Origin: a virus
Length of the DNA stretch: 64,000 bases
Virus record (IMG/VR): IMGVR_UViG_3300034072_001395
Coordinates: 32,571 to 96,570 of that record
Strand: one strand, 5' to 3'
Below are positions 1 through 64,000 of this stretch, piece by piece. How positions within the stretch are numbered: the first letter of the stretch is position 1; the number at the start of each line of letters is the position of its first letter. The position numbers were made by a program, and so were the translations under genes. The notes under the pieces are model-generated. The model was given only the letters and a program-made list of their open reading frames with translations, was not told the DNA's origin and did not search any database.

Positions 1-927
1 GCACCGGCGCCCCTGCCGCCCGAGGTCGCCCCCTGGAACGGCGAGCTGCCGGGCCTGGACAACGTGCTCTCCGTCGCCCCCGAGAACGTGCGCGACGCGC
101 TGCGCAAGGGCATCGCGTCCGTGCGCTCGAACATGGACCGCGCGCTCAGCGAGCGGATGCAGAAGATCGCCGAGGAGCGGCGCGAGGCCGCCCAGCAGCG
201 CCAGCTCGCCGAGACGGAGTACCGGGCCGCCAAGGACGCCGCGCGCAAGTGGGCGATGGCCGTCGACAACGGCGACGTGCAGAGCGTTCTTGAGGCGCTC
301 CAGGCCGACGCCGAAGGGCAGATCGCCGAGTTCCGCTCGCGCGCCGAGGTCGCCGAGGCCCAGGCCGAGGCCCTGGAGGCCCGCCAGCGGTCCATCGTCG
401 CCAGCGTGACCGAGGCCCTCCGCAGCGAGTACGACGCCAAGTACGCGCCCATCCTCGCCGAGCGGGACGCCGAGCGTGCCGAGCTGGAGGCCGCCCGGAA
501 GCGCCAGCGGGAGGCCGAGGCGGCCCAGGAGGCCCTGTGGGCCCAGCAGATCGCCGAGGAGCAGGCCGCCCTCGCCAAGCGGATCGTGGCTGCCGCCGAC
601 GCCAAGGGCGCCGCCGTGCCTGCCCACATGCAGAAGTTCGATGGCCTGGCCCCGCTGTTCAACGCCATCGTGCAGACGCTCCAGGCCGAGAGCGGGATCA
701 CGGTCACCGACGACACCCCCGACGAGATCACGAAGCCGCTGATCGAGAAGGCCGAGCAGCGTGTGGCCGCCGCGATCGCGGCCCTCCACCCGAAGCCCGC
801 CACGGCCGCGAGCCCGAACACCGTGTCGGCGCCGCCCGTCGGTGAGGCCGTGGCGACGCAGGGGCGGTCGGGCACCAGCGTCCCGACCACCCCGCAGACC
901 CCGAAGAAGCAGATCCGCCTCTACTGA
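1..927 (+). CDS. 5'-truncated coiled-coil protein, possible capsid scaffolding protein
   Basis: Frame open from base 1 (APAPLPPEVAPWNGELPG...); long Ala/Glu/Arg coiled coil and short basic C-terminus (PKKQIRLY). Confidence 0.45.
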   Translation, partial: APAPLPPEVAPWNGELPGLDNVLSVAPENVRDALRKGIASVRSNMDRALSERMQKIAEERREAAQQRQLAETEYRAAKDAARKWAMAVDNGDVQSVLEALQADAEGQIAEFRSRAEVAEAQAEALEARQRSIVASVTEALRSEYDAKYAPILAERDAERAELEAARKRQREAEAAQEALWAQQIAEEQAALAKRIVAAADAKGAAVPAHMQKFDGLAPLFNAIVQTLQAESGITVTDDTPDEITKPLIEKAEQRVAAAIAALHPKPATAASPNTVSAPPVGEAVATQGRSGTSVPTTPQTPKKQIRLY

Positions 928-1880
928 GGCGGGCGCGAGTTGGAGAGCATGGCGATCAGCGCCTCGTAGGAGAGGGCGCCACCCTCGACGAGGGGCGCGA
1001 GCCGGGCGGCCGCAGCCTCGCGCTTGGCGGCGGCGCGGGCCATCTCCTTCGAGGTGCGCACGTCCTCCTCGTAGACGGAGATCGCGGCGTACTCCCCGGG
1101 GCACGTCGGCGACGTGAAGATCGGGGTCGTGTCGAAGTCGCCGAGGAAGTGGACGGCGTACTCAACCCCGTCGTCGGGGAAGTACGCGCCGATCTTCGTC
1201 GGAGCCGACGTGTCGCCGGTGGTGAAGGGCGGGACGGCCGCGTCCTTCGGGGTGACGACGGCCAGGAACACCATCGGGAGCCCCGCGAGCGGGTTGTCGC
1301 CGCGGCCACGGTTCGGCGGGCGCTCGTCCCGCAGGGCGTGGGCCGTGAGGCTGTAGGCGCCGTACTGCGAGTAGTGCTCGTTGAGCGCCGACATCACGGC
1401 GGGCGAGAAGGGGACCTCGTGGGCCAGCGGCGCACCCTGCCACACGGGGACCTGGCCCACGCTGGAGGCCACCGGCACCTCGATGTCGAAGGTGTCGGCC
1501 TCCTCGACGGGTGCGGGGGGCTGCATGGGCGCCGGAGCGGGCGCCGGGGGCGGCGCGGGGGGCGCCTTCGGGCGCACGGGGAGCGGCGGAGGGGCCGGGA
1601 CGGGCGCCTGGACGGGGCGCGCGGGCGGCAGGACGGCCTCGGGGGCGCCATCGAGGGCGTGAGCGAGCAGCGCGGCGCGGGATCGCTGGAACTTGCCCGG
1701 CAGGATGGTCTCCCGGCCCGGCGGCGGCTCCTTGGTGGCGCCGAACTGGAACAGGATCTCCCCGATCAGCCAGTCCTCGACGTACTCGCGCGGCGGAGGA
1801 GGCGCCCAGGGCGCCATCCGGCCCATCTCGGCGTGCATGGCGGACACGATCGTGTCGAACATCGGCTTTCCGCGGCTCAT
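921..1880 (-). CDS. hypothetical protein with Pro-rich linker
   Basis: ATG at 1880 with AGGAGG RBS; overlaps stop of upstream gene. Confidence 0.7.
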   Translation of the reverse strand: MSRGKPMFDTIVSAMHAEMGRMAPWAPPPPREYVEDWLIGEILFQFGATKEPPPGRETILPGKFQRSRAALLAHALDGAPEAVLPPARPVQAPVPAPPPLPVRPKAPPAPPPAPAPAPMQPPAPVEEADTFDIEVPVASSVGQVPVWQGAPLAHEVPFSPAVMSALNEHYSQYGAYSLTAHALRDERPPNRGRGDNPLAGLPMVFLAVVTPKDAAVPPFTTGDTSAPTKIGAYFPDDGVEYAVHFLGDFDTTPIFTSPTCPGEYAAISVYEEDVRTSKEMARAAAKREAAAARLAPLVEGGALSYEALIAMLSNSRPPQ

Positions 1881-2092
1881 GGAGCCTCCTTGTCGGGCAT
1901 CAGCTCGAAGCGGACGCCGTCGAACGCCTCTGGCGGGCGGGTGAAGTAGTGGTGGCGCACGATGTCTTGGTAGACAGCGAGCAAAGGGAACTTCTGGCGG
2001 TCGTCTGCGACCTCGTTGGCGATCGCCACGATGACGTAGTACCCGCCGGTGCGCTTGTGGCGCCACACCTGGCCGACTTTGACGCTCACCAC
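1877..2092 (-). CDS. DUF1653-like small protein
   Basis: GQVWRHKRTGGYYVIVAIA...AVYQ...FTRP..F resembles DUF1653 (YRHYKG..Y.V...A...VVY...W.RP...F). Confidence 0.65.
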   Translation of the reverse strand: MVSVKVGQVWRHKRTGGYYVIVAIANEVADDRQKFPLLAVYQDIVRHHYFTRPPEAFDGVRFELMPDKEAP

Positions 2093-2421
2093 AGCCCTCC
2101 TGGCTCCAGATCGGCGTATCCAGGCAGCGTCGTGGGGTCAACTGGCGTGCGATCGACGCCAGAAGCCTCCCGATCGCCGCAGAAGGCGTGCTGATCGTAC
2201 CACGCGCCGAGCTTCACGACCCTCCAGGCCCACAGAACAGGCCCGCGAGAGCGGAAACCGCCTCCTCCGTCGAAGCCGCCGTTGGCCTGGCGCACGAAAC
2301 CGACCGCTTCTTGCCACGATCCGTGGCGGAAGTGGGCGTATTCGGCTCCGCAGACGCACTTACGGGCGTCGACGTGCGCCCCTGGAGGCTCCGGCGGCCT
2401 GATCTTGACGTTGACGGGCAT
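2086..2421 (-). CDS. hypothetical protein (CxC, His/Cys)
   Basis: Coupled ORF within minus-strand operon. Confidence 0.6.
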   Translation of the reverse strand: MPVNVKIRPPEPPGAHVDARKCVCGAEYAHFRHGSWQEAVGFVRQANGGFDGGGGFRSRGPVLWAWRVVKLGAWYDQHAFCGDREASGVDRTPVDPTTLPGYADLEPGGLW

Positions 2422-2431
2422 GGATCACCCG

Positions 2432-2773
2432 TCAATCGGGGTAGACGTAGGGCTTGTAGTCCGCGCGACGGCTCCGCGGGTCGGGCGATCCGGTCCGCGC
2501 GTGCTCCGCCATCGCCCGCCACCACGCCATCTTCTCGATGTCGCCCTCTGGATCGCCCTTCCGGCCGCCTCGGACGGCGTACTTGAGGGCGTGCGTGTCG
2601 CAGGCGTGCGCGAACAGCTTGTCCGCGACCACCCGGATGTGCCCGTCGGGCGTGCCGGGAGGACAGAGAGCCTCCTTGGCGGTGACGAAGGCCATGTCGC
2701 GCATCATGTCGACGGCCTCGCGGGCGCCGACGAGGTAGCGCGCGGGCGCCTTGGTGTTGCCGTTGTCGCTCAT
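2432..2773 (-). CDS. DUF3310 family protein (T7 gp1.7-like nucleotide kinase family)
   Basis: PARYLVGAREAVDMM...HALKYAVRGGRKGDPEGDIEKMAWW matches P.HY..G..E.ID...N..KY..R.G.K....D..KA.WY pattern. Confidence 0.75.
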   Translation of the reverse strand: MSDNGNTKAPARYLVGAREAVDMMRDMAFVTAKEALCPPGTPDGHIRVVADKLFAHACDTHALKYAVRGGRKGDPEGDIEKMAWWRAMAEHARTGSPDPRSRRADYKPYVYPD

Positions 2774-2919
2774 GCGCGCCACGCGAAGGCCGCGAAGGCC
2801 AGGAAGGGCAGGCCCGCCAGCGAGAGCATCGGGTTGTGCCCCTGGCTGTGGAGGGCCAGGGTGTTCCCGAGGACGATGGCGGCGCCGACGATGAGCGTGG
2901 GCCAGGGTGCGCGCAGCAT
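2770..2919 (-). CDS. 49-aa membrane protein (not in ORF track)
   Basis: MLRAPWPTLIVGAAIVLGNTLALHSQGHNPMLSLAGLPFLAFAAFAWRA; GAGGAG RBS; ATGA overlap with next gene. Confidence 0.65.
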   Translation of the reverse strand: MLRAPWPTLIVGAAIVLGNTLALHSQGHNPMLSLAGLPFLAFAAFAWRA

Positions 2920-2930
2920 GTTGGGGCTCC

Positions 2931-3326
2931 TCAGTTGTAGTCGCTGGCGTCGGCGGCGTCTCCGCCGGCGTCAGGAGCCCCGTACTCCGCTTCCAGCTCC
3001 AGCGCAAGGCCCTGCATGCGCAGCCGAGCGATCCCAGCGTCGCCGCCCGCCTCGGCGAAGCACGCCTGATAGGCGATCTCCGCGAGCGTGCGGGCGGTCC
3101 CGAATGTCATCGGGCCCTTGTCACGGGCCGTCCGCTTGATGTAGTCGGCCAGCACGTCGCTGTCGTCGAGCAGGGTGGCGCTGGGCGCACTGAACACAGC
3201 GAACACCAGCACCTCCTCGTCGCCGTCGAACCGCTCGCGCCCGATGGGCAGCGCGCAGTCGGCCATCTCGACGGGCACGGGCCCGTCCTTGCGAGTGGCG
3301 CGCTGAAGTCGGACGCGATCGGCCAT
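2931..3326 (-). CDS. hypothetical protein
   Basis: GGGAG RBS; fits operon. Confidence 0.65.
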   Translation of the reverse strand: MADRVRLQRATRKDGPVPVEMADCALPIGRERFDGDEEVLVFAVFSAPSATLLDDSDVLADYIKRTARDKGPMTFGTARTLAEIAYQACFAEAGGDAGIARLRMQGLALELEAEYGAPDAGGDAADASDYN

Positions 3327-3335
3327 GACGGCTCC

Positions 3336-3767
3336 CTACTGCGCGTTGACGCCGAGGACACCGCGCGCCTTGCGCTCGGTCCCCCGGCTGCGGATGATGT
3401 CCAGGGCGTCGCGGATGTGCGCCAGCGCGCGGGCGTTGCTCTCGTGCGCGAAGGGGCCGGCCTGGAACGCCTCCAGGCGGTCGACCAGCACGGCGGCCAG
3501 GGCGGCGTCGACGCAGCCGGTGAGCTTGCCGTCGGGGCCGCGGGGGCCGTGCTGGAAGTCCACGGCCGCGACGATCTTGCCGCCGACGTTGACCTCGTAG
3601 TGGTGCGAGGCGCCGCCCGCGGCGGGGTCGCGCTCATCGCAGGTGATCACGAGGTCGGCGGCGCCGAAGGGGTCGATGTGTGCGAGGACCTTGCGCGGGA
3701 GCGGGTAGGGCAGGGAGCCCGTGAAGCCGGGGCAGGATGGGTTCAGGTCGATGATCTCGTCAGACAC
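3336..3767 (-). CDS. tad1: Tad1-like anti-defence sponge protein (Thoeris/CBASS signal sequestration)
   Basis: GGASHHY...FQHGPR...G.VD..L....DRLEAFQAGPFAHESNARALAHI..AL....R..ER.ARGVLG aligns by eye with Tad1 as recalled (GGAYHEY...FQKG.R...GVID.DLL.IVRDRL.SFQAGPF.SRENA.AL.HVEEAL....RR...R..R.VLG). Confidence 0.8.
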   Translation of the reverse strand: MSDEIIDLNPSCPGFTGSLPYPLPRKVLAHIDPFGAADLVITCDERDPAAGGASHHYEVNVGGKIVAAVDFQHGPRGPDGKLTGCVDAALAAVLVDRLEAFQAGPFAHESNARALAHIRDALDIIRSRGTERKARGVLGVNAQ

Positions 3768-3993
3768 CGGACACCTCGGTGGACGCGGGGGCGTCCTCGG
3801 TCTCGGAGGGCGGCAGCTCGATGATCTCGGGCGCGGCCTCGACGGGCTCGCCGACCTCGGCCTCGACCTCGACGACGGGCGGGGCCTCCTCGACGGTCAG
3901 GATGATGGCGCCGTCGGTGAGCTTGAACACCAGCAGGCCGAGCAGGGTGAGAAGCAGGGCGAAGATGCCGTGCTTGCGGTTCAGAGACGACAT
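3760..3993 (-). CDS. small membrane-anchored protein with acidic tail
   Basis: N-terminal hydrophobic segment GIFALLLTLLGLLVF followed by Glu/Pro-rich tail. Confidence 0.6.
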   Translation of the reverse strand: MSSLNRKHGIFALLLTLLGLLVFKLTDGAIILTVEEAPPVVEVEAEVGEPVEAAPEIIELPPSETEDAPASTEVSGV

Positions 3994-3998
3994 GACGG

Positions 3999-4223
3999 TC
4001 AGACCCCCGGGTGGGTGAGCAGGTAGAGCATGAAGTTGAAGGCGACGAAGAAGGCTCCGCCGTCGCGGTCGAAGAACTCGGTCAGGATGCGCCAGTACGT
4101 CTTGGCGTCGAGCGTCCAGGGCGGGAACTCCTGGCGGACGCGGATGAGCGTCAGAGCGCCCACGATCAGGTAGACGCAGCACATCAGGAAGTTCAGCAGC
4201 CAGAGGACCACGGGCGGCTCCAT
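3999..4223 (-). CDS. small two-TM membrane protein
   Basis: MEPPVVLWLLNFLMCCVYLIVGALTLI... with a second hydrophobic segment near the C-terminus. Confidence 0.55.
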   Translation of the reverse strand: MEPPVVLWLLNFLMCCVYLIVGALTLIRVRQEFPPWTLDAKTYWRILTEFFDRDGGAFFVAFNFMLYLLTHPGV

Positions 4224-4258
4224 TGTCCTGCCGAGCGTAGCCCGGCGAGGCGCACCTG

Positions 4259-7200
4259 TCAACTCGACCGGATGGCGTCGTCGGGGGCGTCCTTCCGGGC
4301 GACGTACATGCCGTCCGCGTCGTCGCCAGTTGCGGCGGCCCGGCGCTCGCGGTAGTCGTCGTCCTCGACGATCCGCTCCTGCCAGCGGCGGGAGAGCGCG
4401 TCCACCAGCTCCAGGCGGTCGGTGTCGACGTGGTAGACGCGCACGATCGCGCCGTCCAGGCCGCGGGACCGACGGGACTTCAACCGGAGGCCGACGCTGC
4501 GGAGCACCTGGGCGAGATACTGCGCGTGCGAGAGCGTCGGGCCCTCGGGGATCCCGAGCGCGGCCTGCTCGCGCCGGGTGGCCGAGAGGATCTCGGCGAG
4601 CCACTCGAAGGGGATCGCGCGACCATCGAGCAAGTTGCGGCGGGCCAGCTCACGCATCGTGAAGGCCGCGAGGCGAGCCGCGGGCAAGACCGTGCGGTAC
4701 GTCATCGCCGTCTCACCGCGGGAGCGGTTGACCTCGTAGCGGGCCACGGCGTCCCGCTTGCCCGTGCGCAGGAGCGACTGCTGCGCGTAGGCGAGCACCT
4801 GCTTCGGCAGCTTCCCGCGCAGAGCCTCGGAGCAGATGTCGACCTTCTGCTCGAAGTCCGCGGAGGACAGCGCGCCGCCGAACATGTGCAGGTAGCGGGT
4901 GGCCGTGTGCCGGATCTGCTCGTCGCGGGACCGGGGGCCCGACCGGGCGATCCGCGTCATGTCCGCTTCGGGGAGCGGCTCGGCCTCGGCGATCTTCGTG
5001 GCGCGCTCCAAGTGGATCGCCTTGGCGATCTCGCGCACGGCCTCGGCGGCGCCGCTGTCGAGCACGTCCTCGACGTACTCCTCGAAGTTGTGCGTCTCCC
5101 GCAGCTTCGGGAGCGTCCAGCCGCGGCCCGAGAGGTAGCTGGCGGCGATGGAGGCCGCCTGCGCCGAGCCGAGGCGCTGGAGGTTGAGGTCCTGGCGGTA
5201 CTCGGAGAGCAGGTAGGCCGTGGACTTGGCCTCGACGCCGAGCGCCCGGCGGGCCGTCTCCACGTCGCGGAGGAAGTGCTGCTCGATGGCCGTCGGCGAG
5301 AAGCGCCAGGAGTCGGCCGCGGGCGGCTTGCGGCTGGTGCCCGAGATGAACACCCGCGGGTCGTTGGGATGGCGGACGCGGTGGAGCATCTGCTCGACGA
5401 CCGACGCGCTGCCGATGAAGTCGCGCCCGACGAGGACGTGGCGGTGGTCGTACCAGCCCACCCGGTCGAACGAGACGCCGGTGGACATCGCCGTGTTGTA
5501 GACCAGAACGTCGTGGGAGAGCGCGTCCTGGGAGAAGTCCTCGGGGTCCGCCTCGCCGTCGCTGCCGACGATCACGCGCACCGTGCGGCCGGTGCCGGCG
5601 ACCCGCCCCTCCAGCAACTTGCCGATGGCCTGCGCCATCTTGCGCTCGTAGCAGGCGATCGCCACCCGCTTGCCGGCCTCGACCTGCGACACGATCAGCT
5701 CGATGTGCTTGTCGGAGGACGACGGACCCTCGCCGGGCGCGCCATCGTACACCTCGTCCTCCTCGTCGGACGGCGGGGTGCCCAGGTGGACGAAGGGCCA
5801 GCAGTGGCCGATGGTCGTCATCTCGACGAAGTTGCAAGCGCCCTGCGCGAGCGCCGACCGGGCGTGCTCGATGTCGCGGATCAGGTTGAGGGTGCCGAGG
5901 CTCGCGTGCGCGTCGGCCAGGATGATCCGCGAGGCCAGGGAGCAGCAGTAGACCAGCCGGGAGTACGTCTGCTGGGCGTCCTTCGACTTCAACATCGAGT
6001 AGATCTGCGTGAGCATCTGCTCGATCTCGTCGATGAGGATCACGCTGCCGTCGGGCTTCCACTTCTCCGTGACGTTCCGCAGGGCGGCGAAGGACGAGGA
6101 CGTGTCCGCGTCGGCCACCTTGCTCCCCGAGCCAGCGGCCGCGTGGACCAGGTCGAGCCGGGCGGCGAGGTTCTTGGCGAGGGAGACGAAGGGGCTGATC
6201 GCCAGGACGCGCCGACGCTCGGCCCGCGCCTGCTTGACGGCGGCCTCCATCAAGTGCGTCTTGCCGCTGCCGGTGCGGGCCGTCAGGAGCACGAAGTCGG
6301 GCAGGTTCTCGGGGAACTGCGCGTAGCCGCGCTCGTCGAGGGGCAGCTCGACGGACGCGCGCAGGATGCCCTCGCAGTCCTGCATGGACAGCGCGTGGCG
6401 GGGCATCGCCGTGGGCACGATCTCGGACGGCAGCGCGTCGACCGTCGAGGCCACACGCGCGGACAACCGCGGCGACGTGCCCTGCTTGAACCGGGCGTAG
6501 TCGTAGCGGAACACCGTATGGCACTTCCAGCAGGTGAAGTCATCCTTGTCCTCGACGGCCCGCAGCGAGGTGTTGCTGCCGCACGACGGGCAGCCCGTCC
6601 GGTCCTCGGGACGCTCGGCGCGCGGCCAGACCGCGAAGGTCCACGGCACCTTCTCTCGCTCGGCGCGCGGCTTCAGCGTGCGGCCCTCCTTCTTGGCCTT
6701 GCGCTGCTCGGCGCGCAGCGCACGCAGCTCGTCGCGCGACATGCGCGAAGGGGCCGGGAGCCAGTCGCTCTCGTGCTTGATGCGGTCGAACCAGGGGTCG
6801 AACGAGGGCGTGTCGTTGTGGAACAGGTCCGGCCGGTACAGCCGGGCGGTCTTGTCCGAGGCGCGGTGGCCGCCGCCAGGGACCGGGAAGATGCGGGTGC
6901 CGATGTCCTTGGCGCTGGCGTCCCACCACCAGAGCGACTCGCCCTTGAAGTTGTGCCACGCCTTGATCACGTCCTTCATACGGGAAGGCGACCAGGGGGA
7001 CGAGGGGTAGCCCTCGCCATCGGGCATCCAGTAGATCAGGCAGAGGCCGTGGCCGGTGTAGATGATCCGGTTGGGACGGCCGAGTCCCGCCTCGCCGGTG
7101 GCTTCGAGGACGTGCTCGACGAACTGCACGCCGTCCATCCAGGCCAGCACGGCGTCCTCGGACATCGCGTAGAGAGCGGCCTTCCGGGCGCTGCGGTCCT

Positions 7201-7426
7201 CGCCGAGCGAGACAGCCAGCGGGCTATCGCAGATGTCAACGTCGATGGTGAGCGCCGCGACCTTCGCCAGGTCGCAGGCCCGCATCTTGTTGCCGTCGGC
7301 GTCCTTGCGGAAGAAGCCGCCGGCGGTGAACCACTGAGCCCGGATGTCGCCGGCGCGCTTGACGGAGCGTGCCCGGAGTTCCATGCCCGCCGGAGGGCGC
7401 GGGAGGTAGTCGGCCTGGATCGCCAT
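4259..7426 (-). CDS. primase (AEP/RepB-like) - Zn ribbon - UL9/origin-binding-protein-like SF2 helicase fusion
   Basis: N-term LTIDVD, YTGHG and D.....RIFPVPG primase motifs; CPSC...CWKC; helicase motifs ARTGSGKT, ISPFVSL, LIDEIEQ, ILADAH, YNTAMSTGVSFD, QMLHRVR. Confidence 0.8.
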   Translation of the reverse strand: MAIQADYLPRPPAGMELRARSVKRAGDIRAQWFTAGGFFRKDADGNKMRACDLAKVAALTIDVDICDSPLAVSLGEDRSARKAALYAMSEDAVLAWMDGVQFVEHVLEATGEAGLGRPNRIIYTGHGLCLIYWMPDGEGYPSSPWSPSRMKDVIKAWHNFKGESLWWWDASAKDIGTRIFPVPGGGHRASDKTARLYRPDLFHNDTPSFDPWFDRIKHESDWLPAPSRMSRDELRALRAEQRKAKKEGRTLKPRAEREKVPWTFAVWPRAERPEDRTGCPSCGSNTSLRAVEDKDDFTCWKCHTVFRYDYARFKQGTSPRLSARVASTVDALPSEIVPTAMPRHALSMQDCEGILRASVELPLDERGYAQFPENLPDFVLLTARTGSGKTHLMEAAVKQARAERRRVLAISPFVSLAKNLAARLDLVHAAAGSGSKVADADTSSSFAALRNVTEKWKPDGSVILIDEIEQMLTQIYSMLKSKDAQQTYSRLVYCCSLASRIILADAHASLGTLNLIRDIEHARSALAQGACNFVEMTTIGHCWPFVHLGTPPSDEEDEVYDGAPGEGPSSSDKHIELIVSQVEAGKRVAIACYERKMAQAIGKLLEGRVAGTGRTVRVIVGSDGEADPEDFSQDALSHDVLVYNTAMSTGVSFDRVGWYDHRHVLVGRDFIGSASVVEQMLHRVRHPNDPRVFISGTSRKPPAADSWRFSPTAIEQHFLRDVETARRALGVEAKSTAYLLSEYRQDLNLQRLGSAQAASIAASYLSGRGWTLPKLRETHNFEEYVEDVLDSGAAEAVREIAKAIHLERATKIAEAEPLPEADMTRIARSGPRSRDEQIRHTATRYLHMFGGALSSADFEQKVDICSEALRGKLPKQVLAYAQQSLLRTGKRDAVARYEVNRSRGETAMTYRTVLPAARLAAFTMRELARRNLLDGRAIPFEWLAEILSATRREQAALGIPEGPTLSHAQYLAQVLRSVGLRLKSRRSRGLDGAIVRVYHVDTDRLELVDALSRRWQERIVEDDDYRERRAAATGDDADGMYVARKDAPDDAIRSS

Positions 7427-7534
7427 GCGGTGTCCTCGAAGGTGCCGGCCGCGTAGCGCGTGCATCGGCGGCACGCCAGCCACTTAGCACGGCGGAGCGC
7501 AACGCGCACTTGACGGTGTGTGGGCGCCTCGGCC

Positions 7535-7722
7535 ACGATCGCGTATCGGTCAACGATCTCACCACTGGCGGGCTGATCCACGCTGCACACGGCGCGGCAT
7601 TAGATCCCTTCTGGCTTGCCGCCGCTTGGTGCGATCGTCGATGGACACGGCGTTCTCGGCGTGTTACAGCATACGCGCCTACGGCGCCCGTAGGTCCGTC
7701 GGGTTCTACTGATCTCACCACT
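7535..7722 (+). repeat. dispersed GATC-rich intergenic element, locus 1
   Basis: Exact 24-mer GTATCGGTCAACGATCTCACCACT at 7543-7566, inverted variant at ~7627-7657, partial copy at 7711-7722; whole block aligns with reverse complement of 58542-58706. Confidence 0.95.
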
Positions 7723-7733
7723 GGAGGCATCGC

Positions 7734-8153
7734 ATGACGCCCTTTATCACGCACGTCCTCGCGTCCCCGGACGGCTACCGCACCCGCGGCCTGCTCCTCC
7801 GCGCGTCGCCGAAGCGCGTCAGCGACCTGGCGCGGCACATCCGCCTGCTGGCCGGCGTCCCGCCGGAGGGTCTGACCGAGTCGCCGCCGACGGGCTCGCT
7901 GATCAACGGGGGCTTCCTGCACACCGAAGATCCGCACCACCTGACGCCTGGTGGTGTGATGCTCCTCCACTACCGCAAGTACGGCTTCCTGGCCGACCAT
8001 GCGGTGCGTGCCCTGGCCCTGCACGTCCGCGGCGTGGAGTTCGACGCCGAGCTGGCCGAGGACGCCATCCAGGCGATCCGCGACAACTTCACGCCGGCGA
8101 GCGATGCGATCGTCGACCTGTCGGGCGTTGAGGATGTGATTGTCGAAGTGTGA
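7734..8153 (+). CDS. hypothetical protein
   Basis: GGAGG RBS; first gene right of divergent region. Confidence 0.7.
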   Translation: MTPFITHVLASPDGYRTRGLLLRASPKRVSDLARHIRLLAGVPPEGLTESPPTGSLINGGFLHTEDPHHLTPGGVMLLHYRKYGFLADHAVRALALHVRGVEFDAELAEDAIQAIRDNFTPASDAIVDLSGVEDVIVEV

Positions 8154-8219
8154 CGCGGGAGGGTTGACAGCGGCGGCCGGGCGGGTGACCTGAATGGCAC
8201 CCAGCACCGGAGGCCATTC

Positions 8220-9041
8220 ATGCCGCCCCGCCGCAAGTCCGTCGCACAGATCACGCACTCCCGTCCGCCGCCGACGCCCGAGGAGATCGCTGCCGCCGAG
8301 CAGGGCGAGGCGTTCGCCCGAGCCTTGTTCCCGAAGGCGAAGGAGCGCGGCCTCAACGTCCAGTTCAGCTCGACGCCCGCGGAGCAGACCCGCAACGGCT
8401 ACATGCGCCTGCCCGGCTTCCAGCGCCCGGCCGTGTGGTCGCCCGAGATGGCGCTCGGCTACGTCCGCAGTGTGCTGTGTGAGCGGAAGTTCCCGGGGCT
8501 GTTCATCGCGCGGGCGCGGTACGCGGACGGCGGGCGCGACGTGCTCGACATCCTCGACGGTCAGCAGCGCATCCTGGCGCTCGGCGGCGTGCTCCAGCGG
8601 GGCTCCGTCGCCGACGTGGCCGCCATGCGCGGTGAGCGGATCGTGGGCGCGGCGCCACACCTAAACCTCCTGGCGAGGTCCGCGGACGACGTGCTCGTGG
8701 CCCGGGGCGCTGACGAGCAGCCGCCACCAGTGTTCGGCGACCCGGAGGAGGGCGCGCTGGACTGCTCGCGCATCCCGGTCGCGTGCATGCGACGGGTCGC
8801 GTACTTCACCCACCGGCGTTTCTCGGACTACATCTGCGAGAACACCGGATGCTCCCGCGAGCAGGGCTTCTCCGTTTCCGCCTGGGCCTACGCCGCCTGC
8901 GGCAACATCTACCTGCCGTTCCTGATCGTCTACCAGAGCGCCAGCTTGCAGGATGTCAAGGACATGTTCCGGTCGATCAACACGCCCGGCGTGCAGATCA
9001 CGGAGGCGGAACTGGAGGCGCTGCTCGCCGCCGACGATTGA
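8220..9041 (+). CDS. DUF262 (GmrSD N-terminal / ParB-like fold) domain protein
   Basis: LPGFQRPAVW, ILDGQQR, MFRSINTPG motifs; no HNH domain. Confidence 0.8.
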   Translation: MPPRRKSVAQITHSRPPPTPEEIAAAEQGEAFARALFPKAKERGLNVQFSSTPAEQTRNGYMRLPGFQRPAVWSPEMALGYVRSVLCERKFPGLFIARARYADGGRDVLDILDGQQRILALGGVLQRGSVADVAAMRGERIVGAAPHLNLLARSADDVLVARGADEQPPPVFGDPEEGALDCSRIPVACMRRVAYFTHRRFSDYICENTGCSREQGFSVSAWAYAACGNIYLPFLIVYQSASLQDVKDMFRSINTPGVQITEAELEALLAADD

Positions 9042-9091
9042 CGCTCGCCTTGCGCCAAGTTATGCCCCGTTTGCCCGCAAAGGAGCCCCCA

Positions 9092-9946
9092 ATGTCCGTC
9101 GATACGATCCTCCTCCGCGCCGACTACCGCGACACCCTCGCCCACGTCGCTGCGTTGGGCGGCGCTGACCTCATCGCTTTCTCGCCGCCATACTGCGACG
9201 CCCGGAGCTACGGCATGGGCGCGTCATGGGGCGACGCTGACTATGCTGCGCTCGGAGACGCGGTGTTCGCCGCGCTCAAGCCGGGCGGGCACGCGCTGGT
9301 GAACGTCGACGCGCCGGTGCGCAACTGGCGCCCTGGCTTCGGCACCGAACGCGGCTTCCATCCGTGGCGCCTGATGCTGGACTGGGCCGAGCGTGTCGGT
9401 TTCCGGGTGCCGGACAGGCTCGCCTTCGGGCGGCTCGGCACGCCGGGCGCCTATAGCGGCCGCTTCCGCAACGACTGGGAGCCGCTGCTGTGGTTCCAGC
9501 GGCCTGGCGGTACGCCCTGGATGGACCGCTGGGCTATCGCGGAGCGGTGCGCGCCGTCCGCCGGAAAGTCTGGCGCTCGCCGAGTGGACGGCCAATTGGC
9601 TGTGCGGAAGCGGACGGGCCGTGCGGCTGAGGAGGGCTGGCGCCACCGCGGTACATTGTGGCATTACGGCGCCGTGGGTGGTGGCAACTCCGGCTCGCGT
9701 GATCTTGAGGCCGTCAACCACCCTGCCCGCTGGCCTTTGCGCCTCGCCCGCGACATCGTGCTCTGCTTCTGCCCCCCCGACGGGCTCGTGTGCGACCCGT
9801 TCGTGGGCGCGGGCACTACCGCGGTCGCAGCAGCCACCCAGGGCCGGCGCTTCGTCGGCGGGGACCTCGGCGCTCGGCAGGAGGACGGCGTACCGTGGGT
9901 GGACGTTGCGCGGGACGTGGTGCGGCGGGCGACGGCGCAACCGTGA
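9092..9946 (+). CDS. DNA methyltransferase, beta class (N4-C/N6-A)
   Basis: FSPPY near N-terminus, HPARWP, VCDPFVGAGTT; AAGGAG RBS. Confidence 0.9.
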   Translation: MSVDTILLRADYRDTLAHVAALGGADLIAFSPPYCDARSYGMGASWGDADYAALGDAVFAALKPGGHALVNVDAPVRNWRPGFGTERGFHPWRLMLDWAERVGFRVPDRLAFGRLGTPGAYSGRFRNDWEPLLWFQRPGGTPWMDRWAIAERCAPSAGKSGARRVDGQLAVRKRTGRAAEEGWRHRGTLWHYGAVGGGNSGSRDLEAVNHPARWPLRLARDIVLCFCPPDGLVCDPFVGAGTTAVAAATQGRRFVGGDLGARQEDGVPWVDVARDVVRRATAQP

Positions 9947-9947
9947 C

Positions 9948-10442
9948 GTGTTGACGCTCGAAGCCATTCGCGTTACGCAAGGGGCAAGTGAGGTAGACGC
10001 CGATGGTGCCGCAGTCCACGAGCACACAATGACCTTCCGTGGCAAGCGCCTCCCCGAGGACGCATGGTGGCGTCCAGACGAGTTCACGCCCGACGGGCGT
10101 GAGCCGAAGACGGCACTGCCGTCGATCCCGCACCTGCTCACGCAGAAGCACCTGAAGCGCCCGGCAGAACTGCCTCCAGACGTCCGGCAAGCCCTGAGCG
10201 CGGTACGCGAGTTCTCGCACCCGGAGCGCCAGTTGCTCCGTGAGAGTCCGCTGGGCCGGCCGAGCTGGGCGCCGACGCTCGCGCGCCGAGGCTACCTGAC
10301 CATCGGCCCGATGGGCGTCCGCACGCTCACGCCGACCGGGCGCTGGATGAAGTGGTGCCTGGAGGTCCTGTTCGACTACCAGATGGGCGTTCCGCTGCGC
10401 CCAGCGCCGGCCGACGTGGTCGCCTTCCTGGCGGACGAATGA
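9948..10442 (+). CDS. hypothetical protein with possible C-terminal winged helix
   Basis: LARRGYL...TLTPTG; start uncertain (9948 or 10029). Confidence 0.5.
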   Translation: MLTLEAIRVTQGASEVDADGAAVHEHTMTFRGKRLPEDAWWRPDEFTPDGREPKTALPSIPHLLTQKHLKRPAELPPDVRQALSAVREFSHPERQLLRESPLGRPSWAPTLARRGYLTIGPMGVRTLTPTGRWMKWCLEVLFDYQMGVPLRPAPADVVAFLADE

Positions 10443-10846
10443 CGCCCTGGAGCATCCGCCGCGCGCTGCGCCTGCGGGCCGCCGACGCCATCGTCGGCGT
10501 CGTCGACCGGGTGGACGACCTGGCCGACGCGCTCAACGGTCTCGCCGACCGCGTGCGCGGCGAAGACGCTGAGCATGGAGAGGCCGCCCCCACCGACGGC
10601 GAGCCGACTGGCGACATCGTGGCGAAGGCGATGGCCGGCTGCATCGAGATCCCCGAGGGCCTCCCGAAGATCATGCGGATGATCGACCGCGACTACAAGG
10701 GGATGAAGATCGCAGATTTCGTCGTGGCGTACCTTGACGCTGATGGGCAACTGGCGATAGGTCTTGCGGGCCACCACCCCGACCTCTTCGCGCTCCTGTT
10801 GTGGGAACTGCAAGAGCAAGTCAGGGGAACCCGCCAGGAGGAATGA
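10439..10846 (+). CDS. hypothetical protein
   Basis: ATGA-coupled to neighbours. Confidence 0.65.
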   Translation: MTPWSIRRALRLRAADAIVGVVDRVDDLADALNGLADRVRGEDAEHGEAAPTDGEPTGDIVAKAMAGCIEIPEGLPKIMRMIDRDYKGMKIADFVVAYLDADGQLAIGLAGHHPDLFALLLWELQEQVRGTRQEE

Positions 10847-11337
10847 CCCGCATGGACACCGCCCCCGTCAAGCTCGCCTACGCCGTCCTCGTGTTCCGCT
10901 ACAAGCACCGGAAGGACACCGACTTCCAGTGGGGCGTGCTGTGCAACGGCAAGCGCCTGATGCCGTCGAAGCTCGCGCAGTTCGAGGGCACGACCGCCTT
11001 CTTCGGCGGCAAGATCGAGGACGGAGAGACGCCGGAGGACGCGATGGAGCGCGAGCTGCGCGAGGAGCTGGCCTGGAACGACGAGGACTTCGACACGATG
11101 GGCCACCTCATCCGCCTCGACAGCATGGGTGGCGCGGCCTTCTTCGCCATCGACATCGGCGTCCTCGACGAGGACCGCCTGAGCAGCTTCGCGTCTGGCT
11201 GCGCCGAGGGCATCGTGGACCCGGTGCTGGAGAGCGCCTTCGCCGACACCCGCTGGGTGTCCTGGCCCGGCGGCCCGGACATCGGCGCCATCGCGCAGAA
11301 GGCCGTCGACAGCATCAAGGCCGCTGCGGCCGGGTGA
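10843..11337 (+). CDS. Nudix hydrolase
   Basis: Nudix box GGKIEDGETPEDAMERELREEL; AGGAGG RBS. Confidence 0.9.
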   Translation: MTRMDTAPVKLAYAVLVFRYKHRKDTDFQWGVLCNGKRLMPSKLAQFEGTTAFFGGKIEDGETPEDAMERELREELAWNDEDFDTMGHLIRLDSMGGAAFFAIDIGVLDEDRLSSFASGCAEGIVDPVLESAFADTRWVSWPGGPDIGAIAQKAVDSIKAAAAG

Positions 11338-11374
11338 CACGCGCGCCTCGGCGTGTTAGGATGCCTGCACGCCG

Positions 11375-11689
11375 ATGTCCGACTTCACTCGCGCCATACA
11401 ACGGGCCGTCAAGGCGCTTGAGGGCCCCGACGGATGGTGCGACGAAGAACCGTCGGCCATCGCGGCCCGCGTGGCCGAGTTGCTCGGGCAGGACGTAACG
11501 CCCGAGCTGGAGCGCATGGTGCCGGTCGTCATGCGCCGGATGGCCGGCTACCGTGCGCTCCTCCACCGCCAAGACCCGCCCCCTCCTGCCTGGTCGAAGT
11601 CGCTCGCCGAGAAGCAAGCGGCCGGCAGGCAAGAGGGGGTCGAGGTCATCCGGCTGAGGGCACCTCGGCGGAGGGGAACGCCCGATTGA
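11375..11689 (+). CDS. hypothetical protein
   Basis: Last plus-strand ORF before convergence. Confidence 0.55.
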   Translation: MSDFTRAIQRAVKALEGPDGWCDEEPSAIAARVAELLGQDVTPELERMVPVVMRRMAGYRALLHRQDPPPPAWSKSLAEKQAAGRQEGVEVIRLRAPRRRGTPD

Positions 11690-12161
11690 GGCGCGCCTCG
11701 ATGCTGCTGCGGATCTCGCCTCGGAAGGTGTCGAAGAACTCGGGCGTGAACCAGACCGTGATGCCCGTCACGCTCTCCTGCGGCTGCACGTCGTCGCGCC
11801 CGAACAGGAAGGACGACACCTTCTTCGGCGGAACGTCGAACACGAACTCACGCCCTTCGAAGGGGATTCGCGCCAGCGCGTTGTCGACCGTGATGTCGTA
11901 GGCGAAGAACTCCGCCGGGTAGCGCGGCCACCTGCACGTCATCTGCTCCAGCACCATCTCCTGCGCACGTACGACGCCGCACATGGCAAGCTCCGTCTCG
12001 GTCAGCGCGTGCGAGGCCAGATGCGGATGGTTGTGCCACAGGTTGTGGCCCCTTGCGGGCGTCAGCAACCACCAGCCGGCGTCACTGTCGCCGACGCGGC
12101 GGACCCTCGCTGCCCCGTTGGCGTCCTTGTAGATCACGAACCGGCGCTTGTTTTCAGGCAT
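11646..12161 (-). CDS. hypothetical protein
   Basis: MPENKRRFVIY start with GGAGG RBS. Confidence 0.65.
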   Translation of the reverse strand: MPENKRRFVIYKDANGAARVRRVGDSDAGWWLLTPARGHNLWHNHPHLASHALTETELAMCGVVRAQEMVLEQMTCRWPRYPAEFFAYDITVDNALARIPFEGREFVFDVPPKKVSSFLFGRDDVQPQESVTGITVWFTPEFFDTFRGEIRSSIEARLNRAFPSAEVPSAG

Positions 12162-12741
12162 GCTGCACCTCCAGAACGCAGCGGAGGCTCTCGCAGACCT
12201 GCTCGGTGAGGCACTCCTGCATGTTGGTGTTGAAGTGTTCGAGGAAGGCGCGCGCCTGCACGTCGTACAGGTCAACGGCGCAGGCGGCGACGGTGCCGCC
12301 CTCCGGCGTGCCCGTCAGCCAGGCGTGGAGCTTCCGCATCATGATCTGCCCGAGGAACGCGATGGCGTTGTCGAAGCAGAGGTAGACGTGGACGACGTTG
12401 CTCGCAGGCTCAAGGACGGTGCGAAGCCGCGCCACGCCCGGTGCTCCGGCGTCGGCGGACGGGGCAGAGGACGTGTGGATGCCCACCAACAGCCGTCGCG
12501 CGATGCTAAGGTAGAGGGCGGCGGCCTCGCGGGGGCTGAGGCGCGCGTCGCCCTCGGCCGTCGCTTGCAGCACGTTCCACACCGGAGACGTGATCTGCTC
12601 CGGCAGCGGCAGGTCGCTGAAGAGCTGCTCACCGTAGTCCTTCTGCTCGTAGAACGTGCGGAAGTGCCACGTCACGTTGCCGAGGGCGTCGGGGCCGTGG
12701 CACAGGGAGATCATCTTCTCGTCGGGGTCAATCTTCAGCAC
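12154..12741 (-). CDS. hypothetical protein
   Basis: GTG start after AAGGAG; overlaps neighbours. Confidence 0.6.
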   Translation of the reverse strand: MLKIDPDEKMISLCHGPDALGNVTWHFRTFYEQKDYGEQLFSDLPLPEQITSPVWNVLQATAEGDARLSPREAAALYLSIARRLLVGIHTSSAPSADAGAPGVARLRTVLEPASNVVHVYLCFDNAIAFLGQIMMRKLHAWLTGTPEGGTVAACAVDLYDVQARAFLEHFNTNMQECLTEQVCESLRCVLEVQHA

Positions 12742-13274
12742 TTGCCACGCTCCTTGGCGTACTTGATGTTGCTCACGTCGTTCTTGAAGCCTCGCAGCGC
12801 GGCGGCGACGAACGCCTGGCGCACGCTGGTCAGGACGCGCGCGAAGGCGCTCCTGCGAGGGTACATGCGCCCGGCCATCGACAGCGCCGCGAGATCCGCG
12901 TCGCGCCGCCCCGTGAAGATGGCGATCAGGTCCTCGGACGGGACTTCCACTTCGAGCACACACCGAGGCGCCGCGAAGGTGACGAAGCCGACCTCGGTGC
13001 GCCCCTCGTCGTCGAAGAACTCGATGTGCAGGTCGTCGCACAGCCCCCGCTGCCGCTTCGCGCGTTCCAGCATGTACGCGACCTGGGCCTCCGCGGCCTG
13101 CTCCAGCGTCACCGTCGCGGGCAGTCCCTCCGGAGGAAGGAAGCGCGCGTCCATCTCGGCGTGCGCCCGGGAGCACACGCTCCCATCCTCGAACTCCACG
13201 ACCACGCGAAGCTCGCGGATCCCGGGCTGGTGTGGCATCTCGACGACAGCCACATGCGCACTTCGCACTTCCAT
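12735..13274 (-). CDS. hypothetical protein
   Basis: AAGGAGG RBS. Confidence 0.65.
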   Translation of the reverse strand: MEVRSAHVAVVEMPHQPGIRELRVVVEFEDGSVCSRAHAEMDARFLPPEGLPATVTLEQAAEAQVAYMLERAKRQRGLCDDLHIEFFDDEGRTEVGFVTFAAPRCVLEVEVPSEDLIAIFTGRRDADLAALSMAGRMYPRRSAFARVLTSVRQAFVAAALRGFKNDVSNIKYAKERGKC

Positions 13275-13297
13275 CGAAGCCTCCTTGCCCACAGGGC

Positions 13298-13657
13298 CTA
13301 TCGCTGCTGGGCGAAGTCGTCAAGCAGGCAGTCGAGGTGCCAGAGCAGGTCGATCCGCTCGCCGTCATCCGGCGTCGGGCAGAAGGCCAGGACCTCGGGC
13401 GGCAGGCGCGCCCACGCACGGAGCGCCTGGGCCTCGATGACGCGGGCACGAGCGCGCTTGCGGGCGGCGTTGCTCATGTGGTAGTCGCGCCAAGCAGGGT
13501 CACCGTCCGCGCGGGCCTCCCGATCTGCGCACTCATCCGCGTCCTCCGCGGCCATGCTCCAGGCGCCCGCTGTACCCATCAGCAAGCGCGCACGCGCCAC
13601 CCGTTTGCGGCAGAGGGTGACGTAGGTGTAGGAGCCGAGGGGCGGCTTGATGGTCAT
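13298..13657 (-). CDS. hypothetical protein
   Basis: Coupled ORF in operon. Confidence 0.6.
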   Translation of the reverse strand: MTIKPPLGSYTYVTLCRKRVARARLLMGTAGAWSMAAEDADECADREARADGDPAWRDYHMSNAARKRARARVIEAQALRAWARLPPEVLAFCPTPDDGERIDLLWHLDCLLDDFAQQR

Positions 13658-14070
13658 GCCATCTCCGCGCCACCCAGGGCGGCGATGCTGTCGCGGATGC
13701 CCGCCGCTGCGAAGGCGAGGGCAAGCATGGCGTCGGTGTCGAGGACACCCTTGGTCTCCAGGGCGTGCGCGAGCGCCTTGGTGGCGTTCTCATCCGCACG
13801 GATGAGCATGTCCAGGGTGTTCTGCGCGTTGTCCGGCGCCCTGCTGACGGTCGGCGTACTCGCAGCGTGGCGCCGGTGCCCCGTGCGACCGCCCGGCTTC
13901 CGTCGCATGATCTTGTAGCCCTGCTCTCCGAGGCGAAGGGTCGCGGTGTGGACCCAGGCGTAGGAGCGGTTGAAGGCATACGCGATCTCCACGACCGAGT
14001 CGCCGCGCTCCCACATGTGCAGGAACCGCTCGGCATCTTGCGGGGAGAACAACCACTTCTTACGGCTCAT
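13654..14070 (-). CDS. helix-turn-helix protein (GcrA/Myb-like N-terminus)
   Basis: FSPQDAERFLHMWERGDSVVEIAYAFNRSYAWV....RL pattern. Confidence 0.65.
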   Translation of the reverse strand: MSRKKWLFSPQDAERFLHMWERGDSVVEIAYAFNRSYAWVHTATLRLGEQGYKIMRRKPGGRTGHRRHAASTPTVSRAPDNAQNTLDMLIRADENATKALAHALETKGVLDTDAMLALAFAAAGIRDSIAALGGAEMA

Positions 14071-14141
14071 CGGTCACTCCAATCGCCTTGTTGGCGATCC
14101 ACAGGTAGCCCACGCCGGCGGGAGGCGCCAGCCCCCGTCAC

Positions 14142-14453
14142 CTATCGATCGGCAACGTCGATCAGGGCATCGCGGATCTTGCCGCCGATCGTGAGCCTGA
14201 CGGTCCGGCGGGGGACCGTCATGCGCTCCGCGCCGGTGATCTTGTCGACCATCATGCGCTCGCTCGTGCGCATGGCCGTCAGGGTGCCGAAGCCGCCGAG
14301 CGACACCTCGGCCGCGTCGATGTCCGGGTCGGTGAGCGCCGTGATGAGCGCGCCGTTCCGGGGGTTGAAGATCGCGTCGACGACCACGGAGGCCACTTCG
14401 ACATCGACGCCGGCGTTCTGCGCGACGTGCGCCACGAGCTGCTTGTAGTTCAC
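14142..14453 (-). CDS. HU/IHF-family DNA-binding protein
   Basis: MNYKQLVAHVA...VDAIF...VSLGGFGTL....ER....ITG.....RRTVRL..G..IRDA; GTG start with AAGGAGG RBS. Confidence 0.85.
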   Translation of the reverse strand: MNYKQLVAHVAQNAGVDVEVASVVVDAIFNPRNGALITALTDPDIDAAEVSLGGFGTLTAMRTSERMMVDKITGAERMTVPRRTVRLTIGGKIRDALIDVADR

Positions 14454-14929
14454 GGGGCCTCCTTGCGGCGGATGACATCGGCGAAGTTGCGGATGTGCAG
14501 GGTGTCGATCATCATCGGGGCGGCCAGGCCGCGCGCCGTCGTGCTCAGCGTGAGGATGAACGCGGTGCCCTGGTGGTCGACGCACCAGACGTGCCGGTTG
14601 GAGCGGTGCCAGGCCACCTCGGCGCGGCGCAGGTACATGGTCGAGCAGATCGGCGTGCCGTCCGAGGCGGGCGACGTGATGACCTCCCGCAGTCCGGCGT
14701 CCCGGTGCCACAGGTCGGCGTTCTCGCCGGGGCCGCCAGGGAGGATCCAGCCGTAGTGCGTGATCGCCGAGGACGCTTCACGCAGGGTGGCGGGACCGTA
14801 GCGGGCCAGGAGTTCGTCCACCTGAGCATCGGCGCAGGGCGCCAGGCAGGCGACGATCTCGGGCAGCGAGCGGAGGCGCCCGTCGAGGAGCGCCTCGTGG
14901 ACGGCGTTGAGCCGTGGGTCGATGGTCAC
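14450..14929 (-). CDS. hypothetical protein
   Basis: GTGA-coupled ORF. Confidence 0.6.
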   Translation of the reverse strand: MTIDPRLNAVHEALLDGRLRSLPEIVACLAPCADAQVDELLARYGPATLREASSAITHYGWILPGGPGENADLWHRDAGLREVITSPASDGTPICSTMYLRRAEVAWHRSNRHVWCVDHQGTAFILTLSTTARGLAAPMMIDTLHIRNFADVIRRKEAP

Positions 14930-15330
14930 GACGGCACCGAGATCGCGTCGTCGATCATCTCCGCCATGAAGTCGGCGTCGATGTTGCGGATGGCGTCGTC
15001 GATGTCGTCGGGCAGATCGGCGCGAGCCTCGTCGGCCAGGTCCCACCACGCATCGAGGAGCTGGTTGGCGGCGGCATCCCGTTCACTGCGGGATGCCGCA
15101 ACAGCCTTGTCGGCACGCAGGGCCGCGACTACGGCCATGACGACGGCCAGGTCGTCCTCGCGCGCGCTCTCGCCGGCGAACTGCTCCCAGGACTGGAGGA
15201 CCACGCTCCCGGTCGAGCGGACGGCCGCCCAGGCGGCGCGGCGCGCGTCACGCGCCTCGCTGTGGCGCAGCTCGGCGGCCTGCGCCGCGCTGAGCAGGCT
15301 GCGGAGGTTGTTGGCGATCTCGCTGTCCAT
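14926..15330 (-). CDS. hypothetical helical protein
   Basis: GGAGG RBS, TGATG coupling. Confidence 0.65.
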   Translation of the reverse strand: MDSEIANNLRSLLSAAQAAELRHSEARDARRAAWAAVRSTGSVVLQSWEQFAGESAREDDLAVVMAVVAALRADKAVAASRSERDAAANQLLDAWWDLADEARADLPDDIDDAIRNIDADFMAEMIDDAISVPS

Positions 15331-15710
15331 CAGTCCTCCGAGCCGCCGAACCGGCGATCGTCGAGGGCGCAGACGTAGTCGCAGAACTTGTCGCCGAAGC
15401 GTTCGCGCCCGGCGCTGTAGGCGAAGATCCTGTCAACGGCACACATGCCGTACCAGGCGTTGTCGAACGCCGTCGTGGTGTCGCGCGCAGACCAGTCGTG
15501 GCGGGGGCGGTTCTCGTAGCTGCGCCAGGCGTCGACGAAGGCACGCGCGTCCTCGTCCGTGTACGAGGGGCCGCTGACGCGAGAGGACGCCGCGTTGAGG
15601 GCGTTGTTGCGCCGCAAGAACTCGCGCTGGATCTCGTCCGCGCGCTTCGACGCGGCGATCATCGCCTCGTAGAGCCCCAGCACCTTCTCGGTCACGTCAT
15701 GCTCGCCCAT
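15330..15710 (-). CDS. hypothetical helical protein
   Basis: AAGGAG RBS. Confidence 0.65.
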   Translation of the reverse strand: MGEHDVTEKVLGLYEAMIAASKRADEIQREFLRRNNALNAASSRVSGPSYTDEDARAFVDAWRSYENRPRHDWSARDTTTAFDNAWYGMCAVDRIFAYSAGRERFGDKFCDYVCALDDRRFGGSED

Positions 15711-16099
15711 CGCGGCTCCTTGCTGTATTCGGTGATCCAGACGGCACGGATGCGGCGCAGGATGGCGTCGTCCGCGTCGGCCGGCACGGGGCGGGCCATC
15801 ATGTAGGCCGCCTCCGAGACGATCACGTCGTATTCCGACGCGAGCCAGCGCGCAAGCTCGGAAGCGCGCGTGAACTCGAACCACGCCTCCGCGTGTGCCT
15901 TGCCGAGCGCGTGCCAGGGCGTGTCGAGCGGCGGGCGGTCGTTGACGTAGGAGACGCGCAGGTTGGCGAGCGTGCGCTGCACGGCGGCGTCCGCCGAGGC
16001 GACGGCCTGGCGCGCGTCGAGGAGGCGCTGACGCACAGCCTCGGCGTCCTCAAGCCACGCCTCGACGACGGGCTTGTCCATGTAGTCGATGCAGCGCAT
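15692..16099 (-). CDS. hypothetical helical protein
   Basis: Starts in the GAAGGAGAACACCTGATG junction. Confidence 0.7.
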   Translation of the reverse strand: MRCIDYMDKPVVEAWLEDAEAVRQRLLDARQAVASADAAVQRTLANLRVSYVNDRPPLDTPWHALGKAHAEAWFEFTRASELARWLASEYDVIVSEAAYMMARPVPADADDAILRRIRAVWITEYSKEPRWASMT

Positions 16100-16410
16100 C
16101 AGGTGTTCTCCTTCGTGGCTTCCGCGCGTCCCGCGTAGTAGCCGTTCGCGTAGGCGATGCTGACCGCCTCGAAGATGTCGGTGGGCCGATTGGTCCCGAG
16201 CGCGAGCATGGCGCGGCGCTCCTCTCCGGAGCGCCTGTCGATGTCGCCGGAGAACTCCAGGCGCATGGTGGCGCGCATCTTCTCGATGTCGTCGCCCTCG
16301 ACCATCGACTTCACGGCCGCCTTCAGGCGCTCGACTTCAGCCCTCAGCGCCGAGGTCTGCGCGCGGAGGTCGTCGTAGTCGGCGAGGGCCATCGTCACGG
16401 TCGAGGGCAT
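16099..16410 (-). CDS. hypothetical coiled-coil protein (N-terminus similar to 53812-54069)
   Basis: STVTMALADYDDLR versus GTVTIELSDYDFLR. Confidence 0.7.
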   Translation of the reverse strand: MPSTVTMALADYDDLRAQTSALRAEVERLKAAVKSMVEGDDIEKMRATMRLEFSGDIDRRSGEERRAMLALGTNRPTDIFEAVSIAYANGYYAGRAEATKENT

Positions 16411-16658
16411 CACCGCACAACGCGGGCCACGCGGCGCACGATCATCAGCGGCGTCACGAGGATGGCGTACACGACGACGAGCAGGTAGCCGAGGATCCGC
16501 TGCGAGAGCGACAGGACCATGTACCGCTGGGTCGCGTTGGCCGCGTCGACGTGGAGGTACACGCTGGCCGCGGTGAGCAGCAGATAGACGGCCGCGAGGG
16601 CCGCCAGGACAGGGTGCTGGTGCGCGAAGGTCAGGGCGTCCGAGAAGAAGGGCATCAT
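16410..16658 (-). CDS. two-TM membrane protein
   Basis: Two long hydrophobic segments; directly downstream of promoter 16681-16709. Confidence 0.65.
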   Translation of the reverse strand: MMPFFSDALTFAHQHPVLAALAAVYLLLTAASVYLHVDAANATQRYMVLSLSQRILGYLLVVVYAILVTPLMIVRRVARVVR

Positions 16659-16680
16659 GGCGAAGCTCCGTTGTACCAGT

Positions 16681-16709
16681 CAAGTACCCCGGCAGTCGGC
16701 GTGCGTCAA
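16681..16709 (-). promoter_or_regulatory. sigma70-like promoter, TACTTG class
   Basis: TTGACG-N17-TACTTG. Confidence 0.65.
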
Positions 16710-17047
16710 GGCTCTTGAGGCTCGTTTGCGATGTGCTTCTCCAGCGCGAGGATGTCCGCCTGGCGCGCTCCGAACGGCCACCGCTTCAAGCGCTCGGCCA
16801 GCTCTCGGGCCGCGGAGGCCACGTCGAACGCCTCCTCCGTGCCGGCCATCAGGTCGCAGATCACGGCGCCCGCGTAGGGATGCGCGCCCCTGCCGTGCCA
16901 GCACTCCGTCACGAGGCTGATGTGCTGCTTCAGCGCCCCGCGCGACCCCCACACCTTCCCGTTGCGGCTGGACTTGAGGTACGACCCTCCGCAGGCGAAC
17001 CGGCCGTTGGGGAGGCGGATCTTGAAGGCTTCGTTGCGCTGCATCAC
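16706..17047 (-). CDS. hypothetical protein
   Basis: GGAGG RBS; GG....SSRNGKVW...GALKQHI. Confidence 0.65.
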   Translation of the reverse strand: MMQRNEAFKIRLPNGRFACGGSYLKSSRNGKVWGSRGALKQHISLVTECWHGRGAHPYAGAVICDLMAGTEEAFDVASAARELAERLKRWPFGARQADILALEKHIANEPQEP

Positions 17048-17487
17048 GCGCCTCCGATGAGCGACACGCCCGTGCGCGCGAAGGTCGACACGTCCGCGAT
17101 CACGTTCTGGTCGACGAGCACCCAGGAGCCGTGGTAGCCGCGCCCAGCGGGGTCCTGCCAGTTCCGCTTCCAGACGCAGAAGTCGCCGTCGGCGCCGACC
17201 ATGATGGCCGCGTAGCGGAGGGAGCCGCCGTTCTCGCGCAACTCCGCGCTCATGTAGTAGATCGCCAGACCGCGGTTGCCCTCGTCACCGACGATCATGG
17301 TCGGCGGCGCGCCGAGTTCCGCGGCGAGCGTGACGATGCGCACGGCCTCGGCGATGACCGCATCCGGCACATCGTACCCGGCCGTCGTGACGCGCATGCC
17401 TCCGCGCCCTTGGATGGGACGCAGCGCGTCGGCGAGGCGCCGGGTGGCCGGGTCGTCAAAGATGGCGAGGTCGTCGGTGTCAGACAT
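17044..17487 (-). CDS. hypothetical protein
   Basis: Coupled ORF. Confidence 0.65.
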   Translation of the reverse strand: MSDTDDLAIFDDPATRRLADALRPIQGRGGMRVTTAGYDVPDAVIAEAVRIVTLAAELGAPPTMIVGDEGNRGLAIYYMSAELRENGGSLRYAAIMVGADGDFCVWKRNWQDPAGRGYHGSWVLVDQNVIADVSTFARTGVSLIGGA

Positions 17488-17914
17488 CGGGGTGTTCCGA
17501 GACGTACTTGAGGGTGGCCCACAGAGCGTTGAAGCTGGCGGCCATGCAGGCGCGCTTGGCGCTGTCGCACTGCCGGATCGTCGCCCTGCGCCAGTCGGCC
17601 AAGGAGTCCCCGGGCGAACTGCGCCAAGCGCGCTCGGCCTCCGTCATCCGCGCCTCCGCCTCAGCGCGCGCCTTCCGCGCGTCGGCCCACGAGCGGGCGT
17701 GCTCGTCCAGAGAGCCGTCGGGCGCGATGACGTTCAGCGCCGGAGGGAGAAGGCCCGCGAGCCCGGTGGACCCGACCTCGACGTAGCCCTGGCGTTTGAG
17801 GCTATCGAGCAGAGTCGCCTCGAAGTAGTTCGCCGCAGTAGCGCCACGCGCCAGGATGAGCAGCGCCGCTCGGATGTCGGCGCGGGAGGGCTCGGGGGTC
17901 TTGCGGGGTGTCAT
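17480..17914 (-). CDS. winged-helix-like + helical domain protein, paralog 5 (divergent)
   Basis: ALLILARGA...LLDSLKRQGYV...PDGSL..HARSWADA. Confidence 0.55.
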   Translation of the reverse strand: MTPRKTPEPSRADIRAALLILARGATAANYFEATLLDSLKRQGYVEVGSTGLAGLLPPALNVIAPDGSLDEHARSWADARKARAEAEARMTEAERAWRSSPGDSLADWRRATIRQCDSAKRACMAASFNALWATLKYVSEHPDV

Positions 17915-18366
17915 CAGGTGCTCTCCAGCAATGCACGGAGTTCGCGGACGGCGGCCTGGCGGGCATCGCGGGCGACCATCGCCGCCTGCCCTCCGCGGTC
18001 CTGCGCTTCGTCGAGGCGGAGCTGCGCCATCGCGCGCTCGGAGTTCGTCACGGTGCGCCCCCAGGCGCGGTTGGCTTCGCGGACATCGTGCGCGGCGTCC
18101 AGAAGGGCGATGTGCGCAACCGCGTAGGCGCGCAGCACGGGGGACACCGCGTTGCCCGGCGTGAGATACCGGATGCCACGGGGCGTGACCTGGCGCTGCG
18201 TGAAGTCGTCGACGCAGGCGAGCCCCCGCAAGCAGGAGAGCATGTCGGGCGTGTAGCGCCGAGCGACGCCGTTGGCGAGGTCGAGGAGCGCCTTGCGCTG
18301 GCCCGGCGTCAGCTTGAGGCCGGCGAGGTCGAGGTGGCGGTCTGGCCGGTTGTCGTTGTGCGTCAC
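17914..18366 (-). CDS. winged-helix-like + helical domain protein, paralog 4
   Basis: HLDLAGLKLTPGQRKALLDLANG...VTPRGIRYLTPG..VS..LRAYA...ELRALL. Confidence 0.7.
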   Translation of the reverse strand: MTHNDNRPDRHLDLAGLKLTPGQRKALLDLANGVARRYTPDMLSCLRGLACVDDFTQRQVTPRGIRYLTPGNAVSPVLRAYAVAHIALLDAAHDVREANRAWGRTVTNSERAMAQLRLDEAQDRGGQAAMVARDARQAAVRELRALLEST

Positions 18367-18827
18367 TTCCACTGTACCTCCAGAATGGAACGGAGTTCTT
18401 CGCCCGCCGCGGCGCAGGGCTCTTGACACGCAACCCACGCATCTCCACGGCGGCCAAGTGCTTCGTCGTGCGCGGAGATCGTAGCAACGACATACGGGGT
18501 CATCTGGAAGTGGTCGCGCAGGTAAGCGTCAGTCATCACCCGCTCAAGGGAGCCCACTGCTCGATCCAGAGCGAGGTACACCGCGAAAGCATCAGCGTAA
18601 GCCCTGAGCGCCTCGGAGATGACGTGCCCTGGCGTGACAAGGCGGATGCCCTTCGGTGTCGCGCGCTGCTGGCAGTACGGATCGAGGAGGCCGGCGTTGA
18701 GCAGCGCGATCCGTGTGCCCACCGCCATGCGAGGGCAGGTGCCGAGGGCGCGGAACAGCAAGGCGCGCTTCTGGCCGCGGGTCAGCGTTATGCCGTCGAT
18801 GTCGAGGACTTCTTCGATGGTCGGCAT
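18363..18827 (-). CDS. winged-helix-like + helical domain protein, paralog 3
   Basis: VLDIDGITLTRGQKRALL..ALG...LLNAGLL...ATPKGIRLVTPG..IS..LRAYA...ELRSIL. Confidence 0.7.
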   Translation of the reverse strand: MPTIEEVLDIDGITLTRGQKRALLFRALGTCPRMAVGTRIALLNAGLLDPYCQQRATPKGIRLVTPGHVISEALRAYADAFAVYLALDRAVGSLERVMTDAYLRDHFQMTPYVVATISAHDEALGRRGDAWVACQEPCAAAGEELRSILEVQWK

Positions 18828-19282
18828 TAGAGGATCTCCCGAAGTTCTGCGAGAGCCACATCACGCGCGCTGCGGCACTTGTCAAGGGCCGCCTCGTACT
18901 TCGCGTGCTCGGCGGTCACAAGCGCGGAGAGCTGCGCGCTCGTGAGGTCGGGGAGGAGCCAGATCCGTCCTGCTTTGCTCCACTCGTGTGCGGCGGCGAC
19001 GTATGCGTCGTGCGCGATGGACCACTGGATGAGCGACCACGGTAAGGCAGCGTCAGGCTGCAAGCAGCGAGCGCCGAGGGGTGAGACCGTCAAGCAGCAG
19101 CTCTCGTAGTAGCACAGGAGGCCCTTGCGCAGAAGCGCGTCGACCACCTGCTGTTTGTAGCGCACAGGCGCGCCAGTTGCAAGGTCGCGCAGGAGCGTCA
19201 CCTGCGCCGCCGACAGTTTGATGCCCGTGGTGTCGAGGTGCTCGCGGGCGCGCTCCTTCAAGTCGTTGGCGATCTTGTCCAT
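18827..19282 (-). CDS. winged-helix-like + helical domain protein, paralog 2
   Basis: HLDTTGIKLSAAQVTLLRDLATG...ALLRKGLL...VSPLGARCLQP...ELREIL. Confidence 0.7.
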   Translation of the reverse strand: MDKIANDLKERAREHLDTTGIKLSAAQVTLLRDLATGAPVRYKQQVVDALLRKGLLCYYESCCLTVSPLGARCLQPDAALPWSLIQWSIAHDAYVAAAHEWSKAGRIWLLPDLTSAQLSALVTAEHAKYEAALDKCRSARDVALAELREIL

Positions 19283-19716
19283 CAGGTGTTCTCCTTCAGA
19301 AGGTGCGCCCGCAGAGCCTCGACCATGCGCGCCTCGGCCTCGGCGGCGAGAACGCGCATCGCTTCGTGCGCTGCGGCAGCCGCTTCGATCGCGTCGAGCA
19401 GCGTCGGAGTGAAGTTCTCCCGGTCGTTGGCGTAGTCGTTCACGCCCGTGAGCGTGTGGCCCGTCTCCCAGTGAAGCGATGCGGCATCGAACCACGCCTT
19501 GTAGGCGCGTGTGCCCGTGAAGTCGCGGGCCACCATGCCCAGGCCGAGCGATGTGAGCATCCAGGGCGGTGACTTGTCGTAGCGCCCGCGCTGGATCAGG
19601 CCGGCGTCGATCAGCTTGTGGCGCACGGCCCGCGGGATGCCGACCAGCATGCCGGTGAGGGCCACTTTGCGCAGATCCTCGATGAGGTGCCCGTGGGCGG
19701 CGGTGTTCTTGTTCAT
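19282..19716 (-). CDS. winged-helix-like + helical domain protein, paralog 1 (divergent)
   Basis: LRKVALTG...KLIDAGLI...LTSLG...ALRAHL; GGAG RBS. Confidence 0.6.
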   Translation of the reverse strand: MNKNTAAHGHLIEDLRKVALTGMLVGIPRAVRHKLIDAGLIQRGRYDKSPPWMLTSLGLGMVARDFTGTRAYKAWFDAASLHWETGHTLTGVNDYANDRENFTPTLLDAIEAAAAAHEAMRVLAAEAEARMVEALRAHLLKENT

Positions 19717-20033
19717 GGCGGCTGCATCTCCAGTGATGACACACATCGCATAGCCGGCCGAGCGTCCGAGCGCAAGGGGGCGCCCCAGCGAAACAGGTTG
19801 AACGAACCATCCAGCCCTATGGCAGCCCCCCATGCGCAAACACTCGAACCACCTGGCAACTCCTACCCTCACCGGCTCGAACGGGTCATGCAAGGGCCAG
19901 ATAGCCAGGCGAGACTCGGTGCGAGAACATTCAGCATCCAACCGCCATCAGGCGCAACAAGACCACCGCACACCCCCGCAACATCACACGCCTGGGGACG
20001 TTCCATAACGGACAACTTCGCCCGTCAGTCGTC

Positions 20034-20179
20034 GAGAACGTAGCATCGGTCAACGATCTCGTCACCGGAAGGCGCCAAACGGCCGTTCGGGCGCGGAAAG
20101 TGGGTCCGTAGACCTACGGATGACAAGAAGTACGTTCGGCGAGAACGTCGTATCGGTCAACGATCTCACCACTCGGCTG
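20034..20179 (+). repeat. dispersed GATC-rich intergenic element, locus 2 (two direct copies)
   Basis: GAGAACG....ATCGGTCAACGATCTC at 20034-20060 and exact 24-mer at 20150-20173; 20116-20179 matches reverse complement of 37489-37552 at 55/64. Confidence 0.95.
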
Positions 20180-20894
20180 TGTCGCGGTGCTCGCAAAAAG
20201 CCCCTTGGAGGAAGGAGGCACATGGTGACCGCGATGCGCGGTACTTGTGGCTGTAGAGTATGAGCCGGATACCGCACACCGGCCGTCAGGTGCGTAGGTG
20301 GTTCGCCCGATGTGGGTGGGCTATCGGCAGGTAGGCGGGTGGGCGGGTGGTCGGTGGGACATATGTAACTGGAGTTGGCTGGAGAATGACACATAGCAAA
20401 CGGAAGGGGTCGTGTACCCCCCGCGCGTGTGTCGCGGGGGGACCGCCCCGGGGGCCCTTGAGCTGGCGCATCGTCGATGCCCCCATCGGTGTCATCGCTG
20501 GGGGAGGTGGGGGGTGTCCCTCTCACCCGGGGGGTGGGCGGACATCCCCTCTCCCCGCGCATGACCGGACGGTCATCATGCAACGGGCGCGCGGGGCGGC
20601 CCCTCCCTTGAGGGGGGCAGACTCACCCGATGACACCGGGCGCGGCGCGGCGGGAGCTCCGGTGTTCGGGAGGCCCGGGCAGACTCACCCGTGGTCGACG
20701 GTTCGGGGCGCCTGTCAGGGGACAGGGAGGGGAGGCAGGGAGGGGGGCGCTTGTGGTAGCTGCCCCGGCGGCGGGCGCCTTGCCCCGAACGCGAAAAGCC
20801 CCCCGGCGCGTGAGCACCGAGGGGCCTACAGGGCGGGCGGCTATGTCGGGCGGGCGAGGGTACCGGCTACCAGGGAGGCGCGCTCCTTGCCCCC

Positions 20895-21389
20895 TTAGCG
20901 CCCGATGCGCGGCCCGTCCGTCCGGCGCACCAGCTCCGCCACCGACGGGCGAGCGGCCCGAATCCAGGCGCCCCCGATGGCGAGGGCTGCCACGTAGCCC
21001 GCCACGGTGAAGCCCGTACCAGCGGCAAGCTCCAGCATCGTCCACGGGGCGAGCCAAACGGCCAGCGTCAACGCGAGGGCGCCCGCCCGATCCGTCTGAC
21101 GGTCCGCGGCGAGGGCGGCCCGGCGGGCGGAGCGGGTGACAGTCTCCCCGATGGCGCGGGTGAGGGTCAGCGCGGCGCGCCCGGCGCGGGTGAGGCTGCC
21201 CCGGTTGATGCGGATCGACCCGATGACCCGCTGACCCTTCGCGCCCACCTTCGACCGGCGCGAGACAACAACGGCAATCTCAAGCCCGTCACAAGCGCGG
21301 GTGAGGATCGATGCGACAATCGCCAGCGCGGCGATCGGGAAGGCGAGCAGGTACGCGAGGGACAGAGCGAAGAGGGCGGGGAGGAACAT
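20895..21389 (-). CDS. putative membrane protein
   Basis: MFLPALFALSLAYLLAFPIAALAIV plus two C-terminal hydrophobic segments; weak RBS. Confidence 0.5.
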   Translation of the reverse strand: MFLPALFALSLAYLLAFPIAALAIVASILTRACDGLEIAVVVSRRSKVGAKGQRVIGSIRINRGSLTRAGRAALTLTRAIGETVTRSARRAALAADRQTDRAGALALTLAVWLAPWTMLELAAGTGFTVAGYVAALAIGGAWIRAARPSVAELVRRTDGPRIGR

Positions 21390-21489
21390 CGGCGGGATCC
21401 TGTGTCGGTTCGGGGTGCCCACACTGTCTATCGAGCTTCCATGGATTGTCCAGCCTGTTTTATAGATAGCTGCACTATCCGTAGGAGGG

Positions 21490-21528
21490 TGTTTCATGCA
21501 ATGTTTCACCGTGTTTCACCGTGAAACA
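21490..21528. repeat. TGTTTCA repeats ending in parS-like palindrome TGTTTCAC-C-GTGAAACA
   Basis: TGTTTCA at 21490, 21502 and 21512; 21512-21528 is consensus parS TGTTTCACGTGAAACA with one extra central base. Confidence 0.6.
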
Positions 21529-21738
21529 TGCAAGTAGATCCCCGTACAGTCTACGATCCGATCCGCAAGGCGGACAGATTCTGTCCGGGCCCGTCCATCG
21601 GGCGGGCGGGCTCGAGCTTCGCCCGGAGTGACAGATATAGCGGTGTCGGTGGCGGCCTGGTCGATCGGCTACGATCCGCATGAATAGCGCACCTTAGAAG
21701 TTTTTTCGGAAAGTTAGAGGTTTCGGGGTCGATTCTAC

Positions 21739-21767
21739 TTGGCACGGGGCGTAGCGTTGACTATGCT
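21739..21767 (+). promoter_or_regulatory. sigma70-like early promoter
   Basis: TTGGCA-N17-TATGCT preceded by an AT-rich tract; heads the small-gene cluster. Confidence 0.65.
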
Positions 21768-21836
21768 TTGTGTGTCGGCGGGCGGCGCCCCCGACAGATT
21801 GACCGGCTCCCCTCCCCCTCCCTACAGGATGCCCCG

Positions 21837-22112
21837 ATGACCTTCGCGCCCGATACCGTCGAATACTGCCTCATCACCGCCCGCGGCTTCACCGCCTCCC
21901 CCGCGGGCGACGCCCTGACCGCCCCGAACGGCTGCCACGTCTCCTGCCCCGTCTCCATCGTTGACGGGCACGTCAACGTCACCGGCCCCGATGGGAACGA
22001 TGTGGAAGACGTGCGCGTTCCCGTCTTTCCCGAAACTGCCCCGGGCGCGGTCGCGGTCTTCGTCGCCATGGCGACCCGCAAGGCCGCTGACATCATGCGC
22101 GCCCGGCGCTGA
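21837..22112 (+). CDS. small early hypothetical protein
   Basis: AGGA RBS; first gene after promoter. Confidence 0.6.
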   Translation: MTFAPDTVEYCLITARGFTASPAGDALTAPNGCHVSCPVSIVDGHVNVTGPDGNDVEDVRVPVFPETAPGAVAVFVAMATRKAADIMRARR

Positions 22113-22292
22113 CCTGCCCCTCTGCCCGGCCGGCCCCTGCCCCGGTCCGGTCGGGCTCCCCCTCCCACGTTTGGGCCCGCCCGCCGGACCGCCGGGTAGC
22201 TTATCGAGCTATTCGACGGTCCGCCCGGCCCGCCCGGCCGACACGGGTGCGCAATACCGCGCACCCTCCCCTGTAGATACTGGAGTGTCGCC

Positions 22293-22502
22293 ATGTCCGG
22301 TAAGGCTTTCAAGCGCGCGATCCGCGCGGCGGTCAACGTCACCCGCGAGAACATCGCCTATGAGGCGGAGCAGGCCGAACACGCGGCCCGTTGCGCGCAG
22401 TCTCGCGCGGACATGGACGAGGCCCGGCGGGCTGCGGCCTTCGACGCTTCGGCCGAATGGCGCGCGGAGAACGCCGTGCGAGACTTCTACTACTTCGCCT
22501 GA
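22293..22502 (+). CDS. small early hypothetical protein
   Basis: TGGAGTGTC leader. Confidence 0.7.
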   Translation: MSGKAFKRAIRAAVNVTRENIAYEAEQAEHAARCAQSRADMDEARRAAAFDASAEWRAENAVRDFYYFA

Positions 22503-22529
22503 CCCTTGCGCCCCTGGTGCGGGCGCCCC

Positions 22530-22563
22530 TTGACCGGCCGGTCTGTTCCGGTCGGCCGGTCAA
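22530..22563 (+). other. intergenic stem-loop (possible RNA processing site)
   Basis: TTGACCGGCCG...CGGCCGGTCAA perfect 11-bp arms. Confidence 0.65.
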
Positions 22564-22628
22564 CGGGCTATCGCGCCCATGCTGAACACTCGTTCAGGCC
22601 AGACCGACCTGGCCTAAAGGATGCTGCT

Positions 22629-22952
22629 ATGTCTCGCTTCGGCCGCAAGCCCTCCCCCCTGCTCACGCTCCCCCGCCCGCCGACGCCCTACCCGGAGCAG
22701 TCTTTCATCACGCTGGACGGTCGCGCCGTCTGGCACACGACGGTCGAGGCGCCGTGGTCCGGCCGCACGGCCAGCGGCTACGGCGCCCGGATCCCCACGT
22801 CTCGCGCCGTCTTCGACGGGCACCGCTGGCGGCGCGTCAAGGTCGCTGTGTGGTCGAATAGCGGATCGCCCTATGTCGGGCGAGACCTCCGCTCCGGGCG
22901 CAGCGTCGGCGGCTTCTTTGTCGCCGGTGATCCCGGCTACCTCGCCCCGTAG
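22629..22952 (+). CDS. conserved phage early protein
   Basis: TASGYGARIPT......RWRRV....WSNSG..Y motif, recalled from early genes of other tailed phages. Confidence 0.7.
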   Translation: MSRFGRKPSPLLTLPRPPTPYPEQSFITLDGRAVWHTTVEAPWSGRTASGYGARIPTSRAVFDGHRWRRVKVAVWSNSGSPYVGRDLRSGRSVGGFFVAGDPGYLAP

Positions 22953-22964
22953 GGGCGTCCCCGC

Positions 22965-22980
22965 TCCCCCCTTCGGGGGG
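22965..22980 (+). terminator. GC hairpin with UUCG loop
   Basis: C-run, TTCG, G-run just after stop codon; no U tract. Confidence 0.45.
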
Positions 22981-22988
22981 CCCCGCGC

Positions 22989-23030
22989 TTGACGTAGCGG
23001 CCGGGTTTGTGCGCTCGCCTGCTACGTCAA
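22989..23030 (+). other. intergenic stem-loop (possible RNA processing site)
   Basis: TTGACGTAGC...GCTACGTCAA arms. Confidence 0.65.
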
Positions 23031-23094
23031 CCCCGGCGCCCGCCGGCTGCAAGGGCCGTCGCCCTTGCCCCTCACACTGTATGGAGTGTCCACA

Positions 23095-23520
23095 ATGCGC
23101 GGATCTGTCGCTTCCCTCCTCGTTACCTTCAATCGCATGACCGCCAGCCGGCCGGATCTCCGCGCCGCGGACGTGGTCAAGACCCTCGTCGACCGCCTGC
23201 CCCACGGGTCCGGCTTCGACGCCCCGCCGACGGTCGAGATCCGCCCCGCCCGCCGCAAGGGCGCCCCGCCTGAGCTGCGGATCGCGGTCCCCTTTCACCG
23301 GATGAACGATGCCGGGTTCTACGTGGGATGGGTCGAGTACCGGATCGCCGTCTACCCCGCGTGGGACGGCGGGATCGACCTGACGATCCGGGGGCCCGAC
23401 GCTGACGGGTTGCGGGAGTATGTCGAGACCACGTACTTCAACACTTTGAGCGAACCCGCTGACGCTGACTACATCCCGGGCGAGGGCTGGCGCCTGCTGC
23501 CCCTCCCCGCCGACGGGTAG
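23095..23520 (+). CDS. conserved phage early protein
   Basis: LPHGSGFD...FHRMNDAGFYVGW...I.LTI.G...REY motif; GGAGTGTCCACAATG leader. Confidence 0.75.
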   Translation: MRGSVASLLVTFNRMTASRPDLRAADVVKTLVDRLPHGSGFDAPPTVEIRPARRKGAPPELRIAVPFHRMNDAGFYVGWVEYRIAVYPAWDGGIDLTIRGPDADGLREYVETTYFNTLSEPADADYIPGEGWRLLPLPADG

Positions 23521-23566
23521 CCCGCCCGCCGGCTGCCCCGCCCTGCCCCTCCCGGGGGCCCCGAGC

Positions 23567-23601
23567 TTACCCGCCGGTCCGACCTTCGGATCGACGGGTA
23601 A
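23567..23601 (+). other. intergenic stem-loop
   Basis: TTACCCG.CGGTCCGA...TCGGATCG.CGGGTAA. Confidence 0.6.
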
Positions 23602-23643
23602 CCCCGGCGCCCCGCCGGACCCGCCCACCTATGGAGATATCCC

Positions 23644-23868
23644 ATGCCCTCCCCGATCCGCTTTGACGTGTACCGCTCCGATCGCCACGGGCCCGCCCTC
23701 GCCGCTGACGGTTGGCCCGATGTCACCCGCGCCCGCGCCGCCCGCGCCCGCCGGCTGAGCTACGCGCGCGCCGTCAAGGTCGACCGTGCGATCGCCGCGG
23801 CCGCCGGCGCCGTGGCCGTCGGGGCTGAGCTTCCCCGCCGGGCCGGCCGCCGGGGCGATCGGATCTGA
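23644..23868 (+). CDS. small early hypothetical protein
   Basis: ATGGAG RBS. Confidence 0.6.
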   Translation: MPSPIRFDVYRSDRHGPALAADGWPDVTRARAARARRLSYARAVKVDRAIAAAAGAVAVGAELPRRAGRRGDRI

Positions 23869-23884
23869 GGATCTTTCGGCCGGA

Positions 23885-23916
23885 CGCTTGACGGTATCCG
23901 GCCGATAGAGTAAGAT
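23885..23916 (+). promoter_or_regulatory. sigma70-like promoter
   Basis: TTGACG-N17-TAAGAT; 18-mer CGCTTGACGGTATCCGGC duplicated at 26030-26047. Confidence 0.75.
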
Positions 23917-23999
23917 AGCAACGTAACCCGGGCGCTCCGCCGCCCCCCTCCCCTCCCCGCCGCCGGCCGGTCTGCCGGCACCCCGTAGGAGTGTCCACA

Positions 24000-24371
24000 A
24001 TGCCCCGCAAGCCCGACCCCCGCGCCGCCGTCGCGCGGATCCTCAACGCCCCCCGCCGCCACACCGATCACATCATGGGCGTGGTCGACGGGAAGATCGC
24101 CGTCATCGCCCGCCTGACGTGGTCGCTCCCGAAGGACGGCATGGGCCCGCTCCGGGTCGCCGTCTGGAGCTGGGGCCCCGACGGGGGCGCCGCGTGCGAC
24201 GGGCCTCAGGTCGGCAGCGCCTCCGGGTGCGGCTACGATAAGGAGACCGCCGCCCTCACCGGCTTGACGATCGGGGGCGTGGAGCTGGGCGATCACTGCG
24301 ACCACCGCGGCCGCCCCCGGCTGGAGACCGTCTGCAACGAGCGCGGGTGGTGCTGGGTCCGCGGCCGATAG
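24000..24371 (+). CDS. conserved early hypothetical protein
   Basis: GSASGCGYDKETAA motif; GGAGTGTCCACAATG leader. Confidence 0.7.
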   Translation: MPRKPDPRAAVARILNAPRRHTDHIMGVVDGKIAVIARLTWSLPKDGMGPLRVAVWSWGPDGGAACDGPQVGSASGCGYDKETAALTGLTIGGVELGDHCDHRGRPRLETVCNERGWCWVRGR

Positions 24372-24523
24372 CAGTTACCCACGGCGAACGGCGCCCGCCG
24401 ACAAACGGCGCCGGCACGGTCTGTATCGGAGGTCTGCCGCGTGGTGCGGCGACCGCCGGTGTAGTCCGCCCCGCGGCTGTACGATGCCGCATAGGTCCGG
24501 GGTATGGGCCGGGAGAGAGATTG

Positions 24524-24928
24524 ATGGATGACCGCCGCCCTGTTTGGGGCCTGTACGCGCACCACGTCGCCGCCCACCCGCGCGGATACTGGCCGGAACA
24601 CGTCGAGGTCCTGCTCGTGGACCGCGCCTTCAACGGCGGCGGCGTCATGGACGCATGCGCCGCGTTCTACGCCGACCCGACGACGGGCAAGGCTCAGGGG
24701 GACCCGACGGATCCGGGGGAGTGTTCCGCCGCCGAACGTCCCTACACCGTCCATGACGGCACGATCGATGACGCCGGCATCCTGACCCCCGGCCCCGCCT
24801 TCCGCCCGCTCCCCCTCCCCCCGTCCGTCCGCCGGGCGCGCGACTGGCCCACCGCCATGCGCGCCGCGACCGGGAAGCGGACCCTGCCCCGCCTGCTCCG
24901 CGCCGCGCGGGAGGTGACCCGTGCCTGA
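24524..24928 (+). CDS. hypothetical protein
   Basis: GGAG RBS; overlaps next gene. Confidence 0.6.
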   Translation: MDDRRPVWGLYAHHVAAHPRGYWPEHVEVLLVDRAFNGGGVMDACAAFYADPTTGKAQGDPTDPGECSAAERPYTVHDGTIDDAGILTPGPAFRPLPLPPSVRRARDWPTAMRAATGKRTLPRLLRAAREVTRA

Positions 24929-25292
24929 GTTCTACGTCATCCGCTACACTGAGCGATACCCCGCTCCCCCCGATGACGCCGACGACGCCGACGACGGGTG
25001 CCCGGATCCCGAGGTCGACGGGCCGGAAGAGATCCCGATCGACCTCGACGAGCTGGACCTCGACGATGCCGACGGCTTCCGCGACGCCGTGCGCGAGGTC
25101 GGCCGCGCCGTCGACGTGTGCGGCGAGCCGTCCTGCCTGCCGCTCCCGGCCGGGGATCTGGACCACGTCTGGGTCACGGGTGAGGGGAGCATGGACCCCC
25201 GCACGGGCGAGACTGAGCGCCCCAGCTTCCACCGCGGCACCGTCCCCGGCCCTTTGTGGGCCGCCTTCCTCCGCCACCGCTTTGTCAAGTGA
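24921..25292 (+). CDS. acidic hypothetical protein
   Basis: GGAGG RBS; Asp/Glu-rich N-terminal half. Confidence 0.65.
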   Translation: MPEFYVIRYTERYPAPPDDADDADDGCPDPEVDGPEEIPIDLDELDLDDADGFRDAVREVGRAVDVCGEPSCLPLPAGDLDHVWVTGEGSMDPRTGETERPSFHRGTVPGPLWAAFLRHRFVK

Positions 25293-25303
25293 GGACATTC
25301 ACC

Positions 25304-25537
25304 ATGCTGAACCCCGATGATCTGACCTTGCGCAAGGGCGCCGTCAGCGTTGACCTCTACTGCGGCGATCGCGTGATCGCGCGTGACCTGCTCGACACGG
25401 CGGCCGCGGAAGACGCCGTGTTTGACGCCCTCGTCTCGGCCGGCATGACGCGCGGGCCAGCAAGCACCGCCGCCCGTCGGCGGGTGCGAGACGAGGAGGC
25501 GCGCCTGACCGCGCTGTACCCGCCGCCCGCCGAGTAG
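25304..25537 (+). CDS. hypothetical protein
   Basis: GAGGA RBS. Confidence 0.6.
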   Translation: MLNPDDLTLRKGAVSVDLYCGDRVIARDLLDTAAAEDAVFDALVSAGMTRGPASTAARRRVRDEEARLTALYPPPAE

Positions 25538-25662
25538 CCCCCACCGCGCCCGCCTCGCCCCCTCCCCCACGCCGGGGGAGGGCGTGACACCGGCCCCTCT
25601 CCCCTCCCTCTCCCCGTGCGAGGGGGGCCGCTTTCACGCCCTCGCCTATCTGGAGTGCCCCT

Positions 25663-26013
25663 ATGCCCTCGCCTGGCTTTACCTGCCCCTCCCCCGTCGC
25701 CCGCGCCGCGCTTCGGCGCTGGCTCGCCGCCCTCCCCGCCGGCCGCCGCGCCCGGCTCGACGCCGACGATCTGCCGGGCTGGTACGATGCCGATCTTGGG
25801 GAGCTGCTCGCCGGCTGGCCGGACGGCGGCGCCCTTCGGACCTGCCCCGCGTGCCGGGGCACGGGCTGGGCCGTGGCGGGCGCCGTGGCGGGCGAGGTCG
25901 GCGGTGAGGTCTGCCCGATCTGCGACGGTGAGCGGGTGCAGGTCTACACCGGGTCTGACGCCGTGATCTTGGGGATCACTGAGGCCGATCGGGCCGCCGC
26001 GCTGGCCGACTGA
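25663..26013 (+). CDS. protein with DnaJ-type Zn-finger motifs
   Basis: CPACRGTG...CPICDG; TGGAGTG leader. Confidence 0.65.
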   Translation: MPSPGFTCPSPVARAALRRWLAALPAGRRARLDADDLPGWYDADLGELLAGWPDGGALRTCPACRGTGWAVAGAVAGEVGGEVCPICDGERVQVYTGSDAVILGITEADRAAALAD

Positions 26014-26029
26014 GATTGTTTGCGGGTAT

Positions 26030-26061
26030 CGCTTGACGGTATCCGGCTGGAATGATAAGTA
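26030..26061 (+). promoter_or_regulatory. sigma70-like promoter (copy of 23885 element)
   Basis: TTGACG followed by AT-rich GAATGATAAGTAAAC in the -10 region. Confidence 0.6.
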
Positions 26062-26113
26062 AACAGTGTCCCCCGCCGGCCGCAACGCCGGCCACCTGAG
26101 AGGAGAGACCGCC

Positions 26114-26386
26114 ATGACGTATGCGATGATCCATATCCCCGGCGACTGCCGCACCCCCACGGGGCGCCTCGCGCCGGCCGCCCGGAAGCGCATCGTGCGC
26201 GCCCTCGCCCGCCGCTGGGGCGCGAACCCCACCACCGGCGCGCACCTCGTCGGGGTGCGCAACGGGACCGTGACCGTGGCGTGCTCGGACTTCCACGCCG
26301 GGCAGGGATACAACCTGCGCGACGCGCTGGAGGCCGTCACGGTCGCCGCCCTCGCCGGCGGCCGGCGGGAGGTGTCCGATGTCTGA
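26114..26386 (+). CDS. hypothetical protein
   Basis: GAGGAG RBS. Confidence 0.6.
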   Translation: MTYAMIHIPGDCRTPTGRLAPAARKRIVRALARRWGANPTTGAHLVGVRNGTVTVACSDFHAGQGYNLRDALEAVTVAALAGGRREVSDV

Positions 26387-26708
26387 GGTCACCCTGACGG
26401 TTTACGACGCGGGCCGCCCCTGGATCTTGCGGGTTGTCCCGCAGGGCGGCCGCTACGGCCTCGACGACTGCCTGACGTGGGATGATCCGTCGCCCCTCGT
26501 GGAGTTCTACGATGCGCGCGGCATCGACCGCTTCGGCCCGCGCGGTCAGTTCGCCAGCCGCTACCGGCTGGCGGAGCTGGCCGGCCACGAGGGCGGCCTG
26601 CTCCTGCACGGCGGCGTGCCGGAATGGTCCGTGTCCGCCGAGACCGTGAGCATCGCCGTGGGCCTCGCCCGCAACGTGGCTGAGGGCCTGGAGGTGGCCG
26701 ATGTCTGA
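26379..26708 (+). CDS. conserved phage/plasmid hypothetical protein
   Basis: G.RYGL.DCLT....PLVEFYD...GQF.SRY....L...GL.L.GGVPEW motif. Confidence 0.7.
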   Translation: MSEVTLTVYDAGRPWILRVVPQGGRYGLDDCLTWDDPSPLVEFYDARGIDRFGPRGQFASRYRLAELAGHEGGLLLHGGVPEWSVSAETVSIAVGLARNVAEGLEVADV

Positions 26709-26946
26709 GCCGTACAACCGCCCGTGTGACCCGGGCTTCAACCCCCGCCTGCCCCACGTCGTCCGGGTCGACGCCCGCTGCTACGTCGTCGCGCGGCAGG
26801 ATCCTACCGACCCCCGCGTCTGGTGCGCGAACGCGGGGAAGTACGGCACGGCGTACGGCCGACTGCCCGACCTCCCCACGCTGGCCGGCGTGCGCGTCTT
26901 CCGGTGCGCGCCGCCCGCGCAACGCTACCTCGACGGGGGCTTGTGA
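26701..26946 (+). CDS. hypothetical protein
   Basis: GGAGG RBS; coupled. Confidence 0.6.
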   Translation: MSEPYNRPCDPGFNPRLPHVVRVDARCYVVARQDPTDPRVWCANAGKYGTAYGRLPDLPTLAGVRVFRCAPPAQRYLDGGL

Positions 26947-27359
26947 TGCCTGCGACCCTGCCTGACCGACTGCGCTTCACGCGCTACGCCGACGCCCGGC
27001 ACGCCGTCGACACCGCCGCCGACGTGCGGGATGTCGCGGATGGCCTGGCCGAAGACTTCGGCCTGCTCGTCGAGGCCCTCGACGACTTGGCCGACGAGGT
27101 CGAGGCCGTCCGCAAGGAGGGTGACGACGCCGTCGCCGCCGTCGAGGCGAAGTACGCCGACGCGGCGGCCGCCGTCAAGGCTGCCGAGGAGCCGCTTCAG
27201 CGGCAGATCGCGGACCTCGAACACGAGCTGCGCCGGACGCTGACCCGTCGTAACGATCTCCTGCGCCGTCTGGCGAAGGAGGTCAAGGCCGCCCGAAAGG
27301 ACCCGACGCTCTGCCTCGATCGCATCGACGCGATCCTGGCAACCCACCTCGCCGGCTGA
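26946..27359 (+). CDS. coiled-coil hypothetical protein
   Basis: TGATG coupling; heptad pattern. Confidence 0.65.
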   Translation: MPATLPDRLRFTRYADARHAVDTAADVRDVADGLAEDFGLLVEALDDLADEVEAVRKEGDDAVAAVEAKYADAAAAVKAAEEPLQRQIADLEHELRRTLTRRNDLLRRLAKEVKAARKDPTLCLDRIDAILATHLAG

Positions 27360-27372
27360 GAGGCCCCCCGCC

Positions 27373-27708
27373 ATGACCACCGTGCCACCCACCGCGCCCC
27401 TCGTCCTCCCCTTCGCCGCCGTCGACGCTGACGGGGTGCCGCACTTCGGCACGGTCACGGTCACGGGGCTGCGCCGCCTCCCGATGATCGCCCTGGTCGG
27501 GGTGCCCGACCCTCGGACTGCCCGCGACCTCATCGATCTGGCTTTCGCTGGGGCGCGCCTGAGCCGCCCGCGGTGGCGCCTCGTGGTCGAAGTCGACGTG
27601 CCGGGCGCTGACGAGCGCACCGTGGCGCGCATGGGCCCCGGCATCCATGCGGCCGTGACGATGAGCTTGATGGTTTACGCCGCCCGGTGCGGTCTGGTTG
27701 TTGAGTAA
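27373..27708 (+). CDS. stand-alone ComM/YifB N-terminal (Lon-like) domain protein
   Basis: LPMIALVGVPD...ARDLI..AF.......PRWRLVVEV...GPGIHAAVTMSLM resembles ComM LP.F.IVGLPD...SR.RVR.A...SG..FP..RITVNL...GS.FDLPIA..IL. Confidence 0.55.
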   Translation: MTTVPPTAPLVLPFAAVDADGVPHFGTVTVTGLRRLPMIALVGVPDPRTARDLIDLAFAGARLSRPRWRLVVEVDVPGADERTVARMGPGIHAAVTMSLMVYAARCGLVVE

Positions 27709-27711
27709 CCC

Positions 27712-27740
27712 TTGCGCCTGTCGTATGGCCGAGATACTGT
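27712..27740 (+). promoter_or_regulatory. sigma70-like promoter
   Basis: TTGCGC-N17-TACTGT. Confidence 0.55.
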
Positions 27741-27829
27741 ATAGAGAGACATCGAGCCCGCCGGTCGGCCACGTCGACCCGCGCGCCCGGTGCCTCTGCC
27801 GGACCTGACCGCCTGAACTTGGAGCCCAC

Positions 27830-28123
27830 ATGCCCACCACCCGTCACGACTTCTTCCCCCCTCCGGCCATCGACCAGGACGTGCGGGCCATCCGCAGCGC
27901 CCTCGCCATCGCATACGGCGGGGCATCGCAGTACGGGCCCGCGGTGTTCGGGGCCTGCATCTTTGGCCACCAGAACAACGGCGGCATCCTGAGCGCGTAC
28001 CCGCCGGCCGAGGTGGCCGCGGAGTTCGGCCGACAGGAGGCCGAGCAGTTTGAGGCGCTCGACGCTGCCGTCGAGGCCGCCGTCGTGCTGCAGGCCGTGC
28101 AGGCCCTTTGGGGGCAGGTGTGA
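27830..28123 (+). CDS. hypothetical protein
   Basis: TGGAG RBS. Confidence 0.65.
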   Translation: MPTTRHDFFPPPAIDQDVRAIRSALAIAYGGASQYGPAVFGACIFGHQNNGGILSAYPPAEVAAEFGRQEAEQFEALDAAVEAAVVLQAVQALWGQV

Positions 28124-28193
28124 GCGCCTGGACCTTCGCCGCCGACGCGGCCCTCACCACCGCCCACGCCTCCTCTCACCTCTGGAGCCTGCA

Positions 28194-28805
28194 ATGAATG
28201 ACCCGACCTTCCTGCACTGGAACATTCACCTTGCCGTCGCGGGCGCGCTTTCCGTCGCCAGCCTCAACCTCGCGGGCCCCGCTCGTGACGGCGAGAAGCC
28301 CACGCATGCTTTCGTTCGCCGCATGCTCCCGCAACTCCGCCGGGCCTACGGAAGCCTGGTCAACATCAGCGGCGTGGAGGCCCTCATCGAGCCGTGGAAC
28401 GTCCTCGGCTGCGAGATCGCAACCCGCATGGGCTGGATCGATGCCAGCGCGTTTGTGAACTTCCGGTCGGTGCGGCACACCCAGGAGGGCCACGACATCT
28501 CGCGTGCGACGGAGATCCTCTACAAGTGGGCGCTTCGCGGCTACCCTGCTGGCTGGGTGGTGCCTCCGGCCAAGGAGCCCTTCTACTGGATCCGCATCGC
28601 CGATGTCCGGTTCGCGCTCAAGTTCACCCTCGGGCAGCACGACCCGCGGCCCATCACCTGCGCCATCCTCCCCGAGGAGGCCATGGTTCCGTGGCCGGTG
28701 GCCGGCCAGCCCGCGCCCGCCGAGGCAGCCTACGCCGTCCGCTACCACGCGCGCCCCGAGGACACGCGGCAGGCCGTCAAGGATCTTTCCGGGGAGGACT
28801 GGTAG
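28194..28805 (+). CDS. hypothetical protein
   Basis: TGGAG RBS. Confidence 0.65.
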   Translation: MNDPTFLHWNIHLAVAGALSVASLNLAGPARDGEKPTHAFVRRMLPQLRRAYGSLVNISGVEALIEPWNVLGCEIATRMGWIDASAFVNFRSVRHTQEGHDISRATEILYKWALRGYPAGWVVPPAKEPFYWIRIADVRFALKFTLGQHDPRPITCAILPEEAMVPWPVAGQPAPAEAAYAVRYHARPEDTRQAVKDLSGEDW

Positions 28806-29078
28806 ATGCCCGTCTACAACGTCTCACGCTACCGCCCCGGCCCCAACGCCACGCCGCAGCCCGGCCTCATCGAGCGCGCAGTCATCGTCTCGGAGCGCGG
28901 CCTGCCCCCCGAAACGCCCGGCACGCTGTTCTTCTGCGACACGGCGGTCGCCGTTCGGGCCGCTGGCCTCGGCCGGAAGGACGTGGCGGGCGAGCAACTC
29001 GGCTGGGTCCTGCGCGACGACGCCCCTGCGTTTGCGCCCCCGCCGCCGACCTGGGCGGACCTCACCCGCATCCCGTGA
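28806..29078 (+). CDS. hypothetical protein
   Basis: GGAGG RBS. Confidence 0.6.
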   Translation: MPVYNVSRYRPGPNATPQPGLIERAVIVSERGLPPETPGTLFFCDTAVAVRAAGLGRKDVAGEQLGWVLRDDAPAFAPPPPTWADLTRIP

Positions 29079-29088
29079 TGGAGCACCC

Positions 29089-29340
29089 GTGACTTCCCCT
29101 GGGACCCTCTCCACCCTCACCCTCCGCCGCTCCGCCCTCCGAGGCGCCCGTGGCGTTGGCCGCCTGGCCCGGCTGCGCCCCCTCGACCTGGGCCGCTGGC
29201 TCCTCGTGGTGCCGGCCACCGCCCGCGTCGGGCGCATCCACCGGCTCCGCCTGATCGCCGAGGACTACATGCCCGGCGACCTGTCGGACACCTTCACCCT
29301 GGTCCCGGGCCATCGCCGGCCCGACCTCCTCCCCTTCTGA
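29089..29340 (+). CDS. hypothetical protein
   Basis: GTG start after GGAG. Confidence 0.5.
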   Translation: MTSPGTLSTLTLRRSALRGARGVGRLARLRPLDLGRWLLVVPATARVGRIHRLRLIAEDYMPGDLSDTFTLVPGHRRPDLLPF

Positions 29341-29348
29341 GGCCCCGC

Positions 29349-29684
29349 ATGACTGACCCCTCCCCTCCGCCGATGTCCGCCCGCCCGTGGGGGCTGGATG
29401 ACGACCGGCTCCGCGAGCTGGTCGCCACCAGCACGGCCGCGACGTTCGATGTCGAGGCCATCGCCGCTGACCTCGGCCGCACGGTGTCCGCCGTGCGGAT
29501 GCGGATGTCCTCCCTCGGCATCCCCTCACCCCGCCCGCAGGGCAAGCCGCGGAGCGTGGTGTCCTTCTCGGACCCCACCCTGTACGCGAAGCTCCAGGCG
29601 CATGGCGATCCGGGCGAGGTTGCCAAGTCCATCATCACCGACTACTTCGCTGCGCAGGAGGCCGCCCGTGTCCACGATCGCTGA
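29349..29684 (+). CDS. helix-turn-helix DNA-binding protein
   Basis: W...DDRLREL...VEAIAADLGRTVSAVRMR...LGI (Myb/GcrA-like HTH). Confidence 0.7.
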   Translation: MTDPSPPPMSARPWGLDDDRLRELVATSTAATFDVEAIAADLGRTVSAVRMRMSSLGIPSPRPQGKPRSVVSFSDPTLYAKLQAHGDPGEVAKSIITDYFAAQEAARVHDR

Positions 29685-29841
29685 CCAGTCCGCCACAGCG
29701 GCGGCGCTGCTGATGCTCGCCGCCGCCATCAACCTCCTCCTCGGCGTGACGCTTCACGTCGACCACCTGCTCGCCGCCCTGGCGTGCAGCACCATCTCCG
29801 CCCTGGCTCTCACCGTCCACGTCCTCACCCGGAGCGTCTGA
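29668..29841 (+). CDS. small membrane protein
   Basis: Two hydrophobic helices; AGGAGG RBS. Confidence 0.55.
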   Translation: MSTIADQSATAAALLMLAAAINLLLGVTLHVDHLLAALACSTISALALTVHVLTRSV

Positions 29842-29843
29842 CT

Positions 29844-30134
29844 ATGCCCATCACCGCAAACGGAACGCCCACGTTCAACGTCGGCCGCCTGCCCTTCACC
29901 CCGAGCCTGCGCGTCGAGCCCGACACCGACGGCGACAAGTGCGCCCTGGTGGTCGGCAACTGCATCGACCCCATGGGCGCCTGGGGGGAGTGGTACGTCA
30001 CGGACACGCCCGCCTACTCCTACAAGGAGCTGGAGGGCCTGCTCGCCGAGGCCGTCGTGCGCGGCGACCTCGACACCGCCCAGCGCGACGCGCTGCTGAC
30101 CCAGGCGCATGGCGTCTGGAAGGTGGTCGCATGA
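29844..30134 (+). CDS. hypothetical protein
   Basis: Fits operon. Confidence 0.6.
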   Translation: MPITANGTPTFNVGRLPFTPSLRVEPDTDGDKCALVVGNCIDPMGAWGEWYVTDTPAYSYKELEGLLAEAVVRGDLDTAQRDALLTQAHGVWKVVA

Positions 30135-30523
30135 GCGCGCGTGTGATGGGTATTCTGAATGCCCGGCCGGCGACGGCCTTCGAGAAGAGCCAGATCGACA
30201 AGCTGATCGTCCTCGTCCGTGAGGAGGAGGGCATCAAGGTCGAGCTGTTCGAGGACCGTATCGCCCTTCTCACTGAGGACGACGACACCCTGGCGTGCGC
30301 TGCGGATCGCCTCTCACTCTGCATCGAGTTCACCGGCAGCGCCCTGTCGTGGCCGAACATCACGGGGGAGTGGCGCTATCGGGAGGACGACACGCGCTGC
30401 CGCGTTGACGAGATGGTCCGCTACGCCTACGGCAAAGAGGCCCAGGCCATCGCCAACCTCACCGGCGTCGCCATCACGGACGACTGCACCGGCGCCGTCT
30501 ACCGCCCCGAGGAGATCAACTGA
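30131..30523 (+). CDS. hypothetical protein
   Basis: ATGA coupling. Confidence 0.65.
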   Translation: MSARVMGILNARPATAFEKSQIDKLIVLVREEEGIKVELFEDRIALLTEDDDTLACAADRLSLCIEFTGSALSWPNITGEWRYREDDTRCRVDEMVRYAYGKEAQAIANLTGVAITDDCTGAVYRPEEIN

Positions 30524-30936
30524 TGGATCCGATCATCAAGCTGCCCGCCCCCATCGAGACGCCCGCCACCGACCGCCTGCGCGCCCTGATCGCGGCCTGC
30601 GCTGAGGCTGACGCGAAGTACCGCGCGGCGTCCACCGCGCATGACGCCGAGGTCCTGGCGGCGGCCTACGCGGGCGACACGGAGAGGGTCCAGGCCCTCG
30701 CGCAGTCGGCGCCGAAACCCAACACCGATCCGGAGCAGGCCCTTCGGCGCGAGGCAAGCGGCTTGCGCACGGCGGCGTGGCAGGAATACAGCGCCCTCCA
30801 AGTGCGGGCGCACACGCTGGAGGTGCTGATCGCGTGCGCGGATGAGGCGCTGTACGAGTGCCGTCGCCGCCAGGATGACATCCACGCCGCGATCGAGTAC
30901 GCCGAGAACCTGCCCGCAGAGAAGGAGAACACCTGA
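30523..30936 (+). CDS. hypothetical helical protein
   Basis: Ends in KENT junction. Confidence 0.65.
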   Translation: MDPIIKLPAPIETPATDRLRALIAACAEADAKYRAASTAHDAEVLAAAYAGDTERVQALAQSAPKPNTDPEQALRREASGLRTAAWQEYSALQVRAHTLEVLIACADEALYECRRRQDDIHAAIEYAENLPAEKENT

Positions 30937-31160
30937 TGGGCGTCATCGGTACGCCGGCCACCTACCGCTGCGATGCGTGTGGTGCGCTCGGCCAGGGCTT
31001 CACCCGCGAGATCCCCGACGGCTGGCTGGCGATCGTGTGGGTGCCCGGCTACCTTCGCCCGCCCGGCTTCGTGCCGCCACCCACCCGCGTCGTGTGCTCG
31101 AAGGCTTGCGCCGACGCGCTCGCCCCCCTCTGCAAGCCCCCGGAGATCGATCTGCCATGA
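30936..31160 (+). CDS. small Zn-finger-like protein
   Basis: CDACG...PDGW...CSKAC. Confidence 0.65.
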   Translation: MGVIGTPATYRCDACGALGQGFTREIPDGWLAIVWVPGYLRPPGFVPPPTRVVCSKACADALAPLCKPPEIDLP

Positions 31161-31423
31161 GCACCATCGCCCTCGACCACCCGCACCTGACGCTGCCCCG
31201 CCTCGACGGGAAGTTCCCGCCCGAGATGCTGGACGAGTTCTACTTCTACTGCCTCCACTTCGACGGGGAGCGCGACGCGGACGGGAAGCTCACATACCTC
31301 GTCATGGCGTCCTCCCTCGTCACCAACCGGGAGATGGCCGTCGGGTTCCTGCGCTCGACCGAGCGGGCCTCCAAGGCGCAGGTCGCCGCGCATGTCGGCA
31401 TCCCCCTGGAGATGCTGCGTTGA
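31157..31423 (+). CDS. hypothetical protein
   Basis: ATGA coupling. Confidence 0.6.
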   Translation: MSTIALDHPHLTLPRLDGKFPPEMLDEFYFYCLHFDGERDADGKLTYLVMASSLVTNREMAVGFLRSTERASKAQVAAHVGIPLEMLR

Positions 31424-31566
31424 TCCCGCTCACCATCACGGCGATCACGGCCGCCTACATCATCTTCGTCTGCGTCAAGTCCTGCTCCATGTCCTACCCC
31501 GAGGCCGTCATGTTCCGCGTGTTCTTCCTGCTCATCGCGCCCTGCGCGCTGCTGGTGGTGTTCTGA
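31420..31566 (+). CDS. small membrane protein
   Basis: Hydrophobic 48 aa coupled to the thyA start (TGATG). Confidence 0.5.
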   Translation: MIPLTITAITAAYIIFVCVKSCSMSYPEAVMFRVFFLLIAPCALLVVF

Positions 31567-32414
31567 TGCGCTTCGTCGAGCTGGACTACCTGAGCTACCT
31601 GCGCGCCCTGGTGCTTGGCACCGGCGCCGCCATGTCCTCCTGGCAGTCGGGCCGGACGAAGGAGCGGTGGCGCGCCCTGACCGTGCCCGTCACCCTCACC
31701 CACGAGGACAGGGATGACGGCAGCATCCCGCTCCTCCAGTCCAAGCGCATGCCGCCCGGCGTGCTGCTCACCGAGTTGGTCGGTTTCATCCGCGGTGAGA
31801 CCAACGAGCGGTGGTACAGCGAGCGCGGCTGCTCCATCTGGAAGGAGTGGGCCGCCGAGGATGGCGCGCTCGGGCCCATCTACGGCGCGCAGTGGCGTCG
31901 CTGGGACGGCGGCGGCGACGACATGCCTCCGCGTGACCAGTTGCTCGGCCTGGTCACCGCCCTGCGCCGTCAGGGCAACGACCGCCGCGGGCTCGTCTCC
32001 GCCTGGAACGTGGCCGACCTCAAGCGCATGGCGCTGCCGCCCTGCCACTTCGCCTTCCAGGCGATCGTGCTCGACGGCCGGCTCAACCTCACGGCCTTCA
32101 TGCGCAGCGGCGACTGGTTCCTGGGCGTGCCCTTCAACCTCGCCAGCTACGCCGTGCTCATGCACCTCCTGGCGCGCGAGGTCGGCGTCGCGCCGGGTCG
32201 GGTGTCGCTGGTTGTGAACAACCCGCACATCTACGAGAACCACCTCGACGCGGCCCGCGCACAGCTCGCCGTGGCCTACGGTGAGGCGGACTGCCCGACG
32301 CTCAGCGTCGCCGATGGCGTGTCGATCTTCAACCACGACTTCGACGTTGCGGCCGTGCGCATCGTCGGCTACAAGCCCCACGGTCCCCGCATCCCGGCCC
32401 CCGTGGCCGTCTGA
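31566..32414 (+). CDS. thyA: thymidylate synthase
   Basis: LGPIYGAQWR, SAWNV, MALPPCH, RSGDWFLGVPFN, HIYENH, C-terminal APVAV. Confidence 0.95.
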   Translation: MRFVELDYLSYLRALVLGTGAAMSSWQSGRTKERWRALTVPVTLTHEDRDDGSIPLLQSKRMPPGVLLTELVGFIRGETNERWYSERGCSIWKEWAAEDGALGPIYGAQWRRWDGGGDDMPPRDQLLGLVTALRRQGNDRRGLVSAWNVADLKRMALPPCHFAFQAIVLDGRLNLTAFMRSGDWFLGVPFNLASYAVLMHLLAREVGVAPGRVSLVVNNPHIYENHLDAARAQLAVAYGEADCPTLSVADGVSIFNHDFDVAAVRIVGYKPHGPRIPAPVAV

Positions 32415-32426
32415 AGGAGGTGCTCG

Positions 32427-32579
32427 ATGGCGAAGAAGAAGCAGCCGAAGTCCGATGGCGAGTTGGCCTGGCGTGCCGTGGGCAAGAGCGTCCGTGGCGC
32501 GGCGAACCTCGTCCGCGCGGTCGACAACATCCGCGCCGCGGCCGACAGCGTGAAGACGTTGCTCGGGGGCAAGGAGTAG
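32427..32579 (+). CDS. 50-aa basic protein (not in ORF track)
   Basis: AAGGAGGTG RBS; MAKKKQPKSDGELAWRAVG...LLGGKE. Confidence 0.6.
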   Translation: MAKKKQPKSDGELAWRAVGKSVRGAANLVRAVDNIRAAADSVKTLLGGKE

Positions 32580-32584
32580 TCACC

Positions 32585-32878
32585 GTGTGCTTCGACAGCA
32601 CCAACCCCAAGGTCCAGGCCCGGCGAGCCCGTCACGCCGAGCGTGATCTGGAGTGGCGCATCCGTGCGGCGCTCCGGCGTGTGCGCCCGACGACCGCCGC
32701 GCGATGGCGCGTGAAGCTGCGCGCGATGGACGCCGCAGTGGACGTGCTTGAAGGGGCGGAGGGGGACGAGGCGCAGATGGCCGCCTCGGTCGCCTGCATG
32801 GAAGCATGGGACGCCTTGCCACAACCCATCCGACGGGCTATCGACGGCAGCTTCACCTACCGCAACTACGAGCCGTAA
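32585..32878 (+). CDS. hypothetical protein
   Basis: GTG after AAGGAG. Confidence 0.55.
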   Translation: MCFDSTNPKVQARRARHAERDLEWRIRAALRRVRPTTAARWRVKLRAMDAAVDVLEGAEGDEAQMAASVACMEAWDALPQPIRRAIDGSFTYRNYEP

Positions 32879-32897
32879 CGGCTAAGGAGAACAACCG

Positions 32898-35405
32898 ATG
32901 AGCAAGAACCTGATCAAGAACCTCACCAACGCGCGCGTCGAGAAGGACGTGGAGAACGGCTACCGCTCCGAGATCAGCGCAGCCCGCCCCTCCGCCGTGT
33001 GGGCGTCGCCTCACGGCTGCGACGGGCACGCGACCTGGGAGGGCGCCGAGGCGCCCGCCACCGTGCGTCTGCTGCTCGAAGCCAAGCTCGACCAGAACCT
33101 CAAGGACCGCACCGCCGCGTGCAACGTGCTCGGGCAGATCGTCCTGTACCTCAAGCGGTTCGAGCAGTCCGGCGCGCCGCTCCCAAACGTCATCCTCGTG
33201 GGCGACCGGAACGAGTGCTTCGTGCTCGCCACGAGCGCGGTGCGCGGCTTCCTCGACATGAAGATCGACTGGACCGTGGCGCCCTCCAAGGGCAACCCCG
33301 AGCTGACGCGCGCCCTGGTCAGCGGCGTCAACGTCCTCCCCTTCGTCCACGAGGTCGGCGACGGCTTCGACTTCCGGGCCCTCGTGCGACACGTCGAGGT
33401 GCTCGCCGCGGGTGAACGGGCCAGCGTGCGCGCGACCCCGGCGAACCTCGGCGCCATCTTCGCCTACTGGCGCGACCGGGTGTTCCGCACCGGCAAGGGC
33501 GGGCAGGCGCTCTCACCGGCCGCGCAGGCCGACGTGTTCCTGCGCGCGCTGTTCGACCCCGAGGGCGTCTACCTGCACCCGATCAAGCCAGGCATCCTCG
33601 TGGTCCCCGGCTACGCCGACGGCGTGCTGGTCGACGCCGACCACTGGCGCTCGTTCTTCGCGCACTTCGAGCAGGGCTACCGCCCGTCCGAGGTCGCCGT
33701 GTTCATGGCGATGAAGGACCGCCTGCTGGATGACGACGCGCGCCGCCGGCAGGGCGCCTTCTTCACGCCGGCGCTGTGGGTCGCCGAGGCGCACAAGGAG
33801 GTCGAGCGCGTGCTCGGACCGGACTGGCGCCGCGACTGCGTGGTGTGGGACCCGGCTGCCGGCACGGGCAACCTGACGCGCGACTACTACGACTTCGGCT
33901 GCCTCATCTCCTCGACGGCCGAGAAGTCCGACGTGGAGGGCATGCGCCAGCACGGCTGGGGCGGGCACCACGTGTTCCAGTACGACTTCCTCAACCCGGG
34001 CGGCCCGTCTCCGTTCTTCGAGGACGCCGAGCAGAACGTGATCCCGGCGCGCGCGGACCGCGCTCTGCGGGAGGCGGCCCGTGAGGGCAAGCGCCTGGTG
34101 TTCTTCATGAACCCGCCCTACGGGACGGCAAACGACATGGGCGCCAAGGGAACGAGCAAGACCGGGATCGCGGACACGATGGTCGGCGCGAGCATGCGAA
34201 AGAAGAAGCTGGGCAGCGGCAGCGCGCAGCTCTACGCGCAGTTCATGTACCAGTGCCGACAGGTGGCAGAGCAGTACGGCTTCGGGGATTATCTGGTCGC
34301 CGTGTTCAGCCCGACGGCGTTCGTGTCGTCTGGCGGGTACCGGGGGTTCCGCGACTGGTGGTACGAGGGGCACGGGTACGAGGGCGGTTTCATGTTCCGG
34401 GCGTCGCACTTCGCAGATGTCTCGGGCGCCTGGGGGATCGCGCTGACCATGTGGAGCGGACGTGGAGAGACGTGCGCGCAGGAGCCAATCGACGTGCGGC
34501 TCACCGACGTGGAGGGCTTCAGCGTCCGCCGCGCTGGCACGAAGCGCCTCTACACGGCGGGCGGGCGGGCGGCGTCCGCGTGGGTGCGCGAGGGGAGCAA
34601 GGCGGACCCGGCGCAGGCGCCCGGGATGAGCAGCGGGCTGGTGCTCTCGCCGTCGCACCTCTGCGCCCCGCGTCTTGGTGCCCTGGCGTACATGAACTCG
34701 ATGGGCAACAACGTGCGAGAGTCGGGCGGAGGTGTCTACTACCTGTCTTGTGCGTCCAGCCGAGGTGACTTCCCCGTCCTCCCCTCCAACTGGCGCCGCG
34801 CCGTCGCCCTCTTCGGTGCGCGCAAGCTCGTCACGGGCAACTGGATCAACGACAAGGACGAGTACCTCGCCCCCGACGAGGCCGCGCCCGGCTACGAGCA
34901 GTGGGTCAACGACTGCCACGTCTACGCGCTCCTGCACCCGTCCAACAACTGCACCGCCATGCGCGACGTGCAGTATAAGGGCAAGTCCTGGCGCATCAAG
35001 AACCACTGGTTCTGGATCAAGCGGGCCGACGCGCTGCGGGCGCTGGACGACAAGCGCACGCCGACCCTGTACCGCGACTGCCAGATCGAGCAGGCGGGCG
35101 ACGCCTACTTCGCTGAGCAGATCGACACCATCACGCTGAGCCCCGACGCCCAGCGCGTCATCGACCTGGCCCGCTCGCTCTGGCACAAGTCGCTGCCCCT
35201 CCGCGAGAACTACTACGCCGGCCGCCACGTCTCGGACAAGGAGCCCGACCTGCACCTCAACGCCTGGGACGCCGGCGTGTACCAGTTGAAGAACATGTGG
35301 CGCGGCCTGTTCCCGGCGGAGTGGGAGGAGCTGCGGGCGGCGCACAAGGCCCTCGCCGAGCGCCTGCGCCCCGGCGTCTACGACTACGGGTTCCTCCGCC
35401 CTTAG
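32898..35405 (+). CDS. putative fused endonuclease-N6 adenine methyltransferase (Type IIG-like)
   Basis: N-term E..VE...DG...LLLEAK PD-(D/E)XK motif; GAFFTP, VWDPAAGTGNL, NPPYG; long C-terminal target-recognition region. Confidence 0.8.
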   Translation: MSKNLIKNLTNARVEKDVENGYRSEISAARPSAVWASPHGCDGHATWEGAEAPATVRLLLEAKLDQNLKDRTAACNVLGQIVLYLKRFEQSGAPLPNVILVGDRNECFVLATSAVRGFLDMKIDWTVAPSKGNPELTRALVSGVNVLPFVHEVGDGFDFRALVRHVEVLAAGERASVRATPANLGAIFAYWRDRVFRTGKGGQALSPAAQADVFLRALFDPEGVYLHPIKPGILVVPGYADGVLVDADHWRSFFAHFEQGYRPSEVAVFMAMKDRLLDDDARRRQGAFFTPALWVAEAHKEVERVLGPDWRRDCVVWDPAAGTGNLTRDYYDFGCLISSTAEKSDVEGMRQHGWGGHHVFQYDFLNPGGPSPFFEDAEQNVIPARADRALREAAREGKRLVFFMNPPYGTANDMGAKGTSKTGIADTMVGASMRKKKLGSGSAQLYAQFMYQCRQVAEQYGFGDYLVAVFSPTAFVSSGGYRGFRDWWYEGHGYEGGFMFRASHFADVSGAWGIALTMWSGRGETCAQEPIDVRLTDVEGFSVRRAGTKRLYTAGGRAASAWVREGSKADPAQAPGMSSGLVLSPSHLCAPRLGALAYMNSMGNNVRESGGGVYYLSCASSRGDFPVLPSNWRRAVALFGARKLVTGNWINDKDEYLAPDEAAPGYEQWVNDCHVYALLHPSNNCTAMRDVQYKGKSWRIKNHWFWIKRADALRALDDKRTPTLYRDCQIEQAGDAYFAEQIDTITLSPDAQRVIDLARSLWHKSLPLRENYYAGRHVSDKEPDLHLNAWDAGVYQLKNMWRGLFPAEWEELRAAHKALAERLRPGVYDYGFLRP

Positions 35406-35947
35406 ATCGCGGTCACGTCGATGATGACCCCGGCGTTCTCGGATGCCGGGGTCTTCTGCGTCCCGGCGCGGATGGCCTCGGTGAGCGCCTGGCCGACGGC
35501 CGCGAGCTGCTCCGCAGCGACCTGGCCCGCATCCTTCACGCCGGCGTAGCGGTCCTCGATCTTGCTGGCGTCGGCGCCCGTGAGCCCGGCGACTTCGAGG
35601 ATCTTGGCCGCCGCAGCGACGCGCGCCGCCGCCGGGAGGTCCGTGTTCTGGTGGATGTCGGCGAGGCTGGCGATGGCGTCCTGCGCCATCTCCAGCACCA
35701 CGTCACGCATCCCGACGCGCTTGCGGTTGAGCGCCGCCACCTTCGCTCGGGCGAGGTCCGGCACGGCATGGATGCCCAGGACAAGGGCGCTCTCGTCGAG
35801 CCCCGTCTCACGGGCGATGGCGGCCATCGACTTGTCGAGGCCGATGGCCGCCTCGACCTGGCGGACGAGCACATCGTCGAACGTCCAGGCCGGAGCGGCT
35901 GAGGTCGAGGCCCCGTAGGGCACCACGGCTTGCGTCTTCGGCGGCAT
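35402..35947 (-). CDS. putative terminase small subunit-like HTH protein
   Basis: HTH (SMAAIARETGL), AI..L..I......ARVAAA..IL..AG, C-terminal VIIDVT. Confidence 0.45.
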   Translation of the reverse strand: MPPKTQAVVPYGASTSAAPAWTFDDVLVRQVEAAIGLDKSMAAIARETGLDESALVLGIHAVPDLARAKVAALNRKRVGMRDVVLEMAQDAIASLADIHQNTDLPAAARVAAAAKILEVAGLTGADASKIEDRYAGVKDAGQVAAEQLAAVGQALTEAIRAGTQKTPASENAGVIIDVTAI

Positions 35948-35964
35948 GCGGGTAGTCTAACACG

Positions 35965-36354
35965 GTGATCCGCATCGTGCTCGCCATGACCCAGGACGGC
36001 TTCATCGCCCGACCCGACGGGCGCCTGCCCGTCCATGACCGGGAGGACCTGCGCGCCTTCCGCGCGATGACGATGGGGACCGACTGTGTGGTCGGCCGTG
36101 TCACGGCTGACACGTTGCCGCCGCTGCCGGGGCGACGCCTGCTTGTGATGTCGAGGTCGGCGGGTCTGCCCGACGTGGCCGCCGTCCTCCGAGAGCGCCG
36201 ACCTGGCGTGCCGCTCAGCGTCATCGGCGGCGCCCAGGTCTACGAGCTGTTCGCCAACATCGCCGATGCGTGGTCGGTCACCACGCTGGAGATGCGAGGA
36301 GGCCCAGGCTGGATCGGCCTGGGCCCTCGGATGCGGGAGGTGCTGGGACTGTAG
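35965..36354 (+). CDS. dihydrofolate reductase (short)
   Basis: A....GFI...G.LP....EDL..F...T.G...VGR.T..TL.PLPGR...V.SR, VIGGAQVY. Confidence 0.85.
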   Translation: MIRIVLAMTQDGFIARPDGRLPVHDREDLRAFRAMTMGTDCVVGRVTADTLPPLPGRRLLVMSRSAGLPDVAAVLRERRPGVPLSVIGGAQVYELFANIADAWSVTTLEMRGGPGWIGLGPRMREVLGL

Positions 36355-36366
36355 CTGGAGGTCCGG

Positions 36367-36894
36367 CTACATCGTGCGCAGGTGCTCGGGATGGGCCATC
36401 GACAGCAGATGCAGACGGGACTTGACGGCACCGAGCGCAACAGCGTGAAGGCTCCCGCCGTTGAACTCGATGTCGTACACGGGCTGGAACGCCAGCGACC
36501 CCGTGCCATCTTCGAGGCGGATGTAGGGGCAGACGCGCACGCCCGTCAGGTATCCGCCTGCCACGAACACAGGGTCGATGTCGAACCAACCGTCGTCGTT
36601 GCCATCGACATGGATGAAGCGCGACCGGATGCGCAGCTCAAGGCAGAGCCGGCTCATCGCTTCGGTCACCGCCGCCGCGCGGGAGGCTTCTGCGTCCTCG
36701 GCGAGGCGCTCCAGCGTCGTGGCCACGTCGTGCTGACTGCGCCCCAGCGGCCGGAGGACGATGCCCACCTCCTTGTTGTGGATCGTCCACGCCATCGCGT
36801 TGCCGGGTGCCAGGAGGATGACGGTGTCACGACGACCACCAACGCGCCAGCCCTGTGGCAGGACTTCACGGATGACGCTGCGGGTGACGGTCAT
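36367..36894 (-). CDS. hypothetical protein
   Basis: TGATG coupling. Confidence 0.6.
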   Translation of the reverse strand: MTVTRSVIREVLPQGWRVGGRRDTVILLAPGNAMAWTIHNKEVGIVLRPLGRSQHDVATTLERLAEDAEASRAAAVTEAMSRLCLELRIRSRFIHVDGNDDGWFDIDPVFVAGGYLTGVRVCPYIRLEDGTGSLAFQPVYDIEFNGGSLHAVALGAVKSRLHLLSMAHPEHLRTM

Positions 36895-37367
36895 CAGGGG
36901 CTCCGCTCGTTGGCCTTGGCGATCTCGTCGTCGATCGCCTGGGCGATCTTCGACACGACGCCGAGGATGGCGGCCTGCTCACCGGCGTCGCGCGCATCGT
37001 TGCGCCGGTGGAACTCGCGGTCGACGATCTGCCGGGCGAGGAGGAGGCCGATGCCGGCGCTCTGCCGCTCCGCGGGCGCCATCTCGTCGAGATGCACGGA
37101 CGACAGAGACCCGAGAGCACGCTCCTCGTGGAAGCGGAGGATGGCCTCACGGACGTGGGCGGGCGAGAGGCCGCGCAGGGTGACGTAGCCGAGGATGGCG
37201 GCGACGAGTTCCTCCGATCGGGCTGCTGCGTTCATGTGAGCTTGGCTGGTCGTCTTGTTGGCGCGCGCCTCGTCCCACGCATCGACGGCTGCCTCCAGAC
37301 GGGGCAGGGTGCCGGCGTTGCGCGTGACGTGCTTCGGCAGCTCGAATACTGCGTAGGGATGCTCCAT
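36894..37367 (-). CDS. hypothetical protein
   Basis: GAGGAGG RBS; downstream of promoter 37398-37426. Confidence 0.65.
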   Translation of the reverse strand: MEHPYAVFELPKHVTRNAGTLPRLEAAVDAWDEARANKTTSQAHMNAAARSEELVAAILGYVTLRGLSPAHVREAILRFHEERALGSLSSVHLDEMAPAERQSAGIGLLLARQIVDREFHRRNDARDAGEQAAILGVVSKIAQAIDDEIAKANERSP

Positions 37368-37397
37368 GTGCGTGCGCCCTCCTCGTGGCGCCCACAA

Positions 37398-37426
37398 GTT
37401 GTAGCCCGGCGCTCGGACATGTGCAA
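37398..37426 (-). promoter_or_regulatory. sigma70-like promoter
   Basis: TTGCAC-N17-TACAAC. Confidence 0.55.
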
Positions 37427-37481
37427 GTCTGATCCACCGACGACGGCTGCCCTGGTTGTCTTACGCGGTGCGTGGCAGGTA

Positions 37482-37666
37482 CGTGGATCAGTCGAGTGGT
37501 GAGATCGTTGATGGATACTGCGCTTTCGCCGATCGCACTTCTTGTCATCCGTCAAAGTGCGTAGGCTTCCGAGGCGGCGATCCTACCCTTGTTGGCGCGT
37601 TCGGCATGGCTGAGACGCCGATCTCTGCCCCCTTGCATCGGCTACGATCCAGCGTTGGTCAACGAT
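37482..37666 (-). repeat. dispersed GATC-rich intergenic element, locus 3
   Basis: 37482-37520 equals 58662-58700 at 37/39; 37489-37552 is an inverted match to locus 2; degenerate plus-strand copy at 37642-37666. Confidence 0.95.
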
Positions 37667-37715
37667 CACGCTACTTGCGCGCCGTCTGGTGCGCGACATT
37701 CTGCGCGCCAACATG

Positions 37716-37748
37716 TTGCACTCGCACGGTGCCTCGGCTACTTGTTGT
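37716..37748 (+). promoter_or_regulatory. sigma70-like promoter, TACTTG class
   Basis: TTGCAC-N17-TACTTG-TTGT. Confidence 0.65.
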
Positions 37749-37799
37749 CTGCCTGCGGGCACTGATCGCCACCCACAAGCCCCTCTGAAGGAGGACAAC

Positions 37800-38786
37800 A
37801 TGCTCGACGCGAACGAAGACATGCAGCCCATCTACAACCCCGCCCGAGAGGCCCGCACGGCGCGTCTCCTCGCCACCGCCAGCAACGCCATGCGCGCGGG
37901 CAAGTCGCCCGTGGAAGTGTCGTTCTACCTGGCCCGCGCCGCCCTGCTGGTCGACTCGATCGGCGTCCCCTTCGCTCAGTACGAGGGCCCCGTCTGGCAC
38001 CTCTACCAGAACGTGCGGAGCATCGCCGGAGATCAGCCGCAGGCCGACCCGCCCATGGTCCCCGGGGAGTTCGAGGAGTTCACCGACATCATCGAGAACG
38101 CCATCGCGCTGTCGTCGAGCGGCCGCTTCGGGCACCCCGGCCTGTACGGTCGGTGGGTCGAGTGCGCCAGCGCGATCATGCCCTGGGTCGTCGAGTACGG
38201 CGCAGACGAACCCGCGGGCGACGTGTACCCCGAGACGGAGCCGAAGGCTGAGCCGGAGGCGGAGACGGAGCAGGCCGAGCCGGAGAAGCCCAAGGGCGTC
38301 CCCGTCATTCGGCGGCGCGCCTACAGCATCCGCGAAGTCGACGACGTGGCCGAGGCTGCGGAGCGCCTCTGCGCCGAGGCGAAGGCGCTGGGCAAGGCCG
38401 TCGCGCGCCCGTTCAACGGCGTCGACCTGCTCGCGTACCCGGACAGCACGCCGGCGCGCGTCGTGATGTGGTGGTCCTCCGAGTGGGATCTCCGCGTCGG
38501 CGACAAGTTCACGAAGCGGATCGTCTCGCTGGAGCGGGATCTTCACTGGGAGCGTGTGCGCCACAAGGACACCAACGAGCGCATGACCAAGGCGGAGCGC
38601 AAGGTCCGCGCCATGCATGCTGCGAGCATCACGACCACGCCGCCCGCCGACCCGGACCATGTGTTCTCCGTCGCCATCGAGGTCCTCGTGAAGGAGACTG
38701 GCGCCACCGACCTGCCCGACATGATCGACCGCGTGCGGACGAACACGGTCCTCGCCGACATGTGGCGCTTGCACCACGGCAAGTGA
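37800..38786 (+). CDS. hypothetical protein
   Basis: AAGGAGG RBS. Confidence 0.7.
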   Translation: MLDANEDMQPIYNPAREARTARLLATASNAMRAGKSPVEVSFYLARAALLVDSIGVPFAQYEGPVWHLYQNVRSIAGDQPQADPPMVPGEFEEFTDIIENAIALSSSGRFGHPGLYGRWVECASAIMPWVVEYGADEPAGDVYPETEPKAEPEAETEQAEPEKPKGVPVIRRRAYSIREVDDVAEAAERLCAEAKALGKAVARPFNGVDLLAYPDSTPARVVMWWSSEWDLRVGDKFTKRIVSLERDLHWERVRHKDTNERMTKAERKVRAMHAASITTTPPADPDHVFSVAIEVLVKETGATDLPDMIDRVRTNTVLADMWRLHHGK

Positions 38787-38870
38787 CGTGTTACGGGTGT
38801 GGAGCCGCTTGATGTCGGATGTTCTGCTTCAAGCGGCTCCCGCCCCCTGACACTGACAATGGAGGCCCCG

Positions 38871-39149
38871 ATGGGCTCCCGCCGCACCAAGGCCGACTAC
38901 CACTACATCCTGAGCACCATCGTCGATGGTGATGGCTGCTTCACCACCGAGGAGGCCAAGACCGCCTTCGGTGTGACCGCCACCGCGGTCGTCAGCACCC
39001 TGAACGGCCTCGCCAAGATCGGGCTGGTCGTGCGCACCAAGCGCGGCAACTACAAGCTGCTCATCACCGACACCGAGCAGGCCAGCCAGATCGTGCTGAG
39101 CACTGACGGTCGGCGGCTCCGGCGCAAGAACTCCGAGGCCAGCGCCTAA
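38871..39149 (+). CDS. winged-helix DNA-binding protein
   Basis: FTTEEA...FGV...AV...LNGLAKIGLVVRTKRGNY. Confidence 0.75.
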   Translation: MGSRRTKADYHYILSTIVDGDGCFTTEEAKTAFGVTATAVVSTLNGLAKIGLVVRTKRGNYKLLITDTEQASQIVLSTDGRRLRRKNSEASA

Positions 39150-40525
39150 GCACCGAACGCGCTGCTCGCCAGCGCGTACCCCAGTGCCTCCTGCGGGCGA
39201 CCGCGATCGAGGACCTGCCGACTGATCTGGCAGGCGTTGATCCAGTCGCCCGCAGCCGCGCTCCGCTCGGCCGCCTTCGTGGCCGCCATCTTGACGATGT
39301 GCGTCGCAGCCCACTGGCCGAGCACGTCGTTGATGGCGTAGCCGTTCGCCATGCACCACTCGTGCAAGGCACGCGCGGCGACGAAGCCGTCCTCGCCTGG
39401 CGCCGTCGGCCACACGGCCAGCGGTGCCTCGGACCCATCGTAGGCGAGGCCGATGACGGCGTGTGGCGATGCGCGCAGGTGGGCGCACAGCTCGACGAAG
39501 GAGCTGGCCGCGATGTTCGTGCGCGACGCCACGAGGCACACGGCCTCGACCAGCACTTCAAGCACCTCGGACGTGGGCACCTCGGGCAGTGCGCCCATCT
39601 TGTTGATCCGCTCGGCGGTCAGCATGATCAGCCCGGCGTACCGCGCGACCCGCGCTGAGGTCACGTCCGTCGTGCGCGCGATGGTACGCACGGCCTCCGT
39701 CCATCGCGTGTGCCCTTCGGCCAGGACGGCGCGCTCCGCTGGGCGGAAGGCCACCGGGAACATCGCCGTCACGAACATCGGGCCGATGTGCCCGTAGTTG
39801 CTCGCGCCCACCCCCTTCAACACCACAATGTCGCTGCGGGCTTCATCGCTCACGCCGCCGAACAGCGGCCGGGTGAGGGGCAGGAGGCGCGCCTTGGCGC
39901 CGTGGCGCTCTCGCGTCAGGTCGAACAGCGGCTCCTCGTTCGTGGACACGGCGAGGTTGTGCCACTGGCGGTAGCCGCCCTGCTGCGTCCGCTGCCCCTC
40001 GTGGAAGGCGTACACGAAGTCGAGCAGGCCGTCGGCCTTTCCGCTCCGGGTGCTCCGCGACTGCGCCTCGTTGACGAGCAGCGGCAGGTTGCGCAGCACG
40101 CTGGCGTGCTTCAGGAGATCACCGTTTGACGACTGCCATGTGTCCATGAAGGACATCGGCGCGCCCCACATGGCCTCCATCACGCCCAGGGACACGGACT
40201 TCCCCGTGCCGGACGGCCCGCCCACGTCGATGATGAAGGGCGCGATGTCGGCGCCGGCCTGCTGGAGCGGCTCGATGAGCGTGCTGGCGAGGCTTGCGAC
40301 GGCGAGCGCGGCCACGCCCGGGTAGCGCATCGCCGTCTGCCATACCCGCAGGGCCTCGGCGGCGTCGCCGCCCTTGGCGATCCGGCTGTAGTCCCGCGCT
40401 CGGAGTGGCGCGGCGAACACGGCGGGGTGCGTCTTCGCGGCCCCGCACCGCCACGTCGGGAGGGTGAAGTGGGTGGTCGGCTGCCAGCCGAGGTGGAGCG
40501 TGGTCTTGAACGTGGCGCGCGGCAT
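39146..40525 (-). CDS. DUF927/Cch-like AAA+ helicase-type ATPase
   Basis: LGWQ, IIDVGGPSGTGKS, W.S......A..L..LPLLVNE, STNE, GAKARL, NYGHIG. Confidence 0.75.
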   Translation of the reverse strand: MPRATFKTTLHLGWQPTTHFTLPTWRCGAAKTHPAVFAAPLRARDYSRIAKGGDAAEALRVWQTAMRYPGVAALAVASLASTLIEPLQQAGADIAPFIIDVGGPSGTGKSVSLGVMEAMWGAPMSFMDTWQSSNGDLLKHASVLRNLPLLVNEAQSRSTRSGKADGLLDFVYAFHEGQRTQQGGYRQWHNLAVSTNEEPLFDLTRERHGAKARLLPLTRPLFGGVSDEARSDIVVLKGVGASNYGHIGPMFVTAMFPVAFRPAERAVLAEGHTRWTEAVRTIARTTDVTSARVARYAGLIMLTAERINKMGALPEVPTSEVLEVLVEAVCLVASRTNIAASSFVELCAHLRASPHAVIGLAYDGSEAPLAVWPTAPGEDGFVAARALHEWCMANGYAINDVLGQWAATHIVKMAATKAAERSAAAGDWINACQISRQVLDRGRPQEALGYALASSAFGA

Positions 40526-40585
40526 AATGCCCCTCTAACACGGGGCCTTGCACTTGTCCGGTCGCCGGGGTATGTGGCTTGAACC

Positions 40586-42523
40586 ATGCGCGCCCTGTAC
40601 CAGAACCCGCACGCCGTCTACCGCGTCGAGGCTCCGCCGTCGGCGGTGTCCTGCCTCCGCGACCTCGTGCCAGGCACCTTCGTCCACGGCCTCGCCGCTG
40701 GGCGGTGGGTCAACGTCCGCTCCGTGTGGGAAGCCCCGGACGCGGAGCCCCTGACGTGCCGGGTGACTGTGGCGACGCCCGGCGCGGCCTGGGTCGAGGC
40801 GTACCTCCGAGCCCAGGGCATCACGTTTGACGGCACCCAGCGGGGCGACGCAGCCCCGGTTGACCGCCGGGACGTGTCCGCCTTCGTCCGCGAGGGGCGA
40901 GCGGTTGTAGGCCGCCTGGAGCGCGAGGGATGGGTGCGCCCTGGCCTCGCATCCCGGGTCTACGACGCGCAGGCAGAACTCGTCGGGCGCATCGAGGCCG
41001 GCGTCAAGTCGCTGTTACTGGTCTGGCCTGGCGGGTCGGGCAAGACGTGGGCGGCCTACCTCGCCGCCTTCACGGCCATGTCCAAGGACCGCTCGCCGAT
41101 CGTCTGTGTCGTCCCCTCGACGGTGCGCATCGGCTGGGGTCGGGACGCCGCGCGGATCACGGACACGGAGATCCACGTCGCCCTCCCCGACACCAAGGGC
41201 GGTGGCATCGGCGGCCTGCACTCATACCTCGAACGGATGCGCGCGGCCGACCGCCCGCCCATCATCGTCGTCGGCCAGGAGCATCTGGCCTACTGGCTCC
41301 CGCACTTGGAGGTCGCCGCCCCGGGCGTCGTCATCTTCGACGAGATCGACACGATCGCCAATCGGGACCTGTTCAAGGTACGCTACCTGCCGGACGGCAG
41401 CGTGGACATCTCCTACCGGGAGACGCGCGGAGGCAAGGCCGTCCGGGGCGTCGCCGCCCTGGAGTTGTCCATGCTCCCGACGGTGCGCACCCGCATCGGC
41501 CTGACGGCGACCCCGCTCTGGAACGGGGTGCCCGAGAAGCTGTGGCCGGTGTCGCACCTCGTCTGGCCCGGCGTCTTCGGCTTCGGCTTCCACGCCTTCG
41601 GGTTGCGCTACTGCGGCGGCCACGTCCCCGACACCGGGTACGGCACCGTGTTCGACCGCCCGACCAACATCGTCGAGTTGAAGCGGCGGGCCCAGTTCTT
41701 CGTCCACTACGTTTCCTACGCCGAGTCGCACGGCAAGTTGCCGCCGATCACCTACAAGGTGTCGCCAGTGGCGCCCTCGGAGCAGGACGCCAGCGCCCGG
41801 TTCTCGGAGGCGATGACCTGGTCACAGGCGTTCAAGGCCGTCGCCAAGGGCACCGTCATCACGGACGACGACGGCGTCTCCTACGGGACGGCCAGCGGCG
41901 GCGCGGTGAACACCTACGAGTTGACGCTGGCCCACTCGTGCGCCGTGAAGCGCACTGCGGTCGTGGACCGGGCCGTCGCCACGGCGCTCGGCGGCGGTCG
42001 CGTCATCGTCGCCGTCGGGCGCATCTCCGAGGCGCGCGCCTGGATCGCCGCCATCGAGCGCGACCTGAGCCGGCGGACGCCGAAGGCGTCGGCGACCACG
42101 CCCCGGTGCTGGCTGATGGTCGGCGAGGGCATGAGCGCCGAGGAGCGCATGGCGAACCTCGACGCCTGGGCCGCGCACGAAGGAGGCGCCGTCGGCGTCA
42201 TCACCTATCAGGCGATGGGCGCCGGCGTGGACGGGATGCAGGTCGCCGACCACGCGATCATCGCCATGCTCCCGCCGACCGGCCGCGACTTGGAGCAGTT
42301 GATCAAGCGGTTCGACCGGGCCAACCGCACGAAGAACGTGCTCATCGAGATCATGTTCGCCGCCGGCCACCGCGACGAGGACCACCTGAAGCGGCAGGCC
42401 GCCAACTACGCCGCCTTCGCCGACTTCCTCGGAGACGCCAACTTCAAGCGCGTCTCCGACGTGCTCGCCCCTCCCAAGCCCATCGAGGATGTCGTCGCTG
42501 ACTTCCTCTCCGGCATCATCTGA
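40586..42523 (+). CDS. SNF2/SF2-like helicase
   Basis: GGSGKT, VVP, IFDEID, GLTATP, GAGVDG, EQ...RFDR. Confidence 0.8.
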   Translation: MRALYQNPHAVYRVEAPPSAVSCLRDLVPGTFVHGLAAGRWVNVRSVWEAPDAEPLTCRVTVATPGAAWVEAYLRAQGITFDGTQRGDAAPVDRRDVSAFVREGRAVVGRLEREGWVRPGLASRVYDAQAELVGRIEAGVKSLLLVWPGGSGKTWAAYLAAFTAMSKDRSPIVCVVPSTVRIGWGRDAARITDTEIHVALPDTKGGGIGGLHSYLERMRAADRPPIIVVGQEHLAYWLPHLEVAAPGVVIFDEIDTIANRDLFKVRYLPDGSVDISYRETRGGKAVRGVAALELSMLPTVRTRIGLTATPLWNGVPEKLWPVSHLVWPGVFGFGFHAFGLRYCGGHVPDTGYGTVFDRPTNIVELKRRAQFFVHYVSYAESHGKLPPITYKVSPVAPSEQDASARFSEAMTWSQAFKAVAKGTVITDDDGVSYGTASGGAVNTYELTLAHSCAVKRTAVVDRAVATALGGGRVIVAVGRISEARAWIAAIERDLSRRTPKASATTPRCWLMVGEGMSAEERMANLDAWAAHEGGAVGVITYQAMGAGVDGMQVADHAIIAMLPPTGRDLEQLIKRFDRANRTKNVLIEIMFAAGHRDEDHLKRQAANYAAFADFLGDANFKRVSDVLAPPKPIEDVVADFLSGII

Positions 42524-42538
42524 ACAGGTGAACCACCG

Positions 42539-43657
42539 ATGTCCCTCCTCGAACGCGCCCGCCGTGCTGCCATCCCGACCGCCACCGCCGCCCACATGCC
42601 CGCACACGCCGGGCAGAGCAGCACCGGGACGCGCCTCGTCAACGCCTCGATGTCGATGCGTGGATGGTCGCGCCTCTCCCGGTTCGTGTCCTGCCCCTAC
42701 CGCTTCGCCCGGCACGGCTCCGAGCAGGAGGAGTCCGAGGCCCTGTCCCGCGGCAGTCTCGGCCACGTCATCCTCGCCCACCTCGCCATCCACGAGGCCG
42801 CCGAGCAGGGCTTCTCCATCACCGTCAACAACGAGGTCGTGACGCCTGAGCAGGCCGGGGAGTGGATGTCCCCGCTCGCCGCCCTGCGCGCGTCCGCCAC
42901 GTCGCAGTTCCGCGGTGTGGAGCTGCTGGCCTCGATGCAGGACATCTTCGCGGGCCACCTGATCTCGCGCACGCCGCCCTCCACGGGGACGTACCGACAC
43001 GTCGAGGTCGAGAGCGAGCTGGCCGGTGTGATCGGCTACCGCAACAAGGAGCGCGGCCTGTGGCTCGTCCATCCGTCGGAGTGGGACAAGCTGCGTGACA
43101 AGTCCCAGCATTGGCAGGACGAGAACGGCGAGACGCGCTTCCGCGCCTACGACGGCGGCACCATCCGGGTGACGAAGCAGGGCTCTGCGGGCGGCGACGT
43201 GGTGTGGATGTCCCGGCGCCTGGACGCCGTGTGGGACACCCCGAACGGGATCGTGGTCGTCGACCACAAGCACAAGGCCAAGATCGACGGCAAGGTCGCC
43301 GAGCGGTCCTACCACCATGACCTCGGCTTCACCGTCATCTCCGTGCTCGCCGCGCAGCGGTGGCCCGTGTCGTACTCGCACACGGCGCTCCAGTTCGTGA
43401 GCACGGCCAGCGCGGACTACGGGCGCACCAAGATCGTGATCCTCCCGCGCGACGCGAGCAACGAGCGCCGGGCCTGGCGCGACGTGTTCGACCACGAGGT
43501 CGACCTGGCGCGCTACAAGCAGGAGCAAGAGGCCGGCACGCGCTCGATGTACGAGTGGCCCCGGCGCCGCCTGGAGGTGGGCGGCCCGTGCCAGACCACC
43601 TACGGCCGGTGCCCGTTCTTCGACGAGTGCCACCCGATGAGTTACATGACCGTGTGA
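42539..43657 (+). CDS. PD-(D/E)XK exonuclease, Cas4/AddB-like with Fe-S cysteines
   Basis: CPYRF, RGSLGH, E.E, RLDAV, VVDHK, C-terminal C.....CPF...C. Confidence 0.8.
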   Translation: MSLLERARRAAIPTATAAHMPAHAGQSSTGTRLVNASMSMRGWSRLSRFVSCPYRFARHGSEQEESEALSRGSLGHVILAHLAIHEAAEQGFSITVNNEVVTPEQAGEWMSPLAALRASATSQFRGVELLASMQDIFAGHLISRTPPSTGTYRHVEVESELAGVIGYRNKERGLWLVHPSEWDKLRDKSQHWQDENGETRFRAYDGGTIRVTKQGSAGGDVVWMSRRLDAVWDTPNGIVVVDHKHKAKIDGKVAERSYHHDLGFTVISVLAAQRWPVSYSHTALQFVSTASADYGRTKIVILPRDASNERRAWRDVFDHEVDLARYKQEQEAGTRSMYEWPRRRLEVGGPCQTTYGRCPFFDECHPMSYMTV

Positions 43658-43730
43658 CTGCGCAAGCAGAGACAAGCGACAACAGAGGCGGACACATTCT
43701 GTCCGCCACACCAACAAGCAGGAGCCAGCG

Positions 43731-44810
43731 ATGGCAGAGAACAGCAACGAGCCGCTCACGTCGACGAGGACCATGAGCGGCGGCACCGACACCTACGTCC
43801 TCTACGGCCCGCCGGGCGTCGGCGGCACGACGGCGGCGATCCTCGCCGACCCGTCGGCCCTCGCGTTCGGCGCCGAACAGGACATGCGGAACATCTACAA
43901 GCAGTACCAGATCCCCCGGCGTCTGGCGTCCGACGCCACGGCCGGGTCGTGGAAGGGGCGCACGCTCTGGACGATCTTCGACCTGGAGGCGGCGGTCAAC
44001 ATCCTCCGCAAGCGCAAGGCCGACGGCAAGCAGACGCTCTGCGGCGTCTTCGTCGACGACTTCACGCTCATGGCCCAGCGCACGATGGACCAGATGCAGC
44101 AGTGGGCCGTCGAGGACGCCGGCGGCCTCGGCGCTCCGTACACCACTCGGGATGGCAAGCCCCTGGCCTCCGTCATGTTCCGCACCCTGACGGAGAAGGT
44201 TCACAAGCTGGTCGATGACTTCAAGGACCTGGGCATCAACCTGATCCTGCGCTGCCATGAGCGCGAGCCTGGGATGGGCAAGGACATCAACACGCAGGAG
44301 GCGACGTTCTACCCGGGCGGGCCCATGTTCCCGAGCCGGAAGATGGGCTGGACGATCCAGCGGCGCCTCAGCACCATCATCCGGTGCGGCATGATGTCGG
44401 AGTTCGCCGACCCCCTCAGTCCGCCGGGGCTGCCCTTCACGTCCGTGATGATGCGCTACCCGCCCTCGGCCGAGTGGTCGACCCGCGATCGGGGTGACGC
44501 GCTCCTCAACGTGGCGCCGCTGTCGCTCGCCGCGATCATGCTGGAGCACGGCACCTTCCCGGTGATCCCCGAGCGCGAGTGGTTCATCGAGAAGTCTTTC
44601 GCCGCTCGGGACTTGACGCTCGCCCTCGGAGCGGGCTACATGGATTTCGCCGAACGGTCGAAGGTCGCCAAGAGCTTCGCCGCCGGCAGCAACCTGGCGC
44701 CTCACGACGCTCGTGCGACGTGGCAGACCGGCTCTGCGCTGGCTGTCATGCGCATGGTGCGCGAAGGCGTCATCCCGCCCGTCAACCTGTCCGCTGCGCA
44801 GAACAAGTAG
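43731..44810 (+). CDS. Sak4/AAA_24-like P-loop protein (Walker A Lys replaced by Gly)
   Basis: LYGPPGVGGTT, VFVDDFT, ILRCHER; lies between exonuclease and SSB. Confidence 0.7.
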   Translation: MAENSNEPLTSTRTMSGGTDTYVLYGPPGVGGTTAAILADPSALAFGAEQDMRNIYKQYQIPRRLASDATAGSWKGRTLWTIFDLEAAVNILRKRKADGKQTLCGVFVDDFTLMAQRTMDQMQQWAVEDAGGLGAPYTTRDGKPLASVMFRTLTEKVHKLVDDFKDLGINLILRCHEREPGMGKDINTQEATFYPGGPMFPSRKMGWTIQRRLSTIIRCGMMSEFADPLSPPGLPFTSVMMRYPPSAEWSTRDRGDALLNVAPLSLAAIMLEHGTFPVIPEREWFIEKSFAARDLTLALGAGYMDFAERSKVAKSFAAGSNLAPHDARATWQTGSALAVMRMVREGVIPPVNLSAAQNK

Positions 44811-44838
44811 CAGCACAACCACCCAGGAGAACCGAACC

Positions 44839-45537
44839 ATGTCCCTTCTCAACAAGGCCAAGGCCGCCGCCGTCAAGGGCGGCACCTCCTTCACCCCCGC
44901 GCCCGCCTCCGGCTACTACGTCGCGTCCTTCGACGCCGAGCGGACCAAGATCGCCCAGGGCGGCAGCCTCATGCTGGGGCTGAAGTTCGAGGGCTACAGC
45001 ACCTCGAAGTTCGTGTCCGACCCCTCCGCCACCCTCCAGAAGCCCGACACCCGCGCGCCCAAGTGGGCCCTCAACGAGTGCATCGAGGTCGGCGCCATCG
45101 CCGAGAACCTGGGCCTGCTCCAGACCATCGCCGACAGCGACGCCGACTTCGACAACAAGAAGCCCTCGCCGCAGTCGGCGAAGCGCCTGGACGACGCCGG
45201 CTTCGACGCCGAGGACCAGACCACCTTCGCCCAGGCCCAGGCCGTATTCGGCCGCCTCTCCGACCCCGCCTGGATGAAGCGGCAGTCCCCCTCGCAGGTC
45301 GTCGTGAAGTGGGCGGCCCCCGAGCGCGGCGCGCGCAACAAGAAGGGCGGCCCGCTCTACGGCGAGATCCAGGGCATCTACCCGGTCGGCATGCTCGACG
45401 AGCTGCGCGCCGGCCCCCCGGTCGAGGACATCAAGGGCTTCGTCGGCGCCCCCGCGGCCTCCGGCGGCAACGCCTCCGGCTCCAGCGCCGCGGCCGCCTC
45501 GGCCGACGTGCCCGATGATGGGGACATTCCCTTCTAA
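44839..45537 (+). CDS. putative single-stranded DNA-binding protein
   Basis: Gly/Ala/Ser linker and acidic C-terminal DDGDIPF; follows Sak4-like gene. Confidence 0.7.
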   Translation: MSLLNKAKAAAVKGGTSFTPAPASGYYVASFDAERTKIAQGGSLMLGLKFEGYSTSKFVSDPSATLQKPDTRAPKWALNECIEVGAIAENLGLLQTIADSDADFDNKKPSPQSAKRLDDAGFDAEDQTTFAQAQAVFGRLSDPAWMKRQSPSQVVVKWAAPERGARNKKGGPLYGEIQGIYPVGMLDELRAGPPVEDIKGFVGAPAASGGNASGSSAAAASADVPDDGDIPF

Positions 45538-45559
45538 GGGCTGTCGCTGACACAACCAC

Positions 45560-45620
45560 AGGGCGGGCCGTAGGCTGCCGGCGTTACACTCCCGCCGCAC
45601 GCAGTCTACGCGCCCGCCCT
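45560..45620 (+). terminator. long stem-loop after the SSB gene
   Basis: AGGGCGGGC.CGTAGGCTGC...GCAGTCTACG.GCCCGCCCT. Confidence 0.55.
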
Positions 45621-45642
45621 CTCTCATTCTGGAGATCACCGC

Positions 45643-46521
45643 ATGTACCAGTCCCCCTTCAAGTACCCAGGCAGCAAGGCCCGCGCGCTCCCCGCCATCG
45701 CATCTACCCTCCGTCGCCTCGCCGAGCCGGGCGGCGCCCTGGCCGTCCCCTTCGTCGGCGCCGGCTGGGAGCCGATGTCCGTGCTGGAGGACCGTGAGGT
45801 CGCCGCGCGCACGCACCTGATCCTCGCCGACAGCAGCCCCTACATCGCCCGCTTCTGGATGGCGCTCAACGAGCGGCCCGACGACGTGGACACTGTGTTC
45901 GACCAGCTCGCGTCGGAGTGGGCGACGGTCGCCCCCGCGAAGCGGCGCGCGGCCTACGTCCACATGCGCGAGGCCATGTCCGACTCCCTGGGCGACGACT
46001 GCCACGTCACGGCCGCCTACCTGATGATCGTCCAGCGGCTCGCCTTCAACGGCCTGTTCCGCACGAACGTCTCCGGCCGCCTCAACGTCCCGCCCGGGTC
46101 GGCGTGCGCCGAGGACGCGCCGCTTGTTGCGTGGGCCGACACGCGCGCCAACATCAAGGGTGCCGTCGAGCGCCTCAAGCGGGCGGCCTCCGTGAAGGTC
46201 CTCTGCGGCGACTGGTCCGACACGCTCGACTTCGCGCTCGACCACCACGGCGGTGGGTACGTCCTCTGTGACCCGCCCTACGTCAAGACGCACGCGGCGT
46301 ACACCCGCGCCGGCTTCGGCATGGCCGACCAGAAGGCCCTCATCGAGCGCCTCGCCGACCTGCCGCCCGCCTGGCGCGCGTCCATCACGAACTCGGTGGA
46401 CGCTGACGGGCTGTTCGACCGTGCCTCGTGGGACGTTGTGTGTTACGCGGTCAGGCGCAGTATCTCCTGCACCAACGAGGCCCGCGGTGCGGCGGGCGAG
46501 ATCATCGCCGTCAAGAAGTAG
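45643..46521 (+). CDS. Dam-like (alpha class) DNA adenine methyltransferase
   Basis: PFKYPGSK, PFVGAG, FNGLFRTN.SG.LNVP.G, DPPY, VRRSIS. Confidence 0.9.
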   Translation: MYQSPFKYPGSKARALPAIASTLRRLAEPGGALAVPFVGAGWEPMSVLEDREVAARTHLILADSSPYIARFWMALNERPDDVDTVFDQLASEWATVAPAKRRAAYVHMREAMSDSLGDDCHVTAAYLMIVQRLAFNGLFRTNVSGRLNVPPGSACAEDAPLVAWADTRANIKGAVERLKRAASVKVLCGDWSDTLDFALDHHGGGYVLCDPPYVKTHAAYTRAGFGMADQKALIERLADLPPAWRASITNSVDADGLFDRASWDVVCYAVRRSISCTNEARGAAGEIIAVKK

Positions 46522-46535
46522 CGGAGGCAGAGCCC

Positions 46536-49469
46536 GTGACTTGCACGTCCTTCCGAGGCGCACGCTGCGACGATTGCCCGCTGGGCCCGAAAGGCGCGCT
46601 CCGGTCCACCGACCGCGAGTGGCGCCCCGTGGCGATGGAGGACCACCGCCTGCGCGGGTCCGAGATCCTGGCAGTGCATCAAGCACCGACGCCGGAGGAC
46701 GAGAAGAACGGCAACCTGCTCTCCGGGCGCGACGGCGGCACCTGGGGGCGCGGCCTCGCCAACGCGGGGATGCGCCGCCCGGACGTGTCGAGCACGACGC
46801 TGATCGCGTGCGCGCCTCCGGGCGGCACGGGCGGCGCGTACCGCCGGATGGAGGACAGCCTCCGCCGGCTCAACAAGCTGCGCCAGAAGCAGGGGCTCGC
46901 GCTTCTGGAGCACCCGGCGGCGTGCTGCCGGCCCCGGCTCGAAGCCGACCTGGCCGGGTTCAAGAACATCATCACGCTCGGCAAGAGCGCCACGCAGGCG
47001 CTCACCGGGCTGAACCGGGACATCACGAAGCTGCGCGGCGCGCCGATGGGCGTCGACGCCGAGTGGCAGAAGGTCCCCTACGACGACCCGAAGGCCGTGA
47101 AGCTCGCGCTCGCCAGCTTCGACGTGTCCTTCGTCGCCCGCAACGCGCACTTCATGGGGACGTGGGTGCGCGACATCGCCAAGGCGCGTCGGCTGTTCGA
47201 GGGGCGCCTGCGCTGGACGGACCCGGCGATGGTCTGGCGCCCGTCCCCGGACGAGCTGCGCCTCTGGCTCCGCGAGCTGGCCCGGCGCAAGGAGCGCACA
47301 GCCGTCTTCGACGTGGAGACCTCGCGGCACCCCCAGGGCATGCGCCCCCGGGCGCTCTCGCTCTACACCCTCGCCATCGCGCGTTGGGGCCCGGAGGGCG
47401 AGGGCGGCGCCATCGAGGCGATCGGCATCCAGTTCCTCGACCCGGCGACCGGGACGCGCTGGTACACCGCCGAGCAGGAGGCCGAGGTCAAGGACCTCCT
47501 GCGTACGTTCTTCACCTACGGCGCCGTCACGAAGATGGGGCACAACGCGGGAGCGTTCGACCGGGCCGTCATCGAGGAGCACTTCGGCGTGACGCCGACG
47601 CCGCTGGTGGACAGCATCTTCGCCACGCGGGCGGCCAACCCGGGGCTTCCGAAGGGCCTGAAGCCGACGGGCCGGACGTTCACGGACGTGGGCGAGTGGG
47701 ACAGCGACGACAAGGACGAGGACGGCGGAGGCGCTGCGTCCAAGGACGCGGACGTGTTGTTGCGGTACAACATGATGGACTGCGCGGTCAACCTCGCCAT
47801 GTGGCCGACGATCCGCGAGATCGCGCGGCGGTCGGGCTACTACGACCCGATCCGCCAGGACCTCGCCGACATGATGCTGCCGCCCGAGAAGGCTGGCTCG
47901 CCGCTCACGCTCTCGGACATCGACCACATCGCGCAGGACCGCGCCCTGCGCATGACCGACATCGGCATCTGGATCGACCAGCGCAAGCGCGCCGAGCTGC
48001 ATCAGGAGGCCGAGGCCCAGGCGGCCGCCGTCCTTGACCTGCTCCAGCGCCGTCTGCGGGAGGCCGGCGTCGAGGGCCTGACCGACGCCGACCTGGACAG
48101 CGACGAGGACGAGGACCGCCTGGAGGTCAACCCGAACTCGACGGCCAAGCTGCGCGACATCTACTTCGGCCCCGCGCCCCGCGGCTGGGACCTGCCCTTC
48201 CTGCCCGTCACGGGCGGCGTCGACGCGGCCGGCGACCCGATCTACAGCCGCAAGGACTTCCTCACGGGGACGGGCGACCTGTCCACGTCGGACACGGTCC
48301 ACCGGATGTACCTCGCGTCGGGCGTCCTGAAGCCGCACCAGTTCGACATCATGTACCTCGTGCGGGTCTACCGCCGGCTCAAGACCAAGATCATCGGGAC
48401 GACGCTCCGGCCGCTCGCGCCTGAGCAGAAGAAGTACCAGAAGGGGATCATCTCCGGTATCACGAAGTCGTGGCTGCACTTCGACGGGCGCGTCCACAGT
48501 ATCTTCTCGGCGCACACGACCAGCGTGGGGCGGTACGCGAGTAGTTCCCCTAATGTCACCAACATCGGCAACAAGAAGGGCCAGGGGCAGTTGAAGAAGG
48601 TGTTCGCGGCACCACCCGGCTTCTTCTTCGTGGGCGCCGACCTCAATCAGGCGCACCTGTTCATCATCGCAAACGTCTGGAAGATCCCCGCGTTGTGCGA
48701 GGCCATCGCCAACGGGTACGATCCGCATAACTTCAACGCGGCCACCACATTCAGGGACAACTTCACGCGGGCGCGCGGCTTCCGCGGCCTCAGCGAGAAG
48801 CCCGAGAAGGGCACGCCCGCCGAGGCGATGCGCAACGTCATCAAGACCTTCATCTACGCATCCGTCTACGGCGCCATGCCCGAGACGATCTGGCGCGTGC
48901 TCACGAGCACGGAGACGGATCCACCGCCGGACTGGCTCAAGGACGTGGCGGCCGACAGCGGGCTGACCATCGACGCCCTGGTCAAGTCCACGATGCCGTA
49001 CCTCGGCAAGGCGCTCGACAGCGTGCGCGCCCTGCGGGCCGACTGGCTCGCCGGCCAGCCCGAGTGGCTCGAAGCCTGGCAGCGGGAGGAGGACTTCTAC
49101 GGCCGGCACGGCTACGTCAAGTCCTACCTGTTCGGGCGGTCGAGCGGCGACCTCGGCGAGGACAAGAACAAGGTCGTGAACTTCGGCGTGCTCTCCACGG
49201 AGAGCGACATCATGCGGATCGTCGAGGCCCGCATCGACCGCGCGTTCCCCGGTAAGCTGTTCTACCAGTGTCACGACAGCGCGGCGATCGTGCTCCCGCT
49301 CCCCGAGGGCTACGCGCCGGACTGGCGCCCCAAGAAGGGTGAGCCGCTGCCCGCCTACTTCGAGGACGTGCGCCAGCGGTACGAGGCGCTGTTCCGCGTC
49401 GAGGTCCCCGGCTGGCGCTTCCCGATCACGGGCGAGGCGAGCGTCGGCTTCAACCTCGCCGAGGTCTGA
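46536..49469 (+). CDS. family A DNA polymerase with N-terminal family-4 UDG-like domain and 3'-5' exonuclease (SPO1-like architecture)
   Basis: CDDCPL...C.PP...CRPRL..LG..A...ITKLRG; exonuclease DVET, HNA.AFD, YN..D; polymerase GRY.SS.PN, ADLNQAHL, R...K...Y...YG, CHDS. Confidence 0.92.
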   Translation: MTCTSFRGARCDDCPLGPKGALRSTDREWRPVAMEDHRLRGSEILAVHQAPTPEDEKNGNLLSGRDGGTWGRGLANAGMRRPDVSSTTLIACAPPGGTGGAYRRMEDSLRRLNKLRQKQGLALLEHPAACCRPRLEADLAGFKNIITLGKSATQALTGLNRDITKLRGAPMGVDAEWQKVPYDDPKAVKLALASFDVSFVARNAHFMGTWVRDIAKARRLFEGRLRWTDPAMVWRPSPDELRLWLRELARRKERTAVFDVETSRHPQGMRPRALSLYTLAIARWGPEGEGGAIEAIGIQFLDPATGTRWYTAEQEAEVKDLLRTFFTYGAVTKMGHNAGAFDRAVIEEHFGVTPTPLVDSIFATRAANPGLPKGLKPTGRTFTDVGEWDSDDKDEDGGGAASKDADVLLRYNMMDCAVNLAMWPTIREIARRSGYYDPIRQDLADMMLPPEKAGSPLTLSDIDHIAQDRALRMTDIGIWIDQRKRAELHQEAEAQAAAVLDLLQRRLREAGVEGLTDADLDSDEDEDRLEVNPNSTAKLRDIYFGPAPRGWDLPFLPVTGGVDAAGDPIYSRKDFLTGTGDLSTSDTVHRMYLASGVLKPHQFDIMYLVRVYRRLKTKIIGTTLRPLAPEQKKYQKGIISGITKSWLHFDGRVHSIFSAHTTSVGRYASSSPNVTNIGNKKGQGQLKKVFAAPPGFFFVGADLNQAHLFIIANVWKIPALCEAIANGYDPHNFNAATTFRDNFTRARGFRGLSEKPEKGTPAEAMRNVIKTFIYASVYGAMPETIWRVLTSTETDPPPDWLKDVAADSGLTIDALVKSTMPYLGKALDSVRALRADWLAGQPEWLEAWQREEDFYGRHGYVKSYLFGRSSGDLGEDKNKVVNFGVLSTESDIMRIVEARIDRAFPGKLFYQCHDSAAIVLPLPEGYAPDWRPKKGEPLPAYFEDVRQRYEALFRVEVPGWRFPITGEASVGFNLAEV

Positions 49470-49494
49470 TCTGCGGAAAGTTCTTCGGAAGCAC

Positions 49495-49529
49495 TTGCAG
49501 GTTTCGGGGGCGTAGGCTACTTGCTGTTC
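49495..49529 (+). promoter_or_regulatory. sigma70-like promoter, TACTTG class
   Basis: TTGCAG-N17-TACTTG-CTGTTC. Confidence 0.65.
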
Positions 49530-49576
49530 ATGCCGCGGGCGCTGGAGCGCCAACCGACCAACGCGGCGGAGACAGC

Positions 49577-50083
49577 ATGAAGCGCGCCCTCGTACTCAAC
49601 AGCCACAAGATCGGCACCGACTTCGCCCGGCAGCTCGCCCTGGCGATCAACAACCTGCCCGACGAGATCACCCGGTCCTACGAGGTGGTCACGGCCACCG
49701 AGGTGTGGGGCGCCCACGCCACCGAGTTCGGCGGCTTCAAGGGCTGGCAGGACTTCACGCTCGGCAAGGACGCCTTCGGCCAGCCCCGCTTCGCCGCCTT
49801 CGTCCTCCTCGACGAGCGCGCGATGGGCGCGCCCGAGGGCTTCAACGCCATCGTGCAGGTCAGCGGCACCGAGGCGCTGCTCCCCAAGGTGACCGGCGAC
49901 ATCGTGTGCAAGGCCGCCGAGAAGGGCCTCCGCATCTTCACCCACGAGGGCCGCCGCCTGGAGGGGCAGCCCGAGGTCGAGGTCATGCACTTCGACATCC
50001 CCGACGCCAAGCCGTTCAAGAACGGCAACATGCCGAAGCACACCTGCTACGGCCTCCGCTTCCCCCTCGCCACCACCATCTGA
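49577..50083 (+). CDS. hypothetical protein
   Basis: GGAG RBS; strong GC3 codon bias. Confidence 0.75.
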   Translation: MKRALVLNSHKIGTDFARQLALAINNLPDEITRSYEVVTATEVWGAHATEFGGFKGWQDFTLGKDAFGQPRFAAFVLLDERAMGAPEGFNAIVQVSGTEALLPKVTGDIVCKAAEKGLRIFTHEGRRLEGQPEVEVMHFDIPDAKPFKNGNMPKHTCYGLRFPLATTI

Positions 50084-50103
50084 TCCATCAAGGAGACCTC
50101 GCC

Positions 50104-52371
50104 ATGCGCATCAGCCAGATCGACACCAACTTCCGCCACGCCAACGGCCTCACCTGCGCCTTCAACCGGCACCGGGGCGTCATCGTCCTCGCCGGCGCCA
50201 ACGGCGCGGGCAAGACCTCGATCCTCAACGCCCTGGCGCTCGCCGCCTTCAACGAGGCGTACTCGGACGCCAAGGGCGCCTTCTTCTCCTCCGGCCCGAT
50301 CATCGCCGAGGAGGGCCTGCCCGCCGGCCAGACGGCGCTGACGGCCACCGTGGCCTGGAGCACCACGGATGGGCGTGAGGTCAAGTCCGACTACACGCTC
50401 AAGGTCGACAAGAAGGGCGCCACGAAGGTCACCCGCGACGGCCTGTCCTTCGGCAACGCGCCGCACGCGGCCGTGACCGACATCCTGCGCCGGAACGCCG
50501 AGGTCCTGGCCCGCGACATGGCCGGCTTCGTCATCCCCGACACGAGCGGCGTGGTCGACCCCGAGTGGGGCGCTCCGCTCAAGGCCGTCATGGCCCGCGC
50601 CCAGCAGCGCAACCCGGCCGTGTGGTTCGAGCAGGCGCTCAACGTCCTGAACGTCGATCTGAAGTCCGAGCAGAGCGCCGCCGACGCCATCGCCCACCCG
50701 CCCGTCGGCGTCTACGAGGTCACGGACGAGGAGATCCTCACCGCGGACGAGGCCCGCGCCGAGATCGAGGCGGCCATCAAGAGCGCCGAGGACAACGTGC
50801 GGGCGTGGGCCCGCTACAACGAGAGCATGGGCCGCTGGCAGGAGCAGGAGCGCCAGCGCGATCAGCTCGTCATGCAGCTCGCGCAGATCGAGGCGGCCCC
50901 GTCCACCAACGAGGCGCGCGCCCGGATGCTCGACGATCTCGGCAACGTGATCGACTACTTCGTGCGCAACGCGAGCACCCCGCCGAAGGTCTGCCCGTGC
51001 TGCTGGCGCGGCGGCGACTTCACCATCGGCGAGGCGGAGGCCGCCAAGGTGCGTGACATGGCCGCCAAGGCCCGCGCCGCCGACGAGACGGCCGCCGCCA
51101 CGGCGCGGAAGCGCACCGCCATCCAGCGCAGCATCGACGCCCTGGACATGCGGTGCCCGACGCCGCCCGCCAGCGACGAGGTGGATGCCGACGATGTGGC
51201 CGAGGAGGTGGCCCGCCTCAAGGCGGACGCCGCGCACGCCGACGCCCGCGTCACCGAGCTGCGCAACGCCAAGGCCGCCTGGCTCGCCGACCAGCGGCGC
51301 CTCGCCGCCCTGGAGGCCAAGCGCGCGCGGATCGAGGCGCTGAAGTCGCAGATCGAGCAGGTCGCCGCCCGGCGCAAGAAGCTGGTCGAGGACGCCCTCG
51401 ACGACTTCATCGCCCGCGCCAAGGGCTACATGCCCGACGCCGAGGCGCTCGGTGGCCGCACCCTGGTCGTGGACCTGCGCTCCAGCCGCCCGTTCGTCGG
51501 GCTGGAGGACGCCGACGGCAACCGCTTCAAGCCCTGCGGCGGCGAGTGGCAGGCCATCGTGGTCGCCTTCGCGTGCGCCGGCTTCGAGCGGACGGCCTCG
51601 CCGATCCTCCTGCCCGACATCAACTGGGGCGCCGCGCTCCTCACGGCCTGCGCGAAGGCGTGGTGCGCCTACCCCGGCGTGGTGGTCGTGCAGACCAACA
51701 GCGCCCCCGAGGCGCTGGACAGCATCGCCAACGTCGTGCGCCTCACGCCGGCGGAGGGCAAGCCGCCCACGCCGACCGCCGAGCCCGTGGTCGAGGAGGC
51801 GCCCGCCGTGGTCGAGGGGCCGCCCGTCATCACGGAGGACGTGATCGAGGACCTGGCGCCCGTGGCCGTGGACTGGACCGACGAGGACCTGCGCGGCCTC
51901 CCCCGGGCGCTGTTCGCCCCGCGGCACCGGGCGCTGACCGCCCAGCCGACGAAGCCCCTGGCGGCGTGCCAGTGGGTCTTCGGCCCCGCCGGCGTGGAGC
52001 ACCTGAAGCACGGCGGCGCGGTGTGGATCGAGGACGCCAACGGCAAGTCGTACAAGGCCAGCGTGATGCTCCAGACCTCGTCGGTCTGCATCAACCACAC
52101 CTCGCTCGGCAAGGTGCTGATCGGCGGCGACAGCGCGTGCCTGGGGAAGTTCGAGGCCGTCGGCAAGCCGGAGTTCCGCATCATCGCCGTCGAGAAGATC
52201 GACGACATCGAGACGGCGCACGCTGACGCCACCGCGCGGATCCGCAGCTTCAGCCCGCGCTACCCGCTCTCGCGCGCCAAGACCGAGGGCGCCCCGGTCT
52301 GGCTGCTTGAACTCGCCATGAAGGTCGTGACGACCAGCGCCACGCTCCCCTACGGCCTCGTCGCCGAGTAG
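50104..52371 (+). CDS. SMC/Rad50-like ABC ATPase with coiled coil and C-terminal extension
   Basis: GANGAGKTS, central CPCC hook, signature-like CGGE, ILLPD; AAGGAG RBS. Confidence 0.8.
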   Translation: MRISQIDTNFRHANGLTCAFNRHRGVIVLAGANGAGKTSILNALALAAFNEAYSDAKGAFFSSGPIIAEEGLPAGQTALTATVAWSTTDGREVKSDYTLKVDKKGATKVTRDGLSFGNAPHAAVTDILRRNAEVLARDMAGFVIPDTSGVVDPEWGAPLKAVMARAQQRNPAVWFEQALNVLNVDLKSEQSAADAIAHPPVGVYEVTDEEILTADEARAEIEAAIKSAEDNVRAWARYNESMGRWQEQERQRDQLVMQLAQIEAAPSTNEARARMLDDLGNVIDYFVRNASTPPKVCPCCWRGGDFTIGEAEAAKVRDMAAKARAADETAAATARKRTAIQRSIDALDMRCPTPPASDEVDADDVAEEVARLKADAAHADARVTELRNAKAAWLADQRRLAALEAKRARIEALKSQIEQVAARRKKLVEDALDDFIARAKGYMPDAEALGGRTLVVDLRSSRPFVGLEDADGNRFKPCGGEWQAIVVAFACAGFERTASPILLPDINWGAALLTACAKAWCAYPGVVVVQTNSAPEALDSIANVVRLTPAEGKPPTPTAEPVVEEAPAVVEGPPVITEDVIEDLAPVAVDWTDEDLRGLPRALFAPRHRALTAQPTKPLAACQWVFGPAGVEHLKHGGAVWIEDANGKSYKASVMLQTSSVCINHTSLGKVLIGGDSACLGKFEAVGKPEFRIIAVEKIDDIETAHADATARIRSFSPRYPLSRAKTEGAPVWLLELAMKVVTTSATLPYGLVAE

Positions 52372-52381
52372 CCCGGCGGGC

Positions 52382-52840
52382 TCAGATGCCCGTCGAGCCC
52401 AGGCCGCCCTCGCCCCTCACGGCGAGGGCGTTGTCGTTGGCGAGCCCCGTGACCCACACGGGCTCCACGCAGGCGAACACCACCTGGGCGATGCGGTCGC
52501 CGCGAGCGACCTTGAACGCCGGGCCGGGCTGCGTGTTGTGCAGGATCACCTTCAGCTCGCCGTCGTAGTCGCTGTCGACGGTTCCGGGGGCGTTGAGCAC
52601 GCAGACACCGTACTTGGCGGCGAGGCCGCTGCGCGACCGGATCTGCGCCTCGATGCCGTGCGGCATGCGCAGCCGGATGCCCGTGCTGATGACGGCCACG
52701 GCACCGGGCTCGATGACGGCGTCGGCCGCCGCGCAGATGTCGAAGCCGGACGCCCCGGCGGTCATGCGGACGATCGGGAAGGCGTCGGGCGCGCCGGGGA
52801 ACTGCTCGATCTGGATCTGCGGGAGAGTGAACACTTGCAA
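52382..52840 (-). CDS. dut: dUTPase (trimeric)
   Basis: SGFDI, RSGLA, GTVDSDYDGE, GDRIAQ, RGEGGLGSTG. Confidence 0.95.
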   Translation of the reverse strand: MQVFTLPQIQIEQFPGAPDAFPIVRMTAGASGFDICAAADAVIEPGAVAVISTGIRLRMPHGIEAQIRSRSGLAAKYGVCVLNAPGTVDSDYDGELKVILHNTQPGPAFKVARGDRIAQVVFACVEPVWVTGLANDNALAVRGEGGLGSTGI

Positions 52841-52915
52841 CTCCAGCGGCCCGGGTTATTGTTGGTGTGTCGCCGGGCTCGCGGACTGAGCCTAACGCGG
52901 CGGCAGGAGGTACGC

Positions 52916-53272
52916 ATGAGCGACAGCGAAGAACGGGACAGCCAGCCGTTCGTCTACAACAACGTCGACCTGGGGCCCGATCCGGGCGCCGACATGACCC
53001 GGTGGGTGCGCCAGCAGGACCCGAACCGCGTCGGGCGGACGGACGCCGCGATCCTGACGGCCGCGCTCCGTGAGGCGATCAACGAGATCGACGGCGACAA
53101 GTGGACGCTCACCGTGGCGTGCGATGGTCTCCGCTACACGGTGACCGTGTGCGTCGACGAGATGGAGATCGAGCACGTCGACGTGGGCGAGGCCAACGCC
53201 TTCCGCGGCATCCTGCGCCAGATCGACGACACATGGAACTACGCCAGGCCGCCCAAGCCGACGGCCCGCTGA
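52916..53272 (+). CDS. hypothetical protein
   Basis: AGGAGGT RBS. Confidence 0.7.
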   Translation: MSDSEERDSQPFVYNNVDLGPDPGADMTRWVRQQDPNRVGRTDAAILTAALREAINEIDGDKWTLTVACDGLRYTVTVCVDEMEIEHVDVGEANAFRGILRQIDDTWNYARPPKPTAR

Positions 53273-53312
53273 CCCGCCGGACGTGTTAGGCTCCCGCAAC
53301 GGCGAGGGCCTC

Positions 53313-53831
53313 ATGGGTCGACGGTCGGCGTTCCCGCGCAAGAGCCAGTGGGCCACCGTGTTCGCCGATGCCAGCGTGCGCCGAGACGACGGCTACGCCG
53401 GCGTCGGGCTGGTCCTGGCACGGTTCGACGAGGGTGAGGTCTGGCACCAGTTCACGGCGCTGGTGCCGCGCTCGCACGTCAAGCGCCGGCACGACGTAGA
53501 CCCGCTGTACGCCGAGATGTACGGCTGCGTGCTCGGCATCGAGACGGCGCTCGACCTCTGGTGGCACGACATCCAGGGCGTCCACCTGCGCTGCGACAAC
53601 AAGAACGCCGTCGACTTGCTCACGGCGGCCGAGCGCCTGCATCGCAAGGGTGCCGGCTGCGCAGCCTTCGACGCGCTGACCCGGCGACCCGACATCCGCG
53701 AGCTACTGATCTGGCGCTCGATGCTGCCGACCTTGTGCTCGCCGCGCTGGGTGCCGGGCCACCAGAAGTCCTGCTCGAAGGCGGCCAAGGCGAACCGCCT
53801 GGCCGACCGCCTCAGCCGTCTTGCGGGGTGA
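53313..53831 (+). CDS. RNase HI-like protein
   Basis: VFADAS, AE..G, RCDN..AV, WVPGH, N..AD.L. Confidence 0.8.
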   Translation: MGRRSAFPRKSQWATVFADASVRRDDGYAGVGLVLARFDEGEVWHQFTALVPRSHVKRRHDVDPLYAEMYGCVLGIETALDLWWHDIQGVHLRCDNKNAVDLLTAAERLHRKGAGCAAFDALTRRPDIRELLIWRSMLPTLCSPRWVPGHQKSCSKAAKANRLADRLSRLAG

Positions 53832-54069
53832 CTTCGGGCAGCACGAAAGGGTCCTCGCCGCAGAGGAGCATGTTGCGCATGAGGTAGCAGTCAACGTAGT
53901 ACGTTCCGGCACGGATCTGCCTCGAAAGGTTCTCGCCCATGCGCTTGCGCTCCTCCGCGGGGGCCGCCTCCAAGGCGGCGCTCAGGTCGGCGTTCTGCTC
54001 GGTCAGGTTGCGGATCTGCTCCCGCAAGAAGTCGTAGTCGCTCAGCTCGATCGTGACGGTGCCCTTCAT
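53812..54069 (-). CDS. coiled-coil hypothetical protein
   Basis: AGGAG RBS; own promoter at 54118-54149. Confidence 0.7.
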   Translation of the reverse strand: MKGTVTIELSDYDFLREQIRNLTEQNADLSAALEAAPAEERKRMGENLSRQIRAGTYYVDCYLMRNMLLCGEDPFVLPEVTPQDG

Positions 54070-54117
54070 GGGATGCTCCTGCTTTGTTGGCGTGTCTGCC
54101 GGCCCGCGCCGGCTGTT

Positions 54118-54149
54118 CAACATGTACCCAGGTCAGAACAGGGTGTCAA
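54118..54149 (-). promoter_or_regulatory. sigma70-like promoter, TAC(T/A)TG class
   Basis: TTGACA-N17-TACATG-TTG. Confidence 0.7.
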
Positions 54150-55092
54150 GCGCCGCACGACCGAGCGCCGTCGCCAGGGGAGGCGGGACGGCGTTGCCGA
54201 TCTGCGCGTAGACCTGCGCCGACGTGCCAGCGAAGAAGAGCCCGGGGTGGAAGCCCTGGAGGATGGCGCACTCGGCCACGGTCAGGCGCCGGCGCCCGAC
54301 GGCCAGGAAGGCTGCGTCGGAGGCGCGATCGGGACCGCCGTTGAACGTCCAGCCCGACCGCTCCGAGGCCCGGGTGCCCTTGACCTCCGTGGTCATCACG
54401 GTGGGCGCCGGGCGGTCCAGGCGCCCAGGCTCGCTGCCGGCGCGTCCGGTGCCGACGGGGTAGACGACCTCGTCGCAGTGGGGACAGCGGTTGCGCGGCC
54501 CCGACGTGCAGCGCGCCAGGGAGGATAGGGCCTCGCGCATGGTGGGCGCCGGCGTCTCCCTCGCGTGAACCGTGGCGACGAAGGCCGCCAGGGCCTCGGC
54601 GCTGGCGTGCGCCGCGAGGATGATCCGCCAGCGCGTCTGTGCGACGCCGAAGGCACTGGCGTTCACCGCGATGACCTCGACGGCGTAGCCGAGGGCCTCG
54701 ACGGCTGGCTTCCACTCGCGCAGCGCCACGTCCTCGGCGGCGTACACGTTCTCGACCAGAACGGCTCGCGGGCGCGTGTGCGCGATGGCGGCGAGCGTCG
54801 CGGGCCAGCCGTCGAACGCCTCGTGGCGTCGGCGGCTGTTGGCCCTGCTGTGCAGTTGGCACGGCGGCGACGCCCACAGGAGGCCCGTCGGGATGCGCGG
54901 CAGGGCCTCGATGACACCGGGCGCCTCGATGTCCTCCTGGCGCACGACGCCCTCGTAGCCGAGGAAGCACCGCAGCGTGTCGCACGCCACCGGGTCGCGC
55001 TCGACGGCGGCGAGGTGCTTGAAGCCGGCGACGTGGAGCCCCCGAGAGGCTCCGCCGCCGCCGGCGAACAGGTCGATCAAGTAGGGCTTCAT
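54133..55092 (-). CDS. DNA (cytosine-5)-methyltransferase
   Basis: DLFAGGGG, SPPCQ, ENV, Q.R.R, RRLTV.E....QGF, QIGNAVPP. Confidence 0.93.
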   Translation of the reverse strand: MKPYLIDLFAGGGGASRGLHVAGFKHLAAVERDPVACDTLRCFLGYEGVVRQEDIEAPGVIEALPRIPTGLLWASPPCQLHSRANSRRRHEAFDGWPATLAAIAHTRPRAVLVENVYAAEDVALREWKPAVEALGYAVEVIAVNASAFGVAQTRWRIILAAHASAEALAAFVATVHARETPAPTMREALSSLARCTSGPRNRCPHCDEVVYPVGTGRAGSEPGRLDRPAPTVMTTEVKGTRASERSGWTFNGGPDRASDAAFLAVGRRRLTVAECAILQGFHPGLFFAGTSAQVYAQIGNAVPPPLATALGRAALDTLF

Positions 55093-55108
55093 CGAGCGCC
55101 CTCCTGGG

Positions 55109-57595
55109 TCAGACGATCGCGCAGGCTCCGCCGGCGCAGGCGAACGTGCCGTGCCCCTCGGAGATGCCCGTCTCGTACTGCGCCAGCATCGACCAGTCAA
55201 CGTCCGGCAGCTCCGCCGCCAGCTCGTTGTACCGGGCCTCGTCGATCTCCTCGTAGGGCGCGCCGTAGTAGACGTGATCGTCGTAGGGGAAGAAGGACAG
55301 GCCGCCGGCGTTCTCGATGTTCTGGAACACCCACTCGCCGACCTCCGCCCACTCGCTCTCGCGGACGTTGATCGTGGCCGACTGGTTGTGGCCCTTGTAG
55401 GCCAGCCAGGAACGGTTCAAGAGCGAGATGCGCTCCAGGGTGTCCAGGGCCGTCTCGTCCTTCCGGCACAGCGACCCCTCGGGCGCCTTCATCGGCAGCT
55501 CGAAGGTCCAGCCCGTGACATCCTCCTCGGGGAGGCCGACCTCGGCCTGGCGGGTCGGGATGCACCGGACACCGTGCGCGCGGAGGACGGCGCAGACGGG
55601 CGACTGCGAGGACACCTGCACGCGCCGGATGTAGTAGGGCGCGTGGTGCGCGTGGACGCCCGACGCGGTGCCGAGGAACACCGACGAGTTGCCGTCGGGC
55701 TTGCCGCAGGTGATCCCCGCGGCCGGTGCGATGCCGAAGATGCGCGCCCACCGGGCGTTGACGTTGTCCGCCGTGAAGCCCAGGATCGCCAGGACTTCCT
55801 CGTTCTGCGCGACCTGCGGGCACTCGACCTGGTTGGAGAGCCCGACGCCGAGCAGGGCATCCTCGCGGGTCAGCCGGATGGTGCCCTCACGGAGCAGCGG
55901 GAAGTTGGTGAGGCACGCCTGCATGGTGCCGATGAAGGTGGCGAGGTTGACCTTGCGAAAGGCCGTGTCCTCGTCATCGGAGGGGCGGAGAACCACGCTG
56001 GTGAGATTGCATACTTGCCCGCCGCCACCATCCCAGGTGCCGTTCGCCAGCTCGGAGGCGAGGCCGATCTCCACGCAGTTGTGGACGTAGAAGCCGTTGG
56101 CGTCGAAGGCGTGGACGCCCGGGATCGTGCAGTCGTAGACGGGCTCCTCGCCGTCAGGCACCAGGGCGCTGAACGTGGTGAGGCGCGGCCGGTCGGCGCG
56201 GAGGCTCATGCGCAGCTTGTCGCCCGCGCGAAGGTCGCCGGCCTCGACCTCCTCGTACTCGCCCGGCTTGCCCGTCGCGCGGAACATGACGTGGTTCGCC
56301 GTGAGGCGCACGCAGAAGCCCTCGACCGTCTCCAGGCGGAACACCGGCGCGAGGGCGTGCGTCTGCCAGAAGCCCCCAGCGGTCGAAGGATGCACCTGCT
56401 CATCCACGACGGCGGTGAACTGGCGGCCGATGAGGTGCTTGACCGGGAGCCCCACGAAGGTGCCGTGCGTGCCGTCGAACACGCGCACGATCGTGTCGCC
56501 CGTGACGCAGGGGTTCGCGCGGATCAGCCGCCCACGGTAGTCGAAGCGCGCCGGGCTGAAGATGCCCCGCTCGCCGGCACCGGAACGATGCAGGATGTCC
56601 CACTCCGCCATGAACTGCTCCCTCGTCAGGCCCGTCTTGACGACCCACGAGTTGTTGGCCTGGGAGAACTCCTCGGGCACGTCACCGTTCGGGTAGAACT
56701 TCGCCCAGCGCAGCTTGTCGTCGTCGCGGTCGCTGAACGAGATCATCGCCGAGCGGCGCACGCCGCCCACCTGCACGATGCTGCCGGCCGTGCAGAGCAG
56801 GGTGTGGCACTCCAGCGTGGTGAGCCGCCGACCCTCCCGCCCAGCCCGCTGGATGGTCGTGCGCAGGGCGTCGAGGTACTTGCGCAGGGGCTCGGGGCCG
56901 CTGGCCTCACCGCCCTTGGTGAGCAGCTTCGCGCCCTTCGGCCGGATCTGCGAGTAGTCGAAGGTCACGTTGGCGCCCGAGTACCACGCCGCCACGCCGT
57001 CGTAGACGGCGCGCATCCAGCCCTCGGTGCTGTCCTCGATGACGTGCGTGGACGAGGACAGGTCCTCGGAGGACGGAGGCGCCGGGATCGGCATGGCGTC
57101 GACGAACTCGCTCTCGACGGAGAAGCCGACGCCGGTGCCGTGCATGAGGATGTAGAGGGCCTCGGCGAACACCACCGGGGTGTCGCACACGGAGAAGTAG
57201 CAGTTGTAGGCCGCGATGTCCGAGCGGTCGAGCACGTCGCCGGCCGCCCACAGGGCGCGCATCGAGGGCATGACGTGGCGCAGGAACACGGCCTCCGTCG
57301 CCATCGCGTGCTGGATGTCGAAGGCGACGCGATGGAGGGCCGCGCGCCCGCCGGTCGCCGTCTCGTTGATCTGCTTGTGCATCCGGTAGCGCATGTAGGC
57401 GCTCCACCGGATGACCGTCTCGCGCCACGTCTCGCGGTGACCGTCGTGCTTCACCTTCGCGTAGGTGCGAAGCCGGACGATCTCGGACGCGAGGCGCGCA
57501 CCAGGGGTCAGGCCCTCCAGCGCGTCGTTGTCGTTGTGCGAGGCGAGGACCTTCGAGGCCCACTCGACGTGGGCCTCTCTCTGCTGGTGCCACAT
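55109..57595 (-). CDS. nrdJ: class II (B12-dependent) ribonucleotide reductase, intein-containing
   Basis: RTYA...ETW, PSMRALW, YNC, GTGVGF, GG.ASGP.PL, GGVRRSA, NPC.EI (split by intein), CNL, KP.G, HNQS.T, C-terminal CAGGAC. Confidence 0.93.
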   Translation of the reverse strand: MWHQQREAHVEWASKVLASHNDNDALEGLTPGARLASEIVRLRTYAKVKHDGHRETWRETVIRWSAYMRYRMHKQINETATGGRAALHRVAFDIQHAMATEAVFLRHVMPSMRALWAAGDVLDRSDIAAYNCYFSVCDTPVVFAEALYILMHGTGVGFSVESEFVDAMPIPAPPSSEDLSSSTHVIEDSTEGWMRAVYDGVAAWYSGANVTFDYSQIRPKGAKLLTKGGEASGPEPLRKYLDALRTTIQRAGREGRRLTTLECHTLLCTAGSIVQVGGVRRSAMISFSDRDDDKLRWAKFYPNGDVPEEFSQANNSWVVKTGLTREQFMAEWDILHRSGAGERGIFSPARFDYRGRLIRANPCVTGDTIVRVFDGTHGTFVGLPVKHLIGRQFTAVVDEQVHPSTAGGFWQTHALAPVFRLETVEGFCVRLTANHVMFRATGKPGEYEEVEAGDLRAGDKLRMSLRADRPRLTTFSALVPDGEEPVYDCTIPGVHAFDANGFYVHNCVEIGLASELANGTWDGGGGQVCNLTSVVLRPSDDEDTAFRKVNLATFIGTMQACLTNFPLLREGTIRLTREDALLGVGLSNQVECPQVAQNEEVLAILGFTADNVNARWARIFGIAPAAGITCGKPDGNSSVFLGTASGVHAHHAPYYIRRVQVSSQSPVCAVLRAHGVRCIPTRQAEVGLPEEDVTGWTFELPMKAPEGSLCRKDETALDTLERISLLNRSWLAYKGHNQSATINVRESEWAEVGEWVFQNIENAGGLSFFPYDDHVYYGAPYEEIDEARYNELAAELPDVDWSMLAQYETGISEGHGTFACAGGACAIV
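56078..56509 (-). mobile_element. 144-aa mini-intein in nrdJ
   Basis: NP|CVTGDT...LTANH...VYDCT....HAF.ANG..VHN|CVEI; no homing endonuclease. Confidence 0.93.
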
Positions 57596-57628
57596 GGGCG
57601 ATCTCCGTGGTGGGTCTGTAGCGGCCGG

Positions 57629-57832
57629 TCAGTAGCGGCCCGAGTTCTCTACCCTGCGCAGCGCGACACGCCAAGGGGCGAAGTGCCGGTAGAGTTCCTG
57701 CGCGGCGAGGCGCATGTCCGCGCGCCGTTCGACGGCCAGGTCGAGCGCCTCGCGCTCCGTCAAGATCGTGTCGGCTTCGTCAGCGTCGATCAGCCGAAGG
57801 GGCGGCGCGACCGCGGGACTACCTGGGGGCAT
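57629..57832 (-). CDS. hypothetical protein
   Basis: Short ORF overlapping upstream gene. Confidence 0.45.
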   Translation of the reverse strand: MPPGSPAVAPPLRLIDADEADTILTEREALDLAVERRADMRLAAQELYRHFAPWRVALRRVENSGRY

Positions 57833-58151
57833 CGGAGATCCCCCGGCTGATCCGCGCGAGCATGTCGAGCACCTTGTCCATGTTCGGCTGCGTGGCGAGG
57901 AGCGCGCGGATGTCCGCCTTCATGGCGGCGATGTCCTGCTCCGCGAGCCGGAGGTGGTCGCGGGCGCGGTCCACGTCTTCCTCCAGGCGCTTGATGGTCG
58001 CGCGCAGGGCCTCGATGTCCTTGTTGTCGGCGCCCGCCGCCTGCTGGTTCTGGACCAACTTCCAGATGATCTGGAGGAGCGCGGTCACCATGACGCCGCC
58101 GGCCGCACCCATGCCCGCGTCACCGACGATGGGCACGAGGTTGTCGGCCAT
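57819..58151 (-). CDS. membrane-anchored coiled-coil protein (possible lysis accessory)
   Basis: GGAGG RBS; hydrophobic N-terminus then heptad repeats. Confidence 0.55.
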   Translation of the reverse strand: MADNLVPIVGDAGMGAAGGVMVTALLQIIWKLVQNQQAAGADNKDIEALRATIKRLEEDVDRARDHLRLAEQDIAAMKADIRALLATQPNMDKVLDMLARISRGISDAPR

Positions 58152-58165
58152 CTCAGCACCTCCAG

Positions 58166-58423
58166 CTACTTGACGATCTTGTTGACCGGCTTGGCGGCCC
58201 ACGTCTTGCAGGCCCAATAGCGCGCCTTGTTCGGCGGCCCCGGGTCGTCGCAGCCGTGCCGGGACCGGAAGTTCTTGCGCCGATCGGGGTCGTCGCGCCG
58301 GATCTCCATGTTCGGATCACCGAACCGGACGGTGTACGGCTTGCCCTCGTACTCGCCCTTGACGACGAACTTCTTGTCGCCGTACCCAGGCTCCCCCGGG
58401 CGGATGCGTCGCGGCGTCGGCAT
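58166..58423 (-). CDS. conserved basic phage protein
   Basis: KKFVV....VRFGDPNM.I.RDDP.RRK.FR.RH.CD.PGP..KARYW.CK.W motif, recalled from aquatic phages. Confidence 0.8.
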   Translation of the reverse strand: MPTPRRIRPGEPGYGDKKFVVKGEYEGKPYTVRFGDPNMEIRRDDPDRRKNFRSRHGCDDPGPPNKARYWACKTWAAKPVNKIVK

Positions 58424-58541
58424 GCGGCCCCCTGAAGCCCGAACCTATCACGCCGGAGGGCCTCCCGCAAGGACGGAGCGACGGCCGATTGGCATAGGGG
58501 CGTCTACGCTGGCGAGGCGAGCGGAATATCCGGTAGGGGTA

Positions 58542-58706
58542 AGTAGAACTGGGTGGAAAGGGCGCCGTAGGCGCGTGTGTCGTTGAGAACGCCGTATCCA
58601 TCAACGATCGCACCAACGGGCGGCAAAGCCGGTAGGATCTATAGCCGCGGTGGGTGAGGAGCGTGGATCAGTCGAGTGGTGAGATCGTTGACCGATACTG
58701 GATCGT
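58542..58706 (-). repeat. dispersed GATC-rich intergenic element, locus 4
   Basis: Exact 24-mer on minus strand at 58675-58698, variant on plus strand at 58585-58615; block homologous to 7535-7710 in inverted orientation. Confidence 0.95.
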
Positions 58707-58758
58707 AGACGATCGCCAACAAGCCGTATGGCCTGGCCCGTATTCTTGCAGAAGTTGC

Positions 58759-58794
58759 TTGCGCCTCCAGAGCGCCCGGGGTACTTGTTGTTCA
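58759..58794 (+). promoter_or_regulatory. sigma70-like promoter, TACTTG class
   Basis: TTGCGC-N17-TACTTG-TTGTTCA. Confidence 0.65.
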
Positions 58795-58966
58795 GCCAGG
58801 GCGTAGGACACTCTCACGCATGCCGCAGGTGCTCGCTGATCCTCCCACCGCGCGGCCGTCCGCCTCACCGCGAAGTCCGTGACCGGATGATGACTAAGCT
58901 GGTGATCTTGCATTGACGCCGGCACGTCGGACAGATACATCAACGACGCACACTCTGGAGACTTCG

Positions 58967-59194
58967 ATGACGCCCATCTACACTGACATCACCGCGCGTG
59001 CCGACGCCTTCGTCGGTCACCTCGACAAGCTCTGCCCCACGGGGCCCATCGACGACGACATGCTCACACGGGCCATCTCGGACGCGCTGCACGCCGGCGT
59101 CCTGCCCGCCCCCGACAGCCCCGGGCACTGGGAGGTGCTGGCGGCCATCGGGCAGCGCATCGCCTCCAGGCTGGCCCCCGGCGCCCTCGGGTAG
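58967..59194 (+). CDS. hypothetical protein
   Basis: TGGAG RBS. Confidence 0.6.
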   Translation: MTPIYTDITARADAFVGHLDKLCPTGPIDDDMLTRAISDALHAGVLPAPDSPGHWEVLAAIGQRIASRLAPGALG

Positions 59195-59232
59195 CCTCGC
59201 CCCCGCTCACAGTGACGCAAGGAGAACACCCG

Positions 59233-60033
59233 ATGAAGCTCACCGCCGAACAGCTCAATGACATCGCCGCATGCGGCGACCGCGTGAACGTCTCCAACAA
59301 GGACAGAGGACCACCCATCGCCCAGCGTGGCGGCGCTCGTGTGGAGTTCCATGCGGCTCTGCCCGACGGCGGCGCCGTCCTGAGTCTGCTCGACGAGACG
59401 CTCGGCGCTCCTGACACCTGGCGTGATGCCGCCTGCGCTTCCTGGGCGGAGGCCGTCGAGGCTGCGCGTGCGTGCCTTGCCACCGGACGGACCTGCGCCT
59501 ACGGACCCGGCATCGGGCTCCACGCCATGCTTCCGCAGTCCGCGCAGTCTCCGGTCCACGAGTCCTGGGAGACGATCGCACACGCCGTCGATGGCGCCGG
59601 CGACAGCACCGATCCGCTCAACCTCGACGCCGACTACCAGCGGCCGCGAGCGTGGACGGAGGCGCAGCAGAGCGCCTTCGTCGGCTGGGCGATGACCGGC
59701 GGCGAGGTCCCCGTGGTCTACTGCCGGCGCATCGCGTGGGACCAGCCCACCGAAGTCGTCGACGGGAAGCAGCGGATCATCGCCATCCACGCCTTCGTGC
59801 GCGGCAAGATCCCCGCCACGTTCACGCACAACGGGCGCGAGCGCACCGTCTGGTGGCGCGACCTCGATGAGATCGACCGCCGCAGCATGTCGCTGGACCT
59901 GCGCGTGAGCTACAACAACTGGACGCGGAAGCAGGCGCTCGACTTCTACATCCGCCTCAACAGCGCCGGCACGCCCCACGCCCCCGAGGAGATCGACCGC
60001 GTGCGCCGCCTCCTCTTCGCCGAGCAGGAGTAG
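59233..60033 (+). CDS. DUF262 domain protein with N-terminal extension
   Basis: DADYQRPRAW, VVDGKQR, FYIRLNSAGTPH...EI. Confidence 0.85.
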   Translation: MKLTAEQLNDIAACGDRVNVSNKDRGPPIAQRGGARVEFHAALPDGGAVLSLLDETLGAPDTWRDAACASWAEAVEAARACLATGRTCAYGPGIGLHAMLPQSAQSPVHESWETIAHAVDGAGDSTDPLNLDADYQRPRAWTEAQQSAFVGWAMTGGEVPVVYCRRIAWDQPTEVVDGKQRIIAIHAFVRGKIPATFTHNGRERTVWWRDLDEIDRRSMSLDLRVSYNNWTRKQALDFYIRLNSAGTPHAPEEIDRVRRLLFAEQE

Positions 60034-60119
60034 CCCGTGGCGCCAGCGGGACTGCTGAGGGGGTGCGCCGTGCGCCTGCGCGGCAGTCTGGTGTGGAACG
60101 ACTTCAACGCTCTGGAGGA

Positions 60120-60377
60120 ATGATGCAGTATGTCTATTGCAGGGACGATTACCCGGGCTACCCGGAGCTGATCGAAGATGACCGCAGGAAGGAACAACTG
60201 CGGCGGATCGAGGAGAAGCTGGCCCGCGCCGAGCACGCCCACATGATGCGTCGGGACTACCCGCGGCAGGCTGAGGATCTGCGCGATGTGTTCGATGAGA
60301 CGGACAAGCTGCGGCAAGAACTCGCCAAGGCCCAGCGCGAACTCGCCGAGCTGCGGCGCCAAGTGGCCGCGCGATGA
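60120..60377 (+). CDS. coiled-coil hypothetical protein
   Basis: GGAGG RBS; flanked by a ~21-bp direct repeat. Confidence 0.65.
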   Translation: MMQYVYCRDDYPGYPELIEDDRRKEQLRRIEEKLARAEHAHMMRRDYPRQAEDLRDVFDETDKLRQELAKAQRELAELRRQVAAR

Positions 60378-60410
60378 GCGTCGCCAGCCTCGTCGAACAG
60401 GAGTAGCCCC

Positions 60411-60770
60411 GTGGCACGCCCGCTTCTACCCGTGCGGGTAATCCCGCTCGGTGATGATCCGCATTCGTCGACCAACTGGGACGAGATCGTCGTCCGCGGT
60501 CACTTCCCGCCCGACAGTCCGCACATGGCCGAGGCCATCAAGGCGATCGCCGAGTTCTTGTACGAGGAGCGCCCCGACGTGTTCGACGAGGAGGACGGCG
60601 AAACGCCCGTCGTCAAGTTCGGCCGCATCGCTATGGCGCGCTGGCAGTTCTGCGGTTACGCTGAGCACTGGCGCGAACTCCAGATGTTCTCGTGCGCCAA
60701 CCCTCCGGCCAACTCCTTCCCCATCACCGTGTTCGACGTGGACACCGCAGCACCCTCCGAGGAGCCATGA
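60411..60770 (+). CDS. hypothetical protein
   Basis: AGGAG RBS, GTG start. Confidence 0.65.
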   Translation: MARPLLPVRVIPLGDDPHSSTNWDEIVVRGHFPPDSPHMAEAIKAIAEFLYEERPDVFDEEDGETPVVKFGRIAMARWQFCGYAEHWRELQMFSCANPPANSFPITVFDVDTAAPSEEP

Positions 60771-61090
60771 TGGATAATGTCGTCCTGCCGCCTGGCGTAC
60801 TGCGAGCTGCGGACGAACTGCCAGCCGATGTGCGGAACGCAATCGTGCGGTGCCTGGACCAGTGCGAGGCGGCTTGCGACGTGTTCGACGCATCTGACCG
60901 CTGTTATCTGGACAGGCAGCGCAAGGAACTCGCGCACAACGCCGCCTACGCAGAGATCCTCGCGCTACGAAACAAAGCAGGCGGCGAGTTGGCGCGATAC
61001 GCTCTGGACTTCACTCTCTCGCTCATCGCCATGACGGGCTTTCCTCCCCCTCCAAAGGAGCTTCACGATGACGACCCCCGACGGTCTTGA
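60767..61090 (+). CDS. hypothetical protein
   Basis: GAGGAG RBS. Confidence 0.55.
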   Translation: MMDNVVLPPGVLRAADELPADVRNAIVRCLDQCEAACDVFDASDRCYLDRQRKELAHNAAYAEILALRNKAGGELARYALDFTLSLIAMTGFPPPPKELHDDDPRRS

Positions 61091-61628
61091 CCCCGAACTT
61101 CTCAGCGCCCTCGACAGCCGCCTCGTCGTCAGCGCCCTGAAGAGCGAGAACGCCGCCTTGCGAGAGGAGCTTGCCGAGGCCCGCGCGCTGGCCGCCAACA
61201 TGGAGCGCGCCTTCGAGGCCGTCCGCAAGCCACTGCGCGACCTCGCCCGCCGCCTCTGTGCCGCTATCGGCTACGGCGCGGGCGCCGAGCCCGAAGGTGC
61301 CGAGGCCGTGGCGTGGCTCGACTCCGAGCTGGAGCGCCAGCGTGTGCGCGGCGCCGATCTGGAGGAGGCCCTGATGTCGGCGCGCGCCGAGGTCGAAGCC
61401 CTCCGCGCCACGCGCCCGGACCCGGACGGCAAGCACTGGCGCGCCTGGCTCACGCTGGACAGCATCGCCAACGACATCCTGACGGCCGGCTGCATGGGCG
61501 CGGCGGAGGACCTGATCGCGCGCTACCCTGACGACGAACTGCGGGCGCGCCAGCTCGTCCAGGCGCTCCTCAAGCGGCAGGATGATGTCGGCGCCCTGCA
61601 CGCCCATGCCGAGGACGCCGTCGTCTGA
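61068..61628 (+). CDS. coiled-coil hypothetical protein
   Basis: AAGGAG RBS. Confidence 0.65.
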   Translation: MTTPDGLDPELLSALDSRLVVSALKSENAALREELAEARALAANMERAFEAVRKPLRDLARRLCAAIGYGAGAEPEGAEAVAWLDSELERQRVRGADLEEALMSARAEVEALRATRPDPDGKHWRAWLTLDSIANDILTAGCMGAAEDLIARYPDDELRARQLVQALLKRQDDVGALHAHAEDAVV

Positions 61629-61636
61629 TCGCCCGT

Positions 61637-62251
61637 CTACACCTTCAGGTGCTTGCGCACGCCGTCGGCCAGGGCGCGCCCCACGCGGGCGAGCCCTTCG
61701 GGCGTGGCGAGGACCGCCGCCACGCTCGGGTTGTCGACGAAGAAGGGCTCGAAGCAGATCCCGCTGACGTTGCCGGGCCCGGCGTAGATGCCCTCGATGG
61801 TCCCCTTGGCGCGTGGGTAGCCCTGCTCCCAGGACGCGGCCTTGACGGAGCGCAGCTCGGGCAGTCCGGCCTTCAGGCCGTCGGCCACCGCCACCGCCAG
61901 GGCCTTGCCTCCGGCGCTCCGCGGGTCGTGGATGACGAGCCCGTGGCTGCCGCCGCCAGCGTTCAGGTGGCAGGCGACGTAGACGACGCCCGACCGCGGA
62001 CGCGCCCGCGCGACGGCGTTGGCCTGGCGGTGCCGGTCGGCGTAGCTGCCGGCCTCGATGATCAGGGTGTCGATGCCGGCGGCGTTCAGTGCCTCCGCCG
62101 CGGCCGCGATGTAGACGGGCGTGAGGTTGGCCTCCGCCTCGTGCGCCTCGCGGAGCCCGTCGCCGTCGAGGTCGGCGACCGCCCCGAGGTCCTGGCGGCC
62201 GGGCTTGCCGTAGTGCTGCCGGTCGAAGATCACCAGATGGCGGACGGTCAT
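61637..62251 (-). CDS. N-acetylmuramoyl-L-alanine amidase (Amidase_3), probable endolysin
   Basis: IFDRQH, EANL, R...AN, VACHLNAGGG..G, ICFEPFFVDN; GGAGG RBS. Confidence 0.85.
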   Translation of the reverse strand: MTVRHLVIFDRQHYGKPGRQDLGAVADLDGDGLREAHEAEANLTPVYIAAAAEALNAAGIDTLIIEAGSYADRHRQANAVARARPRSGVVYVACHLNAGGGSHGLVIHDPRSAGGKALAVAVADGLKAGLPELRSVKAASWEQGYPRAKGTIEGIYAGPGNVSGICFEPFFVDNPSVAAVLATPEGLARVGRALADGVRKHLKV

Positions 62252-62261
62252 CTTGGCCTCC

Positions 62262-63134
62262 CTACCCGCGCGCTGCGCGGAGAAGCCGCAGCATCCGTGC
62301 GGCGTGCTTGACGTTGAGGTGGACGGTGATCCGGGCATCCTCGGGCGCGTCCGGGTCGATGATGATCACCGCGGCCTGGCCGTAGCGGTTCTCGGGGAGG
62401 TTGAGCGCCACGCCGTAGTCGTCGGCGCGCTTGTAGGAGCCGACCTGCACGCAGTGGGCCAGCGTGCCGTTCGGGCGCTCGATCCGCGCGTAGCCGTGCG
62501 TGTGCGTGTGCCCGGCGGTGAGCACGTCCGCCGGCCAGCCGCCGAGCTGCGCCGCCTTCTGGACGCCGTGCGTGACGTTCCAGACGGACCGCCCGGGGAA
62601 GCTGTGCCGGACGTGGACGCGCACGGGCGCGCTCCATCCAGGGCCCGTGAGCCGCAGCTTCGCGTCCTCGTACCGGATGCGCTGCACGCCGGACTGCTTG
62701 CCGATCAGGTCCACGATCGGGCCTCGGCGCCCCCAGGCGTCGTGGTTGCCGAGCATCCAGAGGAGCCACTTGCCCTTGAGCCGCTGGCCGTACAGTTCGA
62801 GCAGACGCCAGCCGTCGTCGGCGGTGCCCTCGTTGCTCGCGTAGAGGTCCGCCAGACGGCCGATCCAGTTGTCGGTCATGTCGCCGAGCGAGATGCCATA
62901 CATGCCCTCCGTCTCGGCCACGGTGTCGAGATCCTCCAGCAGCGAGTTGATGTCGCAGCCGTCGTTGTCGAGGTGCGGGTCACCGCCGATGTAGATCCCG
63001 ATGGGACCGCGCACGGGGACGTGGACTTCTTCGCCGTCGCTCGGCGTCTGCCGTGCCAACTTGCGCTTGAAGGCGTCGGTGCGCCGTGCCAGGAGTGCCT
63101 CGATGGGCTCCGCGGTGTCTTTCGGGTCGCTCAT
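62262..63134 (-). CDS. calcineurin-like metallophosphoesterase
   Basis: GDPH, LGD..DN, GNHD, RH, GHTH. Confidence 0.9.
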   Translation of the reverse strand: MSDPKDTAEPIEALLARRTDAFKRKLARQTPSDGEEVHVPVRGPIGIYIGGDPHLDNDGCDINSLLEDLDTVAETEGMYGISLGDMTDNWIGRLADLYASNEGTADDGWRLLELYGQRLKGKWLLWMLGNHDAWGRRGPIVDLIGKQSGVQRIRYEDAKLRLTGPGWSAPVRVHVRHSFPGRSVWNVTHGVQKAAQLGGWPADVLTAGHTHTHGYARIERPNGTLAHCVQVGSYKRADDYGVALNLPENRYGQAAVIIIDPDAPEDARITVHLNVKHAARMLRLLRAARG

Positions 63135-63177
63135 CGAGCGTCTCCTTTGTGATGTCGCCACTCTACCGAAGCGGGGC

Positions 63178-63402
63178 TTAGGATCCAAGCCCTACGGCGA
63201 CGGCGGCACTGATGAGGTCGGCGGCGACCGTGTGCGCGGAGGACGCGAGCGTCAGGGTGCCAGGCGGCGACACGCCTGCATTGATGCGCGCACGCGCCTC
63301 CGTGGCGGCGGCCTCGATGCTCGCTGCGTCGAGGTAGACATCGAAGCGGTGAACGCGCTGGCCGTCGGAGGTCTCGGCTTCGCCGATGTAGCGTGCGGAC
63401 AT
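63178..63402 (-). CDS. hypothetical protein
   Basis: AGGAG RBS. Confidence 0.6.
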   Translation of the reverse strand: MSARYIGEAETSDGQRVHRFDVYLDAASIEAAATEARARINAGVSPPGTLTLASSAHTVAADLISAAVAVGLGS

Positions 63403-63410
63403 GGGGGCTC

Positions 63411-64000
63411 CTACCCGTACACGGAGACGCGGAGACGCGTGATGACGACCTCGGCCACACCGCCCGGAGAAGCCATCGCGTACAGGGCAGACCCGGTGTA
63501 GCGCGTGCCGGTGCCGGCGGCCGCGGCGTTGACCGCGACCCGGCGGGCCGTGCCGGCCGCCATGTCGGTGAGGCCGGGGGCCGGGAGGGTCGAGGTGCCG
63601 TCATCGAAGCGGCCGCAGACGATGGACCCGCCCACGATGTAGAGCGTCACCACGGTCTGCGTCGGGGTCGTGACCGCCGAGCCCCACGCCGTAGCAACGC
63701 CGTTGGTCATGGTCTGCCACGTCGCGGTCGAGGCCGTCGTCCGGGCCAGTCGCAGGCCGTCGGACACCGAGGTCGCCACGTCGGTCTGTGAGCCCACGGC
63801 CCAGCGGATGGATGAGCCGGAGGCGGTGTCCACGATGTCGGCGCAAGCCATCTGCACGCAGTAGACCTTGCCAAGCAGGTCCTCTGCGGAGACGGAGAGC
63901 AGCGCGTCGAGGTCGATGGCGGCGGTGACCCGGCCCGTTGCGTTCGGGCCGATGAGGACAACCCCGGTCCCGTTCGTGACGCCGACCGTGTGTACCGCGC
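63411..64000 (-). CDS. 5'-truncated Thr/Gly/Ala-rich protein, possible tail fibre or virion protein
   Basis: Frame stays open to the window end; beta-rich composition. Confidence 0.45.
   Translation of the reverse strand, partial: AVHTVGVTNGTGVVLIGPNATGRVTAAIDLDALLSVSAEDLLGKVYCVQMACADIVDTASGSSIRWAVGSQTDVATSVSDGLRLARTTASTATWQTMTNGVATAWGSAVTTPTQTVVTLYIVGGSIVCGRFDDGTSTLPAPGLTDMAAGTARRVAVNAAAAGTGTRYTGSALYAMASPGGVAEVVITRLRVSVYG

Follow-up and report, generated by a model that had tools for sequence, protein, structure and literature searches.

What is the role of a ~27-bp two-armed DNA site that is present in eight copies in a 96.4-kb high-GC phage genome, two at each of four gene-free gaps (loci 1 to 4)? 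The window that was analyzed is a stretch of 64,000 nucleotides from this genome, and all coordinates below refer to it. A profile of the eight copies, run with nhmmer against the whole 96.4-kb genome, returned exactly eight matches (30.8 to 42 bits, E≤2e-8), the next-best match genome-wide scoring 8.8 bits. The 24-mer first described in a sequence-only reading of this DNA was confirmed as exact at 7543(+), 20150(+) and 58675-58698(-), and with two mismatches at 37495-37518(-); it did not occur across 100 shuffles. The additional degenerate copy claimed at each locus was borne out by the same profile, to which the 12-mer at 7711, listed as yet another copy, is a partial match only. As had been proposed, the motif is not scattered over coding regions: by the gene calls each of the eight copies falls between genes, with two at every locus, and the whole-genome profile search placed none in the virion half (32.5 kb).

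The repeated unit is an imperfect dyad of 27 bp, GAGAACG-N13-CGATCTC, with arm centers 20 bp apart. The form GAGAACG-N13-CGATC[TG]C fits four of the eight copies and is symmetric at six of seven arm positions; the pattern G[AC]GA[AT]CG-N13-CG[AT]TC[TG]C is matched by four copies and nowhere else in the genome. In three copies (1a, 3b and 4b) the left arm is swapped for a -10-like hexamer, TACGAT or CACGAT. Within this phage the 13-bp spacer is conserved nearly as well as the arms. The sites and the features discussed with them are the following.

7510-7539, plus strand: candidate sigma-70-type promoter P(1a) (TTGACG, 18-nt spacer, CACGAT), reading rightwards to the gene starting at 7734
7534-7560, plus strand: site 1a (type A), left arm CACGATC (-10-like), right arm CGATCTC; 36.7 bits
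7573-7582, plus strand: TGATCCAC box, ~10 nt past site 1a
7631-7657, minus strand: site 1b (type B), full dyad GAGAACG-N13-CGATCGC; 30.8 bits
7675-7722, plus strand: conserved end of the cassette that loci 1 and 4 have in common, consisting in order of a small GC hairpin block, GTTCTACT and a lone 12-mer
20034-20060, plus strand: site 2a, full dyad GAGAACG-N13-CGATCTC; 36.3 bits
20141-20167, plus strand: site 2b, full dyad with the exact 24-mer at 20150-20173; 42 bits
37501-37527, minus strand: site 3a, left arm GAAAGCG, two-mismatch 24-mer at 37495-37518; 36.3 bits
37643-37669, plus strand: site 3b (type A), left arm TACGATC inside CTACGATCC; 31.3 bits
38871-39149, plus strand: candidate binding protein, 92-aa winged helix with a long C-terminal helix (Pfam, AlphaFold, fold matches)
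45643-46521, plus strand: Dam-family (D12 class) adenine methyltransferase (Pfam MethyltransfD12 at 1.1e-11)
58585-58611, plus strand: site 4a (type B), full dyad GAGAACG-N13-CGATCGC; 35 bits
58681-58707, minus strand: site 4b (type A), left arm TACGATC, exact 24-mer at 58675-58698, then a TGATCCAC box; 39.2 bits

At locus 1 the exact 24-mer of site 1a spans 7543-7566, and sites 1a and 1b face each other with their centers 97 bp apart. The lone 12-mer, GATCTCACCACT at 7711-7722, stands immediately upstream of the ribosome-binding site for the gene starting at 7734. Site 2b points rightwards, into non-coding DNA; site 3a points to a minus-strand gene starting at 37367, site 3b to the operon containing the winged-helix gene, and site 4b to a minus-strand operon that includes ribonucleotide reductase. 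Loci 1 and 4 have convergent pairs, locus 2 a direct and locus 3 a divergent one, with center-to-center distances of 96, 97, 107 and 142 bp that share no common helical phase. The "nested inverted pairs" of the sequence-only reading arise because every locus has two copies in mixed orientations. The homologies behind that description were reproduced: locus 1 and inverted locus 4 are identical at 140 of 179 aligned columns, in conserved blocks with variable linkers, loci 2 and 3 share an inverted match of 64 nt (86%), and loci 3 and 4 a direct match of 37/39 at 37482 and 58662. The statement that all four loci lie between divergent genes fails at locus 2, a gap of 1178 bp flanked by two minus-strand genes ending at 19716 and 20895.

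Related genomes support the view of the family as a cis-acting system of the phage, in that the blocks are conserved against diverging linkers, a relative at 94-96% identity keeps the blocks, and a second one at ~70% has a diverged form in syntenic gaps. The closer contigs, L041 and L042, are continuous through locus 1 with the arrangement unchanged; the changes in L042 at this locus fall mostly outside the conserved blocks, and the lone 12-mer is kept. Judging from these alignments, selection is acting on the sequence blocks, as those of loci 1 and 4 are kept while the linkers vary in sequence and length. The more distant genome, G002 (~70% nucleotide identity), is collinear with this one over all four loci. 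The 24-mer is absent from it, and three syntenic gaps carry a diverged version of the site, two per gap, with the same left arm and a different center. The two arms lack symmetry in most G002 copies, and the orientation of the sites relative to the flanking genes varies between the two phages. The TGATCCAC box, which here also follows sites 3a and 4b, lies ~10 nt downstream of G002 sites as it does in this phage (sites a1, b and c1). The divergence in G002 looks like a site and its binder shifting specificity together.

Several sites lie on or near promoter-like hexamers. Sigma-70-type promoters were defined by a TTGACA-like -35, a spacer of 16-19 nt and a TANNNT -10, upstream of and co-oriented with a gene. 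A convincing -35 was found at site 1a only (TTGACG-N18-CACGAT), and L042 has TTGACA-N18-TACGAT at the same place, with the hexamers kept or improved and four changes in the spacer. The -10-like left arms match a promoter type of this lineage, TTGAC-N17-TACGNT, for which seven of 12 matches are intergenic although intergenic DNA makes up 8% of the genome, and which also occurs in G002. Similarly, four of the nine occurrences of CTACGATC are intergenic: two form the left arm in sites 3b and 4b, where TACGAT has no -35, and two lie in an early promoter cluster (21551 and 21669). Site 2a is flanked on the minus strand by GTGACG and TACGTT, which are separated by a 17-nt spacer and may form a leftward promoter of the operon that begins at 19716; TAGACC-N16-TACGTT precedes site 2b, its -10 four nt ahead of the left arm. 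A TATGCT hexamer (TATGAT in L042) is found 10 nt upstream of site 1b on the minus strand. No TANNNT hexamer was found upstream of sites 2a and 4a in the forward direction, and a stricter promoter scan gave no promoter at loci 1, 3 and 4.

Among the four functions offered by the sequence-only reading, operators that coordinate transcription units fit best, as the dyad lies on or after -10-like hexamers and a winged-helix gene lies downstream. We assign a probability of about 0.5 to the reading that the eight sites are promoter-proximal operators of one phage regulon; the element is most likely an ordinary kind of phage control site with a new sequence. A phage-encoded dimeric DNA-binding protein would bind the 27-bp dyad. 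Since in three sites a -10-like hexamer takes the place of the left arm, and others have a TACGNT-like hexamer 4-10 nt upstream, the bound protein would cover the -10 and the transcription start, or DNA just downstream, and would thus block the host RNA polymerase. The controlled units would be non-structural operons (helicase, replication module, ribonucleotide reductase and accessory genes); the virion genes have none of the sites. We infer the binding of a protein to the sites, the identity of the binder and the choice between repression and activation. Two observations speak against a simple dimer on two arms: it leaves the near-arm conservation of the 13-bp spacer unexplained, which may reflect homogenization of the copies or a second contact, and arms 20 bp apart are widely spaced for a MarR-like dimer.

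The best candidate binder, chosen by position and predicted fold, is the 92-aa protein encoded at 38871-39149; its own operon would in that case be among its targets. It matches Pfam AbiEi_4 at 1.4e-5 and MarR_2 at 0.0026; its AlphaFold model has a pLDDT of 82.7, and the best fold matches of the model are MarR, TrmBL2, CRP-family and Sso10a proteins, with weak E-values of 4e-3 to 1e-2. The gene lies in the operon after site 3b, and a winged-helix gene stands downstream of sites in both phages, the G002 counterpart (31% identical) being the first gene after a G002 site pair (after site b2). A candidate regulator gene beside the sites that it would read, the arrangement expected under autoregulation, is seen at 38871-39149. 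Two DUF262 (ParB-fold) genes are also present in this phage.

A structured RNA was weighed against these operators. The 24-mer and the ~170-nt blocks would then be a shared 5' leader transcribed from the type A promoters and acting as nut or put sites do, a long stem between inverted copies controlling stability, translation or antitermination. The predicted start of P(1a) coincides with the beginning of the 24-mer, the pairs 1a/1b and 4b/4a can form a ~22-bp stem (fold z of -2.1 and -2.0 against shuffles), and the third, partial copy at locus 1 abuts the ribosome-binding site, where alternative pairing with the 1b segment is possible. We nevertheless consider this reading fairly unlikely. No Rfam match reached the gathering score, and a consensus fold computed for L042 and loci 1 and 4 gave a positive (penalizing) covariation term, one compensatory pair in 54 and broken inner stems, in a comparison of two independent sequences that has little power. 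Loci 2 and 3 are without a downstream inverted partner, the flanking genes run opposite to some of the copies at locus 2 and in G002, and an arm-to-arm hairpin is impossible in most G002 copies. As orientation is not fixed over the two genomes, a two-fold protein site fits better than an RNA signal. Another reading takes the sites as 'middle' promoters, bound by an activator or read by a modified host polymerase, which would turn on the operons for replication and accessory functions once the early genes have been expressed, much as T4 MotA boxes do. In type A sites the conserved sequence lies mostly downstream of the -10, the place of repressors rather than activators, type B copies have no -10-like hexamer at the equivalent place, and no sigma factor, RNA polymerase or AsiA/MotA-like family was found among the ~100 window proteins. 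This makes middle promoters unlikely, even though a good -10 without a -35, as is typical of activator dependence, is seen in 3b, in 4b and in both CTACGATCC boxes (21551 and 21669), the sites precede replication and nucleotide-metabolism operons, and 24 nt of exact identity in three copies recalls phage-specific promoters.

The multiple replication origins of the sequence-only reading are disfavored. They would consist of iterons of several origins, or of one origin with auxiliary sites, bound by the 1055-aa helicase whose gene adjoins locus 1; this protein matches a PHROG 'replication' family (3.7e-18) and has a P-loop helicase core, with no match by sequence among solved structures. Phages T4 and P4 illustrate that multiple origins or iteron clusters are possible, and in both phages compared here locus 2 is followed by ~700 bp of non-coding DNA with a G-rich plus strand, beyond which comes the stretch of highest AT content in the window, a layout that would suit a transcription-primed origin. 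An iteron origin was taken as at least three tandem direct repeats at regular short spacing beside an AT-rich unwinding element. The loci instead have two copies each, 96-142 bp apart and in mixed orientation, with neither tandem arrays nor an AT-rich unwinding element (minimum 40-bp GC 0.47-0.55, the lowest-GC DNA lying at 21.4-21.7 kb); GC skew tracks the direction of the genes and provides no origin signal of its own, and several sites overlap promoter hexamers, so that origins appear very unlikely. Geometry alone, namely the inverted matches of loci 1/4 and 2/3, favors recombinase crossover sites that flip the inner ~17-kb and outer ~51-kb segments. This proposal is largely refuted and extremely improbable: no integrase, resolvase or invertase family (Pfam) was detected among the ~100 window proteins, G002 is collinear over the four loci and L041 and L042 have the same arrangement through locus 1, and two mixed-orientation copies per locus are needless for a simple inversion system.

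The promoter-proximal operators favored above may have a further layer in their GATC sequences. Of the loci described as GATC-rich, 1, 3 and 4 have 6-7 GATC per 200 bp and are top-ranked without being extreme, and locus 2 has only two. The first three are among the five densest 200-bp windows (mean 1.4; other windows reach 5-6). As GATC is common across the genome (686 sites, 7.1 per kb, observed/expected 0.96), this richness is a modest signal only. Four boxes, each conserved separately, contain GATC: the -10-like element TACGATC, CGATCTC of the right arm, TAGATCC and TGATCCAC. The nearest solved relatives of the methyltransferase at 45643-46521 are DpnM and E. coli Dam, and the enzyme is presumably specific for GATC; it may be relevant, given that this sequence recurs in the right arm, in the -10-like box and in TGATCCAC. 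The cassettes would then be methylation-timed switches, in which progressive methylation or post-replication hemimethylation changes both the strength of the promoters and the binding of the regulator in the four regions at once and ties expression of the replication operons to the state of replication of the genome; the locus 2 pair could also fire into the G-rich non-coding DNA and prime an R-loop origin. We hold such switches to be distinctly doubtful, and only the combination of the GATC positions with a Dam enzyme of the phage could lift the system above the routine.

No new principle is revealed by the operator reading. If it is true, the eight sites mark out the regulon of an uncultured and poorly annotated phage lineage, together with its temporal logic, and offer a concrete protein-site pair and a natural case of a site and its regulator co-drifting between two related genomes. 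For annotation it would supply promoters, operon boundaries and a candidate master regulator. Most proteins of this lineage match no known family.

Layouts of this kind have precedents. Coliphages 186 and P2 use face-to-face promoter switches, and the candidate promoters of loci 1 and 4 would likewise fire at each other over ~100 bp, each with an operator; the likeness is one of layout and not of a lysis-lysogeny decision, and P(1a) alone is well supported as a promoter here. The KorB and KorA operators of RK2 and the DnaA boxes comprise up to a dozen sites at divergent replication or maintenance promoters, read by one protein and possibly clustered beside an origin. The present family resembles them in having few copies of one site at candidate promoters of replication operons; a KorB/ParB- or DnaA-type binder, or a role of the two DUF262 genes at these sites, would be hypothetical.

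Winged-helix regulators of the AbiEi/MarR type bind paired inverted repeats within promoters and autoregulate (PMC7319586), and the candidate is like them in its AbiEi_4 and MarR_2 matches and its predicted winged-helix fold. Unlike these regulators, it has no toxin partner or second domain, its putative regulon is genome-wide rather than one autoregulated promoter, and the arms of its site are 20 bp apart. The stoperators of Cluster A mycobacteriophages (L5 gp71 type) are asymmetric sites of 13-14 bp, bound by a monomer, set in one orientation relative to transcription and present at 20-30 per genome in temperate phages with an immunity repressor and an integrase (PMC9283540, PMC6550527). Identity with this system was rejected on the grounds of eight sites at four loci, their mixed orientation and the lack of an integrase family among the ~100 window proteins; the sites here are dyads of 27 bp that always occur as two at a locus, with a small winged-helix protein as the candidate binder. 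The resemblance to stoperators lies in a conserved site repeated over intergenic DNA, at or downstream of promoters, for one phage regulator (here a candidate), and in a site sequence that, to judge by G002, appears to drift with its regulator between related phages.

The 24-mer core first noticed was recovered in three exact occurrences and one with two mismatches, and was never found in shuffled sequences. Extension of this core yielded eight copies of a ~27-bp two-armed site, paired at four loci (1a/1b to 4a/4b); their profile scores were 30.8-42 bits, as compared with no more than 8.8 bits in the rest of the genome. All eight copies, two per locus, lay outside the gene calls (based on codon usage and made for this analysis), as the sequence-only reading had it, and the homologies it had described between loci were reproduced: 140 of 179 columns identical between locus 1 and the inverted locus 4, a 64-nt match at 86% between loci 2 and 3, and 37/39 between loci 3 and 4. 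Two of its descriptions stood in part. The placement in four divergent gaps failed at locus 2, where the 1178-bp gap has a minus-strand gene on either side; GATC richness was seen as local clusters, top-ranked but not extreme, in a genome where GATC is already abundant (7.1 per kb, the expected frequency), and locus 2 has only two GATC sites. The repeats are a real, selected cis-regulatory family. As a word, the motif was absent from the literature, all matches being primer coincidences. When IMG/VR was scanned for exact occurrences of a 16-mer from the motif, 32 single matches came up; the only contig comparable in length was AT-rich and unrelated, and the others were taken as chance.

An alignment of the copies on their core shows imperfect dyad symmetry (GAGAACG, 13 bp, CGATCTC); the strict pattern matched four of these sites and had no match elsewhere in the genome. 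In copies 1a, 3b and 4b (type A), CACGATC or TACGATC takes the place of the left arm. The substituted hexamer matters because promoters in this lineage have the form TTGAC-N17-TACGNT: 7 of 12 matches fall in intergenic DNA, which makes up 8% of the genome, and the same promoter type is found in G002 (IMGVR_UViG_3300042453_004683), a relative. The sequence CTACGATC is intergenic in 4/9 occurrences, two of which constitute the early promoter cluster at 21.5-21.7 kb. Site 1a contains a complete candidate promoter, TTGACG-N18-CACGAT; at this site a 94-96% identical relative has hexamers nearer to consensus (TTGACA, TACGAT) and an altered spacer. TACGTT stands 4 nt ahead of the left arm in site 2b, and TATGCT 10 nt ahead of site 1b. 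The sites thus lie on or just past the -10 hexamer and transcription start of candidate promoters, and all eight are most likely promoter-proximal operators of a phage regulon.

Several other readings of the motif were examined by eye and rejected. As an ECF-type promoter, its AAC-to-CG spacing of 14 nt is too short and the elements are missing from the type A copies; it matches an IHF site only partially; it has no complementarity to GGAGG as a mimic of the 16S 3' end; and the spacings of the paired sites (96, 97, 107 and 142 bp) share no helical phase.

The genes and regions of the window referred to below are as follows.

7734-8153, first gene after locus 1
8220-9041, DUF262 protein, just downstream of locus 1
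11338-31566, region of ~47 genes
17480-19716, minus strand, five paralogues
20180-20894, stretch following the locus 2 pair
21490-21531, second operator set
38871-39149, plus strand, 92-aa winged-helix protein
45643-46521, D12/Dam-like DNA methyltransferase
46536-49469, plus strand, Pol A
54133-55092, DNA methyltransferase
55109-57595, minus strand, class II ribonucleotide reductase
58166-58423, minus strand, first gene after locus 4

The record is 96,570 bp long, the window being its final 64 kb; GC content is ~70%. The two ends of the record overlap by 127 bp; this terminal direct repeat, of the length expected from a k-mer overlap, reads as an overlap left by the assembler on a genome that is circular or circularly permuted, and the record is probably a circular assembly, closed at 96,443 bp. 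CheckV estimated its completeness at only 66%. The first 32.5 kb of the record encode the virion proteins (terminase, portal, one with a weak major-head match, and one of 3729 aa); the window carries a Pol A replication module, helicases, a nuclease, an SbcC-like ATPase, nucleotide metabolism genes (the reductase, thymidylate synthase, DHFR, dUTPase) and numerous small genes that matched no family. Three DNA methyltransferases (D12/Dam-like, C5 cytosine and N4/N6 type) and two DUF262 (GmrSD N-terminal, ParB-fold) proteins are encoded by the phage; no tRNA genes or Rfam families were found in the window, and the reference phage collection showed no DNA similarity to the phage. CTAG is wholly missing from the genome (0 sites versus ~104 expected from trinucleotide frequencies), and GTAC and TGCA are likewise depleted. 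In relatives of Pol A the polymerase is preceded by a fused N-terminal uracil-DNA glycosylase domain (PF03167); for the window protein Pfam reported the polymerase domain only. A weak intein-splicing match was seen in the ribonucleotide reductase, and its G002 orthologue (78775-82827), at 1350 aa versus 828 aa, aligns with it as three separate segments, suggesting that the two differ in intein content.

Loci 1 and 4 share an inverted cassette of ~170 bp, in the order -10 box, site A, TGATCCAC box, TAGATCC box, an opposite-facing site B, a small GC hairpin and GTTCTACT. The linkers vary in sequence and length between the two loci, and in the close relative (contig L042) most changes lie outside the blocks. 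Conserved blocks with diverged linkers indicate that selection acts on the sequence blocks. The first gene after locus 4 encodes an 85-aa protein which, at 78% identity in G002, is the most conserved of that comparison; it is a member of a virus-wide family (PHROG 7595) without an assigned function, with DUF5754 on some members or atlas neighbours. The first gene after locus 1 gave no reliable family lead.

G002 was found through a PolA search; it is 94 kb long and collinear with this genome at ~70% identity. It contains neither the 24-mer nor any match to the eight-copy profile; three syntenic gaps each hold two copies of a diverged site, in which the left arm GAGAACG is kept, the centre differs and the same TGATCCAC box follows ~10 nt downstream; copy a1 has the complete dyad, GAGAACG-N13-CGATCTC. 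The equivalent of locus 3 is a divergent pair, as here. Searches with the 1055-aa helicase adjoining locus 1 gave no relatives in IMG/VR and six short metagenomic contigs; its family profile had no match in the PDB, so the 'UL9-like' label given to it by the sequence-only reading is a putative one. In its ~50% relatives (L045 and L046) the upstream region is arranged differently: it contains an ordinary TTGACG-N17-TAC..T promoter and lacks the motif. The dyad was absent from 79 loci of ~40% PolA relatives. Nearly all genes in the region at 11-31 kb, including the minus-strand operon headed by the five paralogues and the plus-strand early genes, are without a BLASTP-detectable G002 counterpart, three short weak matches excepted; judged by this comparison, the region is a hypervariable accessory one between conserved modules.

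Directly downstream of the locus 2 pair, ~700 bp are non-coding in both phages (41560-42329 in G002), the GC3 of all ORFs being 0.63-0.74 versus ~0.88 in real genes. The plus strand is G-rich (skew +0.18 to +0.21; 34-48 runs of at least three G), and the G002 copy faces this DNA in the same direction as here. The stretch may represent either a non-coding RNA or an origin of the R-loop type.

A single origin near locus 2 is possible. Origins at all four loci, among the candidates of the sequence-only reading, are disfavoured: the loci have neither tandem iterons nor an AT-rich element, the most AT-rich DNA lying at 21.4-21.7 kb, and GC skew tracks the gene strand. Another of its suggestions, that a recombinase inverts the inner and outer segments between inverted copies, is opposed by the lack of any recombinase family among the window proteins scanned, by the collinearity of both relatives over the loci, and by close-relative contigs that run straight through locus 1.

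An RNA leader is a possible reading, with folding z-scores of about -2; against this, the consensus fold has one compensatory pair among 54 and broken inner stems (two independent sequences, and so little power), and the orientation of the copies relative to genes is variable. Activator-dependent promoters are a live variant, since several -10 boxes have no -35.

For these putative operators, the 92-aa winged-helix protein is proposed with low confidence as a candidate that would bind the sites, because in this phage and in G002 alike a site pair is located upstream of its gene. The G002 counterpart is 27% identical over 64 residues by BLASTP (31% in the alignment). Pfam gave AbiEi_4 and MarR_2 matches; the predicted model (pLDDT 82.7) is a winged helix with a long C-terminal helix, and its fold matches (MarR, TrmBL2, CRP-family, Sso10a; E 4e-3 to 1e-2) are weak but consistent. 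IMG/VR returned no relatives, and the protein collection a sole winged-helix one, 87% identical. The five paralogues, which align weakly with each other, were ranked below it: they have no homologue in G002, though G002 has the site family, and the model (pLDDT 73.6) had no significant fold match. A virion RNA polymerase that would read the motif was also considered and rejected: PHROG, Pfam and the PDB gave no match for either the 3729-aa or an 835-aa protein.

A second, different operator set is present in the early control region, adjoining the window's most AT-rich DNA and three candidate early promoters. It consists of a 19-bp palindrome, ATGTTTCAC-C-GTGAAACAT, and two direct half-sites; at the same place in G002 (~43260-43390) an unrelated palindrome, ATGCTGC-N3-GCAGCAT, occurs three times. 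By analogy, this arrangement resembles an immunity-type region with swapped specificity. As for the eight sites, a position on or just after the -10 and start is the usual one for a repressor, and they are most likely operators of an ordinary kind whose sequence is new.
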